Assembly (NCBI GenBank): GCA_001724265.1
Contig: MEDY01000014.1
Span: 124,001-188,000 of the forward strand
Source of the DNA: Rhizaria sp. SCN 62-66
Lineage: Eukaryota
Direction of reading: 5' to 3'
DNA length: 64,000 bases
Shown: in pieces, positions 1-64,000 of the stretch
Layout of the letters: each line of letters opens with the position of its first letter
Position numbering within the stretch: the first letter of the stretch is position 1
Program-made: the position numbers and the translations under genes
The notes under the pieces: model-generated
Database searches by the model: none
What the model saw: only the letters and a program-made list of their open reading frames with translations
What the model was told of the DNA's origin: nothing

Positions 1-1
1 C

Positions 2-3000
2 AGCGGTGTCCATAGAAACGGCTTCGATGTCAACAGCAACACTGCGGCGCTGGGTCTCTCGTCCCCACAGCCGCTGCCGCTGCCCCAAGGCGCGCGCAGA
101 CAGAGCGCGCAGCAGCAGCCGTTGTCGTACGCGTCGCAGTACAAGGGCGCGCGCGCCCCACTGCCCGCGCCGCCGCTGCCGCCGGTGCCCACGGTCTCTG
201 GCGCCGTCATCCCCGCCTCGGCGATGCCGCACTCAGCCCTAATGCCGCCGCACTCGGGCTTGACGCACCACTTGCCGGTGCGCGCGCCGCAGGCCGTCGT
301 GCTGCGCCTGCCGACCCACGCGCTGCTGCTCTCGCGCGCGCTGCCACCCGTGCTTGCTCTCGTCAACATCGCCACGTTCGTCTCCTCGATCGTGAACCTC
401 GTGTACCGCCGCCGCGACCGCGACATCGCGTCCACGGCGTCGCTGGTTGCCGTGTGGACCACGTGCGCCGGCGTCGGCATCGTCGGCGTCGTCTTCGTCG
501 TCCTGTCGCGGCTGCTCCAGCGCGCAGTCGAGCCGCTCTGGCGCTCCCGCGTGCGCCGCGCCCTCCGCCGCGGTCACCGCAAGCGCAAGCTGGCCGAGAT
601 TATGCGCGGCTTCCTCGAGCGCGCCGGCCTCCGGTCCAGCGCGCGGCCCGCGGCCACCGCGGCAGCGGGCGCGAACGGCGAGGGACTGGACGCACCGCTG
701 ACGGCCGTGTACGCCGGCGGCGGCGCAGACAGTGGGAGCTATGGTGACAGCGTTGATAGCGGCAGCGGCAGTGGATCTGATGAGGGCGCATACAGCGACG
801 ACTTCAGCGATGATGACAGCGACGACGACGACGACGACGGTGACTTTGACACCGCGAACAGCCACAATCATCATCATAATCACTACTATCATCATCACCA
901 TCATCATCATAATCGGGGTCGCTATAACGTTGGCGACGGAGATGAGTACGATGATCTTGACACGACCGCAAACGCCGTCATCTACGCCGGACCTCACGAG
1001 TACGCGCTCTCCTCAGTCTACTCCAACAACAACAGCAACAACAACAACAATAACAATAACAACGCCGGTGACGGCTATGATGACTACAGCTCGAGTGGCC
1101 AGTACGTCGTGAGCGGCATGTCGCGCTACCGCCCGCCGCACGTGCCCGTCGCCATGGCGGACGCCACGACGGACCCCCGCGCGCTGGCTTTCGCGCCGCC
1201 CATCTACGCCGCCGCCGACGCCGTCACTGCGGCCGCCAACGCCGCGGCGGCGGCTGCAGCAGCAGCGGCGGCTCACGGTCACTCCGCGGCAGGCAGTGCG
1301 CGCAGCGGGAGCTCAACCCCGCGGTCACAGCCCTCGCGTCCCGGCACGCCCTCGCGCGTTCACGACAATCAGAGCAGCCATCACAACAACAGCTACGCCG
1401 GCACCGGCGCCGGCGCGGGCGCTGCGCGTCCCCTCTCCCGCGCGAGCTCGAGCTCCCACTACAGCCACTCGCACTCGCATCATAATTCGCATTCGCACTC
1501 TCTGGCGCACACGCCGGCGCGCTCCCGCGCCCCCAGCCGCAGCCAGAGCCGCGGCACTGCCCCAGCCGGCGGTGGTTCGCACGCTGCCGCGCCGGGAGCC
1601 GGCACCGGAGGTGTGTACAAGTCCTCTCTGGGGAGTGCAGGCGCGAGCGGGCCCGGCAGCTTCACGCCCGCCGACGCCGCGGTGGCGCTGCTGGCACGCG
1701 CGCCGCTGGGGGTCGTGGCCGTGGCCGGCAGCGTCGGCGGCTGCAGCGACCCCGACGACAGCGACGGGGACGATGGCCGGGACAACATCCGTGCGGGTGA
1801 GGGCGACGGCGATGATGGAGACAGCGGCGAGAATGACGGCGACGACAGTGGCAGCGATGACGCCGACGATGGCAACGGTGACGAGACCGCTGGTCCTGTG
1901 TCGGCTGCGGTTGCCATGGCGCGCCACGTCAGCCAGGTCAGCCACGTCAGCAGCGCCAGCGGGGCCAGCAGCGCCAGCGCGGCCAGCGGGGCCGGCAGCG
2001 CGCGCCGCGGCAAGTCCTCCCGTCGCGGCCGGCCCAGCGGCAGTAGCCGCCACGGCGGCGGCAGCATCAGCAGTGACCTCAACCTCAATAGCTCACACAG
2101 CAACGCCAAGAATGTGGACGGCGACGCGAACCCTGACGGCGGCGGTCTCTTCGGCTCGCCGTCAATGGCCTTCGAGCCCGCTCTCCCCGGCGGCGGTTCC
2201 CGCGGCGCCGCCATCAACCGCGACGCTCTCACTGCGACCACGACCGCAAGCAACAACAGCAGTGCCGACGCCAGCGCGAAGCCCGAGGCCGATAGCTCCA
2301 CCATCGCGACTGCTTCTGAGAGTGGCGGCCACAGGCGCAGCGGCAGCGGCGCGAGCGGCAGCTCCCGGCGCCGCGACGGCGGCCGGCGTTCCGGCAGCTC
2401 GAGCTCTTTCTCTTCCTCGTCGTCCTCCGCGTCAGCGTCGGCGTCGGCGTCGTATGTGACCAAGAGTGGCGCCAGTCCCGCTAACGGCGGCGGCGGCGGC
2501 GGCAACGCGCGCAGCGGCTCGCGCTCCGCCCGCGCCTCCGTCGTCGCCGCCGCCCGTCGCGGCGCAAACTCTGCGGCAAACACTGTTGCAAACGCGAATG
2601 TACGCAGTGCGGCGGCCGCTGCGACGGGGATCCGCACCGGCGCACCGCCCGTGCAGCGGCTGTACGTAGCCTCCGTGCTGACGGCGCTGTGCTTCGTCGT
2701 CCGCGCCGCGCTGCTGCCGCTCATCACGCGCTTCGACGTCGGCCATTGGGCCGTGCTGCTGACCTACTTCGCCGTCGGAGAGGTCCTCCCCGCGCTCGCC
2801 ATGATCAAGGCCTTCACCACGGCGCACGCGCGGCCAGTTTCGCGCGCGCAGCAGGCCGCTGCGGCGGCGGCGGCGGCCGCGGCGGCTGCGGCGGCCGCGG
2901 TCGAGGCCGAGCAGCAGGCGCGCGCGCTCGCTGACGCCGGGCTCTGGTCTGGCGCCGAGGGCAACGTCAGCTCTGCGCCCCTCGCTGACGCATCTGCCTC

Positions 3001-4681
3001 TTACGCTGGCCCTCACACTGGCGCTGACTCTGGCGTGACGGGCACGGCGACCGGTTTGGTGCCGGTGGGCACGGAGCGTGGTCTAACCGGCCCTCCCAAT
3101 GGCGGCGGAGGCGCGGTGGCTGTGGCGGCCCAGGGCTTCGGCTTCGGCCTCGCGCCCGCCGCGGACTCTGCCGCTGGCGTCACCGCGGTGGGGAGCTACG
3201 GCCACGGCCACACCTACGGTGGATACGGCGGCTACACGCCCGCCACGCCGGTCTACGGCGCCGTCCCCGCGTCTGCAGCGTACGGCAACGGACCCGCCGG
3301 CTCGCCCCCTCAGGCCCACGGTCTCGTCGACGGCGCTCAAGGTCACTACAGTGGGCATGTGGTGCCGGTGACCCCGCGCCGTGGCGCTTCTGGCGCTGCT
3401 GGGACTGCCGGGAACACCGGAGTGACTGGGGTCGGCAATGTCGGCCCTTCGCGGTTCTCGCTCGGGTCGTACGCCGCCGCGTCCCCCGCTGGACTCAATG
3501 CTCACGGCCACACTCACGGTCACTCTCAGGGACACGTGGGTTATGGGTACGGCGGGTACGCCAACGCGTACGGCACCGGTTCGCAGCCAGTCCCCGTGTC
3601 TGGCTCTGCTGATGACAACGCCTCACAGCCGCAGGCGCAGTTGTATCAGACCGCGTCATCTGCGGTTGCGATGGGCAGCAGCGTTGCGACCAACGCCCCC
3701 CTCGCCTCGAGCGCCGCGGCCGCCGGGCCCTTCGGCTTCGGTCTCGGCCTCAGCCTGGGCGGCGGCGCGGGCCGCTTTGGTCTCTTCGACGCTTCTGCCG
3801 CCGCTGCCGCCGACGCCGACGCCGACGCTGACGCCGCTGCGCTAGCGCTCGCGGGGCAGGGCGTGTCGTTTGTGCCCTTCACTGCGGCGACGAGCCTCGC
3901 GCACTCGACTGCCGGCGGCGGCGGCATCGGCTCGGCGGCGGTGCCCTTTCCGCCTCCCCTTGTCATCGGCACTGGCTTGGGCGCGACCTCAGGCGCTGGT
4001 GGCTACAGCAACACTCTGGCATCGACCCCCCGCAACTCATCGTCGTCAGCTTTTGGAGCCGCGTTCGGCGCCGCTTTCTCGCCCCAGAACGCCGGCGGCG
4101 CGCTGTACTCGCATCACGGCACCATGAACAACAACACCATCAACGTGCCTTTGTACAGCACCGGTCTGGTCTCGGCAACCGCGCCGCCGCAGCGTTCGCC
4201 ATTGCGTCCCTCTGCAATGGCCCTGAGCGCCGCCATGACCGCGGGCGCGGGTGCGGGCGCGGGCTTCGAGGCCGACTCAGGCGGCGTCGCGTCCCCCGCG
4301 CTCTCCGCGGCCGCCGTGCCCGCGCTGGGCTCGGTCTTAGGCGCCACCGGTGGTCAGCCCGGAGGCAGTCTGCCGCCTCTGGCCAGCACTCCTGCCTCCG
4401 CGCTGGGTCCGCTTGGGGAGAGCGTGCGGCGGTCGGGCGGCGCGCCGGTCCTGGGGCAGCGAGCGGCTGCGGGTGGCCACCATCAGGGCGGCGCGGGGGC
4501 CGCGGGCGCCGGGCTGTCGAGCGCAGGCGCGATCGTGGGCGTAGGCGGGCAGGGGGCCAAGCACCAGGCCTCCGCCGCCGCCGCAGAGGCTGCGTTCAAG
4601 CGACAGCTGAGTCTGCACAATATCGCGCTGGCGGACGAGGAGGCCGGGGGGAGCCAGGACCAGGACGGATGGAAGCAGTGA
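2..4681 (+). CDS. 5'-truncated multi-pass membrane protein, GPR137/TOM1 (THH1/TOM1/TOM3, DUF1084)-like, with very large low-complexity loop and tail
   Basis: Frame 2 is open from the window start to TGA at 4679-4681. Four hydrophobic helices are visible: PVLALVNIATFVSSIVNLVY, LVAVWTTCAGVGIVGVVFVVL, LYVASVLTALCFVVRAALL and WAVLLTYFAVGEVLPALAMI. CFxxR followed by Y...E.LP resembles the last two helices of this family. The rest is A/G/S/D/N/H-rich. Confidence 0.55.
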   Translation, partial: SGVHRNGFDVNSNTAALGLSSPQPLPLPQGARRQSAQQQPLSYASQYKGARAPLPAPPLPPVPTVSGAVIPASAMPHSALMPPHSGLTHHLPVRAPQAVVLRLPTHALLLSRALPPVLALVNIATFVSSIVNLVYRRRDRDIASTASLVAVWTTCAGVGIVGVVFVVLSRLLQRAVEPLWRSRVRRALRRGHRKRKLAEIMRGFLERAGLRSSARPAATAAAGANGEGLDAPLTAVYAGGGADSGSYGDSVDSGSGSGSDEGAYSDDFSDDDSDDDDDDGDFDTANSHNHHHNHYYHHHHHHHNRGRYNVGDGDEYDDLDTTANAVIYAGPHEYALSSVYSNNNSNNNNNNNNNAGDGYDDYSSSGQYVVSGMSRYRPPHVPVAMADATTDPRALAFAPPIYAAADAVTAAANAAAAAAAAAAAHGHSAAGSARSGSSTPRSQPSRPGTPSRVHDNQSSHHNNSYAGTGAGAGAARPLSRASSSSHYSHSHSHHNSHSHSLAHTPARSRAPSRSQSRGTAPAGGGSHAAAPGAGTGGVYKSSLGSAGASGPGSFTPADAAVALLARAPLGVVAVAGSVGGCSDPDDSDGDDGRDNIRAGEGDGDDGDSGENDGDDSGSDDADDGNGDETAGPVSAAVAMARHVSQVSHVSSASGASSASAASGAGSARRGKSSRRGRPSGSSRHGGGSISSDLNLNSSHSNAKNVDGDANPDGGGLFGSPSMAFEPALPGGGSRGAAINRDALTATTTASNNSSADASAKPEADSSTIATASESGGHRRSGSGASGSSRRRDGGRRSGSSSSFSSSSSSASASASASYVTKSGASPANGGGGGGNARSGSRSARASVVAAARRGANSAANTVANANVRSAAAAATGIRTGAPPVQRLYVASVLTALCFVVRAALLPLITRFDVGHWAVLLTYFAVGEVLPALAMIKAFTTAHARPVSRAQQAAAAAAAAAAAAAAAVEAEQQARALADAGLWSGAEGNVSSAPLADASASYAGPHTGADSGVTGTATGLVPVGTERGLTGPPNGGGGAVAVAAQGFGFGLAPAADSAAGVTAVGSYGHGHTYGGYGGYTPATPVYGAVPASAAYGNGPAGSPPQAHGLVDGAQGHYSGHVVPVTPRRGASGAAGTAGNTGVTGVGNVGPSRFSLGSYAAASPAGLNAHGHTHGHSQGHVGYGYGGYANAYGTGSQPVPVSGSADDNASQPQAQLYQTASSAVAMGSSVATNAPLASSAAAAGPFGFGLGLSLGGGAGRFGLFDASAAAAADADADADAAALALAGQGVSFVPFTAATSLAHSTAGGGGIGSAAVPFPPPLVIGTGLGATSGAGGYSNTLASTPRNSSSSAFGAAFGAAFSPQNAGGALYSHHGTMNNNTINVPLYSTGLVSATAPPQRSPLRPSAMALSAAMTAGAGAGAGFEADSGGVASPALSAAAVPALGSVLGATGGQPGGSLPPLASTPASALGPLGESVRRSGGAPVLGQRAAAGGHHQGGAGAAGAGLSSAGAIVGVGGQGAKHQASAAAAEAAFKRQLSLHNIALADEEAGGSQDQDGWKQ

Positions 4682-5043
4682 GCTTGCGTCCGAGCGCGGA
4701 CGAGACGCATCCTGGACTGTGCTGGCTGGCTTCGACTTGGGCGGCTGGTGACGAAACGGTGACGAAGTGGCTGCGGTTGTGGTGGATTTTCAACTCGTTT
4801 ATTTCGTTGTTATATATCGCGTATTACCGATTTATAACGCAGTATATCGGTAATATAAACTGTAATTTAATTTATTCACTGGAGCAAGCTCTGTTTCAGC
4901 AAATACATAGGTCTAATAATCGTGTTAAAGTTCGCCACCACATATCTCCTCGGCTCGGAGAAATCCAAACGGAAGCGCGGAGGGGTCATGACAGAAGTGC
5001 AGTACTCTGCACACCCCGAACCGTCAACGCACTGCTAGTCAAC

Positions 5044-5845
5044 ATGTTGAAGAATATCTCCAAGATTACATCTCGTGTCAAAATTACGCGCTCTCTGGTG
5101 CCAGTTGTGACCTGCATCACGCGGGCTCAGGCGACCAAGGCTCCTGTGTGCCAGCACGTCGTCCCCCGTGCCGCGCCCCTGGTCTCTGCCACCGCATTCC
5201 CCGCTGCTCCTCGCGCTGCTGCGTGGCCCACATACGGTGTGCCATTTGTGCCTTCGCGTGGCTTTTCCCCCGACGCTGTCGCTGCCGCTGAGATGCCTGC
5301 CGCCGTCAAACTCGTACGTCTACCGCCCGTCGTCAGCCACGCTCCACTACTTCAAACGTTGCCACTCGATCTGCGATATGCACGACTTTCTCTCGCTATA
5401 TCCGCGCCAAACTGACATATATTTTATACCCGTGTGTTTTGCGTTTACCATTTGAATTTCACGCTGTTCTGTTCTGACTTAGCTCTTCTCTGAGTTCGTG
5501 ACTGCGCTTAGCGCTCTTGCCGAGGACAACCCCGGCATGATCTTGGACCACAACCTGCCCCTGCTGTCGTGCTACGCTGCCCAGCCGCACCACGCGCAGT
5601 GGGCGTGCCCGACGCTGACGCTGACTCTCCCCGCCGGCCGCGGCGAGTACGTGCTGCGCCACTACTCCCCGCGCCCCACGGCCGTGCCCTCGGTTTCGCT
5701 GCAGTCGCCCGTGTCGGCCGCCGCGTATACGTACGCGTACCACCCCGAGCAGCAGCGCTGGGAGTGCACCGCCGACGGACACCTGCTCATCGAGCTGCTG
5801 GTGCGCGAGCTCACGCCCATCTGCCGCGGGTACCCCAACTTCTGA
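5044..5845 (+). CDS. Divergent frataxin/CyaY-like mitochondrial protein, 2 exons (5044-5313, 5483-5845), about 210 aa
   Basis: The N-terminus MLKNISKITSRVKITRS is basic and lacks acidic residues, like a mitochondrial presequence. A phase-0 GTACGT...CTTAG intron joins the two frames. TLTLTLPAGRGEYVL...LQSPVS...YAY...RWECTADGHLLIELLVREL follows the frataxin pattern VLTL..G.YVIN...LSSP.SG...W....DG..L.ELL..EL. Confidence 0.7.
5314..5482 (+). other. Spliceosomal intron (169 nt, phase 0) in the frataxin-like gene
   Basis: GTACGT donor at 5314, CTGAC branch-like motif and TTAG acceptor ending at 5482. Removal fuses AVKL|LFSEFVT in frame. Confidence 0.75.
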
Positions 5846-6446
5846 GCCGCGGGTGAGTCAATGAGGCTGTGAGTTTTCAGATCAAAATATTGAGGCAGTG
5901 ACGCTCAGTGACGCCGGTATAATGGCATATATCACTCTGGTTTAGCTCTGGGGCCATATCACCATGTAACCGCAATGGATAATATTGGCAACAGCACGAC
6001 TGCTGCACGAGTTGAAGACAATGCGAATGAAAGCAAATAGATGACAAACTTACTTAGTATCAGGTTGATGATCGCATGAATCAATGCTATTTTATTCACT
6101 TGTCTTTCTAATATTCTGGAATATCTTTATTTCTTGTAAGTGCGACTTGTACCTTTGTATTTTATTCCATCATGAACTAGAATAAACGTGCAAGCAGACA
6201 ACGGCCCGTAAAAACAGTAAAGATATTGCTCAGGATACAAACTTGATCAAAGTCAACAACCGTAACCCAATAACCTGTAACAGTATCTATCGTGCGCGCC
6301 GTCATATCTGTGTTTGCTCACGGTCGTCACCTCACTGAGAACAGCGCCTCACAGTCCGTGCCCTTAGTCCTTGGCTCGCTCACAGTCGGTCGCTCCCACT
6401 CGTCACACCGCGCCGCGCCGCGCCGCGCCCCGCTCCGCTCTGCTCC

Positions 6447-7739
6447 TCACCACCGTGGCTTGGGCACCACCTTGATCACGACGACGGCGAGCATCAGCAT
6501 GGCGACCGCGGCGGCGAGCATCGCCAGCTGTCCGCAGCATCCACCCCAGCCCTGCCGGTCGAGAAACCGCGCGAGCCTGCTCGAAGTGGCGCGCAGCCCC
6601 GTCTCGAGCGCCTCGGTGACCGTGTCCACGCCGTCAAGCACCGCGCGGTCCGCCGCCAGCGCGCCCGCGATGCCGCGCACGCGGTCTTTGAGCGCGGCGG
6701 AGAGCTCCAAGAGGTCGTCCGCCACAGCATCACGCTCTGCTGCCGTCGCATTCACGGTCGCACCGCTAGAAGAGCTTGAGCTTGAACCTGAGCCAGAGAG
6801 TACTGGGGGCGGGGCGTCGAGGCCGAGGCCGCGGCGGAGGTGAGAGAGCTCGGCAGCGCGGGCCAGCGCGCGGCGCTCGCGGAGAGCAGTAGCGGCGGCG
6901 GACGCTGCAAGGGCATCAACGTCGTCAAATGCAGAATCAGAAGCAGAGCCAGAAGCAGAGGCAGAGGCAGAGGCAGAGGCAGGGTTCTGTTGTGACGCTG
7001 TTGTTGATGCTGCTGTTGCTGATAAGGATGATGAGTCAGACGCGGGGACAGAGGAAGGCGATGCGGACTGCCAAGAGCTCGGAGTCTTTGCAGGATTACC
7101 GTTGTTGGAGTCGTTTGTGTTGTTGGGTGATGTGACACCAAGGCTGGCGACGTGCGCTGCCGCGAACGCTGTGACCGAGGCCTCGAGCGCGGCGCGGTCC
7201 GCGGGCAGTGCGGGCGTGCCGGGCAGCGCGCCGCGGCGGCGCAGCACCGCGGCAGCGCTCGCCGCGGCCTGCAGCGTCTGTATCTGCTCCCCCACCGCAC
7301 TCGCACTCTCCGAGACTGAGTCGCCTGCCTTCGCGGCCGCTGCTGCTACTGCTGATGCGGCAGCGGCGGCCTTGGCGCCGGGGCCGGTGGAGGCGCGGGC
7401 AAGCAGCGCGGGCAGCGCGGCGGTGAAGACGTCGAGCGCGACGGAGTCGGAGAACGCGAGGTGCTCAGGAGCCTCTGCCTCGCCAAGAGCGGCGTGACAC
7501 AGCGACAGCGCTGCACAGAGCTGGCGCTGCGCGACACGAGCGGAGTCGAAGGACGCCGCACGCAGGAACGAGGACCGCGCAGGGTCAAAGACGGAGCTCG
7601 CGTCCGAGGCGGACAGGGAGAAGATGGGCGGCGCAGGGGCGCGCGGGACAGATGGGAGCTTCGAGGAGGAAGCAGTGGTTGAAGATGTTGAGTCAGCGGA
7701 CTCGTCGGGAGACCCCACGATTGCACGGAAAAGCCACAT
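6447..7739 (-). CDS. USE1: Use1-like Qc-SNARE (ER retrograde traffic), tail-anchored, about 430 aa
   Basis: C-terminal SNARE-like heptads RDAVADDLLELSAALKDRVRGIAGALAADRAVLDGVD...L, then one terminal TM helix ending IKVVPKPRW. This matches the Use1 pattern L..LA..LK.......L..D..VL. The start is placed at the first in-frame ATG and is uncertain. Confidence 0.7.
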   Translation of the reverse strand: MWLFRAIVGSPDESADSTSSTTASSSKLPSVPRAPAPPIFSLSASDASSVFDPARSSFLRAASFDSARVAQRQLCAALSLCHAALGEAEAPEHLAFSDSVALDVFTAALPALLARASTGPGAKAAAAASAVAAAAAKAGDSVSESASAVGEQIQTLQAAASAAAVLRRRGALPGTPALPADRAALEASVTAFAAAHVASLGVTSPNNTNDSNNGNPAKTPSSWQSASPSSVPASDSSSLSATAASTTASQQNPASASASASASGSASDSAFDDVDALAASAAATALRERRALARAAELSHLRRGLGLDAPPPVLSGSGSSSSSSSGATVNATAAERDAVADDLLELSAALKDRVRGIAGALAADRAVLDGVDTVTEALETGLRATSSRLARFLDRQGWGGCCGQLAMLAAAVAMLMLAVVVIKVVPKPRW

Positions 7740-8143
7740 TGAATTACAATGCAGAAAACCCGATGTGTGTGTCCAAAAAGCCAAAGAAGCTGCACTTGAC
7801 AGACGATTGGTCTCAGATATCAATGTTGCTCGCCAGCTCTTGTCCAGCCACGAAAAAATCGCAGAGCGCGGTCGCCCACCTCACGGACGAGCCAATTCGA
7901 GCACGCAAACGTGCTCATATACTACGCCGGTCCGCTATGATACCGTAACACTCGCGTATGATGTTTTTCCGTGACTTTTATATATAAATCCATTATTGCA
8001 TTTCTATCGGGGCACGTTATCCCTTCCAGTGGCACTCCTTGCTCGAGGCTCTTTCACTCTCGGCATCGCCCGAACTTCTTCCGGGAACTCACTCTGCTCT
8101 GCCTCGTATATTTCTTCTTCGTTTTTGTTTCCCCCGCAGCACA

Positions 8144-11100
8144 ATGGAGCCGACAACCCGTTTGTGTTTGAAGAACATCCCTTTGACTCTGACAGAGACG
8201 GCGCTTCGCGAGAAGCTTCTGCGCGAGACCAAGGGCGTGAATGGCAAGCCGATTACCGACATGGCGCTCACCGACGTCCGCATCGCTCGCACTAAGCACG
8301 GCAAGTCGCGCCAGCTCGCCTTCATTGGCTTCAAGACCGCGGAGCAGTGCGCCATTGTGCAGCGTTACTGGAACCGCGCGTTCATGGGCACTATCCGCGT
8401 CCAGGTACGTCACGTCGCAACACGACAGCATCACGCTGCTAACTTATGAAACACTTTGCATGAGACTCTTAACGTTCACATATTCGACTGCTGCTGCATG
8501 ATCTGAACAGCCACATGCATATCTATTTGTCACTTGTATTCATTGGTCCCATGCGACATCTATATCGCTCACCACATCCATGCTTGACTCTTCTCTCTCT
8601 TTTTCATGTTCGTTCTCACTGTGATTGCGGCTACGTTTCAGGCTGAGTTCGCGCAGCCCCCCGGCGCGGGCGACCTGGCGCGACCCTGGTCGCGCTACTC
8701 CGAGGGCGCGTCCCGCAACCCCGCCACGCAGGCCCGTCTGGCCGCCGAGCACCAGGCGCGCCTCGACCGCGCGCGCCAGATCGCGCTCAACGGCGGCGTC
8801 TCCACGGCCGCCGCCGACGGCCACTCCCCGGCGCGCAACGACACGGTGGTGGTCAACGGCGAGACGGTCGCGCTCCGCGCCGGCCGCGGCGAGGCGCTCC
8901 TGAGCCCCGAGGAGCAGGCGCTCGCCCGCGCCCGCCGCGCGCAGCAGCAGGCTCTGGCGTTCCATCCCGCTCTGCGCTCGCTGACGGCCGAGCAGCGCGA
9001 GCGCGTGCTGTCGGACCAGCGCTTTCTGGACTACATGGACACCAAGGCGACGGGCCGCGCGGAGCAGAAGACGTTCTGGGACAACAACGACCAGAGCCGG
9101 TCGACTAACTCGCTGCGCGCGCTGCTACTGGCGCGGCGGGAACGCGAGCAGGGCTTCGCAGTCGCGCACGGGGAGACGTATGAGACGCTGATGGCTAGTC
9201 TCAAGGCCGGCAAGGGCAAGGGCAAGGGCAAGGGTGACGACGGGGATGAGTCGACCGACGACGAGGAGTACTTCGAGAATCCCGCGGTGTCGGCCGCCGT
9301 CCGCGACGCCGACGCTGACGCTGTCGAGAAGGACTCCAAGTCCAAGGCTGGCAGCGATGACGACGAGGATGAGGACGAGGAGGTTGAGGACGAAGACAAC
9401 GAGTTCGTGAGCGAGCTTCTCAAGACACAGGCGACAAACCAGGCCAACAAGAGCACGGTGAGTGACGCAGACTACTTCAAGATGAAGGCGTCGTCCTCGT
9501 TCGACTCGGACGACGACGACGACTTCGAGAGCGATGACAACAAGAACAAAAACAAGAACACCCACAACGATAGTGACAGTGACGACGAGGACAGCCGCAC
9601 CCAGAGCGCGAGCAAGAGCAAGAGTGGCCTCACCAGTCGCGCCAAGCGCGCCAAGCCGGACTCCGACTCCGACTCGAGTGACGACGGTGACAGTGACTCG
9701 AGCGACGGCGGCAGTGACAGCGGCGGTGACAGCGGCGATTCGGACTCTGACTCTAGCGACAGTGTCAGTGACAGTAGTGACGATGACGACTCCAAGGTTA
9801 AGCAGGCCTCTAAGCGCTCGCGCCCTGCCTCCAAGAAGGCCGCTGCTTCTGAGTCCGAGTCCGAGTCGGACTCTGATGCCAAGACCAAGAAGAGCAAGTC
9901 TAAGGCCAAGAAGGACGCTAAGGACGGCGATAAGAAGAAGTCTAGCAAGAGCATGAAGGACGACGAGGACGACGACGGGCTTAACTTCGAGTCCGACGAC
10001 GAGGACAGTAAGGACAGCAAGAACTCCAAGAAGGACGCCGGCGCCGGCGTGCGTGCGGCCACCAACGTCCCCCGCGACCTGACCCCCGCGCAGGCCGAGG
10101 CTATGGTGCTCGAGTCCGGCCGCCTCTTCCTGCGCCGCCTCCCGTTCTCAGTCACCGAGGCCGAGCTCCGCTCCGCGCTCGACCGCTTCGGCGACGTCTC
10201 CGAGCTCTCGCTCCCGCTCGACCTCCAGCGCCAGTCCAAGGGCTTCGCGACGGCCGCGTTCACAGTGCCCGAGCACGCGCTGGCCGCCATGCGCGGGCTC
10301 GACGGCAAGCTCTTCCAGGGCCGCATCATTAACGTGCTCCCTGGCACCGCGCCCCTCGTCAGCGCGTCCGCCGGCGCGGGCGGCGCGGGCAGCGGGCCGA
10401 TCGACCCCAACAACCCCTTCGCCGGTCTGGGCGACGACGAGCTGCGCAAGATGACGCACAAGAAGAAGAAGGAGCTGCTCGAGCGCGCGCGCGCCCAGCA
10501 GGGACACAACTGGAACTCGCTCTTCATTTCCCCCAACACCGTCGCCGAGGCCGTGGCTAACAAGTTCCAGATGGCCAAGGCGGCGCTGCTCGGCGCCGAC
10601 GCCGCGGAGGAGCAGGCCAACATCGGCGTCCGCATGGCCGTCGCCGAGACGCACATGATCCAGGAGACCAAGAAGTACCTCGAGGCATGTGGCGTCGACT
10701 TGGACGCCTTCGTCTCGACCCCCAGCGCCGCCACGGGCGCCCGCGGCGCGGCGCAGCGCAGCACGACCACGATCCTGGTCAAGAACCTCCCGTTTGCGAC
10801 CGAGGACGCCGAGCTCCGCAAGCTCTTCAAGCGCTTCGGCGCGCTGGCGCGGTTTGTGCTGCCGCCTTACAAGACGGTCGCGCTTGTCGACTTCGCCGAC
10901 TCCTCCGCCGCCAAGAAGGCCTTCACGGCGCTGGCGTACAAGAAGTTCCACACGGCGCCGCTGTACCTGGAGTGGGCGCCGCGCGACTGCCTGAAGCCGC
11001 TCGACGCCGCCGCGGCGGCCGCGATGCCGGGCGCCGTTGTCGCGCTCTCCGCAGACGGCCGGTCCACCACCGACGTCGCCGCCGCGCTCGACTCGCAGGA

Positions 11101-12070
11101 CCGCCTCGCGGCGGCCAAGGGCAAGACCGCCGCCGCCGCGGCCGCCATGCTCGGCGGCGCCGACTCGGCCGCGGCGTCCTCCGCCCCCGAGAGCGCGGGC
11201 GAGGGCGCCGACGCGGACACGCCTGAGGACCTGGACAGCCGGTCCGTGTACGTCAAGAACATGTCGTTCGACACCAAGGAAGACGGCTTCCGCGCGGCGC
11301 TCGGCGCGCTGTGCCAGAAGGCCTGGGAGAAGCACTGCGCGACCCTGCACCAGCGCGGCAAGACCGTCCCGGCGACGCCGTGGGCCGTGCGCGCGGTCCG
11401 CATCGCGCACCGCACGGCGACCGCGGCCGACAAAGGCCGCACGGTCGGCGAGAAGCTCTCGCTCGGCTACGGTTTCGTCGAATTCTCCACGGGCGCCGCC
11501 GCCGCCGGTGTTGTCGCGGCTGCAACGGCGCAGCGCGGACTGGCGCTCGACGGGCACTTGCTCGAGCTGCGCGTGTCGCGCCGCGGCGAGGCCTCCGCGC
11601 CCGCGTCTGGACTGGGCGGGCGCGCGGCCGGGGACATCTCTGGCGCGCGCGCGCAGACGATCCTGCGCGAGCGCGGCGTCGTAACGGACGAGAAGCGCCG
11701 CGAACAGGAAGAGTGGTCACAACGCTCCACGAAGCTTATCGTGCGCAACGTGCCGTTCGAGGCCAACGTGGGCGAAATCCGCGAGCTGTTTGCGGCGTTC
11801 GGCCAGCTGCGCCGCTGCCGCATGCCCGAAAAGGCCGACCGGTCCTCGCACCGTGGTTTCGCCTTCGTGGACTTCGTCACTGCGCAGGAGGCCCGCAACG
11901 CGCACGCCGCGCTGCAGTCGACTCACTTGCTCGGCCGTCACCTCGTGCTCGAGTGGGCCAACCCAGACGAGACGGTCGAGGAGCTCCGCGAGAAGACGCG
12001 CAAGGCGCAGGAGACGCGCGCGCAAAACGCCACGGCTGGGTTTGTCGAGAAGATGCAGAAGCGCTTTTGA
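8144..12070 (+). CDS. MRD1: Multiple-RRM pre-rRNA processing protein Mrd1/RBM19, 2 exons (8144-8404, 8642-12070), about 1229 aa
   Basis: RRM1 TRLCLKNIP...GKSRQLAFIGFKT, then RPWSRYS, ESGRLFLRRLPF, HNWNSLF, VRMAVAETH, TILVKNLP, PLYLEWAP, SLGYGFVEF, TKLIVRNVPFEA, HRGFAFVDF and THLLGRHLVLEWA, all characteristic of Mrd1/RBM19. Confidence 0.95.
8405..8641 (+). other. Spliceosomal intron (237 nt, phase 0) in MRD1/RBM19
   Basis: CAG|GTACGT donor, pyrimidine tract and TTTCAG acceptor. Splicing gives IRVQ|AEFAQP and completes RRM1. Confidence 0.85.
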
Positions 12071-13097
12071 ACACAGCAACATCATCAATTTCGTCCATCA
12101 GGCTTAGTATTTCAAATGAATCACTCTTTCTCTTGCGACAACAAGCGTTTTGTTGCTGCGTTATGCGCTTAAGCTCACGATAAATGTTATGAACTGTATT
12201 TGTTGTGTCGTCGCAGGGCCATGGCTCGTGGCCACGTATTGTAGTTGCGTGACACGACGGATTGAATACTCATACGATACAAAGCATTTTTATTTCACTT
12301 AAGCTTTCAGAGATCGGATTAAAAAAGCGCTTGTTGGAATGTTACATAAATTAGCATGACATAGTGTATTGATCGCTGTACACGTAGTTGGAATGAACGT
12401 TGTTTTGTTTAAATCAGTCAACTAGATGAACGATACACGTAACGCACAAGCTGATATTACGCAAACGAGTGAGCAAACGAGACCGCGACCGCGATGTCAC
12501 GCGCGAACGAACGCACACAAGTGCGACGACCACGCGTGACAGAGCAAACACGAACGCGACTTGCATCCGCGGTTTTGAAATGTCTTTTCGTTGTAGTAAT
12601 CTAGAGTAGTCGTAAAGTTGTTGGTTTTAGAACATCAAAACGCAATGCGCCGCTAGTCGTGGCGAATGGCATTGAAGTTGAATTTAAAAAAATAAAAAAT
12701 GAAAGGTGTTGTGATTGCTTTAATTGTGAAATACCTTTGTTGTGTGTTGTCAACATTTGCTTGTGTGTACAATTTTAGGGAATACATGTGGCGAGAAAAT
12801 GAAAAGAGAAAGCAAATAAGCCAGAACAACAAACAGATGCAACAGCAACAACAAACAGCAAAAGACATCAATAGCAGCAAGCAGGAACACCTGTGACAGC
12901 ATGCGCCGTTGTGCGTGGTGTTCAGCTGTAGAAAACGTCGGCAGCGAAAACCTCAATACAAGCACAACACAGCGCGCAGGGAACTGGCAGAACACAAAAA
13001 CAATGGAAACGTGTGCTCAGTGCGAGTGTCCTTCCTGGGAAACCCCTTTAAATAGCCTCACAAGCAAAGAGAGCCTGAATGCGTCTCTTCTGCGAAC

Positions 13098-14528
13098 TTA
13101 GTAGATGGAGCGGCCGAAGCGCTCGCGGCAGAAGGCAGCGAGGTCGTCGCGGTGGTCGGGGTGCGACACGGCAATCAGGTTGCGCGCGCGCTCCTGGAGC
13201 GACTTGCCGTTGAGCTCAGCGATACCGTACTCAGTGACAACGTAGTGGACGTGGCCACGCGTGGTGACAACGCCGGCGCCGGGGGCGAGCATCTTGGAGA
13301 TCTTGCTCTGGCCCTTGGCCGTGGTGGAGGGCATCGCGATGATGGGCTTGCCGCCCTGGGAGATGGCAGCACCGCGCATGAAGTCCATCTGGCCACCAAA
13401 GCCGGAGAAGATGCGCGTGCCGATCGAGTCGGCGCAGATCTGGCCCGTGAGGTCGACCTCGATGGCAGAGTTGAGGGCGATCATGTTGTCGTTCATGGCG
13501 ATCACAGCAGGGTTGTTGACGGTGGAGACGTCGAGCATCTGCATCTCGGGGTTGTCGTGCGCAAAGTCGAACAGCTCCTTGGAGCCGGTGAGGAAAGTCG
13601 ACACGAGGTGGTTGGCAAACACCTTCTTGCGGCGGTTGTTCACCACGCCGGACTTGATGAGCGGGAGAGCGCCGTCGCACATGAGCTCGGTGTGGATGCC
13701 GATGTCCTTGTGGCCGCCGAGCTGCGCGAGCACGGCGTTGGGAATCGAGCCGATGCCAATCTGCAGCGTCGCGCCGTCGGGGATGAGCGACGCGCAGTAC
13801 TTGCCGATCGTCGCGTCGACCTCGGTAATCGGGGGGTCCGAGGCGTAGTACACAGGGGTCTTGGCCTCGATCGCAGCGTCGATGGCCGAGATGTGCACAG
13901 CGGCGTCACCGTGCGTGCGCGGCATAGTGGGGTTGAACTGCGCGATGACGACCTTGGCCGTCTGCACGGCGGCGACGGCGCACTCGACGGAGATGCCGAG
14001 CGAGCACCAGCCGTTGGCGTCGGGGGGCGAGACGTTGATGAGCGCGATGTCGAGCGGGATGGCGCCGGAGCGGTAGAGCTTCGGAACCTCGGAGAAGAAG
14101 ACGGGGACGAACTCGGCGCGGCCAGTGGCAAGGTGGGGGCGCACGTTGGGCGAGGTGAAGCAGGACATGGAGGTGAACTTGCCGAACGGGATGTTGTCCT
14201 CGAGGTGGGGCAGGGGGCCGTTGAGGGACATGTGCCACATCTTGACCTTGTCGACGGACTCGTGCAGGTCAGCGCAGCCCTGCAAGAGGTCGGTGGGGGT
14301 CGCGGCAGCCATCTGGAGGAAGACGTTCTGGCCGGACTTGAGGTAAGGACGCAGAGCGTCGACGGCGTTGGCCTTGATCTCGCACTTCTTGTCGCCCTTA
14401 AGTCCGTGGAAGTGGGGCTGGTTGAGGGTAGAGATGCCCGCCTTGGCGGCGGAAACGGGCGCAGATGCAGCCGCCGAGACAGCCTTGCCGAGAGCGCTCG
14501 CGCGGAGAGTCTTCGAAAGAATCGACAT
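13098..14528 (-). CDS. Acetyl-CoA hydrolase/transferase family I enzyme (4-hydroxybutyrate CoA-transferase-like, probable acetate:succinate CoA-transferase subfamily IB), mitochondrial presequence, 476 aa
   Basis: Motifs VSPPDANGWCSLG, QFNPTMPRTHGD, DGATLQIGIGSIPNAV, GIHTE (catalytic Glu), EVDLTGQICADSIG, GFGGQMDFMRGA, GAGVVTTRGHVHYVVTEYG and HPDHR. The N-terminus MSILSKTLRASALGKAV is S/K/R/A-rich with no acidic residues. Confidence 0.92.
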   Translation of the reverse strand: MSILSKTLRASALGKAVSAAASAPVSAAKAGISTLNQPHFHGLKGDKKCEIKANAVDALRPYLKSGQNVFLQMAAATPTDLLQGCADLHESVDKVKMWHMSLNGPLPHLEDNIPFGKFTSMSCFTSPNVRPHLATGRAEFVPVFFSEVPKLYRSGAIPLDIALINVSPPDANGWCSLGISVECAVAAVQTAKVVIAQFNPTMPRTHGDAAVHISAIDAAIEAKTPVYYASDPPITEVDATIGKYCASLIPDGATLQIGIGSIPNAVLAQLGGHKDIGIHTELMCDGALPLIKSGVVNNRRKKVFANHLVSTFLTGSKELFDFAHDNPEMQMLDVSTVNNPAVIAMNDNMIALNSAIEVDLTGQICADSIGTRIFSGFGGQMDFMRGAAISQGGKPIIAMPSTTAKGQSKISKMLAPGAGVVTTRGHVHYVVTEYGIAELNGKSLQERARNLIAVSHPDHRDDLAAFCRERFGRSIY

Positions 14529-15211
14529 CAAACTCTAGTTCGCCAGAATGCGGGAAAAAGTGAACAGCAAGTAGGAGGGGGTAAGTGACGATGAGCTTGC
14601 AAAATGCATTTTGCTAAAAAGACGAAACTGGGCGATATAAACTGCATATATTGATAGCCTCAAATTCGGAAAATATAAAAACCAGTATCTACCGTCCAGA
14701 AAGCCAACCTCCCATTTATTTCACGCCCACGTCATGCCAGTATCTAAATAGAATGCCTGTCCCGTCGCCCATTCGACGAGGAAGCCTGCCCCCTCTATGG
14801 CTGACGTGACCAACCACCAGTCGAATCTCTGACTGCAGTCCAGTTGCGGCCAAACTTTGCCCTCGAGCTCACGGTCAACCAGCCCCGGTCACCAGTCCAA
14901 CAGCTCGGTCTTCTCACTCTCAGTCTATGAATTTTTGCTCGCATGGAGCTTAGCGGTGTATAGTTAGAGTGTATGAAATTGCAGTTTTTATAACTAAATA
15001 GAAGAGAAGCGCGGGTGTTTGATCTTTGTTTGCTGTTGCTAAACAACGGTGTTATGTGTGTTTGGTAGTCGCTCGAAAGATGTGTAGGTTGCCCTGTCCG
15101 ATCGACTTTATGCTGACTGCTGCTGCCCTTGTCGCCCTTGCTTTCCCTGTGCAGACCTCGCGGTTTCGCGTTTTGCTTTCTCGTAGGTCTGTGCATTTTC
15201 TGCCCCGTCCT

Positions 15212-15280
15212 GTGAGTTTCCGCCCTCTTCGTTCCCCGCCTCCGCCCCGTCCCGCCCCGTTCCGTCGTCACTAACCACAG
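15212..15280 (+). other. Probable 5'-UTR intron (69 nt) of mitochondrial uL11
   Basis: GTGAGT at 15212, a pyrimidine-rich body, CTAAC at 15271 and CACAG ending at 15280, 6 nt before the ATG. Confidence 0.55.
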
Positions 15281-15286
15281 CACACC

Positions 15287-15823
15287 ATGAGCAAGGCCAC
15301 CGCCGCCGTCGCCCGCACTGTGCGTCTCATCGTTCCCGCCGCCAAGGCCAAGCCGTCCCCCGCGATCGGTCAGGCCCTCGGTCAGCTCGGTGTGAACATG
15401 ATGATGTTCTGCAAAGACTTCAACGCCAAGACGACCCACTACAAGGACGATATTCCTCTCCGTGTGTCATTTACGGCCTACCCCGATAAGACCTTCTCTT
15501 TCACCCCGCTTGGTCCCTTCTCCTCCTGGCTCGTCAAGCAGGCCGCCGGCGTCGGGCTCGGCGCCGCGCAGACCGGCAAGGAGCGCGTCGGCACCATCCA
15601 CGTCAAGCAGCTCTTCGAGATTGCCCGCGTGAAGCAGTCTGTTGAGCCCGGTCTCAAGGCCATCCCGCTCGAGTCGCTCTGCCGCTCGCTCGCCGCCACG
15701 TGCCGCTCCATGGGCATCGCCATCGACGCCCGTCCCCGCGATGTCCCCGCCGGCACCAAACGTTCCCCCGCGCCCGCCATGGCCGTTGTCACTAAGGACA
15801 AGAAGAAGGGTGGCAAGAAGTGA
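15287..15823 (+). CDS. MRPL11: Mitochondrial ribosomal protein uL11m
   Basis: VRLIVPAAKAKPSPAIGQALGQLGVNMMMFCKDFNAKT, SWLVKQAAG, GTIHVKQLFEIARVKQ and TCRSMGI are bacterial/mitochondrial L11 motifs. Confidence 0.95.
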   Translation: MSKATAAVARTVRLIVPAAKAKPSPAIGQALGQLGVNMMMFCKDFNAKTTHYKDDIPLRVSFTAYPDKTFSFTPLGPFSSWLVKQAAGVGLGAAQTGKERVGTIHVKQLFEIARVKQSVEPGLKAIPLESLCRSLAATCRSMGIAIDARPRDVPAGTKRSPAPAMAVVTKDKKKGGKK

Positions 15824-16438
15824 GCAACTTCACGTGCTGGTGTGCTTCCTTCGCTATTTTATCCTTACAAAACAAAGGCCAAGTATGTTCTTGCGCCTCG
15901 CAATACAAAATATTTGTTCGCTCATATCCCCCAATGCCACTATTTTTTTCCCTGCCCCACATATCACCCGCCAAATCCGTCCGTTACTGTTCTCGTCCTG
16001 TCTTCACTGTACCCAGCTGCGGTCTGGACCCAGTCGGTCGGTCAGTCGGTCGGTGTCGAGAGCACGCGGCTTGAGTTTGGGCCACCCAGACTTGGGTCGC
16101 GAGGTGCACCGTGCAGGTCGATTATCTCGCCCGGGGCGCTGTGTGATTAGTTCTATTTTTATTTTACACGTTGTGTGCTGGGTTTTCTATTTGAAATTTA
16201 GTCTTGCTTTGCTCCCGTTGGATTTCATGGCTTCTATTTAGACCTACCGTGTGCGTTGATCGTCGATGCCAGTTGTCCCCTGCAGCCCTGTTCACCTTTC
16301 CCCCTCCGACCTCGCCCCGCCTCTGCAGCTTTCCCGTCGCGCCTCCGCCCACTCCTTGGCCTCAAGGACCCTTCTGAGTCTCTCCGTAACCCACCTGCTG
16401 CCGCTGTCTGGGCTAACTCACAGCTTCCCCGCGTCGCA

Positions 16439-18736
16439 ATGAGTACGTTTCTTCTCTCTCAATCTGAATCTTGTGTCGTGTTGCCCTTCCTCGCATCGCA
16501 CCTGGTGCCATCTTTTCTCGTCTAGGCGCGATGCCTGCCCCATATCTACGTTTTCCAGCTTGTGGTGTTTCCTCTCCTTTTGAAATATTTTCTTTCCAAC
16601 CGCCTCTCACCTCCACATTCCCGTCCTATATTCCCGCCCTCCCTCCTCGTTTTTGTTGCTCCCGCTCTGCCTCGCCCTCGCACGCGCGCCCTCTGCCCCT
16701 GCTGTCTCCCGCTCTCACATCGCCCCTGCTTTCACTCCCGCGCAGGCACGACGTTCGACGTTGACCCCGTCGCCCTCTTCCTGGAAGAGTACAAAGAGCC
16801 TGGGATCGACCATGGAGCGATGATCGCCCTCGTCAACCGCCTGACGGCCGTGGCCGCCGCTGTGGGCCCCAAGCGCGTCGTCACCGAGCTCATCCCTCTC
16901 GTTGCACAGCCCTCGTTCTACCAAGTCGAGAACGACGAGGTTCTCTCGGCGATCGGCCGTCAGCTGCTCGCTCTCTTCGACATCGCCGGTGGCCCCGCCA
17001 CCGCGGCCGACACGCTCCCGCCGCTCATGCCCGTCTTTGAGTCGCTGCTGGCCGAGGAAGAGGTCATCGTGCGCCAGTCGGCCGTCACGTGCCTCACCGC
17101 CATCGTCGCCACGCTGTCCCCAGACGACGTCGCCAATCTCGTCCTCCCTACCTTCAAGCGTGTCGTCCTCAACGACTGGTTCGCGGCCCGCGTCTCTGGC
17201 GCGTCCGTCGCCCCCGCGCTGCTCGCCGCGCTGCCTGAGTCGCAGCTGGCTACCATCCGCGGCGTCTTTGCCTCGCTCATGGCGGACGAGACGCCCATGG
17301 TGCGCCGCGCCGCCGCGCTCGCGCTTCCCGCCTGGACCCACGCACTCGCGCAGGCCACGGCGCGCATGCCGCCCCAGGCGCGCTTCTCCCACATCCGCGC
17401 CGACATCTACCCGTTCGTGCGCGCGCTCTCGGTCGAGGACCACGACTCGCTGCGCGTCCTCGCGCCGCCCGCGCTCGCCGCGCTCATCGCGCGCATGCGC
17501 CCCGCCGACTTCCCCCCCGTCGCGCTCGCGCTCGTCGAGGGCCTCCAGGACGACTACTCGTGGCGTGTGCGCCAAGCTCTCGCGCTGTCGATGGCGCAGA
17601 TTTGCGAAGCCACCGTCACGCTTGGTATCGCGCAGAACGCGCCCGCCACGCCCGCGCCCGCCGGCGCCCCGGCTCCCGCGCCGCACGCAGACACGGGCGT
17701 GCACTTGCGCAAGATCCTCGCAGTCTACGGCAAGCTCTTCAAGGACAAGGCGGCCGACGTGCGCGCCGCCGCGGCGTCGGTCGCCGCCGACGTCGCCAAG
17801 GCCTGCGTCGGCGTGCCGTTCACGCCCGTCACCAAGCGCACCAAGCGCGACCCCGCGCTGGACCTGTCCCCGCTGCCGCTGCCTGCCCCGCTGCCCGCGG
17901 CGACCAACCCGCACTCTGGCGGCGCCGTGGAGACGATCCTGGCCGCACTGGACGAGCTCGTCACGGACGCGTCGGTGGACGTCAAGCTCGACCTGTGCTC
18001 GTCGCTGCTCGCGCTCGCCCCGCTCGTCAGCAAGGACAGCGTTATGAAGACGCTGGTGCCCGTTTTCCAGCAGCTCTGCCGCGACGACGCCGTTGAGGTG
18101 CGCAATGCTGTCATCGAAGGCCTGGAGATCATCAACGAGGTTGTCGGTCCCCAGGGGCTCACCTCGGCGCTGCTGCCTTTGTTTCTGGACCTCGCCAAGG
18201 ACACCAAATGGCGCATCCGTATGGCCGTCGTCGGCAAGCTGGGTTTCCTGGCCCGCATCCTCGGCGTCAAGGTGTTCGAGAAGCGTGTACACGCCATCCT
18301 GCTGCTGGCGCTGTCTGACCACGTGCACTCGATTCGCCAGCGCACGTGCGAGCAATTGGGCTCCGTCACGCAGCACCTCGGCATTAAGTGGGTCGTTGAG
18401 CGTCTGCTGCCGCCCGCGCTCGCGCTGTACGACAAGACGCAAAACTACCTGCACCGCATGACGTCGCTGCTCTTTGTGCTCAACACCGTCGCCGCGGCCG
18501 ACAACGCGTGCCCCGCCGATGTGATCGAGCGCCACATGCTCCAGGTCGTGCTCGCGGGCGCCACCGACGACGTCGCCAACGTGCGGGTTGCCGCTGCGCG
18601 CTGCTGCATTGAGATGGCGCCTCGGCTCGATGCCAAGCTCGTGCAGGCCAAGATCAAGCCGCTGATGGCCAAGAACGCCAACGATGCGGACCGGGACGTG
18701 GCGTACTTCTCCGGCCTTGCTCTCAAGCTCTGCTAA
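16439..18736 (+). CDS. Protein phosphatase 2A scaffold subunit A (PR65-like HEAT repeats), coding exons 16439-16442 and 16746-18736, about 664 aa
   Basis: DPVALFLEE, ELIPL, DEVL, EEEVIVRQSAV, DWFAARVS, DETPMVRRAAA, DSLRV, DYSWRVR, DTKWRIRMAV, DHVHSIR, NYLHRMT, DDVANVR and DRDVAYF are PP2A-A signatures. ATGA plus GC across the intron gives MSTTFDVDP. Confidence 0.92.
16443..16745 (+). other. Spliceosomal intron (303 nt, phase 1) immediately after the PP2A-A start codon
   Basis: GTACGT donor, identical to two other introns here, a long pyrimidine-rich body and CCCGCGCAG acceptor. It supplies the ATG otherwise missing upstream of the conserved DPVAL motif. Confidence 0.75.
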
Positions 18737-19100
18737 ATAACAAAGCTGAAGAAAGCAAACAACAAACAAAACTCAAGCTTCACTCGTAAAACGTGTCAAC
18801 GAACTTGGACAGACCGTGGCGTGCTACCACTACCACTAGGATCGCGCTCGCTGTGGTGGGTGAGTTTCAACGCTGAGGCTTGTGTTGAGTTGAGGTGTAA
18901 AGCTGGCTGGAGGATGCTGAGTTCTGTTCAAAGTGAAAAGTGAATATGAAAATGAACTGATGTTGTGTTTGTGAGTGGTAAAAAATGAGTGCAGTCTGTG
19001 ATCCTAGACGGACAGGTACTTTATAGATATAAGACAGAAGAGTAGTATAATGTAGTAATTTGAAGTAGTATAAGTATCGCCTGTTTCATCTATAGTTTGT

Positions 19101-19116
19101 AAAAAAAAAAAAAAAA
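19101..19116. repeat. A16 homopolymer downstream of PP2A-A
   Basis: Sixteen consecutive A residues seen directly. Confidence 0.9.
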
Positions 19117-19852
19117 TGTTTTTTAACATATTTTTGTCTGTGTTCGTTGTTTGCGTTTGACGACGAGTAGAGTTGAATTGGAGTCGTGTATTTCGCAGTT
19201 AACGAGCGAGCGTGCAACTGACGACACTGTGGCATTGCGAGGTGCACATTAGCTGTTCTACTTGAGAGCTCATGTGCTGTTTTCGCTGCTCCGTGTGTGC
19301 GTCAAAGCAATGCAAAGCGGTCGCGAGGCGGGGGGCTGAAGAGGCCCGGTCGCTGTCGCAAGCTCGCACAAGCGAGAGTGAGAGCAAGAACAGGAACGAA
19401 AGCAATCAGCGCTGATCTTGCTCTGGTGTTGTTGTCGTCTCTCTCCCTCTCCGTCTCTGGTTTTGACTTGAGTCGTGTCTGGGTCAGCGTTGTCAAGCTG
19501 TCCTCTGTACATTGATCGATCAATTGGCATGGCTTTTCTTGGCTTTGACGTGCAAGGGCTGCAAATATTGCCATGTACGAAACATTATGAAACAAAAATA
19601 TACTAAATACAAGTATGTTTATCCACAACCCTACTGCTTTACTCTGCTTGAATTGCATAAAGCGCTCTGTCGTGGTCGTTCACAACTGCCTTCGGACCTC
19701 TCGATGTCGTCCAAGAAGTCTTATCGTAAAACATGTATATCTTGTTCAACTGATCGTCATTCCTAAAATCGTTCTTGTATGCTATTTTAGCGACACTATA
19801 AATTACAAATGTTTTATTATATTCCTCAACTTCTTCAATTCATCTCTTTAGA

Positions 19853-20500
19853 ATGCTTTCCAAGCTCGCAAAGCTTCGCACTTGCGCTTCTCTCGTGATG
19901 CGTTCTGCGGCGCGCCTCTCCGCCGCGTCCGCGCTTCCTTCCCGCGCGATGAGCTCCAACGGTTTTTCTTACCCTGCGCCGCGCACGCTGGAGGCGCTGG
20001 TGAACCTGGACAAGTTCTCCAGCGAGCCCGCTGAGACGATTGAGCAGATCTGGGTGGAGCACCACGCCGCGATGCCCACTGCCATGGCTTCCGCTGTGCC
20101 CGCTGCGGACTACGCGCGTATCGCGCAGCGCGCGGCGTCGACGCCCTTTTTCACGCTGCCCGTGCAGCGCGACTCCGGCCACTTCATGCTGCTGGCGCAG
20201 TTCCAGGACCGTTCGTGGCTGCTGACGTACCTCGAAGACTACCGTCGCGACCCCGCGTCGGCGCTGCCGTACCTCACCGTCACGGCCTACCCTGAGCTGG
20301 CGCTCACCAAGGGCCTCGTGCTGCTGCGCAGCGACATCTGCGCACCCGCGACCATCACCAAGGCTGACGCCGCGCGCGCGCTGCGGCAGCTGACGACGCT
20401 ATACGGTGACGACTTGCTCTATAAGCACGTGTTTGACTTCAACGAGAACGCCGGGAAGTTCGACCTTGACGCTGCTATGAAGGCTGTCAACGAGATCTGA
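19853..20500 (+). CDS. ATP11: Mitochondrial F1-ATPase assembly chaperone Atp11/ATPAF1
   Basis: Presequence MLSKLAKLRTCASLVMRSAARLS, then FSYPAPRTLEALV, IEQIWVEHH, PFFTLPVQR, LLTYLEDY, PYLTVTAYPEL..KGLVLLRSDI and VFDFN....FD. Confidence 0.9.
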   Translation: MLSKLAKLRTCASLVMRSAARLSAASALPSRAMSSNGFSYPAPRTLEALVNLDKFSSEPAETIEQIWVEHHAAMPTAMASAVPAADYARIAQRAASTPFFTLPVQRDSGHFMLLAQFQDRSWLLTYLEDYRRDPASALPYLTVTAYPELALTKGLVLLRSDICAPATITKADAARALRQLTTLYGDDLLYKHVFDFNENAGKFDLDAAMKAVNEI

Positions 20501-21826
20501 GCACTTTGTGTGATCTATTGCGTGCGTGGTGCAGTGTGGCTCTGCAAGGGTGCTGTAAGGTGCGGGCGTAACAAACAAAATGCTGCTGTTGTGACGTACT
20601 CTCTGTGTTAAGTGGGCTTTAAAGGGAACAACGAAGGACAGTGGGAGAGATACGCGGATATTGCAACTTAAGACATGCGGTGTTGAGTGTGATAACACTG
20701 ACTGGCACGCTATGACGAGCTGGGGCCGATGCGACGTCTCTTAAGCAGTGAGTCTGGACCCGGAATCTGTAAGAAGGATTATTATCATTTATATAAAGTC
20801 GCTTTTGAATAAATACGCAATTTCGGATTCCATACTCTCTATTTTCTCTAACGTACGTTTTTATTTTAAACATTTGTGCAAATTGTGATTCTTTCTATTT
20901 TGTTTCCTGATTTCAGGCGATCAAATGAAGCATCGCCAGAAATCTTTTCAAGTTAACTGGGATGACAAAACATTTATCAATACAGATAATAAATGACTTT
21001 TTAAAAAGAAAAACACAATTAGACTCTTAAAGCAAAGTTGTATATGTATGACATGCGATTACCATGCACAAGCGCTTTATGAAGTTTCACATCGATCGCT
21101 GATTGAGCGGAGCGCAATACACTGCAGTCTCCACAGAGCTCATTTAAAGAGCGAGCAGGTATATGCCTGTCCACCAATAAAAAAACACTGTTTTGTATTG
21201 GATATTCAAAATTTGTAACAATGTCATGTCTCAATGTCGGTTGTAGCAAAAGCGCAGGATTGGCAGCATTCTACGAGGAACGACTTGACTCTTTTTTGCT
21301 AACAACTTCTGGTTGGTCAACGGGCAGGCCGATCCGACCGAAAGGTGCGTCGCTTACCACTTTCGAGCTTATCTCAGCTCTACAGAGCTAGGATTAGCAA
21401 ATGTTATGAATTGATTTGACATGTTGAGACACGTTTCTGTTTGATTTGATTATCATATCGGCAGCTGACGTTATTTATAGCTCTGGGCAGGTAGCCGACG
21501 CACATGACGTTAGCGTCGTGTGGCCACTCATTCACTCTGGCGGACTCTACTCAACTAAGTCGTCCGATGAGGCCGTTTTGGACCTTGCACCATGGGCTTA
21601 ATGACAATTTTCTCTAAGTGGGCCTCTTTGTGCGGCCTCTAAGGTCCTTCATTTAAGCGCGCATTCATGTTTTGTAGGATCAGGCCGGATCGCCCTTTCT
21701 ACGCACCACTTCTCCGAAAGGCGCATTTCTATCACAAATCTCACACATTTGGCTGACCGATGCATGTCCCAACTCGAAATGCTGTTTTTTTTCTTTTAAA
21801 TGGCTTTTCATAGACTCAGAAAGCTA

Positions 21827-23002
21827 ATGCGCTTCGGTGCTCTCTTGCTTGCGCTGGTCCCGCTCGCCCTCGCTGGCTGGGACGTCTTCTGCGGCGACAT
21901 GTCCTGCCCCAACGTCGGCGTTGACATCACCTGCTCTCGTCCGGACCACTGCTACCTCGCGGGCGGCTACTCCAGCTCTATGATGGGCGTGTACGAGACC
22001 AACGATTTCGTCAACTGGGAGGAGTCGATCATGAAGGGCTTCACTCCCATGGTTATGACCATCGCCGCTTCCACCGCCGGCCCCGTCGCCGCGGGCGGCA
22101 TGGGCGCGGGCAACTACTCCGCCATCCTTGCCGCTGTCGACGGCAAGACTTTCTACAACGCTAAGGTGCCCGACGTCATCAGTGGCCAGGATATCAAGGC
22201 CATCCGCAACAACGCAACTTCCGCGTCCCGCGCCGCGTTCGCCTTCGTCGGCTCCAACTTCCTCACCGGCGTTGACTCCCTCTACCTCTCCAACGACGGC
22301 GCGCGCTCTTTCGCGCGCGTTGAGCTCGGCTCGCGCAACCTCGCCCGCTACGGCGCCTACCCCACCGAGTCCACCTTCTTTATCACCCTCGGCACTTGGC
22401 CGACGTCGGTCAAGCAGCGCGCCGCGGACACGCTGAACCACTGCCTGCGCAAGTCGCAGCATATCTGTGTCCCCGCGGGCGACCTCACCATGGCGCAGGT
22501 GCGCGCGCACAACGCCGCCGTGACCAGCGCCAACGGCGGCTACGTCGGCCAGATCCTCCGCTCCAGCAACGGCGGCAAGACTTTCGAGACTATGTTCTCC
22601 ACCAACGAGTACTACTTTAACGACATTGCGTGCTCGTCGGCCACGACCTGCATCGCCGTCGGCGAGAACCTCCACACGTCGATGATCATGCGCACCGAGG
22701 ACGCTGGCGCGACCTGGACCGAGGTTTTCCGCCAGGAGTCGCAGATCCTCACCTCTCTCTTCCGCATCCGCCTCGCCGCGGACGGAAAGACTGCGTTCGC
22801 TGCGGGCGGCAACGCCGACAACACCGGCCTCCAGGGCTTTATCTACGGCTCCACCGACGGCGGCCGCACGTGGGCCGTTGCGCACAAGCAGCCCGGCGTT
22901 GCCATCTTCCTCGGTTTGTCAATCTCTGACGACGGTACCTATGGCGCCGCGATCGGTTCCACAGACCGTCAGACCACTTACGTTCTGCGCTACTCCGCGT
23001 AA
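21827..23002 (+). CDS. Secreted BNR/Asp-box beta-propeller protein (YCF48/sialidase/sortilin-like fold), about 391 aa
   Basis: Signal peptide MRFGALLLALVPLALA and four Asp-boxes: SNDGARSF, SSNGGKTF, TEDAGATW and STDGGRTW. The second ATG is preferred because it begins the signal peptide and follows the acceptor-like TAG at 21811-21813. Confidence 0.75.
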   Translation: MRFGALLLALVPLALAGWDVFCGDMSCPNVGVDITCSRPDHCYLAGGYSSSMMGVYETNDFVNWEESIMKGFTPMVMTIAASTAGPVAAGGMGAGNYSAILAAVDGKTFYNAKVPDVISGQDIKAIRNNATSASRAAFAFVGSNFLTGVDSLYLSNDGARSFARVELGSRNLARYGAYPTESTFFITLGTWPTSVKQRAADTLNHCLRKSQHICVPAGDLTMAQVRAHNAAVTSANGGYVGQILRSSNGGKTFETMFSTNEYYFNDIACSSATTCIAVGENLHTSMIMRTEDAGATWTEVFRQESQILTSLFRIRLAADGKTAFAAGGNADNTGLQGFIYGSTDGGRTWAVAHKQPGVAIFLGLSISDDGTYGAAIGSTDRQTTYVLRYSA

Positions 23003-23532
23003 GTCAACAACGGCGCGCAGTGCGACTGTGTGACGATCAGCTAACAGCGTGAGTGAGCGCTGGGTGCTGGTCAATCTGTGTGATAACTGCTTTTTATGCT
23101 GGGAGAGGCGCTGTTTGTGTACAGTTTGAAACCTGCTGCCTCTCAGGTAACGTGTTAACAGTAAGAACTCTCTTGCGAGTCTCTGCAGGTGCAAGTGTAC
23201 AGCCAATTCGTGATATAGTACCACCAGGACTCCCTTTTCAACGTGAATACACCCCTCTTAAACTTTATTTCACTTCAGTAGCCTCGCGACTGTTGATATC
23301 ATGATTACCATGCTGAGATGACGCTGAGTGGTGGTGAGTGGCATGCAGTTGTAAAACGAGATTTGAATGTAGTGTTTGACATGCAGAGACCGTTGTTGTG
23401 AGTGCTTTTCAATGATAGAGTAAATCAATGTCAAAAATTAATTTTCTGGAAATTATGCATCTAGAAAAGTTCTCTATCATGTTCTCACAACAAATTTCAA
23501 ACGTTGCTTCAACCACTTCATTGTAGACTCTG

Positions 23533-24780
23533 ATGTTGTCTGCGAAGTTGGGCTCCCGCGCCCGCTGCGCGGCTTCCCGCCTCTCCGCGCCGCTTTTGCG
23601 CGCGTCCCTGCGCCAGTACACCCCCGAGGTGAGCGCCGCCGACTTTTCGGCCTCGCACAAGGCCCCTACGCGCCCGATGGACGTGCTTTTCTTCGGCACG
23701 TCTGAGTTCGCCGTGCCGATCCTCCGTGCGCTTGCAGCGGCGCGCGAGGGCCCCGCGCGGCCCGGCGCGACACACCCGCTTGTTGGCCGGCTTGAGATTG
23801 TTGTCCCGCCTAAACGCGCGCAGTCTAAGTCCGGCCAGGACGTGCCGATGGTTCTTGCAGCGCGCGAGCTCGACCTCCCGCTTCACTACGTCACCAAGGG
23901 CACCAACTTCCGCATGGAGGGATGGGACTTGCCAGCGGACGCGCCGCGCGACGTGGGCGTGACGGCCTCCTTCGGCCACATGATCCCCCCGCGCGTGATC
24001 GAGCAGTTCAGCATGGGCATGATCAACGCCCACGGCTCGCTGCTCCCGCTTCTCAAGGGCGCGTCGCCGATCCAGACCTCGCTGCTTAAGGGCCTGCAGG
24101 AGACGGGTGTGACGACGACGACGCTGCACCCCACCTCCATCGACTCGGGCCGCGTGCTCCGCGCCACGCCCTGGCCCATCCCGGCCGACGCGACGTACCC
24201 CCAGGTCGTCGCCGCGCTCGCCGACGTCGCCGCCGCCGACACACTGGCCGTGCTGCGGGACTGGGACGCCACGCTGCTGCGCTCGCAGGAGCAGGGCGAG
24301 ATCATCGCACGCGACGGCGCCCCGCCCACGGCGCTCCGGCGCGCGCCCAAGCTGTCCCCAATTGCTGGCCGCGTCGATTTCGCTGCTCTGTCGGCCGTGG
24401 AAGCGGCCCGCGTCTGGCGCGCGCTTGCGACGTACCGTCACGTCACCTCCCGCATCGGCGCGCGGCGCGTGATTCTCTCGGGCGTGACCGTGGCCGCGGA
24501 GACGGACGCCGCTGCGCTGGCGCTGCCGGAGACCGCAGCGGCGCGCGCGCTAGTGAGCGAGGGCAGCGCGGCTGGCACGGCGGCGTACGACGCGGCGACG
24601 CAGCAGATCGTCGTGCGGTGCCGCGAGGGCGTGGTGGCCGTGGCAGAGCTGCAGTATGAGTGCAAGCCCGTGGTGAGCGCGCACAAGTTTGCCATGGGGC
24701 TGGGGATTATGAAGCCGGGCCGCAGGGATCGTTTCACGGCTGAGACAGATGAGCCTGCGGACGCGGACGCCGCGGCGTGA
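23533..24780 (+). CDS. MTFMT: Mitochondrial methionyl-tRNA formyltransferase
   Basis: Arg-rich presequence, VLFFGTSEFAVPIL, VTASFGHMIP, INAHGSLLP..KGASPIQ, ETGVT, IDSG and APKL. The catalytic Asn, His and Asp are present. Confidence 0.92.
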   Translation: MLSAKLGSRARCAASRLSAPLLRASLRQYTPEVSAADFSASHKAPTRPMDVLFFGTSEFAVPILRALAAAREGPARPGATHPLVGRLEIVVPPKRAQSKSGQDVPMVLAARELDLPLHYVTKGTNFRMEGWDLPADAPRDVGVTASFGHMIPPRVIEQFSMGMINAHGSLLPLLKGASPIQTSLLKGLQETGVTTTTLHPTSIDSGRVLRATPWPIPADATYPQVVAALADVAAADTLAVLRDWDATLLRSQEQGEIIARDGAPPTALRRAPKLSPIAGRVDFAALSAVEAARVWRALATYRHVTSRIGARRVILSGVTVAAETDAAALALPETAAARALVSEGSAAGTAAYDAATQQIVVRCREGVVAVAELQYECKPVVSAHKFAMGLGIMKPGRRDRFTAETDEPADADAAA

Positions 24781-25337
24781 AGAGTCATGACAGGCGACTG
24801 AAGAGTATGATTGAGTGTGAGAGTGTTTATATCAACAGCGATGGGCCAAGTGACCGTAATTACATTGTACATTGTTGTAAATGGAATACACAGTGTTTTG
24901 TTGTGATTCACCAAACTTCAGCTGATTTGGTAATGCTTCAAAATGTCAGTTTGGAACATATCTTGGTCAACAGACTGGCGTAGGATTGAAAGATACCGAA
25001 TGTATTTAAAATTAGTAAATCCGATAAAATAGTGATTGAGAAAAAGAGAGTGATACAAGAGTGAGACCTAAGAAAGGGACCGATCCCACAGGTAGTTGTT
25101 GTCAAATGCGAGTGCGAGTAAACATTGTGTTGAACGACATCAGAGCGATTGTTCCAACCCACACTGTAATGATTAATGCATACATGTACATGTCCGACGA
25201 AGTCACGAATATTGGGGACGACAACGACACAGCGTAAGCGTCTGAGCTCGCGCGGCGCACAGCTTAATTAAATTCTAGAGCGTCGTTGTTTAAACTTCGT
25301 TGTGAAAGCTTCATTGTTTAAGCTTCGTTGTTTGAGC

Positions 25338-26885
25338 TTAGTTCTTGATGTAGCCCATCGCGCGGCCAATGGCGAGCTCCTTGCGCCACCACGCAATGTT
25401 GTACGCAGCGAGCGAGTCAGCCGCGTTGGCAGCCGTGAGCGCAACGAAGTACCCGAGCTTGTTCTTGGAGTCGAACAGGAACGACGACGCGGCCAGCGCG
25501 GCCTCACCGGGGAGCTGCGTGCCGTCCGCCTGCGTGGTCGCGACGCCGGCCCAGGCGACGCCGTTGACGAGCGTGATGCCGCGTTCGGCGTCGACCTCGA
25601 GGCCCGCGATGGTGAAGCGGCCACCCGGGTAGGCCGGCTCGTGCACGCGCTTCATGAGCTCCGCGGGCAGCGCGGGGGACGCCGCCGACCCGGAGACGTG
25701 GTAGACGAGCTGCAGGGCCGAGTCCGAGGACAGCGCGAGCCCGCGCGCGGAGGCCAGCGCGGGGGCGACGCCGCAGACCGCGTCGGGGTTCGGCAGCACG
25801 GTGTGCGTGACGCCGTTGGAGAACGTATGGCCCGCGGGCTCGGAAATGGTGTTGAGCTCCCACTTCTTGAACCGGTCCTGGCCGGGGCAGCCGAAGACGT
25901 GGTGACGGCCGCCCAGAGCGCGCAGCACGCTCACCGCCTGGGCCTCGTAGTTGTAACCCGACACGCGGTCGACGATGGCGCCGAGCGCGACGTAGCCGGC
26001 GTCGGAGACAGCCTCATGCTCGCCCGCCTTGCCCAGCGGGGCCATCTTGAACGCCTCGGCGATGTACGCCGTGCGCTGGTTCTTGCCGTCGTCCTCGGAG
26101 CTGATGGGCTTGGCGGGGAACGCGCTCTCGTCGGCAATGCGCGAGGGCAGGCCGGAGCGATGGGTCAGCAGGTGCGTCACGGTGACGTCGGCGTACGCAG
26201 CGGGCACCTCGGGCAGAAGCGTGGAGATCTTGGCGTCGAGCGAGAGCTTGCCGTCCGCGACGAGGCGGAGAACGGTCAGCGCAGTGACGAGCTGAGTGCC
26301 GCCGCCGCCGACGCGGACCATTCCTTCAAGGCCGAGCGCCGAGGAGTAGTACGGCCGCGGGTCGTCGGTGCCGAGCTTGCCGGCGCCGCCAGAGCCGTGG
26401 CCGGAGTAGGTCACGCGGGCGTAGTTGCCGCCGGACGCGCCGGTCAGGGAAACCAGGGAGTCAAGGTGGTAGATTTGCACGGGGTCGCTCTCGGTGGGCA
26501 ACAGGCACTTCTTGTCACCGAGGCAGGGGCGAAGCTGCACGTGGTAGGAGATCTTACCTTCCTCCGACACGAAGTGCATCTCGGCGTCGAGCAAGTTGAT
26601 GTCGATCGCCGACGGGCGGGGGCGGTAAGTGCCCGTGAAAGTGAGGCTGCGAGAGGGCACCTCAAAGGTCCAGTCGGTCTCGAGACGAGTGACCTTGGTC
26701 ATGGGATAGTTCTCGGGGGCAAGTCCCGCAGCCTGCTCAGAGTACACGTTGTTGACGAAGTCGAGCGAAATGAGAGTGGACGAAGTCGTGCCATCCGCAC
26801 CAAAGACGCCGTTCCACATCTCAGTGCCGGCGGCAACCGCACCAACGCACATGGCAGCACAGAGCACAGCAAAAAGCAAACGCAT
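25338..26885 (-). CDS. Secreted beta-lactamase/PBP-like serine-hydrolase-fold protein, catalytic motifs degenerate
   Basis: Signal peptide MRLLFAVLCAAMCVGAVAA. Family scaffold motifs TALTVLRLVADGKLSLDAKISTLLP, VTVTHLLTHRSGLP and GYVALGAIVDRVSG. About 170 aa of unassigned sequence precede the domain. Confidence 0.75.
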   Translation of the reverse strand: MRLLFAVLCAAMCVGAVAAGTEMWNGVFGADGTTSSTLISLDFVNNVYSEQAAGLAPENYPMTKVTRLETDWTFEVPSRSLTFTGTYRPRPSAIDINLLDAEMHFVSEEGKISYHVQLRPCLGDKKCLLPTESDPVQIYHLDSLVSLTGASGGNYARVTYSGHGSGGAGKLGTDDPRPYYSSALGLEGMVRVGGGGTQLVTALTVLRLVADGKLSLDAKISTLLPEVPAAYADVTVTHLLTHRSGLPSRIADESAFPAKPISSEDDGKNQRTAYIAEAFKMAPLGKAGEHEAVSDAGYVALGAIVDRVSGYNYEAQAVSVLRALGGRHHVFGCPGQDRFKKWELNTISEPAGHTFSNGVTHTVLPNPDAVCGVAPALASARGLALSSDSALQLVYHVSGSAASPALPAELMKRVHEPAYPGGRFTIAGLEVDAERGITLVNGVAWAGVATTQADGTQLPGEAALAASSFLFDSKNKLGYFVALTAANAADSLAAYNIAWWRKELAIGRAMGYIKN

Positions 26886-27424
26886 CGTTCTTGTCCTTTG
26901 TTGTCAGGTGGGTAAAAGACAGTTTTGTCAAGAGAGATGCGGTGAGAGCGACAGGAAGACGGAGTGGACAAAAGTAGAAAATTCGGGGTGAGAATACGTG
27001 AGTGAATTCAAGTTGTACGCGGGTGTGATTGTATAAACAAATAACATTTATCACAGTTCTACATAGCCAGCCGCGTATTACTAAGCTTAGCGGATGGCTT
27101 GTGGCACATAATCAACGTTTGATAAAACGACACGACACACCACGTCGCTTTGCGATCGCGCATCTCGGGCTGGAGGGAGGAGTGTAAAGTATCCAACAAA
27201 CCACGCGAAATGACTGGATAGTTGCATGTTTTCGTTCCATACGCAAATTATAACTTGAACACAACAAAATAGAAATGGACAGACATAGAGGCAGTTTCTT
27301 GTACTTGAATAGTTCTGTATGTATGGCCAGAGCACAACTTTTAAAAAAGCACTAGCCCCACAGAGCACAAGCCATACTCGTTAGTTTATATTCTCGAATG
27401 AGATTGACAACTGCACAGCACCAC

Positions 27425-30400
27425 TCACTCATCTCCACCGTCGTCCACCACCACAATATTGTCGTCAATCACCACGACAGCCTCGTTGTCACTGCCACTG
27501 TCACTGTCGCCGTCGCCGGTGTTGTTTTCGTTGTCGTTGTTACCAAGGCGTGAAGCCACCGCTGCCGCACGACGCTGCGTGAGCCAGTGCCCACCGGCCT
27601 GCGTCTTCGAAGCGCTCTTCTTGTTGCCATCGTCTTCACCATCGTCGCCGTCGTCGTCATCGTCGTCGGCAATGACGCGCCGACCACCGCGCTTGGACAC
27701 AACAATCTCCTCAATCTCGCTGCCACTGCCGCTGTCGCTGCCGCCGCCGCCGCCACCGCGCTGTGCGTACCGCTGTGCGCGCGACAGCGGCGCGGGCGGC
27801 GACGGACGGTGCCGGAGACCGCGCCTGCGGCCGCCGCGCCCTTCCTCGTCCTCTTCGTCGTCGTCGTCATCGTCACCACTGCTGGAGCTCGAGCCGCCAC
27901 TGTGCGACACCTCAGCATCGCGCCCGCGCCCGCGCCCGCGGCGACTGCGCCTCGCGCCCGCATCGCCGTCGCTGCTGTCATCGGCGTACGACACAGCCGC
28001 GCGCTGCCGCAGATGCCGCCCGCCCGCGGTGCGCGCGCGCTTCGACGAACGCCCAATATCATCGTCGTCATCGTCGTCATCATCGTCGTCGTCGTTATCG
28101 TCGCTGTCGCCGCCGCGCCCGCGCTCGCGGCCGGAGCCGCCGCGCGCGCTGCTGCTGCGCATGGACCCGCCCCACGATGGCGGCAGCCCCAGTTGCCTCT
28201 TGAGCCGGTCGGCGCGCTTCTGTGCAACTTGGTCCGCCACGGCGGCGTCACGCGCGTGGCTCAGTGCGACGCGCAGAGCCGCCAGCAGAGCGGCGTAGAA
28301 GGGCGGAAACAGACCCGCGGCCTCGGCGGCGGCGTCGGCGGCGGCACCAGAGAGAGTAGACAGCAGAACAGTTAGCGCAGGCTTCTCATGGTCTTCGTCA
28401 TCATCATTACTGCCATTGTCGTCGATCTCGTCGTCGTCGTCGTCGTTAGCGGCAGAGATCTTCTTGTTGTTGCTGGTGTCTTCAGCGTTCTTGGAGTCCT
28501 TGACACTAGTCTCACTCTTATCATCATCATTGTCATTGCTGCTGCTGCTTGTGCTGGTACTGCTGTTGCCGATGGTATCAACCTTGTCCTTGTCGTCATC
28601 GTTACCATCATCGCCGGCCTTCTTATCATTCTCCTCAGCCTTATCCTCCGCAAGCTTCACGTTCGCAGCGGCAAGAGCATCATCGCCAGTGGTGCTCTTC
28701 GCGACTAAAAAACGCTTAAGCCACGCCGCAGACGCACCGCTCGCTGCAGCCGCGCTCGCCGCGTTCGCACTCGCGTTGAACGCACTGGCGCTCGCACTAA
28801 TACTGCTTGTGCTTGCAAAGGAGCTGCCGAAGGTCACGGCGGTGGGGAGCTTCGCGTCCGCTGTCGCAGCGGCCCCGTTCTTGCCATTGCCCTTGCCCTT
28901 GGCAGCAGAGTCATCGGCAGTCTTCCCCTTGGCCGCGTCCCCAGCTTGCTTCGCCTGGGCGCCGCGCTTGCCGCCGCGGCCCTTGTCCGCCGCCGCCGCC
29001 ACGGCCGCCGCCGCACGCGCCGCCTCCCTGCGCCGGTGCTCGACCCACGCCGCCTTGCGCCGCGGCTCGCGCTCCAGCTCCGCGAGCACGCGCTCCAGGC
29101 CGTCAGCCGAGCGCGCGAGCGGGCGGAACGAGTACCGCGGCTCGAAGCGCGCGCCCCAAGTCGCCGCCGCGGCGGCGGCGGCCGGCGCGAGCGGGTGGTC
29201 CACGCGCGCCGCCGCTTCAGGGGCGGGGCCGGCGGAGAGAGAGTACCGCGCGGCGGCGTCGCCAGATGCAGCAGCTGTGGAGGGACGCTTGCGGGCGCGG
29301 CGCTTGGTGGCGGGCGGGGCGGCTTCGCTGTCGCTACTGAGAGTAATCGCGTTGGCGGCGTCGTCGTCCGCGGCCTTCACTGCAGCAGCAGCCGCCGCGT
29401 CCGCGTGGTCGTCCTTGCCGTTACTAAAGTTGTCAGTCATGGCTGCACCAGCGCCAGCAGTGGTCGCGGACGGCTCGAGCATGACGTCCGTGGCAGCAGC
29501 GGCGGTCTCAGACTTGACCTCCTTGGTCTTCGTATCAGGACCATCGCTCTTGATGTTGTTTTTAGCAGCGTCAGTGGATGTGGAACTAGAGTCGATCTCG
29601 GCCTTGATGGATTTGTCATCGTCAGTCATCTTCTCGAGCTTGACGATAAATTCCGTCGCACTCGCCACCGCCGCCGTGGCCGCCGCAGCACGCGCCTCAA
29701 CCTTTAGAGCGTCCGCCACAGTCATACCAGTCGCAGATGCGGCAGCATTGCGCTGCAGCCAGGGGAGGCCGCCGACACGCGCGCCGTCCTCCGCGCCCGA
29801 GCTCGCGCCGTCGAGGTCCTGGTCTTCGTCCTCGCTGGCCGCCGGAGCCGCGGCCGCGACCAGCACGGTCGCCGCGGGGCCAAACATCCGCGCCAGGAAG
29901 CTCTCCGTGCGCGCGACGTTGCTCGCGGCGACCGCGGGCTTGGTCGACTTCGCGTCGCCGCCGGCTGCCTTGGCAGCCTTGGCGGCCTTGGCGTTCACTT
30001 TGTCTTCGGCAGCGCGTGCCTTGATCGCCTTGGCCTCGGCGCGCTCGGCGGCGGCGGCGGCCTTGGCAGCGGCGGCCTCGGCACGCGCGGTGACTTTGGC
30101 CTCCGCCTTGGCGCGCGCCTCGGCCGCCGCAGCGCCGCGCTCGCCGCGCTGGACCACGGGGCGCGGGGCGAGCGCGCTTTGACTGCCGCCGATGTAGGCG
30201 CCGCCCGAGGAGATCTCGCGGACATCCCTAGGAAGGACGGAGTTAACCACGCTAATGCCGTCGTCGTCGTCGTCATTGTCAGTGTCAGCGTCACCGACAG
30301 TGTCGTCGCCGCTGCAGACCGCTGCGGTAGCGGCGTCTGCGGTCGTTGTATCGACGGCAACGGGGGCGACGGGCACGAGTTCGTTATCCACGCGTTCGCA

Positions 30401-32476
30401 GTACACATGCACCTCGACCTCCATCGACTCGGCCTCCGCGTCGTTGCTGCCGAAGTTAGGCCGCTTCGCGTCAGGGTCGACGCGCGCCACAGGCACCCCG
30501 CGCGCCGCCAGCGCGGCCAAGTCGGCGTTGACTGCGTACTTGTGCCGCACGGCCACCCAGTACCGCGCACCCGTCTCGTCCGCCCCCACCGGTCCGGGCC
30601 GCGAGTACCGGACGGCCCGCAGCGCGTCGACACCGCCGCCCGCCGAGACCGCTGTGCCGCCGCCGCCGGTGTTGCCCAGAGCGACCGCGGCCGCCACGGC
30701 CTCCTCCTCGACGCGCACGGCTGCGATGGCAGCGGCGTCGCCCAACTCCGTGGCGGCGGCGAGACGGCCAGCGCGCGCGGCGGCGCGGCAGAGCAATGTC
30801 GTCGCTTGGGAGATGACGACGCCGCTGCTGCTGCTGCCGCCGCATAGGGGCGAGACAGCAACGGCGACGGCCGCGGCGGCGGGGTCGGCCGCGAGTGCCT
30901 CAACCTCGGCCTCGTACGCCGTCGTTGTCGCTCGCAGTGCCTCACAGTCCGCAAGGGCCCAGTCACACAGAAGCCGCAGGATGCGGAGACGCAGCGCGGG
31001 CGCAAGGAGAAACAGATCGCGGAGCACGGCGACCGAGTGTAGTCCGTCGGCCGGTGCGGGCGGGTCGCTAGCGGCCCCCGCGGCCTCGGCGACCGAAACG
31101 GGCTCCCAGTCATCGGGGTCGCCGCCGCGGACCAAGTGCGCCGCTGCTGTGGCCGCGAACGAGCGCGGGCGGGCGAGCCAGCGCTCGGTGACGTAGCCGC
31201 GAAGCGGGTTGACGATGGGACCAGAGCTCAGAGAGAAATCGCCCTTGCGCGATTTACTGCTGCTGGCGCTGCTGCTGCTGCTGCTGCCACCGTCGTTGTT
31301 GTCGGCGTCGTCGTCGTTGTCGTTGCTGTCCTTGTTGCCGTCGTCATCGCGATCGCCGTCGCCCTTGTTGCTCTTGGGCGCATTGCTGCTCTCAGCGTCG
31401 TCGTCGTGGTCATGTGAGAAAAGCGCGGGCGCGGGCGCGAGCGTGGGCAGCGCCATCAGCTCGCCGAACGGCACTCCGCCCGCGGTGACGAGCGCAGCCA
31501 GATCAGCGCCCCCGAACGCTGCCGCACTGCCGCCGCGCACAGTCAAAGCGGCGAGATCGGCCGCGCGCCGGCGCCGGTAAATTTCGTCGTCGTACTCAAG
31601 GCCGACAGTGTAGCTAGCATTGTCCTGTGGCCCATCAGCACTCTTCGCACTGGCATTGGCGCTGGCGCGGGCACTGGCGCTGCTAGAGCTGTCAGTGTCA
31701 CCGGCGCTCGCACTAGCAACGTTCTTGGCGACAGTTGATTCGGCAAGCGCGCTACCAGCGTACAGGTCCTGAATGCGCTCATCGAGCAGCGCACCGAGCA
31801 CGCGCTGCCAGTTGCGCGGCGTGACCTCGAGCCCCGGACAGAGCAGCGCGAGCAAGTCTGCGAAGAGCTCGGCCAGCCAGTCGCGGTCGCGCTCGCCGCG
31901 TGCGGTCACGTCCTCGGCTTCCGCCTTGCTCGCGAAAAACGACTCGACCACGCAAGGCGCGCGCTCACCCGCGGGGTTCTCGCCGAGACGAGCGGTAAGC
32001 GCGCGGCGCTGCTGCACCTGGGCCCAGGCGCCGGCGGCGAGACCGGCGAGCAGTTGGGGCTTCGAGGCGGCCGCGACTGCGCCGTCCCAGACCGCGTCGT
32101 CAACGGGCGCACAGAGCAGGTTGCGCAGGAAGCGTGGGCGCGCGTTGAGCGCGTCGCGGGCGCGGGCGCTGCTCATGAAGCCGGAGAGCGCGGGCACGCT
32201 GGCGAGTTGAGCGTCGCGCGACCAGTGCGGCGGGTTCGCGCTCACGAGAGCCGCGGCGAGGCGGAACGGATCGAAGGCGACCAGACCCTGGCCGCGGGGC
32301 GCGCGCTCGCGGCAAAGGCGCGCGTGCTTGCGCAGGGCGCCAATGGCGGGCGTGGTGAAGGTCTCCAGGAACTGGCAGACGGCGGCGAACTCCCAGTTGC
32401 TGAACACGGCGTCCATCGCGACGCACTGCGCGGGCGTCATCGACTGGCCCTCGTAGGCACATGGGTCGTCCTGCAT
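27425..32476 (-). CDS. DDT/WHIM-domain ISWI-associated chromatin protein (RSF1/CECR2/Ioc3-like) with large low-complexity insertions, about 1683 aa
   Basis: SNWEFAAVCQFLETF (DDT-like), LAPALRLRILRLLCDWAL (WHIM1-like), PVGADETGARYW (WHIM2/WSD GxD motif) and PLARSADGLERVLAEL (WHIM3-like). The tail is acidic/basic and contains LRQRAAVSYADD. The start is placed at MQDDPC. Confidence 0.65.
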   Translation of the reverse strand: MQDDPCAYEGQSMTPAQCVAMDAVFSNWEFAAVCQFLETFTTPAIGALRKHARLCRERAPRGQGLVAFDPFRLAAALVSANPPHWSRDAQLASVPALSGFMSSARARDALNARPRFLRNLLCAPVDDAVWDGAVAAASKPQLLAGLAAGAWAQVQQRRALTARLGENPAGERAPCVVESFFASKAEAEDVTARGERDRDWLAELFADLLALLCPGLEVTPRNWQRVLGALLDERIQDLYAGSALAESTVAKNVASASAGDTDSSSSASARASANASAKSADGPQDNASYTVGLEYDDEIYRRRRAADLAALTVRGGSAAAFGGADLAALVTAGGVPFGELMALPTLAPAPALFSHDHDDDAESSNAPKSNKGDGDRDDDGNKDSNDNDDDADNNDGGSSSSSSASSSKSRKGDFSLSSGPIVNPLRGYVTERWLARPRSFAATAAAHLVRGGDPDDWEPVSVAEAAGAASDPPAPADGLHSVAVLRDLFLLAPALRLRILRLLCDWALADCEALRATTTAYEAEVEALAADPAAAAVAVAVSPLCGGSSSSGVVISQATTLLCRAAARAGRLAAATELGDAAAIAAVRVEEEAVAAAVALGNTGGGGTAVSAGGGVDALRAVRYSRPGPVGADETGARYWVAVRHKYAVNADLAALAARGVPVARVDPDAKRPNFGSNDAEAESMEVEVHVYCERVDNELVPVAPVAVDTTTADAATAAVCSGDDTVGDADTDNDDDDDGISVVNSVLPRDVREISSGGAYIGGSQSALAPRPVVQRGERGAAAAEARAKAEAKVTARAEAAAAKAAAAAERAEAKAIKARAAEDKVNAKAAKAAKAAGGDAKSTKPAVAASNVARTESFLARMFGPAATVLVAAAAPAASEDEDQDLDGASSGAEDGARVGGLPWLQRNAAASATGMTVADALKVEARAAAATAAVASATEFIVKLEKMTDDDKSIKAEIDSSSTSTDAAKNNIKSDGPDTKTKEVKSETAAAATDVMLEPSATTAGAGAAMTDNFSNGKDDHADAAAAAAVKAADDDAANAITLSSDSEAAPPATKRRARKRPSTAAASGDAAARYSLSAGPAPEAAARVDHPLAPAAAAAAATWGARFEPRYSFRPLARSADGLERVLAELEREPRRKAAWVEHRRREAARAAAAVAAAADKGRGGKRGAQAKQAGDAAKGKTADDSAAKGKGNGKNGAAATADAKLPTAVTFGSSFASTSSISASASAFNASANAASAAAASGASAAWLKRFLVAKSTTGDDALAAANVKLAEDKAEENDKKAGDDGNDDDKDKVDTIGNSSTSTSSSSNDNDDDKSETSVKDSKNAEDTSNNKKISAANDDDDDEIDDNGSNDDDEDHEKPALTVLLSTLSGAAADAAAEAAGLFPPFYAALLAALRVALSHARDAAVADQVAQKRADRLKRQLGLPPSWGGSMRSSSARGGSGRERGRGGDSDDNDDDDDDDDDDDDIGRSSKRARTAGGRHLRQRAAVSYADDSSDGDAGARRSRRGRGRGRDAEVSHSGGSSSSSGDDDDDDEEDEEGRGGRRRGLRHRPSPPAPLSRAQRYAQRGGGGGGSDSGSGSEIEEIVVSKRGGRRVIADDDDDDGDDGEDDGNKKSASKTQAGGHWLTQRRAAAVASRLGNNDNENNTGDGDSDSGSDNEAVVVIDDNIVVVDDGGDE

Positions 32477-33271
32477 CGTCGCAGAAGACCGGCGAGGGAG
32501 CAGGCGGGGCCGGGCTGAAGAAGCTGGGGAGTTGGGAATCGTGGATGGGGTTCGGGAGCTGTTGGTTGTGGGACCTACACGCAGACAAAACAAGGTCGGA
32601 GAGAGGAGGGAATCGGAAGGTATCAGCCACGACATATACAGCAGATCAGACGAAAATGTTTTAAATATAAATGAATTTCTCCATTTTTCCACATGGCAAA
32701 CAACGACATCGCTATTCTACGACTCTACACAAAGATATTTAGTCTTTTGTATGAACTCCGATGAGGCGCGAAGAGTGCGCGTTGGACATTGTGACATGAG
32801 ACAGTGGTTTATTAAAGGTCACTGCTGTTTGTAACCTTACCGAATGTGTGAATTGAGGAGTGAACATACTACTTTATCTCAAACAACACAATATTTCACG
32901 ATCATATTGATCATACTGGTCAACGAATATGCAGGTCCTACGCCAACATGCAAAAATTGACCGCGCGCATTCAAGACGAAACTGCTGTAGGAGACTGCAT
33001 GCATCACCTCTATGTGCGAAAAAAGAGTTAAATGGGATTATGGGGGAGAAGATAGGATGTATTTCGTACTAAAATATATATCATGTTTCCTAAAGAAGAT
33101 ACAGTGACGATTGCGACGTCCAAAACCAAAGAGATATAAGTGGGCTAACGTATAGAGAAGAGTGTACAGGTCCCAAGCGAACGGTTACCATATTACAACT
33201 AACACACAAACATAGAAAAACAATCAAACGACCTCAGCTGACTGGCTGGCTGGCTGGCACACGCAGCACGC

Positions 33272-35550
33272 TTAATCGTCGGGCTCATAGCCGTATCCCT
33301 CGCCCTGGTAGTCTTCCGCCTCGGGATTGAGCAGCTTGGTGATGGTCATGACCCAGTGGTCCGCAGAGTCCTGGTTCGGACACAGCAGCTCGAGGGTCTT
33401 GTCAGACGTGCGCAGACGCACGAAGCGCACGGCCTCGGCGCGGGACATCTTGCCGTCCATGTCCGCAAGGTCCTGTGATGAATACAAACGCAGAGCAAAG
33501 TGTAACGTAAGATGGCAGAGTGAGACAATGAACCAAGAGAACAAAGAGAGCTCCACACAGATAAATAAATAATTGACGTGATTTAGCGTATTTTAACGTT
33601 TCTGCGTTGACATACCTGATCGACGTCGAGGACCTGCGCCGAGTGCACGAGCTGCTTCTCGCTCGCGCCCCACTTGATCGCACCGTTGGGATACACACAG
33701 AAGAACTTGACGTGCTTATCCTTGCCGCCCTTGATATACTTGACCATGGGCCCCTTGATCACGGGCAGCGCGGACTCAAGCGACGCCGACGACGACGCCA
33801 GCACGGCGGGAGTGACCGACCCCGCGAGCGCGGCCGCGCCGGGCGCCAGCAGCGAGTCGATGAGCGAGAGCCACGTCGCGCGCGCGTGCACTGTGGGCGC
33901 GAGGAGATACAGCGGCTTCTCGGTCGTCTTGAGGGCGAAGAACTTGGCCTTCTTCTCGGGCGCGAGCTGCTCCAGCAGCTCCGCCGAGTGCGCGACACCG
34001 AGTACGCGCGCCGTGTACTTGAACTTGCGGTCGTTGTCACCCCACTTGATCGTGAGATCGGGATACAGTGCGAACACACGCTTGTGAGACTTGACCGAGT
34101 CCTTGACCATCTTGTCCAGCTCTTCCAGCAGCAGCGGCTTATCTTCGCGCACAATCGGCACGGCCGACACGACCGACACGCGGCGCCCCATGGTGGCCGG
34201 AGACCCGCCGATGGCGTGCATGCCCGACGCGAGGGCGGGCCCGCGCTGCAGCGCCACGGCCTCGACGCCGCCCGCGGACACTGCGGGCGCCGGGGAAGAC
34301 ACCGCGGACTCGGGCGCGGGGCTGCGCGCGGGCGTCGCAGTCTGCTGAGACTGCTGCTGGGGTTGTTTGGCGGGGGTGGGCACGGGGCTCTTGCCGAAGT
34401 CGAAGGTGCGTGCGGGCCGGCCGGCGCCGATGGGGCTGCCGGCGATGTCGCGCACGTTCTGCGGCGTTGCCGGCACGGCGCGCGGGGACGCCTGGAACTT
34501 GACGTCGCTGGAGCCCGCGGCGGGCGAGCGCACGTAGTGCAGCTCCTTGCCGGAGGTCTGGTTCACCAGGCCGAGCTGCGGCGCGGAGCTACGCGTGGCG
34601 CGCATGTGCACGTGTGCCAGGATGGCCACGAACGAAGCACGCGCGGCGTCGTCGGGGAAAGAGAAGACGTAGTTGTCGGTGTCCTTGAGCGTGATGCCCT
34701 GGCGCTTCGAGTCGTTTTTGAACTTTTGCGCGATTTCGGCAACTTTGGTGTGGTCGAAGTAGAGCGTGATGGCGGCGCCCTGCTCGATCGAGATTGACTG
34801 CAGCGCGCTGAGGTGGACGCCCCACTTAACGTCGGAGATTTTGGTGGGTCCGTGCGACACCTCGATGTTGTAGATCCACTCGTTAGACAGCACGAGAAGA
34901 CGCTCCTGCTGCGCGCCCTTGCGGTTGACCTTGATGACGAACTGGTGGGTTTGGTAGTACTCGGGCTCCGGGATGAGACTGGCCTCGAGCAGGCGCTGCC
35001 ACTCGTTGCGCACAGCGCGGCCCATGACGAACACGATCTGATCACGCTGCAGCTCCGACTTGCACGTGTACGAGCGCACTTGCAGCACGGCCGACGCGTC
35101 GATCTTGGAGCCGAGGTTGCCGATGAACTTCATCAGCGACTGCTTCATGCTCGACTTGAGCGAGTCCTTGTACAGACGCGTGGTAAACATCAGCGGGTTC
35201 GACGAGTCGGCCTCGACCGAGTGGAAGTCGATCAGCGGCTTGCGCTTGCGCGGGTTGTTCAGGGGCACCGACGGGTCGCACTTGTAAAAGGCCTTGTCGG
35301 TGATGACGATCGTCCACGTCGTGTCCTTGTACTCCTCGTGCAGCTGCGTCCGGAGCAGGAACTCCTCGCCGTTAGACTTGGTCACCGAGTCGAACTGCGC
35401 GAGATCCGTCTTGGTGGGGTCCAGGTGGAGCAGGGAAGTGAGCTGGACGTAGGGGTCGGCCTTGAGGATGCCCGCGTTCATGTCCACAGACTGGAGCAGG
35501 CTCGCGGCCATCTGCGTCGCCGTCGGCGCCGTCGCGGTCGCGGCTGCCAT
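33272..35550 (-). CDS. Multi-PH-domain protein, 2 exons (35550-33616, 33472-33272), about 711 aa
   Basis: FVIKVNRKGAQQERLLVLSNEWIYNI resembles the myosin-I TH1 PH fold. Two related C-terminal PH-like repeats follow: LDKMVK..VKSHKRVF.LYPD.TIKWG...LYLLAP....RATWLSLI and MVKYIK..KDKHVKFF.VYPN.AIKWG...LELLCP....ADHWVMTI. The second is completed only by splicing. Confidence 0.75.
33473..33615 (-). other. Spliceosomal intron (143 nt, phase 0) in the PH-domain gene
   Basis: On the minus strand, CAG|GTATGT donor and CATCACAG acceptor. Splicing joins VLDVDQ|DLADMD. Confidence 0.85.
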
Positions 35551-36350
35551 ACAGGGCGGAAGACTGCGGTAGAGATAGGGCAACGCATGAACGTGGGGAA
35601 AGGTGGCAAACACAAACACAAGAGGGGAGCGACAGCACAGCACGCGAGTTGGTGACGGAAGAAGGTAGAGATAGGAGGGTGAGGGAGTGCAAAAAAAGGG
35701 GGCGAGTTGAATACTGCGGGCGGTGTTGGAGCATCATATACAGCAGATGAGGCAGACTGACAGTCGTTTCGTGGACCATACTGTGCCAAGCTGGGGTGTC
35801 GTAAGGGCGGCACGCGGCTGGCGACCGCTCGCGAGCAGCTCGTTGGGTCGTCTTAGCCTTCGTTAAGCGGACTCTAAAAGCCATGATTGGGGATATGGAT
35901 ATTAAAAGCAAGTACAACCCGTACGAGATAATTTCAGACACTAGAAAAAAAACACCACGACGGCCAATTTCCCTCAGGAGCAAGCGTGAAGCAAACCAAC
36001 TTGGGTTTCGCCTGTGTGTGCTCCTGACTGACAGACTGCTCGATCCAAATTTGGACCGCCGCCAAAAAGTGACCATGGTCCGGTAGCCGTTGTTTGATTG
36101 CAGAGCGAGAGCCATCGTTTTTAGAAGGCATCTTCTGCGTTTGAATTTCTCGATGCAGCATCGCCGGGCGGGAATATATATATTGAAAAGACTCAATATA
36201 GTTTGGGTTTAACATGGCTTTGCTTTTGTGAAGCGAATCTCTTCAAGCTTACGTCCCTGCGCCTGTCCTGAAAAACCGCTCATTGCACTCAACGGCGCTC
36301 ACTCCTTCCATCCCCCCACTTTCCTTCGCCGTTCCACCGCTACAGGCGTC

Positions 36351-38744
36351 ATGGACTCGTACGGCTACGGTCCCCGCGGCGGCGGCCCCGACGGCTACGG
36401 CCCTCCCCGCGGCGGCAGCAGCGCTCCCCCGCAACAGCAGGGCTACGGTGGTAATCTCAACAACCAGCCCCCGATGGGCCAGGGCCAGCAGTCTCGCGGC
36501 GGTCAGTATGCCCCCCCCAGCGGGCCCGGCTACGGCGACAACGGCGGCGGCGGCTACAACGGCTACGGCGCTAACAACAACAACTACGGCCCGCCTCCCG
36601 GCAACAACAACATGAACATGCAGAATAACAACATGAATAACATGAACATGAACGGGCCTCCCCAGAACGGCCGCATGCTCTCCGCCGGCGCGCGCGGCGG
36701 ACCCGCGCCCGGCCCCGGCGGCTACCCGCCTCAGCAACAGCCCCCCATCCAGAACAGCGGCGGCGGCGGCTACGGACCCCCTTCGAACCCCCATGGTAAC
36801 AACAATGGCGGCCCCCCGCCGTCAGGCATGCGCGCTCCGTCCGCTGGCCGCTACGGGCCGCCGCAGGGCCCCACGCCCGGACCCAGCGGCGGCGGCGGCG
36901 GCAACTACGGCTCTCCTGGCCACCATTCGTCTTCATCCTCGTCGTCTTCATCATCATCGTCTGCGGCCGCCGCGTCTGCCTCCGCGGCCGCCGCCGCCGC
37001 GACGGCCGCCGTGTCCGCGCTGACGGCCGAGAACACCGCCCTTCGCGGCCGCGTATCGGGCCTCGAAGAGCAGGTCCACGTCCTCAAGCAGCAGACGCGG
37101 CTCCTGATGACGTTTATGCAGGCCGCTGACGAGCAGCTTACCGCTCTCCGCGCGCACACCGGGCTCGCTCCGGGCGCCGCGCCCGCCGCCGCCGCTGCTA
37201 TGGCCCCGCCTCGCGCCGCCGCCGGTGCCGGTGCTGCTGCGGTGCGCCGTCCCAGTGCTTCCGGCCCCGCGGCGGCGGCGGCGCGTGCGGTTCCGCTTGA
37301 CGCAGCGCCAGAGTCCGTCTTCGGCCCGCCCGACGACGACGACGACGCTCACGGTCACGCCCACGGTCACCCGCATCACGGGGACAATATGGACGTTCTG
37401 GCCGCGCCTGCCACGGCGCCCAAGCGTGTCCCTTCGGCCGGCCGCCGCGCCGTCCCCGGTGCCGCCACGCCCGTCAACGACAACAATGCAAACCCCGTTT
37501 CTGGCGCTCCCGGCTCCGCAGCAGCTGCGGCGCGCCGCACCCCCGCCGCCGCCGCCGCCGCGCCGAAGCCGTGGGTGGGCGTTCTGGACGACCCGGCTCC
37601 TGCCGCCGCTATCGCCACCGCGGGGCCCTACGCAGGCAGCCCCTTCGGCGCGCCCCCCGGCGTTGACAACGCTGCGCGCGCGAAGCCGACGCCTGCTGCG
37701 CGGGTGCGCCAGCCGCCGCCGAAGTCCAAGCCTGAGTGGAACGACGCTGCCGACACGGGGGGCTCTGCGCTCGACCAGGCCCCCGCGCCGTTGCCCGGCC
37801 GCGCGCGCGGCACTCCCGTCCGCGCCCCCGCTGCCGCCCCCGCTGCCGCCGCCGCGGCTCCCACCGCCGCTGCTGCGTCGCGCGCCGCCGCCGCTGGCCG
37901 TGGCGCTGGCGCCGCGGCGCCTCCCGCGCGAGGCGCGTACTCCAGCGCCGCCTACGAGGAGCCCGCCGTGGCCCCGGCCTCCGCCGCGGCAGCGGTGCCG
38001 CGGCAGCAGTCGCAGGCGATCCGCGGCGTGTCGCGTCCCGGCCCCGGTGGACCGCCGCCGGAGTCGGCCTACGGAGCACACGACCGCGACGACGACGACG
38101 ACGGCGGCCGCGGCGGCTTCGGCGGCGGCGGTCAGCTCGGTGGATACTCGATGCCCCCCGGCGCGGACGGCGACGAGGACGACCCCTACGCGTCGGGCGA
38201 GCCGACGGACCAGTGCGGCAACTGCGGCCGCACAATGCGCGTGTCGGCCCTGCGCGTGCATACTGCCAAGGGGATCTGCACCAAGACGCGCAAGGTGTTT
38301 GACATGCGCAAGCAGCGCGTCTCGGGCGTTCTCAACCACGACGAGATGCGCCAGCTCCAGCGCGCCGAGGCCGAGGAGAAGAAAGCCGCCGCCAAGGCCG
38401 CTGCCAAAGGTGGCGCGGACGCGAGCAAGATGCCGGCGAATACTAAGCCCAAGTGGCAGCGCGACCACGAGGCGTTTCAGGCCTCAGTCAAGGCCGGGAA
38501 GCAGGTTTCCGAGGCGATCAAGCAGGGCGTGGACCCGCGCAACATCCCCGTCGTCGCGCTGCCCGCCGAGCTCGACACGCGCGTCCAGTGCCCGCATTGC
38601 ACGCGCAAGTTCTCCGATGAAGTGCTCAAGAGGCACGCGCCCGCGTGTAAGAATACGCGCAATAAGCCCGCGCCGCCGCCCAACCAGCGCGCGGGCGCGG
38701 GGGCCGCGGGCAGTGCAGCCAAGGGCGCCACGCTGCGCCGCTGA
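36351..38744 (+). CDS. C2HC zinc-finger protein (ZC2HC1/FAM164-like) with N-terminal G/P/N/Q/Y-rich region and short coiled coil, about 797 aa
   Basis: CGNCGRTM...L.VH....IC, RKVFDMRKQR, KWQRDHEAF and VQCPHCTRKF.....RH...C occur in the order typical of ZC2HC1-family proteins. The ATG follows CTACAG by 5 nt. Confidence 0.8.
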   Translation: MDSYGYGPRGGGPDGYGPPRGGSSAPPQQQGYGGNLNNQPPMGQGQQSRGGQYAPPSGPGYGDNGGGGYNGYGANNNNYGPPPGNNNMNMQNNNMNNMNMNGPPQNGRMLSAGARGGPAPGPGGYPPQQQPPIQNSGGGGYGPPSNPHGNNNGGPPPSGMRAPSAGRYGPPQGPTPGPSGGGGGNYGSPGHHSSSSSSSSSSSSAAAASASAAAAAATAAVSALTAENTALRGRVSGLEEQVHVLKQQTRLLMTFMQAADEQLTALRAHTGLAPGAAPAAAAAMAPPRAAAGAGAAAVRRPSASGPAAAAARAVPLDAAPESVFGPPDDDDDAHGHAHGHPHHGDNMDVLAAPATAPKRVPSAGRRAVPGAATPVNDNNANPVSGAPGSAAAAARRTPAAAAAAPKPWVGVLDDPAPAAAIATAGPYAGSPFGAPPGVDNAARAKPTPAARVRQPPPKSKPEWNDAADTGGSALDQAPAPLPGRARGTPVRAPAAAPAAAAAAPTAAAASRAAAAGRGAGAAAPPARGAYSSAAYEEPAVAPASAAAAVPRQQSQAIRGVSRPGPGGPPPESAYGAHDRDDDDDGGRGGFGGGGQLGGYSMPPGADGDEDDPYASGEPTDQCGNCGRTMRVSALRVHTAKGICTKTRKVFDMRKQRVSGVLNHDEMRQLQRAEAEEKKAAAKAAAKGGADASKMPANTKPKWQRDHEAFQASVKAGKQVSEAIKQGVDPRNIPVVALPAELDTRVQCPHCTRKFSDEVLKRHAPACKNTRNKPAPPPNQRAGAGAAGSAAKGATLRR

Positions 38745-39280
38745 ACACCGAGCTTTGAACATCTCGCTGCAAAAGCGCGAGACTGATGCAAAACCGCAGT
38801 GTTGACGCGCTGTGGTGCCTGCGATATGTTGCAAACGCGACTGTGAGTGTAGGTAAATGCACGCAGACATGGAATTGAGATGGATTAATGACGGGGCCTT
38901 GTGATTGCGACTTACTGTTTTGTTTGCGAGTGCTTTGCTTGCTTATTGAAGTTAAGGCTGGACCGCAGACATTTGGTTGTTTGCGGTTGATGCGAACTGT
39001 TTTATTAATCATGCTACTAAAGCCAATACTATATAATACGAATTATTTTTACTGTTTTGTTTCATAATACATGTACATGTACAACATTATCTCCACATGT
39101 CTCTTGTTAATGTCTTGTATTCATCGTTGGAATCTGTTGCTGGAGCATGACATGTAGTGAAGTCAAAGTATGTATTACGGTATTCAGATTGTTGTAATCA
39201 GTGAGTTAAGTAGAAGTAGACTATATAAAGGTACATTTTGTTAACAAATTTAAGGCTTGAGTTTTTACTAGCAGTATCTT

Positions 39281-42200
39281 TTAGTAACCGCGGCGCATCT
39301 CGTGCCGATGCGCAGCGCTGTCGCCGAGCGCGGCGGCAATCCGGCTCTCAAGCAGTTGCGCTTGCCTGCGCAGCACAGCTTCATCCCTCCGCGCTGCCTC
39401 GGCCTCTGCCGCAGCGGCGTCGCGCAGCTCGCGCTCGCCGACAGCAGACCCGTCGCCAGTGCGGACTTGCGCGCGCGCGCCCTCGGCCGCAGCGCCCCAC
39501 ACGAGCCGCTCCACGCCAAGGAGATGCTGCGACTGCGCTAGCTGCGCTGCAGCGCGCTGCCGCTCGCGCCGCAACGCCTCCACGCGCGCGCTCACCGCGG
39601 CCGCTTCGCCGTGCCCGCTGCCGCCGCGTCCCGATGACAGCGCGTCGTCGTAGGTTGGCAACGCATCGCCGCGCTCAGCAGTGTCCAGCGCGGCAGCGGC
39701 GCGCGCCAGAGCCCGTCGCGCGCTAGCCTGCTCGCGGCGCGCACGGTGCACATCGTTCAGCACAGACGCTACCGTGGAGTCAACGCCCGCTAGGACGGCA
39801 ACCTGGCGCGCACGATGGAGCTCCCGTGCGCCGCGTTGTTCCGCTTGAGACTCAGCGTCCTCAGCGTCATCGGTTGCGTCAATATACGATCCATCATCAG
39901 CTGCTTGGGCGTTGAGAAGCGCGGAAATGCGGTGCGCAATGTCACCGCTTGTGGCTGCAGCAGCGGCTGCGGCGGCCGTGGTGACGGCGCCGGGCGCGCG
40001 AACGGCGGCGAACTGGCCCTTCGGAAAGCAGCCGAGCCCCAGTCCCATCGTGCCATCAGCCCGACTCATCGTCGCGCTCACGGGGCGGCGCGCGGGGGCA
40101 AGCGGACCGCGCCGCAGCCGCACTTGCGCCCGCTTAAGCTCATCATCGAGCTCGTCAGCCAGCACGCGCGCCGCCGCGACTGCCCGCGCCAACGCTTCGG
40201 GCTCAGCCTCCGGCGCACATGGCTCGCCCGCGGCTGCGGTGGCTGCAGCGGCAGCGGCTGCAGCGCGCGGCATACCTGGCCACAGGGGCAGTCCGTGTCG
40301 CCGCTGCCACGCCTCGGCAGCGCGCAGTCCCGCGCCTAACGCCGCGCCAGCGCGCGCCTCAGCCGCCGCGCGTCCGCGCCCAATTGCTGTGCTTACATCG
40401 GACGCCGGAGCAGCGTGCGCCTCACGTGGTCCGCGCGCCGTGGCCCACCGCGGCGCAGCTGCTACAAGCGCTGCGTTCTCGGCGCGGCCCTCACGGCGCT
40501 CGCATGCTTCGTCGCGCGCGCGCGCACGTGCGATAGCTTCTGCCCGGGCTGAGGCGGGGCGCGCGCGCGCGGCTGCGGCGTCAGCAATCGCGGCAACGTC
40601 TTCCTGTCCACGCAGCAGCAGCGCTAGCGCCTGCGCTTGGAAGGCGTCGGCCTCGAGGGCTGCGGCTGTTACGGCCTGCGGGGCGCGCGCGCGCTCAGCG
40701 GCCGCGACGGCCCGGGCAGCGGCAGCGCGGGCGGCGACGACAGCAGGCGCAGGCTCTGGCGGCGTGACGGGTGACTGGAAGAGATAGTCAGACGCAGGGC
40801 GCAGCGCGACCGCTGCGACAGCGCGCGCCAAAGCTAGTGCGGCGACGGGCGCCACGCGCCACGCAGTAACGGCCGCGATCCACGGCGAGTGCGCCGGCTG
40901 GTGCGCAGAAAGAGGCGTCGCGCCACCAGCGCCGGCAGCTCCCCGAGGTGCCGGCCCTGGATCGCGGGTGGACAGCGCGAGCCGCGCGCGGACGGCAACT
41001 TCGCGTCTCTGCACAGTCGCAATGCCGCTGCCGGGCGCAGAGTGCGGGAGCATCACTGCGGCCGCCAACGCGTCGCGCAGCGCAGGCTGGTGGCGCGCGA
41101 AAGTGCTCGAGCTGAGAGCAACTGTCAGCGAAAGGGGCAGCGCGTTCGTGACAGTAAGCACTGCGCCTATTGTTGCGGCACGTGCGACAGCATCGCTCAG
41201 CAGTGCGCCCGCTGCAGCCCGCGCGCGCGCTCGCGCCGCTGCGGCATCTGCAGCGGGCTCATCTGCGGGCGCAGCGAGCGCAAGGGGCGCCAACACGTGT
41301 TCCACTGCAGTCGCAAACGTTGCGACATCACCGCTGCGCCAAGCTGCCCACAGGCGCTGTAGGGCGCCACCAGGGTCCGTGTTGTCGGTGCGCGCAGGCG
41401 GATCGTCAAGAGCGCGGGCCAGTGCGCCTGGAGGCGGCGCCGGTGTCAGTGCAAGCACGGCAGCGTCGGCGTCGATGGCGGCCGCGGCGGCTATGCTTGG
41501 TGGCTCGCTAAATGCGCCTGCAGCAACGCTTGTGTTTGTCACGGCGGTTGTGGCGCTACGAGGTAGAGCGTTAAGCGATGCGCTGTGCAGCAATACCGCA
41601 CCGGATGCAAGGCCCGCAGCTGTTAGTTCACCCAACAGCTCCGATTGATCGTTCTTGAAATTGCTCACAGGAGCCAGGCAGAGGGTCACAAGCGGTGTGA
41701 TAGGCAGCGCACCGGGCGCGGATGCGAGCGCAAGCGGCGAGCAGTACTGTAACAAGTGCCCGGCGTGCGCCCGCAGAAACGCGTCGCGCGGGTCACCGTC
41801 AGCAGCAGAGGCCACTGGTGCAAGCGCGGCCGCTGGCAGCGGAACTACCAGGCCACGGCGCGCCGCAGACGTCAAGAAGCCACCAACGGCGCGCGCCGCG
41901 GCGTCGCCGCCGTCAGCAGCCTCAGATAAGCGCACAGGCACGCCCATCGCGCTGCTATGCAAACTCGCCGCAGCGGGGGCCAGCCCCGCAGTCGTCGTAG
42001 CAGGCAGCGCTGTCGGAGCTGCAGTCAATGCAGCGCCCGTATCTGTTGTCGTGACAGACGGCACTGTGACCTCAAGCCCCCCAGCAAGCACACGGCCACG
42101 TGCGCCGGCGGCATGGGGCCACGTAGCGTGCGGCGGCGCGTCGGCAGCGCAGGGCACGCCGTCGGTAAGCGCGGCAGCGGACGACAGCGCAACGCCGTCG

Positions 42201-45200
42201 CGCAGTCGCGTGTACACAAGCGCGCCCGAAGCGTCCGATGACACGAGCAAGGTGGCGCCCGCTGCTAGGGCTTCCGCGGCAGCGCTGCCTGCCGTCAAGA
42301 TGGACGCGGGTCGGCCTTGCGAGAAAGAAAGCGCGACTACAGGCGCCGTGTGCGCACGCACAACGCAGTGCAGGCGTGCGCGGAATGCACCCGCACGGGG
42401 CTTGAAGTTATCAGCAACTGTGGCGCCAACTTGCACCACCGTCACGACGCATGGGCTCAGCGCGGAGCCAACAGTGAGCGTTGAGGCGGCACCGCCAGAG
42501 GGGCCAGCACCAGGCAGCGCCTGCGGCAGCCGGTGCGCAAGACCCAGCGCGTAAAGCTGCCGCAGCGCGCCGTCACCGCGACTCGGCGTTTGCTCACTCG
42601 TGCGAGGTGCGGGCGCGAGTGCAGAGAGCAGAAGCTCTGCGCCCGGGGGCTGCCAGTCAGCAGCGCGGGTGGCGACTGCGAGAAAGCAGCCGCACGGCGA
42701 CAGCGCCAGTGCACCAATGCCCAGTCCCAAATCCGCCAGCACAGGTACAGCAGCACGTACGGCCGCCAATGGAACAACATTTTTCTTATCAGCGTTGCGT
42801 CGATCATCATCCTCGCATGGGTTTCCTGCGTCAGAGTCTGAGTCGGAGAGATCCTTCAGATTGAGCTCTGTCACCCCAGGTCTGCCGCCCGCACCACGCA
42901 ACAGCACTGCCGGCTCAGCGGGCGGGCGTAGGCCTTGCAGCGGTGTAATGTCGTCGCTGCGCCGAGCGCTATTTAGTCCAAACGCGGTCGCTGCCGAGCC
43001 TTCACGCAACATCGGTAAAGGTGACCCACTTGAATTCAATGAGCCCGCGCGCGACAGCAACCGCGGCTGTAGCAGCTCACTTGCGGAGAATGCCGACGGC
43101 GCGTTAGCCCTCTCGCGCGCAACAACAACGTGAAGCTCCTGCAGCAACACTCGCTGCAGCGCGCTCTGTCGCGCCCATGCAGCCCACGCCACACGTTCAC
43201 GCGGCCCACACACAAGTTGCGGCAACGAAAAGGCCAACAGCGGTTGCAGCGCTGGCAAAGATAACAACGCAATCTGTCCACTGGCAAGTCCAACTGCAAG
43301 GCAGTCGCGCCGTAAGCGATTCGATCCGTTGCTACCAGGCGGCGTGTTCGAAACAATCAACGCACCAGCGACCGCTGCAGTTGCGGCAGCAGGCAAGAGC
43401 GCGCCACGCGGCAGCGTTGCGAGTGTGGACGAGTCAAGAAGCTCCACGTGCGTCCACGCCGGCACTGGCTCCGAGATCTTAGTCTCGTCCGCAAGAGGCA
43501 CGACTGTCTCGCGAGCAAAGCGCGGGTTGAAGCTGACCGTAAGCAGAGCAGCAAGCGGGAGAGTAGGGTGTGGGGCCAGCGCCGCCACACGCATCGCAGA
43601 CGACACACACGGCAACGGCTTCTCTGCATGTGCGCTCGCAACCGCGGACGCAGGGAAGAGCGGCGTGAGCGCGCCTGTGGCAGGAGACAGCAAGTGCAAG
43701 CGCCCACCTGCGGAGCCCACCACAAACGCGCCTGGCACATGTACGCGCGCAGCCGCAGCCCAAGTGCGCGTACTAGCGCCGCCGCGAAGGTTCGCAAGCT
43801 GGGGCGGCGGCGCAGGCAGAGACACAGCTTCCGAGTGTGCACCCAAATGCGTGATCGATGCCACGCACGCAAGCGAGGTCCGCGCACACAGACATCCACT
43901 CAGCGCAGCAGCTGCGTCCTTCGTATCAGTGCTGCCCTTGTTGGAGTCATCGCCAGCAAGCGTGGCAACGGCCTCAGCACGCACACACAGCGCCGCGGCA
44001 ACGTCGAACGCGGCTACAGGCTCCAGCACCCAGCCCTTGCGCGCGCCCGCCGCAGCCGCAGCGGGGCCCGCTGCGCGCAGTTGCCAGAGCACAATACGGC
44101 CGTCAGCGCCCGCGGACGCAAATCCATGCGGCGCGGCAGCTAGTGCAGTGACGGGGCAGTGTGCGTCTTTTGTGTCGAACCCGTGCTGGTTTTGCGTGTG
44201 AGTGTGGGCGTAGGCGTACGCGTGCGCAAGCACAGTGTGGACGCAGCGGCCGCGGCGCCACAGGTGCAACCGTCCCCACGCGTCGCCCACCACCGCTACC
44301 GCGGGCTCGCCGTCGTCATCAGAGGCCGTCGCCGTCGAAGCCGCAGCAAAGGGCGCAGAAGGGTGGAACGCGGACCGCGCAGTGCGGACAGTGCGAGCAC
44401 CCTCAGGCGCGGCAGAAACTAACGCGGACTCGCCGCGCGCGGGGCGGACAGCAGCAGGCGGGCGCGCGCGCGAAATCACGAGCAATGCAGTCGCGAGCGG
44501 AGCGCCCCAGGGCAGCGCAGCGAGCGCGCGCGCAGCGGCGGGGCTCATCGTCGCCGCGTGCGCCGCAGAGTAGGCCGCATACAGGTCATCGTTGCCGACG
44601 GCAGCGCTGTCGCCGCCAGGCAGGGGCGTGGCTGTCGCCGCGGTCGAAAACAGCGACTGCTTGCGGCGCAGCGCGGCCGAGCGAGCCTGCGACATCGGTG
44701 TGGCGCTTCCAGGGGAGGTCATCGGTGTGCCTACGAGCGGACTGGCGGGGAACGCGCCGAGTTCGCCAGGCCCGCGCATCGGCGTCAGCGGCACGCGCAA
44801 CGGGGTGGGAGCGCCAGAGCCAAACACGGGCGTTGGCGCCCACCGCGGCGTTGAAGGCACTGTCGATCCCGAAAGTGGTGTCGCAGGCACACGCGGCCGC
44901 TGCGCAAAGGGGCTCGAGGGCTCCCACTCTGTCGCGCCATCAGCGGTCGAGACAGTATCAGCTGGGGTGGTGCCTTCGTTTATCGGCGAGTCGCCACAGC
45001 TGCACACGCCGGGGCGCGCAACAGGCGGCGGCGCGGGTGCGGCGGCGGCGCTCACGGTCACCACAGGTCCTGCCACGTCGATGGCGCGCACAGCGCCACC
45101 CGCAGAGGTGAGTGTGAGCGCGCATCGCACCACACGCGCCGGAGAGCCGCCTCTGGCAGCAGAAACTGACGCAGTGGCGTTTTCCGATGCAGCTGTGAAC

Positions 45201-48200
45201 TCAACGCCCGTGACAGGTTCGCCGCCAAGTGCGACCGCGGCCTCAAGCGAGCAAAAGGGCCCATCCTGCGCGGGCGGTGGCGGCGGCGCACCGGGGGCAA
45301 GGCGTTGCGGCAGAGTAAGTGAACGCGGGCGCAGACGGTAGAGCAATAAGTACCACTCTTTGACTGGCTCGCAGCCCGCAACAGCGGCCGCGCATGACAT
45401 GCCTTCAAGCGCCGCGCCGCGCGCCTCGTTTTCCGCCGCCATGGCAGCGGCGGTAGAGCCAGTGGCTCGCCCACCGCACTTTTCACACGGCGCGGGGGCT
45501 GCAGCGCCGTGTCTGCTCGGAGCACGCGCCGGGTCGCGCAGCCAGTACTCGTCGCTTTGCAGCGCTGTGAAACACTCACTGCGCACAGAGACGCCAGCGG
45601 CGTCGGTGCGGCGGTCAGCGCGGTACGGCTGCCATCCGCTGCGGCGGCGCAACTCGGCCCACAATCCGCTAGAACCGGGCCCACCAGCGGCCGCGGCCGC
45701 CGCGCCACCGTCGTAGTCGACCGCGACGCAGTCCGTGCGCACTGCAGCGGCGCTGGCGGCGGCAACGGGCCCGCAGCGCGCGCAGCCGCTCTCGTGCACG
45801 CACGAGCGGCGCTGTGAGGGCGGCGGCAGAGCGGGCGCGCGCAGCTGCGGGCGCAGCGTTCCGGTCGCAGCGTCGGTCTCCGCGCGCGACCCCTCAGGCA
45901 CTGACGCGGAGGATGCTGCAACGGGGGCAGCGGCGGTGGAAAGCACTGCTGGATGCGGCAGCAGCGGTGACACTGCTGCAGCGACTGTATTGTCTGTTTT
46001 AGTGGCAGCCGCAGCGGTGGTGGAGCAGGGGCAGGCGTAGCCGTGCGCTGTGACGCCTCCAGCCCACGCCGCAGCGAGCGCCTCCGTGGCTGCGGCCTCT
46101 GCCGCCGCAGCGGCCGCAGGCGAAATCGCGCGCGCCGGCTGCTGCGACGGCGCAAGCGTCGCCAGCAGCGCCAGTCCGCCGCGAGCGTCAAGCGCCCACT
46201 GTTCCCCGCCCTCAGGCTCCTCGTCAAGCTGTGCCGCAGCCGCGGCCACAGCAGCGGCGCAGCCGGACGGCACGAGCGTAACGCCCTGGCTGCCGCGCGC
46301 GCGGGGCGGGGCGGCGACCGGCAGGCCGCCAAACCGGTACCCCACAACAGCCAGCAGCACTGGAGGCTCGGAGTCCGCAGCGTCGCTGTCAGCGGCTGTG
46401 GCGGCCGGCAGCGGTGCGCTCGCCACGACGCGTGTAGCGTAGTGCAATGGCAACGGCATCGTGCACTGCGCCCACCCCACGGCCGCAACAGGGCCCGGCC
46501 CGACTCCTCCGCCGCCGCGGCCGCTGCTTTTGCTGACTTCGGCGACGGCTGTGACGGCGACGGCCGTGCGCAGCGAGTCGGGACACCACAGCCGCAGCTC
46601 CGCGGCCAGCGGCAGGAACGGGGTCGCCGCCCACCGCGCCAGCGCCAGCGGCGACAGCGCCGGCGGTCCGGCCGCACCGGCGCCGCCATTGGTGCCAGGG
46701 TTCCTCACGGCGCCAGCAGCAGGCCGCAGCGGAGCGCTCACGGCAGCGTACAGACCCGCGATGTACGCAGCGCCGTCCGCGATTAGGGCAGCAGCGGCTG
46801 GTGCAGCAGTCGACGGTGGCGGCGACGACTGCACGCGCAGCGCTGCGTAATGCGCGGGCTCGGGCAGCGGCGGCAACGCGGCGCCGGAGGACGCGCCTAC
46901 AGCCGCAGCGGTCGCACCGGTGCCTGTGCGCGTCTGCGCGTCCGCCAGTGCCGCGAGCGTCTCCAGCAGCGCGCGCCCGTGCAGCGCAGCGGCGCACACG
47001 CCCGCGCATGCAGCGCAGTCCACTGCAGCGGGCGTGCCGGGTGCGGTGCCAGCGAGCGCGGCTGCGGCGCCTGTGAGCGTGGCTGCGATGGCTGCAGCGG
47101 GACAGCGCGCGTCCGCACCGCCCAATCTCGCGACGGTTGTAAGAGCGGCGTCGTGCGCACAGGCGACGCACACGCGCGAGAGGTTCACTGCGCGACGCCG
47201 CGCAACGGAGACAACGAGCGAGCCCGCGGGAAGCGCGTCTGTCGCCCCCGCGTTCACGTCAGAGTCTGCGCTGCGAGTGCCCGCAACGGTCAATGAAGAG
47301 CGTGGTGATGAGGCTGTGGCGCGGCGAGGAATCGTGGCCATCGTGGTAACGTTGTCGCCGTGGCCGCGGTACCAGTGCTGCTGCGGGGCGCCGTTGCGCG
47401 CGGCTGTCACCGCGACGTCGACAGCCGCCGCTGCCCCGCGCCAATTCGCGCCGCCAGCCGTGTCGTTGCTGTTGGCGTCGGTGGGCGACACGGTGAGATA
47501 AAGCGGTAGACTCAGACGCACGACAGCGCGCCCCGCGGCAAACAGCAGCCTGCGCAGCGCCGTCGCGCCCCACGCCTCGCCGGAGAGCGCGTCGCTGTTG
47601 CTGTTGCGGTCAGCCGGAGGCAGTGGGTGACTGGCGAGGGCGACAACGCCTGCGTCGAGGATCGTGGCGCACGAGGGCGCGGAGACCACGGCGACGGGCG
47701 CGACGGCCGCGCCGCCATAAGCTGCAACACCGCCGCCAAGCGCAGCCACGGGACCAGCTACCGCCGCGTCGCTGAGCAGAAAGGCGTCGGTGGTCGTCGT
47801 GGAGCGGCTCGCGAATGGGAAGCGCGCCGGCAATGTTGCAGTCGCGATAGGTTCTCCCGCGACCGCGGCTGCGACAAACTCGGGGACGTGGTGCGCTGGA
47901 AGCACGAAAGGCACTGCTGCGGCAGAAGGCGCGGCCGCAGCGCCGGCAGCGAGCCGGTATGCGCCCAGACGCGGGCCGGCGACCGCGGGATCGAACGGCG
48001 GTCCACGCGCTGCTTCTCCAGCTGCAGGTATCAAGACGCCTGTATCGGGCACGGCGGCGTGAACACGCGCGACGGACTGCGGGGCAAACCCATTAGAGGA
48101 AGACTCCTCGTCGACAAAGTGGACAACGCGGCTGCGGTCGCGCTCACGGTCACGGCTGCGCGGTTCATCGCGGATACGACCATGTTCGCTGTCTCGAATT

Positions 48201-48445
48201 TGGTCAACGTTGCGGTTGCGAGCGCTGTAGTCGGGAGTGCGCGATGAGGTGGACTCAACATAGGCACTCTGCAGGCGGCGCGCAGAGCGCATGGTCTCAT
48301 CAAGGGCACGGGTATCTCGTGCAGGGAGCTGGGCACGGGGTGGTGAGCTGTGCTGCCGCGAAGACGACGTTTGCTGCGAGCGAACGGTTTCCGCCAGCGC
48401 CGGGTTCCCTCGCGACTTGCGGAGTGTGCCCTGCCACGATTGCAT
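39281..48445 (-). CDS. Intronless 3054-aa Ala-rich protein with dispersed WD40 repeats (EML/EMAP-like) and C-terminal coiled coil
   Basis: Uninterrupted 9.2-kb ORF. WD-like islands VVGDAWGRLHLW...CVHTVLAH, FASAGADGRIVLW, VAALAPHPT, LAVGLASG, ALALSPCGCFLAVAT and AHTAPVVALSFS appear in the order seen in EML propellers. The C-terminus is R/E/A/Q-rich. The family call is tentative. Confidence 0.55.
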   Translation of the reverse strand: MQSWQGTLRKSRGNPALAETVRSQQTSSSRQHSSPPRAQLPARDTRALDETMRSARRLQSAYVESTSSRTPDYSARNRNVDQIRDSEHGRIRDEPRSRDRERDRSRVVHFVDEESSSNGFAPQSVARVHAAVPDTGVLIPAAGEAARGPPFDPAVAGPRLGAYRLAAGAAAAPSAAAVPFVLPAHHVPEFVAAAVAGEPIATATLPARFPFASRSTTTTDAFLLSDAAVAGPVAALGGGVAAYGGAAVAPVAVVSAPSCATILDAGVVALASHPLPPADRNSNSDALSGEAWGATALRRLLFAAGRAVVRLSLPLYLTVSPTDANSNDTAGGANWRGAAAAVDVAVTAARNGAPQQHWYRGHGDNVTTMATIPRRATASSPRSSLTVAGTRSADSDVNAGATDALPAGSLVVSVARRRAVNLSRVCVACAHDAALTTVARLGGADARCPAAAIAATLTGAAAALAGTAPGTPAAVDCAACAGVCAAALHGRALLETLAALADAQTRTGTGATAAAVGASSGAALPPLPEPAHYAALRVQSSPPPSTAAPAAAALIADGAAYIAGLYAAVSAPLRPAAGAVRNPGTNGGAGAAGPPALSPLALARWAATPFLPLAAELRLWCPDSLRTAVAVTAVAEVSKSSGRGGGGVGPGPVAAVGWAQCTMPLPLHYATRVVASAPLPAATAADSDAADSEPPVLLAVVGYRFGGLPVAAPPRARGSQGVTLVPSGCAAAVAAAAAQLDEEPEGGEQWALDARGGLALLATLAPSQQPARAISPAAAAAAEAAATEALAAAWAGGVTAHGYACPCSTTAAAATKTDNTVAAAVSPLLPHPAVLSTAAAPVAASSASVPEGSRAETDAATGTLRPQLRAPALPPPSQRRSCVHESGCARCGPVAAASAAAVRTDCVAVDYDGGAAAAAAGGPGSSGLWAELRRRSGWQPYRADRRTDAAGVSVRSECFTALQSDEYWLRDPARAPSRHGAAAPAPCEKCGGRATGSTAAAMAAENEARGAALEGMSCAAAVAGCEPVKEWYLLLYRLRPRSLTLPQRLAPGAPPPPPAQDGPFCSLEAAVALGGEPVTGVEFTAASENATASVSAARGGSPARVVRCALTLTSAGGAVRAIDVAGPVVTVSAAAAPAPPPVARPGVCSCGDSPINEGTTPADTVSTADGATEWEPSSPFAQRPRVPATPLSGSTVPSTPRWAPTPVFGSGAPTPLRVPLTPMRGPGELGAFPASPLVGTPMTSPGSATPMSQARSAALRRKQSLFSTAATATPLPGGDSAAVGNDDLYAAYSAAHAATMSPAAARALAALPWGAPLATALLVISRARPPAAVRPARGESALVSAAPEGARTVRTARSAFHPSAPFAAASTATASDDDGEPAVAVVGDAWGRLHLWRRGRCVHTVLAHAYAYAHTHTQNQHGFDTKDAHCPVTALAAAPHGFASAGADGRIVLWQLRAAGPAAAAAGARKGWVLEPVAAFDVAAALCVRAEAVATLAGDDSNKGSTDTKDAAAALSGCLCARTSLACVASITHLGAHSEAVSLPAPPPQLANLRGGASTRTWAAAARVHVPGAFVVGSAGGRLHLLSPATGALTPLFPASAVASAHAEKPLPCVSSAMRVAALAPHPTLPLAALLTVSFNPRFARETVVPLADETKISEPVPAWTHVELLDSSTLATLPRGALLPAAATAAVAGALIVSNTPPGSNGSNRLRRDCLAVGLASGQIALLSLPALQPLLAFSLPQLVCGPRERVAWAAWARQSALQRVLLQELHVVVARERANAPSAFSASELLQPRLLSRAGSLNSSGSPLPMLREGSAATAFGLNSARRSDDITPLQGLRPPAEPAVLLRGAGGRPGVTELNLKDLSDSDSDAGNPCEDDDRRNADKKNVVPLAAVRAAVPVLADLGLGIGALALSPCGCFLAVATRAADWQPPGAELLLSALAPAPRTSEQTPSRGDGALRQLYALGLAHRLPQALPGAGPSGGAASTLTVGSALSPCVVTVVQVGATVADNFKPRAGAFRARLHCVVRAHTAPVVALSFSQGRPASILTAGSAAAEALAAGATLLVSSDASGALVYTRLRDGVALSSAAALTDGVPCAADAPPHATWPHAAGARGRVLAGGLEVTVPSVTTTDTGAALTAAPTALPATTTAGLAPAAASLHSSAMGVPVRLSEAADGGDAAARAVGGFLTSAARRGLVVPLPAAALAPVASAADGDPRDAFLRAHAGHLLQYCSPLALASAPGALPITPLVTLCLAPVSNFKNDQSELLGELTAAGLASGAVLLHSASLNALPRSATTAVTNTSVAAGAFSEPPSIAAAAAIDADAAVLALTPAPPPGALARALDDPPARTDNTDPGGALQRLWAAWRSGDVATFATAVEHVLAPLALAAPADEPAADAAAARARARAAAGALLSDAVARAATIGAVLTVTNALPLSLTVALSSSTFARHQPALRDALAAAVMLPHSAPGSGIATVQRREVAVRARLALSTRDPGPAPRGAAGAGGATPLSAHQPAHSPWIAAVTAWRVAPVAALALARAVAAVALRPASDYLFQSPVTPPEPAPAVVAARAAAARAVAAAERARAPQAVTAAALEADAFQAQALALLLRGQEDVAAIADAAAARARPASARAEAIARARARDEACERREGRAENAALVAAAPRWATARGPREAHAAPASDVSTAIGRGRAAAEARAGAALGAGLRAAEAWQRRHGLPLWPGMPRAAAAAAAATAAAGEPCAPEAEPEALARAVAAARVLADELDDELKRAQVRLRRGPLAPARRPVSATMSRADGTMGLGLGCFPKGQFAAVRAPGAVTTAAAAAAAATSGDIAHRISALLNAQAADDGSYIDATDDAEDAESQAEQRGARELHRARQVAVLAGVDSTVASVLNDVHRARREQASARRALARAAAALDTAERGDALPTYDDALSSGRGGSGHGEAAAVSARVEALRRERQRAAAQLAQSQHLLGVERLVWGAAAEGARAQVRTGDGSAVGERELRDAAAAEAEAARRDEAVLRRQAQLLESRIAAALGDSAAHRHEMRRGY

Positions 48446-48922
48446 CGTAGCAAAGCGAAATCAGTGTAACTGTGCAATTACTTCTAAATAAGTGCCCCGT
48501 AACTTTAGTTTAGCTTCCGGGTATGTGTGCCAGGCTGAGGTTGTAGCTTGCGATAAGCTAGCGACCCACACCAGCATTGAGAGATCGAAAAAGAGGTGGT
48601 TGTACATGTAAGAAAGTACCATAGAAAGTATTATTAGCAACAAATATATAAAACCATTATTTAAATGATATATTCAAATGGGTAGTTCAGCGACGGAAAC
48701 TGCACCGAGTTTCAGGCTCAAGCAATAAGGAGAAAAACGGTCATGTTCCTACAGGCAGAGCGCTGAAAGCGACAGAAACAGAACTCCGGAGTTTTCAGGA
48801 ATAAGACAGGTCACGTTACAATTAAAGTCTGTGTATGCGGTTTAAACCAAGTCATTTATATACATTCAAACCCACCGAACTGAGGAAATACATCATACTT
48901 ACACTGAGTACAAGTCCCGCGC

Positions 48923-51442
48923 TTACAGCACGGTGCAGTCGCCGCCTGTGCACGACTCGCGGTCATTGACACGCTCGTGGACCTCTTGGCGCGCCGCCAT
49001 ACGCGCGAACGATGCGAGATGGCCCGTGACTTTGTCATCCGCTTCGGCAAGCGCGCGCTGCTCGTCGGTTTCCCCCGCGGCCTCTGCGCGCTCCATGAGC
49101 TTCTCCGCGACCGTCTCCAGCTTCGGCCGCGGCACAGCCTGCACCGAAATGGCCGCCTCAGACACGCCGTGGTCGGTTTGCACGCCGCCCAGCAGCCGCC
49201 GCGAAAGCGCCTCCATGACCGTGTTCTCGTCCTCGTCGTCGGGGATGCCCAGATCGTCCAGATCAAAGTCTTCCTCAGAGTCCTCTTCCATGTCCCGGTC
49301 ACGCGTCAGCCGCAAGTGCGAGATGTCGGCTGGCCGGGGCTCGCCGCGCCGCGCCGTCTCGGGCGCCACATCGCGCTCGTACGTCCGGTTCTCGCGCGCC
49401 TCGGCCTCGGCCGCCACGCGCGCCGTCAGCTGCGACTGCGTCAGCGGACGCTCCAGCTTCACCCAACTCTTATTTACGCCGTTCGACGCGGGCAGAAACA
49501 GCATCTTCTGACGGCCGAAGCGGTAGTTGCCCTCTTCCGGCGGCGCCATGCGGAGCCCGTCGGGGTCGGGCGCGCTCTCGTCCTCGGACTCAGAGTCAGA
49601 GTCGAACTCTTGTGGCAAGAGTGACCACTTGAACAACCGCAGCGTCTGGTCCACCGAGGCCGACGCGGTGAGGAACTCGTCGTTCTCGATCAACCCGGAG
49701 CCGATGATCTTGCGCTGCAGGTCCTCCGACGGCAGCGCGATGGCGTTCACCTGGTCGTCGTGCTTGCCCACGGTCGTCTGCGCGGTTTGAAACACCAGCG
49801 GCACGAGCGTCTCGGCGCGCATCTGCTGCCGTGTCGGCTTGCGCGCGTTGTGCGCCGCCGACTGAAGTGTAAACGCACGGACATCCTCGCCGACGGCGGC
49901 GCACATCACCATGGCCTGCGGCTTGAGCGCGTCGCGGCCGTTCTCGATCGCGTCGATCCACTGCTGCATCAGCGGCCGGCTCACAGCTTCGAGGATCGTC
50001 GTCTCGCCGCCAATGACCTTGATCTTAAACCGCGCCTTCGGGGTCGCGCCGGGCTTCGGCTTGACGAGCCGCACGGAACGCACCGTCTCGAGACGGATGA
50101 AACCGCGCGGGGCGCCCGACATGAGCTCGTTCTTGAACCACAACAACTGTCCCATCGAGACGTCGACGGCGTAGTACAGCTTCTTCCACAGCCGGTTGCC
50201 GAGGATAATCTTATCCGTCTTGACCTTAAGGAAGCCTGTCATGGTCTGCGAGCCCTCGCGCGTCCAAAACGACGTCGCGGCCGCCTGCGTGCTGTCGTTC
50301 GCGGGCGCCTTGGCCGCGATCGCGGCACACATGACCGAGCGTACGGGACTGCCGAGGAACTGCCGGAACTGGAGCGAGATCTGCGCGTAGTTGACCTTGC
50401 GCGGTGCGTACGAAACTTCCGTGTCGTCGCTGAGGCGCGTGCGACGCACGTCTTGCTCGGCCGTGTCGATGAGGTGGTCGACGATGTCAGAGTCCTCGTA
50501 CATCGGTAAGTGTGTGTCGTGCAGCTTGAGCAGGCATACCGAGGTGGACGTGCCGACGACGAGCTGATACTGGCGGTCGGGACCGTTTTCGCGCACGTTA
50601 GAGCCGACGAGCGTGACGAACTCGAAGCCCGGGAAGAAGCGCACGTCAAACACGGGCTCGAAGCAGTTGAAGCGGAACACCATCATAAACTCCACGGGCT
50701 CCGCAAGTTCCAAGTGCTCTGTCGCATCGGTGATGATGGTGTTGCCCTGCTTGTCCTCCTCAACGACCTTCTGCTTCACTTCCTTGACGCCGGCCGTCGC
50801 GTTTTCTTCGGAGCCCGTGTCTGGGATCAGGAGACGGCCGAAGACGATCTCGCCGTCCTCCCCACCGGACACGATGTACTTGCCGTCGTCGGAAAAGGTC
50901 ACGGCGTTGACCGCGGCGCGGTGGTGGCGCAGCGCCTGGCGGTTCATCTTCTTGTTGGGCGGAAACAGCCACAGCCGCACAGTCGAGTCGCGGGAACACG
51001 ACGCGAGCATCACAGTGCCAGCCTTGCCGCGCGTGGGGGCAAAGGCGACGCCTGTAATGTCGTCCTGGTGCAGCACTTCAAGGCGGCGCGGGCCGAGCTG
51101 TGTGTCTGACAGCGCGAGGCGCAGAGACATATCTTCATCATCCTTAACATCGTGGACGCACTCCCAGAGACAAAGCGTGTTGCCTTCAGCGTGGCCTGAC
51201 GAGGCGGAGCACAAAAGCGTGCCGTCGTAGGAGAACTGCAGCGCCTGCACGTTGCCCATGTGCGGCACAATGCTGACGTAGAGCTTGGAACGCACGTTCC
51301 AGAGTTTGACGGATGAGTTTTCGCACCCGAACGCCATGTACTGTTTGTTCGGGTGGAACGCCACGGAGAGCACGCGCTCTGTGTCGCCGCTGCGGAATGC
51401 CGAGAGCTTGTCTTTGGCAAAGCCTTCAGTGGAGACGGACAT
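48923..51442 (-). CDS. WD40-repeat protein with a PH domain, 839 aa
   Basis: WD repeats VLSVAFHP...VKLWNV, HMGNVQALQFS...LCLWE, HQDDITGVAF...SRDSTVRLW, HRAAVNAVTFS..GKYIVSGGEDG and HDDQVNAI...SVDQTLRLF. PH domain MTGFLKVK...WKKLYY...LLWFK...PRGFIRL...F.I......ILEA......QQWIDAI. Confidence 0.85.
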   Translation of the reverse strand: MSVSTEGFAKDKLSAFRSGDTERVLSVAFHPNKQYMAFGCENSSVKLWNVRSKLYVSIVPHMGNVQALQFSYDGTLLCSASSGHAEGNTLCLWECVHDVKDDEDMSLRLALSDTQLGPRRLEVLHQDDITGVAFAPTRGKAGTVMLASCSRDSTVRLWLFPPNKKMNRQALRHHRAAVNAVTFSDDGKYIVSGGEDGEIVFGRLLIPDTGSEENATAGVKEVKQKVVEEDKQGNTIITDATEHLELAEPVEFMMVFRFNCFEPVFDVRFFPGFEFVTLVGSNVRENGPDRQYQLVVGTSTSVCLLKLHDTHLPMYEDSDIVDHLIDTAEQDVRRTRLSDDTEVSYAPRKVNYAQISLQFRQFLGSPVRSVMCAAIAAKAPANDSTQAAATSFWTREGSQTMTGFLKVKTDKIILGNRLWKKLYYAVDVSMGQLLWFKNELMSGAPRGFIRLETVRSVRLVKPKPGATPKARFKIKVIGGETTILEAVSRPLMQQWIDAIENGRDALKPQAMVMCAAVGEDVRAFTLQSAAHNARKPTRQQMRAETLVPLVFQTAQTTVGKHDDQVNAIALPSEDLQRKIIGSGLIENDEFLTASASVDQTLRLFKWSLLPQEFDSDSESEDESAPDPDGLRMAPPEEGNYRFGRQKMLFLPASNGVNKSWVKLERPLTQSQLTARVAAEAEARENRTYERDVAPETARRGEPRPADISHLRLTRDRDMEEDSEEDFDLDDLGIPDDEDENTVMEALSRRLLGGVQTDHGVSEAAISVQAVPRPKLETVAEKLMERAEAAGETDEQRALAEADDKVTGHLASFARMAARQEVHERVNDRESCTGGDCTVL

Positions 51443-52182
51443 GGCTTAGGGGGAAGAGCCTGGCGACCGGCAGGTGGGGAGGGCTCGCCTGCGTGTCGGT
51501 GGGTTTTTGCGTTCGAGAGAGGGTTGGTGGGGGCGCTGCTGCAGCGGCAAAGGGTGAGGAGCGCAGCTCGAGGTGCAAGGGAGAGGGGGAACTGTACCTT
51601 AAACTCAGAGCTGACGTATGGGTTTGCTCACAAAGACGAGGGTGGCTGAGGAGGCGTAGCAGGGAGATCGTTGGAGGAAAGGAGCAGAAGGGGAGAAGGA
51701 GGATCGGAGCGTGGGTGAGATTGACTACTACGGTTCATAGATCGCACTTTCAAGGAAAATTAAAAGAGTTCATAAATTTAATACCAGCATTTAACCAATA
51801 AGTGAAGATATTTTACGAAATAACAGATTTCATGAAGCAGGATAGCAACGATTTTGACAACACAGATAACGTCAAGTCGAAGTCAGTGGTTCGCGAAAAA
51901 CCCGCGGTCGGTGTGCGAAGAGGAAACGTGACAGCAACGTGACATTTAGGAGATTAATAACGATATTTATTGGAAGACATGCTTCGAAAAATCATTTTAA
52001 TATTCGCTGCTTGATCGCAACGGAACTACAGTATACAAGTAATTGAGAGAACTTTTTAGAGAGAAGCAACAACACCGAAGCTGAGCTGCAGAGAGATAGA
52101 CTATTAAACGCACAACAACATCACTACCCCCACGCAATGACACAAGGGGAGCGACAATTACATCAACTCGTCGTTGCTTGAC

Positions 52183-55100
52183 TTACTTGTTCATGCAGGC
52201 CATGAAGATATCGCGGTGCGCGTCCGGGAGCGCGGCGGCAGCGGCCTCAATCACGCCAGGGTGCAGCGGCGCGAGGTGTTTCAGCCACGCGATGAGCCCG
52301 TCCTGGACCTCCTCAAGCAGGAAGCCCGTCGCGCAGTGGTCGGCCACGGCGGCGACGAGGCGCGGGAGCTCGGGCGCGACGAGCTGCGGCGCGAGCTCGT
52401 AGACCTTAGGCAGCTCCGGGTACATCAGCGCAGCCTCGGCGTGGTCAAGCTTGCACGGCAGCAGCGAGAAGATCGCCGGGATCGCCATGGTCAAGTCGAC
52501 CACGTGCGGCGCGGCGAGCACGATGCGAACGAGCGCAGACGCGGCGTTGTCGCGGCCGCAGTTGACGTCATTGACCACCGTTGCGCCCTCGATCGCGGGC
52601 GCGGCCTCGGCCTCGACTGCGCGCTGCATAAAGGCCAGGATGCCGGCCAGGAAGGCGGGCAAGTGCGGCACCATCGACGCACCGGCGCGCTCAGCAAGCA
52701 CACCGGCCAGGTAGATGGCGTTGTCGACGACGTCAAGCACGGGGTCGGCGAGGTAGGTGATGGCGATCTGGGCCAGCGTCTCGGCGTTCTCGTGCTCGAC
52801 GGGACCCATGTAGTACACAAGCTCGGCCACGGTGCCCACTGCGGTGTTGCGGAACAGGTCCGGACGGCGCGGGTCCGCCAGCGCGATGATCGGCGGTAGC
52901 AGCTCGTTGAAGATGGGCTGGAACTGCGCGCCCATCGCCTCGGCCATGACGCCCAGCAGGTCGCCGAGCGAGTCAAACACGGAGAAGTTGGTGTCGGCGT
53001 CGATGTCGACGACGTCGCGGCTCGACTGGCAGCGCGCTTTTTCCTCAGCCAGCAGCTTGAGCGTGCGCATAAAGTCGGTCAAGTAGGTAATGCGCGGCGC
53101 GTAAGCCGGGTTGTCGACGGGCATCGCGGCGAGACCGAACGACTTGATGAAGCTGGTCATGACGTCAAGCGCGACGGCGACGACGTTGCCCATGCGGTCG
53201 CTGACGATCGTCGCCACAACGGCGTCGAAGATGTTGCGCATGATCTTCTCGGCCTCAGGATGCAGCGGGCGCGCCTCGCCAACCGCCTTGCCCTGCGGGT
53301 TGGGGTAGAGGTTGGCGACGAAGTTGCCGATGGACAGCATGACGGAAAGCATCGAGTTGCGGAGCAGAGGGTACGGGAAGCACACCATCTCCTGCACGTG
53401 GAGCTGCATTTTGGCGAAGAGCTCCATGTCAAACCGCGGGCCTAAGCACGAGATGGCCGTGATGAGGAACTGCGCAGCCTCGAGCTTCACCTCGAACGCG
53501 TCGACAGCGAGCACGAGAGGGGAATTGTCGTCGTCCTCGTCCTCGTCCTCGTCCTCGGCCTCCTCCGCCTCGGCGGCGGCGCGGGCAGCGATCTCATCGT
53601 CGGTGAGCCCCATAGCACGGAGGCGGGCGGCGTCGTGGCCGCCGATGTCGCCCTGGCCCTCAGTGTCCTCCTCTTCCTCAGCCTCGGAGTCGTCATCGAA
53701 GCCGCGGATGTGGCCGCCCTCGTCGTCCTCCTCGTTCTGGTGCTCAATGCCGTCCTGCGACTGCAGCGTATCAAGCGCGTGCGCGATCACCGTGTTGGCG
53801 AGATCCTGCGGCGTCTCGGGCCCCCACGCCGCAACGAGGCGCTCGAAGAAGGTAAACGTGAGCTCGTGCACCAAATACTGGTTGTCGCCCTGAACCAGGA
53901 AGCCCTTAAGCGCGGGGTCAATCACCTGCTGGAACTCGGCGGTCCAGTTCTGCACACCGACAGCGTGCGCAGCCTTGCCGAGGCACTCGGTGGCCTTGGC
54001 GCGGAGCTCCATCTGCTCCTCAGCCTCGTAGGACAGCATCGGCGTGAGGAACTGGACGAGCGCGGGGAAGTACGGCACGAAATGCTCGCGACAGGCGACG
54101 GCGACGGACTTGACAACCGAGATGGTGTACGCCTGGATCTCCACACTGGGCTGCGAAAACAGCTCCTGTGTGATGGCCATGAGCTCCGTGTAGTAGTGCA
54201 CAATCGATGCACCGAGACGCTCGCACATGCCGTCAAGCGCAAGCAGACACTTGTTAAGACGGCGCGGGGTCGGATTGCCGCGCAGAATAGCGATGAGCGC
54301 GGGCAAGATATCGGCGTGGAGAGCGAAGATAGGATGCTCGAAGTCCTCCGTGTCGGAGATGTTGACGATGACGATGCAGGCGGCGAGGCCGACAACGTCG
54401 GCGGGGTCGGACAGCAGCTGACATGCGCGCATGAGGATGTTGCGGAACGTGATCCCGTTCTCGATGCCCATCACCATCGCGGAGCAGTCCTGCATGAGCG
54501 TGGAAAAGGCAAGCAGACCGGCGGCACGCTCGTTAGGCAGCGCGGAGCCCATGAGGCGGTCGATGTGCGGGAGACAGGCCTGCACAACCTGGACCTTAGA
54601 GAGGTTCTCCTGCATCGTGCAAAACAAGTCAATCCCGATCGAGTGCGGCATCGTCTCGCCAGTGAACGAGTTGTCGTCGACCTCGGTCAACGTGCCGAAG
54701 ATCACCTCAAACATGCGCTCGATGAGGCCCATGCGCGTGATGTGCGCGGGGCGCGCGGTGACTTCCTCGATGAGGAACTGGCACGCCTTGGTGCGCATGT
54801 CGAGCTGCATTTCACGGTTGCCCATGAGGTCCGCCATCAGCAGCATCACCTGGCCGACCATCTCATCCGAGAGCGGGAAGTCGGGCGAGGACGTGCTCGA
54901 CAGGATCTCGAACAGCGCGGTCAGCATCTCGGTCTCCTCGTTCTCCACCGCAGTGCGGAAGACCTGGAGGAAAGTGGGCATCATTGCCACAACGCGGTCG
55001 AGCTCCTCTTGCGTGCGGATGAGCGAGTACAGCGTGTGGAGACCGCGCAGGGCGCGCGTCTGCAGCTTGGCGTGCTCGTTGACGACGAAGCTCTCGAAAA

Positions 55101-55653
55101 CCTCGCACGCGCGCGGGCGGTGCTGCGCCATGGCCTTCGGCACGGCGGCGAAGAGCAGACGCAGAAGGTTGAGACCGAAGTCGTTGTGCGCGGGGTCGGT
55201 GGAAGACACAGCTTGCCACACCCAGTGCACAAGCGCGGGCCATTGGTTCGTCGGCATGTCCATGCGCGCGATGGCGGAGACGAGACTGACGCAGCTGTTG
55301 CGCACGTTGACGTTGGGCTCGGAAAGCAGGTGCGACAGCAGAGCCTCGCGCACCATGTCGCGCAGGCCAGGAGCGAGCTCAGACCAGTGGTCCTGAATGC
55401 GCTTGCGCAGCGCAATGGCGGCAAGCTGGCGGATGCCGTACGTCTGGTTCTCAGATAGCTGCTGCATCAGCGCCGGCACGCACACGGGGCTGTCGAGAAA
55501 CACGCGCAGAACACGCATGCCCTCACGGATGATCTCGTCGTTCGGCGTCAGAATCTTACCGAGAACGAGAGAAAGGCCCTCCGCATCAGCGGGAAGATCA
55601 ACCTCGCGCTTGCGGGCCGCCGGCTTCTTGGACTTTCCCTTCTTAGGCGGCAT
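52183..55653 (-). CDS. IPO4: Importin-beta family karyopherin, importin-4/Kap123-like, about 1156 aa
   Basis: IRQLAAIALRKRIQDHW (importin N-terminal motif), QWPAL, LRAKATECLG, an acidic loop, RNTAVGTVAE, VDNAIYLAGVL, RDNAASALVR and LPCKLDHAE. Length and motif order fit IPO4. Confidence 0.8.
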   Translation of the reverse strand: MPPKKGKSKKPAARKREVDLPADAEGLSLVLGKILTPNDEIIREGMRVLRVFLDSPVCVPALMQQLSENQTYGIRQLAAIALRKRIQDHWSELAPGLRDMVREALLSHLLSEPNVNVRNSCVSLVSAIARMDMPTNQWPALVHWVWQAVSSTDPAHNDFGLNLLRLLFAAVPKAMAQHRPRACEVFESFVVNEHAKLQTRALRGLHTLYSLIRTQEELDRVVAMMPTFLQVFRTAVENEETEMLTALFEILSSTSSPDFPLSDEMVGQVMLLMADLMGNREMQLDMRTKACQFLIEEVTARPAHITRMGLIERMFEVIFGTLTEVDDNSFTGETMPHSIGIDLFCTMQENLSKVQVVQACLPHIDRLMGSALPNERAAGLLAFSTLMQDCSAMVMGIENGITFRNILMRACQLLSDPADVVGLAACIVIVNISDTEDFEHPIFALHADILPALIAILRGNPTPRRLNKCLLALDGMCERLGASIVHYYTELMAITQELFSQPSVEIQAYTISVVKSVAVACREHFVPYFPALVQFLTPMLSYEAEEQMELRAKATECLGKAAHAVGVQNWTAEFQQVIDPALKGFLVQGDNQYLVHELTFTFFERLVAAWGPETPQDLANTVIAHALDTLQSQDGIEHQNEEDDEGGHIRGFDDDSEAEEEEDTEGQGDIGGHDAARLRAMGLTDDEIAARAAAEAEEAEDEDEDEDDDNSPLVLAVDAFEVKLEAAQFLITAISCLGPRFDMELFAKMQLHVQEMVCFPYPLLRNSMLSVMLSIGNFVANLYPNPQGKAVGEARPLHPEAEKIMRNIFDAVVATIVSDRMGNVVAVALDVMTSFIKSFGLAAMPVDNPAYAPRITYLTDFMRTLKLLAEEKARCQSSRDVVDIDADTNFSVFDSLGDLLGVMAEAMGAQFQPIFNELLPPIIALADPRRPDLFRNTAVGTVAELVYYMGPVEHENAETLAQIAITYLADPVLDVVDNAIYLAGVLAERAGASMVPHLPAFLAGILAFMQRAVEAEAAPAIEGATVVNDVNCGRDNAASALVRIVLAAPHVVDLTMAIPAIFSLLPCKLDHAEAALMYPELPKVYELAPQLVAPELPRLVAAVADHCATGFLLEEVQDGLIAWLKHLAPLHPGVIEAAAAALPDAHRDIFMACMNK

Positions 55654-57050
55654 TTCACGCGCTGCGCAGCGAACAAGGTGACGACAAAAGCGTGGTAAGT
55701 GGTGGCGCCGCAAGACACATAATGCGCAGTCAATATGCTAGTTTCAAGCTATATAGTTCCACTTAAGTATACAACACGATCGATGCAATACCATACAAAT
55801 CACATGCATCATATGATCGATTAAAATGCCTCCAAATTCAACATGCAAGTTGCCTCATCTTCTTCTCCGTCCGCAACTTCGGCGCAAAACTTTGCCGCTC
55901 TCGAGAGACCGAAAAAATAGGATGACGCAAAGCAGCCACTATCCACCTGAATTGTATTGCTGCACAAAGACTCAACAATAGGACTTGAAAAATAACACGT
56001 TCACCCAGTAGCTAACTAAAAATGCCATACTAAAACGTGTTTATCTTTGTACTTACAACCATTATCTATGTTATATCTGCATTTTCAAATTGCGGATGAC
56101 TTAAAGGTTGCCCGAGATTGTCGCGCTATTAGTGCGATATAGAGGCCTCATGATAACTCTAACAGCTTTCGTTGCATAATATTACTTGAAAACATGTTGA
56201 CGTATGTACACACATCTTTTTATGTCATCTAGGTATGTTTGAGTCTTATATCATATGACTTATAATATTGGAGGCGATCTCGAATTGGCAGCGTTGATGT
56301 TGCACGGGATAAGGTTCACAAGATCAAAGTTCACGTTAATTTTCGGCTCGCTAAGCACTGCGTAGCACAAAATCCGCAACATTTGCCTGCTATTGCGCCA
56401 TATTGGTGTAGATTCACTTTGTCGCACTCAGATGAAGAGCGAGCTGTTCAAGTCGACCCCATGTATTTAATGCAAGATATCCAAGATAATATGTTAGCTT
56501 CTGCAGGAAGTTTGTCAGGACTACAGATGTATATACCCGAAATATGCAATAACATAAGGAAACCCTTGGGTACCTGCACATCTATGAGAAATGTGACCTT
56601 TTCGACTTTCACCACAAGTTGCTTGTGGTTCTCTTCTGTGCCTGGGTCCAACTTCGCTGCCGACCAAAGCGGGTTCACACAATGCTTTTTCTGTAGAGCG
56701 TAATCGTGTTTGGACAAGGTTTTGCGCGATTATAATAGAAACACGCATTAGCTGCTCTGGTTACAAACAGTGTTGCAAAGCCACGTTCGGAATGCGGCGA
56801 TATCCTGTGCTTTCGTGAGACTGAGGACTGGAGCAAGGGCGATGAGACAACATCTTTCGGAGGGTCTCATTCTCCACAATGCCCTGACATGCACATATAG
56901 ACTTGCACCGTGATATAAGCGACACTATAGAATATGTTCACATTAAAATATCTATCTAGAACTTAAATTTCATAGTATTAACCCTCTTTTTTCTCTTGAA
57001 CGTCATCCGAATCGTCCTTGGCCCCTCCACAACGAGCAGCTTCTCCACAC

Positions 57051-58058
57051 ATGGTTGGCGAAGCAAGTGCCTTCACCAAGGGAAAGGCCTTTGCGTCAAA
57101 GATGTTTGCGCGCCCCACCATCTTTTGGCTTGTGGCGGAGGGCACGGGTGTGCTATTTGTCGTGAGCTACTTCACGAAGCTTCTCTTCTTCCTCTCCCTC
57201 ATCGCCCTCGTTGCCTCGCTCGCATACCGCTTCTACGTCGTCTACAAGGACATCCCGGCACCTTTCGCGCGTCCCAAAAACATCTTTATCACGGGCGCAA
57301 CTTCCGGCATTGGCGAGTACCTTGCGTACCATTACGCGCGCGCCGGTGCGCAGACTCTGTATCTCACTGGCCGCAACACCGAGCGTCTGGAGCGCGTCGC
57401 CGCCGCGTGCCGCTCGCAGCCGGGCGCATTGTCCGATCTCGTCGTCAAGGGCGTCGAGGTCGATGTCACGGACGCTGCGGCGATGCGGAGCAAGCTGGAG
57501 GCCGCTGATGATGCGACACCGCTTGACTGCGTCTACGCCAACGCTGGCGTAAGCGCGAGCACTCTCAAGGACTTGAAGTACGAGGAAATGTGCCGCCAAA
57601 CGATCGACACCAACGTCACCGGCATCTTCAACACTATTTTCCCCGTGCGCGACCGTATGAAGCAGCGCAAGCACGGTCAGTTCGTCATTATTGCGTCGAT
57701 CGCTGGCATTGCATCGCTGCCTGGCAACCACCCGTACGCTGCCTCCAAGGCTGCTGCGATATCGCTCGGCCAGGGCTTCCGCTCTGAGCTAGGCCCGCAC
57801 GGCGTCGGCGTCACCACCATCTGCCCCGGCTTTGTGCGCTCTGGTATGACGCAGGAGCGCCAGGAGACTATGGGTCTGCCGTTCTTCATGGAGACCGAGC
57901 CGGCGGTAGATATCATCGTGCGCGGTGTTGAGGAGAACCTTGATGTCGTTGTCTTCCCGTTCCCCACTGCGCTCGGTGGCTGGCTGCTCCGCGCTTTGCC
58001 CTTTTACCTTCACGATATGGTTTCCAAGCAAATTTCCAAGATTATGTACAAGGCCTAA
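57051..58058 (+). CDS. Membrane-anchored short-chain dehydrogenase/reductase, 335 aa
   Basis: N-terminal hydrophobic helices, ITGATSGIG, ANAG, IASIAG, catalytic YAASK and ICPGFVRS. Confidence 0.9.
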   Translation: MVGEASAFTKGKAFASKMFARPTIFWLVAEGTGVLFVVSYFTKLLFFLSLIALVASLAYRFYVVYKDIPAPFARPKNIFITGATSGIGEYLAYHYARAGAQTLYLTGRNTERLERVAAACRSQPGALSDLVVKGVEVDVTDAAAMRSKLEAADDATPLDCVYANAGVSASTLKDLKYEEMCRQTIDTNVTGIFNTIFPVRDRMKQRKHGQFVIIASIAGIASLPGNHPYAASKAAAISLGQGFRSELGPHGVGVTTICPGFVRSGMTQERQETMGLPFFMETEPAVDIIVRGVEENLDVVVFPFPTALGGWLLRALPFYLHDMVSKQISKIMYKA

Positions 58059-58095
58059 GAGTCACATATGCATTCCACATGCGTAACACATTGTT

Positions 58096-58119
58096 TGTCT
58101 GTCTGTCTGTCTGTCTGTC
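58096..58119. repeat. (TGTC)6 microsatellite in the SDR 3' region
   Basis: Tandem TGTC units seen directly. Confidence 0.85.
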
Positions 58120-58310
58120 ATTTGTATATGTGCACCTTATGTAGGTTGCGTCGAGGTAACACTCGATTTTCACTGGTTAAATCACAAGCTTACTAGTTAC
58201 CGGTTACTAGTTAATAAACAATTCTAAATAAACCTCAGGGCCTTTTAACACTATGTAACGGTTGCAATATGCCTCGCCTGTGCGCGCAATCTATTCAAGC
58301 GTTCATGCTC

Positions 58311-61300
58311 TTACTGTTCATTCTCCATTGCCTGGCGCACTGCACTCAGCAGTTCTTTCAGCAGCACTGGTCCACAGCCGACTGTCTCAACAGCATCGCC
58401 GAGCGTCGCGCCAACTGCAGCCGTGATCAGCGGCGGACACGTTTCCACGGCGCGCAGCGACACCGCGCCGGCCTTCACTCCGCTCATGAGCAGCCGCGCG
58501 AAGATGCGCGCGTGGCCCCGCGTCATGCGCCGGCCCGCTGCGCGCACCAGCGGCTCATTCATCGCTTCTGCGGCCTCGCGCGCGCGCACAATGGGGTCGC
58601 TGGAGCCGAAGCCGAACTCCTTGGCGTCAACATTGTGCATGTCATCGGTCTTCTTGGCAGCTGCAGACTTGCCCGCATCGTCACCATCGTCATCGTGTAA
58701 ACGACCGCTGAAGGGACACGTCGAGAGTTGCAGCGCGAGCTCCGCCAGCGCGTCATAGTCGTCCTCACACTGGAGCGGCGGGCGGCCTGCGACTTCGCAC
58801 AGAAACGACGCGTACAGCGGCACGGGCAGCGCACGCACAGGCATGGTCGCGGGCCGCGCCGCGCGCGCGAGCGACAATGAGAGGTTGACGATGGCTTGTT
58901 CGACGGGCAACAGCTGCGTGTACTTGTGCCGTGTCGTTAGCAAAGTGTCGAGCATGTCGGTGCCAAGCTTCACTGCAGTCATCGCGGACATCGCGCGGAA
59001 ACACAGCATCTGTCGCACCGCACGGGCGGCCGCCGCGCGCGTGCTCTCGGCCGTGGCCGGTGAATCGGCCAACGCGTGGAATGGCGTGACACTTGCGTTG
59101 CCAATGTTTTCTTTAATGTCAATGCACGTCTCCTCACCGTCGTCTGCGTGCAGCAGCATCGTGGTCGCGGGTCCCAGCAATGCAGAGTATACGGAAAACA
59201 AACGCGGAAGGCAGTCAACTACGGCACGCAGGGCACGCGACCCGGTATATCCCAGCTCGTCATCGTTAGACTCAAAGTCAGCGCCCTCCACATCGGCAAC
59301 CGAGCTCCTCTGCGGCTTCAGCAGAGAAGCTCGGATCGCCGGGTGCTTCAACGCCCAGTGAGATTCACCGGAGAGCACAGTCGCCACAGAGGCGATTCCT
59401 GCTTTGGTCTCGGTCGGATCGCGCGCGTCATCGTCGGCGGCTGAATACCACGTCTCGTCGCTCAGATGCTCGGTCGGAAGGCCGAAGTACGTCGCAACGG
59501 CAGTCGCGGACTCCCGGTCATAGCGCGCGTCGCGCTCGCCCTGCGCAGACAGAGTTGCAGTCAGCGCGGCAGCGGCCTCGCGCAGCTGGTCCACCAACGG
59601 CGCGTCGGGCTCCGAGGTGCAGTGCTCAGCCACAGCTTCTGGCAAGGCAGCACGGCGCGCCATCAGCAAGTGCCGCCGCTGCACCCAACTCAGACCGAGC
59701 TGTGCAAACATCGGCGCCATTGCGCGGGCCGCGAAGTCGGCCGCGTCACTGCGCGCGCTCCAATGCGCGTGGTCTGCGTTGCGCTGCGCTTCGTCGCGGT
59801 CGACCTGCGCGAGCGCAGGGCCCGCGGGGCCGGCGTCAAAGCGCGCCCCCGGCACGCGCGCGTAGGGGTGGAGATCGACTAGCTCCGCAGCGGCGGCGGC
59901 GGCGCCAAAGCGGGCGTCACGGTGCGGCAACAGCGAGAAGTTCGGGCACACGCGCGTGTCTTTCGCGTTGCATTCGCAGACGCGCACGGGAAACGGGATT
60001 TTCTGCTCGCTCGCGCGCAGACCGAGGCGCACAAGTTCTCGCAGCACAGGCGCGCTCGAGGCACCGCTGCCGGTGGTACAGTTGCTCAGCGCCATCTTCT
60101 CCAAGTTCTGCACAGCTTTCTTGAGCCCATTCGCGAAAGACTTTGCAATCTTGACGCTCTTGGCGGCATTAACGCAGACGCCCGCACAGAGCGCATCACT
60201 TGCGGCGCGGGCAGTCGCCTCAACGCCTTTGTTGGCGTTCAGCGCGTGGAAGCCCGCGGCCACTGCGGCGGCCAATGCACTCTGCGGCGCATCCGGCAGC
60301 CTCTCCGTGCGCACCGCATTGACGGCCTGCGCCGCCAGCGCAACGTGCACAGCAGCGATGTCGCGCACTGCGCCCGCGCCACAGTGTCCCGCGGATCCGC
60401 AATGCTGGAGCACGTGATCCATGCGTGCGACTTCACGGAAGATGTCTGGGTCTGCACACCCCACAAGCTGCGCTTCCCAGCACCGCGCGACCGTCAGCTA
60501 CACGTTGACCGCCGCCGCATACGCGATGCACCTAGGCCGCTGCAGCAGCGCGCGCACCCACGCGGCGCACGCACGCGGCGCGCCCGGCAAGAGCAAGCAA
60601 TCGCTGGCGATGGGCGCGTCAAACACCCGCGCGAGCCAGTACGCCAGCGCAGGGTTGCGGCCCGCCAGCGCGGCGCGGATGACGCGGTCGCCGCGCGTGT
60701 AGCGCTCAAAGAACCCGGTGTCACGGCGGCTGCGCGCGCTGGCAGCGAGCACGAACGCGCGCGCGGACGCCGGGGCGCGCTCTGCCGCAGACTCTGGCTC
60801 GAGGATGTCGACGCCAGTCTTAGCGGAGTGCTCGCACACAGCCTCGAGCTCGGTCAGCGTGCGCGGACCAGTGCGCGGCGGCGCGACAGCTGCGAGATCG
60901 GGCGGCGCTCGCTGGGAGAACGGGGTATCGTCATCCCACTCGACAGGCTGTGTAAAAAACGCGATTACGAGACGAACGCAGCCCTCGTTGCCGCCACGCA
61001 CGGCTGCGCGGAGCAGGCGCGCGTGCGGTAAGTCGCTTTCAGCAACGTTGCTTGCCGTATCAGCGTCGCTGTCCTCCCCACCGCCATCATCGTAACCTTC
61101 GCTGACGTCATCGTCCTCGGAGCCAGGGTGACTCCAGTACGCAAGCGGCTAGGCGGCCGCAGTCGCGTGTTCGTGCAGAAACCATTTGCGCGTCCGCTGC
61201 TTCGGGTCAATCAGATTGCCACGGGCAGTGAGCAGCAGCAGCAACTTGTCGTAGTCCCCCACGTCGGCCGCGCATTCGAGCGGCGTTGCGCCCGCCTCTG

Positions 61301-61859
61301 CGTCGGTGCCGTCCACATCGTCGTCGCAGGCGCGCGGCAGGAGCGCGCGCGCGGTGGCTTCGCGCTCGAGCGAGGCGTCGAGCATCTTGAGCAGGTCCTC
61401 TTCATCAACTTCTTCGACGAGCGCGGCAGCGCATAGGTAACGGCCACTGTGCGCAGCGGCGTAGTGCAGCGGCGTGGCGCCGTTACAGGTTGATGTCGGG
61501 AGCGCGCCGTGGCGGAGCAGCCAGCGCACGACGCGCGGAAGATCGAAACGCACCGCAGTGAAGAGAGGGGTTGAGCCGGAGGACGTGACTTGCTCTCCGG
61601 TCCATGACCACAGGATCGAGGACGTCTCCACCCACCGGTGGATTTCGTTCGCGACCATGAATCGAGCATGCGTCTCGAGAATTTTGAGAATGACATCTTC
61701 GACATACTCGCCTTCAGCGCACTTCAGCTCCCCGCTCGAGTACTTTGCTTTGTAGTCATGGGAGCCGCGCAATGGATCAAGGCGAAGAACCTCGCGCAAG
61801 ATGATGTCGTTGATATCACGAGGTTCAGAAAGATCCGAAAGCTCGTAGAGATACGACAT
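58311..61859 (-). pseudogene. Ankyrin-repeat gene of 1182 codons in one frame, interrupted by two in-frame TAG codons (pseudogene, or readthrough/recoded gene)
   Basis: Track ORFs 61149..61976, 60498..61001 and 58311..60464 share one frame and are separated only by TAG at 61149-61151 and 60498-60500. Ankyrin motifs GSTPLFTAV, GATPLHYAA and GATPLECAA, plus LLRAAVRGGNEGCVRLV after the first TAG. Confidence 0.6.
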
Positions 61860-62404
61860 CAATCTACGGCCTCCTGTTAACACGGGGTGGTTGGGAGTGT
61901 GTGTGGGTGAGTTGAGTTGCGTGCCAAAAGTCGCGATAGATAGGAGAGGTTTGTGATATCTTTTGGTTGTGATCACACTTTCACGAGAGTGAATCGAGAG
62001 GTACTAAAGAGAACTAGAGCACGTGCAAAAGAAAACAAAACCTTAAACAACGCGACAGTTTCGGTTTAACACCAATTACTTGACACTGACGATCAGACTA
62101 TGTCATATCAAACATGAATGAGATTTCACTTGGTTCAGCGCTGCCAGTGGCCGAGCGAGACGCGTTAGCAAGAGAAGCCATCCTAATTAAAAGCATCTTG
62201 CCGTGAGCTGATCGTCAAAAGCCTCCACATTTCACGACTAAACGGTTATAGCGTAAATATATATAATATCTTTATTACGAACGATTGAAACTCATCTAGC
62301 AGTGTCTATGACCTTGTCTTTGATACCGTGTACTTTCGCCACAACAGCTTGCTGCGCCACGGATTCTTCCTTTGCTGACGCGGACTAAGACATATCGTCC
62401 CCTT

Positions 62405-64000
62405 ATGCGTCTTTTAACCGCATTTCTAGTGCTGGCTACTGCTGCCACCGCTCTATCAGCAGCGGCGCCGGCCGCCGTGTGCATCGGCAGCGGCGACACG
62501 CCCCAGGCTCCCAAGTCACAGCAACTTGGTTTCTGCCGCCAGCACCGCAAGTCGACGTGCTGCTCGGCCTCGAGTGAGCGCTCCGTGATCAAGGCGGCCG
62601 AACCCTTTTTTGCCGAGTCCCGCGCCGTCCTGCTGTCTGCGCCGACGGACCCCGCGCTGCTGCCGCCGCTGGCGACGCTCTTCACGTCCCCCTTCCCCGC
62701 CACAGCCGCTCCTGACGCCCCCACCGAAGTCGAAGTGTTCCGGTACTCCATCCCCGCCGCGTGCCGCGCCTACGCGGCCTCGCTTCTCTGCGCACGCTGC
62801 TCAGCGGACGTCGGGACCGGCCGCGTCGCCGGCGTGTGCGTCCGCTCGTGCCAGCAGTGGCACGACGCCTGCGCAGACGTGCTGTTCCGCCCGGATCCCG
62901 ACGTTCCCGGCGCACTCCTCCCCTGCGCCGAGCAGTCCTACGCTCGTCTCTCTGCCGCGAGCGCTGAATCTGCCGCCGACGCCGATGCCAGCGCGCCCGT
63001 GTTCATCCCTGTTGCGTCCGAGCAGGCCGCGCTCGAAGCCAAGGCTCTCGCGTCCGCGCTCACGATCGACGACACGCCCGCCGTGCGCGCCGCGCTGGCC
63101 GCCGCGCTGGCCGCCGCCGCGGGCTCCGCGCCCGCCGCGCCGCTTGTCTGCGCGCCGCTGCGCACCCTGGTGGCTACTGGCCCCGCGCTGTGCGCTGCGT
63201 ACGGCGTCGAGGTCGCCGATCCGCTCGACTCTTCTGCCGACGAAAACGCCTTTGCACGCGCCGTGCTCGCGCTATACGCCGGCTACCGCGCGCTGCCGCC
63301 CGCGCTCCTGACGAGCGCGGCCGGCGACGCGCTACGTGCTGCCGCGCGCAGGGCCGTCGCCGGCGCTGATGTGAGCTCTCTCGACTCGGCGGCCGCCGCG
63401 CTGACAGCACCAGCCGCGGACGCGCTGCGTTTGACTCGCGAGGCCTTCGAAGGCCACCGGTGGGCGACTCGCAGCGCCAACGCCGTGACGGGTGACGAGG
63501 CTGCGGCCCTGCTGCCCGCCGCCGGGCTACTTTCCTGGACGGCAGATGACTCTGCTGCTGACTCGGAGACCACAGGCCGGTTGATCGGTATGTCCGCTGA
63601 GTCAGCGAGTGCCGTGCTTGCCGTGTTGCGCCCCGCGCTCGCGCTGCCGCTGTTGCCACCGCTCGGCATCTCCGCCCCCGCTTCTACGGCGCGCCCTGGC
63701 TCCTGGCTGCCGGTTGCCAGAGCGATTGGCGCCGCGGGGGCCGCCGCTTCTGCGAGCGGCGCCGCGCGGCACGGCTTGATCGTCAGCACCACCGCAATGC
63801 TGCGCGACATCGCCGCCGTCAGCGAGGCCTTCAATGCTAATGCAGCGGTTTCTTCCGGCGGCGCGTGGGACTGGACGCTCCCGCGGCAGCAGCAGTGTTG
63901 GGACGCGGCGACCGCAGACTCCGCGCTGAATGACTGGCTCGTGGCGCGCGCACGCAACCCGGCCGTGCAGCCCGCGACGGCGCTGCTCTCCCTCGCCGGC
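62405..64000 (+). CDS. 3'-truncated secreted folate-receptor-family (Cys-rich) protein, absent from the ORF track
   Basis: Manual translation is open from the ATG at 62405 to the window end. Signal peptide MRLLTAFLVLATAATALS, then C...FCRQHRKSTCC...CRAY..SLLCARCSADVG...VCVRSCQQWHDAC...LLPC...LVC..L.....ALC...G..V, the Cys spacing of plant/protist Folate_rec proteins. Confidence 0.7.
   Translation, partial: MRLLTAFLVLATAATALSAAAPAAVCIGSGDTPQAPKSQQLGFCRQHRKSTCCSASSERSVIKAAEPFFAESRAVLLSAPTDPALLPPLATLFTSPFPATAAPDAPTEVEVFRYSIPAACRAYAASLLCARCSADVGTGRVAGVCVRSCQQWHDACADVLFRPDPDVPGALLPCAEQSYARLSAASAESAADADASAPVFIPVASEQAALEAKALASALTIDDTPAVRAALAAALAAAAGSAPAAPLVCAPLRTLVATGPALCAAYGVEVADPLDSSADENAFARAVLALYAGYRALPPALLTSAAGDALRAAARRAVAGADVSSLDSAAAALTAPAADALRLTREAFEGHRWATRSANAVTGDEAAALLPAAGLLSWTADDSAADSETTGRLIGMSAESASAVLAVLRPALALPLLPPLGISAPASTARPGSWLPVARAIGAAGAAASASGAARHGLIVSTTAMLRDIAAVSEAFNANAAVSSGGAWDWTLPRQQQCWDAATADSALNDWLVARARNPAVQPATALLSLAG

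Follow-up and report, generated by a model that had tools for sequence, protein, structure and literature searches.

Pyrimidine tracts ending in YAG before the start codons of a wastewater protist: candidate acceptors of spliced-leader trans-splicing

About half of the start codons (9/20) in a 64-kb stretch of DNA, referred to here as the window, follow a YAG at most 17 nt away that closes an AG-free zone measuring 40 nt or more, and in both genes whose 5' end is covered by RNA the RNA contigs stop matching the genome at a Y|AG (14536 in the CoA-transferase gene and 16327 in the PP2A-A gene). Limited as the RNA data are, this suggests that at least some of the tracts are real 3' splice sites. 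A pyrimidine tract with an AG 5' of the start, as at these nine genes, resembles an unpaired 3' splice site, the kind of signal expected in spliced-leader trans-splicing, which we tentatively favor as the best single explanation. The host of the window is an uncultured, heterotroph-like protist from wastewater, with metagenome contigs as its sole record and at least four environmental relatives; it appears to be an unsampled lineage, weakly stramenopile-like. The gene-start statistics refer to 20 starts, all within the window, in our own gene models. RNA mapping covered 20 kb (7500-27499) and used assembled contigs instead of reads; the RNA support, for two genes, comes entirely from the RNA-derived contigs X1 and X2 of the same wastewater sample. 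Contigs of the polyA metatranscriptome X3 over the mapped stretch (records 18, 19) are all unspliced or DNA-like, and X4 is a DNA run.

A YAG lies within 17 nt 5' of the ATG at 13 of the 20 starts (binomial p 0.014), or at 14 (p 0.004) if the start of the Asp-box/sortilin-like gene, where a TAG sits between the in-frame ATGs 21800 and 21827, is moved to the second of these. The background for this feature is 0.38, from 10,267 hits among the 26,852 intergenic positions of the two strands and 169 among 441 intergenic ATGs. The pattern described in the initial annotation (14/19 starts with a YAG at 1-17 nt) is real, with a slightly different count, and is confirmed in part. The combination with an AG-free zone is far more selective: its background is 0.044 (1,261/28,452 intergenic positions), giving p = 7e-8 for the nine starts, and among 20 control sites, taken at gene 3' ends and read on the other strand, it occurs once. 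The AG-free zones reported earlier for MRD1, the Asp-box/sortilin-like, PH-domain, ZC2HC, IPO4, ankyrin and beta-lactamase-like genes are all present, the last one ending in AAG (Table 1). In the window, which is GC-rich, 174 AG-free runs nevertheless reach or exceed 70 nt (90 on the plus and 84 on the minus strand), many of them within coding sequence, and tract length alone is therefore weak evidence. Moreover, in the 80 nt 5' of 14 candidate YAGs, AG is no rarer than GA (22 versus 30, p = 0.33), so the supposed AG-exclusion zones are better described as purine-poor tracts, devoid of AG-specific exclusion. On the sense strand, pyrimidines make up 0.58-0.63 of the 150 nt 5' of the ATG and 0.47-0.53 of the sequence after stop codons, compared with 0.61-0.74 of the three coding introns; in composition the tracts are like the intron 3' ends of the same organism and unlike its 3'UTRs, and several end in GCAG, as does the confirmed PP2A-A intron. 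Several also contain upstream ATGs (PH at -38, out of frame; FMT at -54; ATP11 at -44; IPO4 at -67), which makes them unlikely parts of a mature 5'UTR.

Table 1. Tracts, introns and exon considered in this work, with their positions in the window.
Feature	Positions	Strand	Length (nt)	Pyrimidine	End	Remarks
MRD1 tract	8048..8139	+	90, AG-free	0.74	CCGCAG	4 nt 5' of ATG 8144
CoA-transferase tract	14535..14596	-	59, AG-free	0.75	CTAG	6 nt 5' of ATG 14528
PP2A-A outer tract	16286..16328	+	41, AG-free		CTGCAG	C-rich; 110 nt 5' of true ATG 16439
ATP11 tract	19791..19851	+	59, AG-free		TTTAG	1 nt 5' of ATG 19853
Asp-box/sortilin-like gene tract	21721..21813	+	91, AG-free		CATAG	
Met-tRNA formyltransferase (FMT) tract	23469..23526	+	55, AG-free		TGTAG	6 nt 5' of ATG 23533
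Beta-lactamase-like gene tract	26896..27058	-	161, AG-free		AAG (not YAG)	10 nt 5' of ATG 26885
PH-domain gene tract	35564..35713	-	148, AG-free	0.76	CCGCAG	13 nt 5' of ATG 35550
ZC2HC gene tract	36248..36345	+	96, AG-free	0.71	CTACAG	5 nt 5' of ATG 36351
Importin-4/5-like gene (IPO4) tract	55662..55737	-	74, AG-free		GCGCAG	8 nt 5' of ATG 55653
Ankyrin gene tract	61874..61959	-	84, AG-free		TAACAG	14 nt 5' of ATG 61859; another TAG at -4
PP2A-A first genomic exon	16329..16442	+				5'UTR + ATGA; RNA contigs unbroken over 16327-16442 (records 5, 11)
PP2A-A cis intron	16443..16745	+	303	0.74	GCGCAG	donor GTACGT
Frataxin-like coding intron	5315..5484	+			TTAG	donor GTACGT; boundaries ±1; sequence only, outside RNA-mapped stretch
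MRD1 coding intron	8405..8641	+			TTTCAG	donor GTACGT; from sequence and reading frame; low RNA cover, no joint seen
uL11m candidate 5'UTR cis intron	15212..15280	+	69		CACTAACCACAG	donor GTGAGT; end 6 nt 5' of ATG 15287

In the CoA-transferase gene, RNA contigs match the genome only as far as 14536 (T|AG), exactly at the TAG 6 nt 5' of the ATG that had been predicted as an acceptor, and continue with 8 and 11 unplaced letters (records 3, 10); RNA depth upstream is zero. In the PP2A-A gene the match begins only at 16327 (C|AG), with 13 and 32 unplaced letters before it (records 5, 11) and zero RNA cover in 16171-16326. The unplaced letters, which are known by number and not by sequence, lie nowhere on 7500-27499. 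At both boundaries the letters shared between RNA and genome are exactly AG, the outcome to be expected from a single AG-terminated upstream piece joined at both. The depth of the adjoining bins is fully explained by the listed contigs (calculated/observed 4.55/4.54, 5.27/5.28, 4.44/4.52 and 4.72/4.72), and thus there is no RNA cover for some 150-300 nt upstream of either boundary, a region that the DNA run X4 covers evenly. Loose ends in X1 number three among the seven own-organism contigs listed, one at each of these Y|AG boundaries and one at a donor-like GTGAGC (15820), and its other 11 listed contig ends carry no extra letters; X4 has none within the stretch among eight contigs listed. 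X2, in turn, has loose ends of 19 and 27 letters at non-splice coding positions as well (14131, 18210), and some of the 32 letters at 16327 may stem from faulty assembly; the statement that they are not encoded within 20 kb would then rest on too few letters. The 5' end of MRD1 is without RNA cover among the X1-X3 contigs on 7500-27499.

The PP2A-A gene also shows which signals are not used. The CAG at -15 (16421-16423), previously counted as its acceptor, and the CTAAC at 16413, regarded as the corresponding branch motif, belong to a 5'UTR block that is kept in the relative L001 and read straight through in RNA. Downstream of it, an ordinary intron, which is the largest tract near this gene, is removed: the joint 16442->16746 (GT..AG, side 116) is seen in X1 and X2, joins a gene-specific exon and is the only cis-intron joint seen, lying in the coding region; the intron position is identical in L001, and the protein P0032 begins MSTTFDVDP. 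The RNA comparison that the initial annotation had proposed, done here with contigs of one sample, gives a divided answer, with departure from the genome at 14536 and 16327, read-through at PP2A-A -15 and plain cis splicing at 16443-16745.

The most serious alternative, although a rather unlikely one, is that the tracts end 5'UTR cis introns, with the acceptor just before the ATG and a short gene-specific first exon, in an intron-poor genome with 5'-proximal introns. Intron-poor, yeast-like genomes have few introns, placed at gene 5' ends, whose donors are strong and of the GTAYGT type and whose branch points resemble CTAAC, a pattern that uL11m and PP2A-A (ATGA|GTACGT) fit. The three coding introns seen (frataxin, MRD1, PP2A-A) all have the donor GTACGT and are all 5'-proximal, lying after about 270 nt, after 261 nt and after ATGA, respectively. 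In the uL11m gene, a GTGAGT precedes the CAG by 69 nt, with a CTAAC at 15271, and about 1,210 depth-nt of RNA cover in 14837-15324 is unaccounted for by the listed contigs; this mRNA probably retains upstream genomic sequence, and read-through or a small cis intron of the usual sort in the 5'UTR is more likely here. No splice joint was reported for it among the RNA contigs mapped to 7500-27499. Donor-like hexamers also lie upstream of FMT (GTGAGT at -135 and -199), ATP11 (-240) and IPO4 (-403), and the motifs noted before (CTAAC at 15271 and 16413, GTATGT at 19613, GTGAGT at 23334) are where they had been placed. In addition, the 8-13 unplaced letters of X1 are too few to place even if encoded nearby, and P0002, a spliced, RNA-derived protein of a relative encoded on a contig of 1,484 nt, points to an extended 5' region, with about 155 nt before the ATG; as far as lengths tell, this exceeds what a usual leader and the 74 nt that follow the TAG of the relative would add up to, which counts against a spliced leader. 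Against cis introns, strong donors (GTACGT, GTGAGT, GTATGT, GTAAGT) within 400 nt upstream of starts are not enriched (six sense and seven antisense, about 9.6 expected), contrary to the near-obligatory 5'UTR intron raised earlier as an alternative, and none was found in that interval for MRD1, CoA-transferase, PH, ZC2HC, IPO4, ankyrin or frataxin, seven of the genes with the best tracts; unlike in yeast-like genomes, most tract-bearing genes have no matching strong donor upstream. At a depth of 8-17, RNA cover is absent from the 150-300 nt that precede the two RNA-defined acceptors, the only AG|GT sites upstream of these acceptors that would fit the two shared letters are poor donors (GTTGGC, GTCTGC, GTGCAC), and the 32 letters of X2 record 11 remain unplaced in 20 kb, though the listed joints include some with 20-21-letter sides.

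A core promoter is a less probable reading still: the tract would be an element similar to the fungal CT box, the Y|A an initiator, the 5'UTRs very short and the extra letters adapter, template-switch or assembly artefacts. Both RNA boundaries do coincide with a pyrimidine|A step, which is the dinucleotide usual for an initiator, upstream RNA cover falls to zero, and AG is not specifically excluded from the tracts. TATA-like elements occur 56-180 nt 5' of the ATG at six genes, namely MRD1, ZC2HC (TATATATAT, about 175 nt), CoA-transferase, IPO4, ATP11 (TATAAA, 56 nt) and the gene with ATG 62405. Fungal pyrimidine-rich regions between TATA and start are functional elements of the core promoter and, like the tracts, form a sense-strand block between a TATA-like element and the mature RNA start; the CT boxes cited here measure 15-19 nt, as opposed to 55-150 nt for the tracts (PMC9703631, PMC4624585). 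A true transcript end should moreover lack reproducible extra letters, and 8-32 non-genomic letters are present at both boundaries, while no such letters adjoin the other listed X1 ends, the third loose end falling at a donor-like site; the resemblance of the tracts to the organism's own intron ends argues in the same direction. Finally, a eukaryote that scans in the ordinary way would be unusual in having 5'UTRs of 3-15 nt at most of its genes. That the tracts are just pyrimidine-rich stretches of contiguous 5'UTRs, with the YAG as a chance first purine pair and no processing, agrees with the abundance of AG-free runs, the AG/GA counts and the read-through at PP2A-A -15 and perhaps at uL11m, and is very improbable given the abrupt end of RNA at a YAG in 2/2 covered genes, the upstream ATGs and the sense-strand enrichment before starts.

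In spliced-leader trans-splicing, the reading we prefer, the pyrimidine tracts ending in YAG would be true 3' splice sites within pre-mRNA 5' leaders; a large proportion of genes would lose whatever precedes the YAG from their mRNA and receive instead a short exon not encoded beside the gene. The genes would be monocistronic, with the acceptor usually 1-17 nt and sometimes about 100 nt 5' of the ATG, and usage would be mixed, the -15 YAG of PP2A-A not being used and uL11m having more likely a cis intron or read-through. We infer that the unplaced letters belong to one shared leader and that its addition, as at the two RNA-covered genes, extends to other genes. The 64-kb window yielded no spliced-leader RNA gene and no other Rfam RNA, either at the gathering threshold or with E values up to 1. 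The broader proposal that this wastewater lineage, possibly related to stramenopiles, adds a leader to most of its mRNAs, at acceptors 1-17 nt from the ATG, is conceivable and somewhat more doubtful; the initial annotation had put forward trans-splicing of most mRNAs, which is partly supported, as it gains from the RNA boundaries at Y|AG in two genes and loses from the PP2A-A -15 site and the doubtful uL11m. If true, it would mean a further independent or deep origin of spliced-leader trans-splicing, outside the operon-bearing or polycistronic lineages, in an organism with monocistronic genes oriented both ways.

Spliced-leader trans-splicing itself is already known in eustigmatophyte stramenopiles. 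There it affects 36-89% of genes, with leaders ending in ...ACAG; in Monodopsis, Vischeria and Microchloropsis, reads demonstrated a 40-57-nt leader, 24-239 SL RNA genes and acceptor sites in excess of 12,000 (PMC8570151). These algae, possibly of the same supergroup as the host, are similar to it in their mostly monocistronic genes and compact genome, and in a leader ending in AG, as the putative one of the host would, and their AG acceptors within 100 bp of 48-82% of genes can be likened to those of the host. They differ in that leader and SL RNA genes are demonstrated, whereas the putative leader of the host is known from letter counts alone; in addition, the RNA boundaries imply that in the host the shared AG cannot follow a C, as opposed to ...ACAG (PMC8570151). 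In the rhizarian Paulinella micropora, a pyrimidine-rich outron, an AG acceptor shortly 5' of the ATG and ordinary cis introns as well are described, matching the tracts, candidate acceptors and introns of the host; in that species SL RNA genes, together with PCR on cDNA and genomic DNA, have proven trans-splicing, which is proposed in the host (PMC6053224).

The sequence signal placed before start codons in the initial annotation is real, and its coordinates and motifs hold on re-examination of the window. A YAG lies within 17 nt upstream of the ATG at 13 of 20 starts, against a background of 0.38 (p = 0.014), or at 14 of 20 (p = 0.004) with the second in-frame ATG taken as the start of the Asp-box gene; the enrichment stands, with a count slightly lower than the 14 of 19 first given. 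With the further demand that the YAG close a zone of 40 nt or more free of AG, the feature is found at 9 of 20 starts vs 0.044 of intergenic positions (p = 7e-8); the control, 3' ends of genes read on the opposite strand, shows it in 1 case of 20. Pyrimidine content on the sense strand is 0.58-0.63 before the ATG, 0.47-0.53 in 3' flanks, and 0.61-0.74 in three coding introns. The tract had been described as an AG-exclusion zone, of which a purine-poor tract ending a few bases before the ATG survives and the AG-specific exclusion does not, AG being no rarer there than GA (22 AG and 30 GA, counted over the 80 nt upstream of 14 candidate YAGs). We consider it probable that the tract and YAG mark true 3' splice sites.

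Comparison with RNA covers positions 7500-27499 (20 kb) of the window and relies on two sets of assembled contigs, X1 and X2, both from one wastewater sample, which are shown to be cDNA by their patchy cover and a spliced contig. The DNA run X4 covers the same stretch evenly and behaves as DNA, and the polyA metatranscriptome X3 holds solely unspliced or DNA-like pieces of it. The 5' ends of the MRD1, ATP11, Asp-box, and lactamase genes lie outside the RNA cover and have no bearing either way. At the CoA-transferase gene, the contigs leave the genome exactly at the TAG initially proposed as acceptor, with 8 and 11 letters beyond it, known by number only. At PP2A-A, the genome match ends after a 41-nt C-rich AG-free tract; the letters that follow (13 in X1, 32 in X2), also known by number only, are placed nowhere on the 20-kb stretch.

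The PP2A-A contigs (2,429 nt in X1, 1,607 nt in X2) share a joint downstream, which, together with the N-terminus MSTTFDVDP of P0032, a PP2A-A protein matching the spliced gene, sets the true start at a tiny first coding exon ending ATGA/GTACGT. The C-rich tract before this joint is an ordinary cis intron end, and the genomic contig of an environmental relative, L001, has the intron ATGA/GTACGT at the identical place; L001 was the sole contig returned when a metagenome scan looked for the spliced RNA contig (1,484 nt) of the relative's protein P0002. The acceptor first suggested for this gene, a CAG with an upstream CTAAC, has to be abandoned, as the contigs of both sets are unbroken over 16327-16442 and read through it. 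Its CTAAC belongs to a block conserved in L001, GGGCTA[A/G]C ... CGTCGC[A/G]ATGAGTACGTTT, in the 5'UTR before the start; the relative's PP2A-A is 71% identical. In L001, a CTGAC is followed by a T-rich tract and by a TAG 75 nt before the PP2A-A ATG.

Coordinates of the features discussed (a slash marks a boundary)
Feature	Position	Strand	Description
TATA-like elements	7965-7980, 36173-36186, 62257-62262, and others		AT-rich; 100-180 nt before ATGs, upstream of tracts
Candidate YAGs (position of G)	5038, 8139, 14535, 15280, 16328, 19851, 21813, 23526, 35564, 36345, 51460, 55662, 57039, 61874		14 sites
MRD1, stretch of divergent protein	8642-12067		
X2 loose ends	14131, 18210		19 and 27 letters; no splice signal at either
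CoA-transferase, end of RNA match	14536	-	A of CT/AG, 6 nt before ATG
uL11m, unaccounted RNA cover	within 14837-15324		~1,210 depth-nt
uL11m start	15287	+	ATG preceded by CAG
uL11m, end of RNA match	15820	+	AA/GTGAGC, donor-like; overlaps stop TGA (15821-15823)
Intron-like element, uL11m/PP2A-A spacer	15883-16016	+	CAA/GTATGT, AG-free tract of 131 nt (0.69 pyrimidine), CCCAG
PP2A-A, end of RNA match	16327	+	A of CTGC/AG, 110 nt before ATG
PP2A-A, conserved 5'UTR block and intron position	16380-16460	+	in the relative, L001 1-142
PP2A-A, acceptor first suggested	CTAAC 16413; CAG 16421-16423	+	
PP2A-A start	16439	+	ATG
PP2A-A joint	16442 to 16746	+	303 nt skipped, GT..AG ends; 185-nt C-rich tract ending 16745
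PP2A-A, stretch of divergent protein	16820-18736	+	
GCGACACTATA copies	19790-19800, 56919-56929	+	before ATP11 and SDR gene, then TATA-like sequence
Asp-box, second in-frame ATG	21827		
247-aa ORF	35372-36115	-	other frame over PH-gene tract and promoter region
Long ORFs	27425-32635; 1-4681	-; +	acidic or alanine-rich codon repeats

Depths calculated from the listed contigs match those observed in the bins adjoining both RNA boundaries (calculated/observed 4.55/4.54, 5.27/5.28, 4.44/4.52, and 4.72/4.72), so RNA cover is nil in the ~150-300 nt upstream, for a transcript depth of 8-17. Among the own-organism contigs listed, loose ends, that is, unplaced letters beyond the genome match, occur within the stretch in 0 of 8 X4 DNA contigs and at 3 of 14 contig ends in X1, two at Y/AG sites and one at the donor-like site that overlaps the stop of uL11m. 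Loose ends placed like this in X1 speak for splice junctions and not for ends of transcripts. X2 has two further loose ends at positions where X1 has no loose letters (individual X1 contigs cross 18210, record 5, or end flush at 14131, record 3). Part of the 32 letters of X2 at PP2A-A may be an assembly artefact, and their lack of a source within the 20 kb is therefore weaker evidence than it appears. Where RNA and genome part, the two letters AG, and no more, are common to them at both genes. This is compatible with a single upstream piece whose final letters are AG, preceded by a letter other than C or T.

As proposed in the initial annotation, many genes may receive a spliced leader in trans; this is the leading candidate, to which we give slightly less than an even chance. 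PMC6053224 describes trans-splicing in Paulinella with a pyrimidine-rich outron and an AG acceptor near the ATG, and PMC8570151 reports that 36-89% of genes in eustigmatophyte stramenopiles carry leaders of 40-57 nt with the ending ...ACAG, the trans-spliced genes lying mostly outside tight operons; cryptomonads are a further case (PMC5619915). Our literature search linked spliced leaders neither to thraustochytrids, labyrinthulomycetes, or bicosoecids nor to Rhogostoma or other activated-sludge cercozoans. Trans-splicing of this kind is oddly scattered across eukaryotes, and its origin and its purpose outside operons are unsettled. Searches for the leader returned no SL RNA or other ncRNA in the 64-kb window, no 5'-extended RNA-derived members in the clusters of 8 window proteins, and no short N-terminal CoA-transferase fragments. 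The window repeats, considered as leader relics, were rejected, those found being coding low-complexity ones only.

The tracts could also be the ends of cis introns lying generally in 5'UTRs, an explanation that we hold to be doubtful. The three coding introns all begin GTACGT, and a 5'UTR cis intron at most genes should make strong donors pile up upstream on the sense strand; within 400 nt upstream of 20 starts there are 6 on the sense and 7 on the antisense strand, with ~9.6 expected, and none for MRD1, CoA-transferase, PH, ZC2HC, IPO4, ankyrin, or frataxin. The AG/GT sites upstream of both RNA-defined acceptors are poor donors with no RNA cover over them, and the two specific cis models for the PP2A-A acceptor at 16328 misfit the boundary letters: an exon ending at the GTATGT with donor G 15883 would end ...CAA, in conflict with the shared AG, and joining the uL11m donor-like site to 16329 would, by reasoning, misfit on both sides. 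The same GTATGT opens an intron-like element in the spacer, over which X1 has no RNA cover.

It is uL11m that favours cis splicing. A GTGAGT stands 69 nt upstream of the CAG in this gene, the 3' end reads CACTAACCACAG, and RNA cover upstream goes unexplained by the listed contigs. A 5'UTR cis intron is likely at this gene in any case, and trans-splicing is less likely there than a small cis intron or read-through. At the other end, the uL11m X1 contig continues with 9 unplaced letters, and a 3' intron may remove the annotated stop, altering the C-terminus.

The pyrimidine tract and YAG could instead be transcription start architecture, which we judge improbable. Both RNA boundaries are pyrimidine/A, as at initiators, TATA-like elements stand 56-180 nt before several ATGs, and their positions fit an order of promoter, tract, YAG, and ATG. 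Passages of PMC9703631 and PMC4624585 describe fungal pyrimidine blocks that are functional and lie between TATA box and transcription start; these blocks are 15-19 nt long, much shorter than the tracts of 55-150 nt in the window, which speaks against the likeness. A true 5' end, moreover, ought not to bear reproducible extra letters, and 8-32 of them, known by number only, are present at both boundaries. With a scanning ribosome, a 5'UTR as short as 3-15 nt would be unusual. Upstream ATGs within the tracts (PH -38, FMT -54, ATP11 -44, IPO4 -67) are compatible with any model that leaves the tract out of the mature mRNA. The 11-mer GCGACACTATA was rejected as a shared element, its 2 exact copies and 5 with up to two mismatches (10.1 expected) being not above chance. 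A 247-aa ORF over the PH-gene tract has no Pfam match and is probably spurious; P0041 (686 aa), a database member, extends the PH protein through the tract from a GTG. As a caution on the signal itself, the window has 174 runs of 70 nt or longer that are free of AG, many of them within genes. That the signal is composition only is very improbable; mixed or unforeseen cases make up a slim remainder.

If spliced leaders are indeed used, one more lineage would join their distribution, and this compact, intron-poor, non-operonic genome, with an acceptor just before most ATGs, would be a clean test case for what a leader does, be it providing a uniform short 5'UTR or removing upstream ATGs. The finding would be an ordinary one if promoter blocks or cis introns accounted for the sites. 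Gene models of the organism need spliced 5' ends, as the PP2A-A start was found via an RNA contig only, and starts taken from ORFs are wrong in genes with a tiny first exon.

The window is GC-rich (0.50-0.74 per 2 kb, coding sequence above spacers) and holds ~21 genes on both strands, with few introns. Its mitochondrial functions (a frataxin-like gene, uL11m, ATP11, and Met-tRNA formyltransferase) indicate an aerobic organism; the frataxin label is that of the initial annotation, and Pfam gave it no confirmation. A run search found window DNA in wastewater and activated-sludge runs, with next to none of the window's words in run X5. The proteins diverge unusually far from named ones: PP2A-A shares ~30% identity with homologues from animals and fungi and 44-71% with four environmental proteins, and MRD1 shares 35-41% with proteins of oomycetes and chytrids. 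In a quick MRD1 tree, which took in 33 of 120 listed hits, the window and four environmental relatives form one clade (SH-aLRT 100), falling on the oomycete side (SH-aLRT 93). This protein comparison gives a weak hint that the lineage may be an unsampled stramenopile-like or SAR protist; protein atlas taxonomy gave no resolution for the window proteins. Long ORFs in two parts of the window have no Pfam domains, and their codon repeats (GAC/GTC and GCG/GCC runs) constitute most direct-repeat families of the window.
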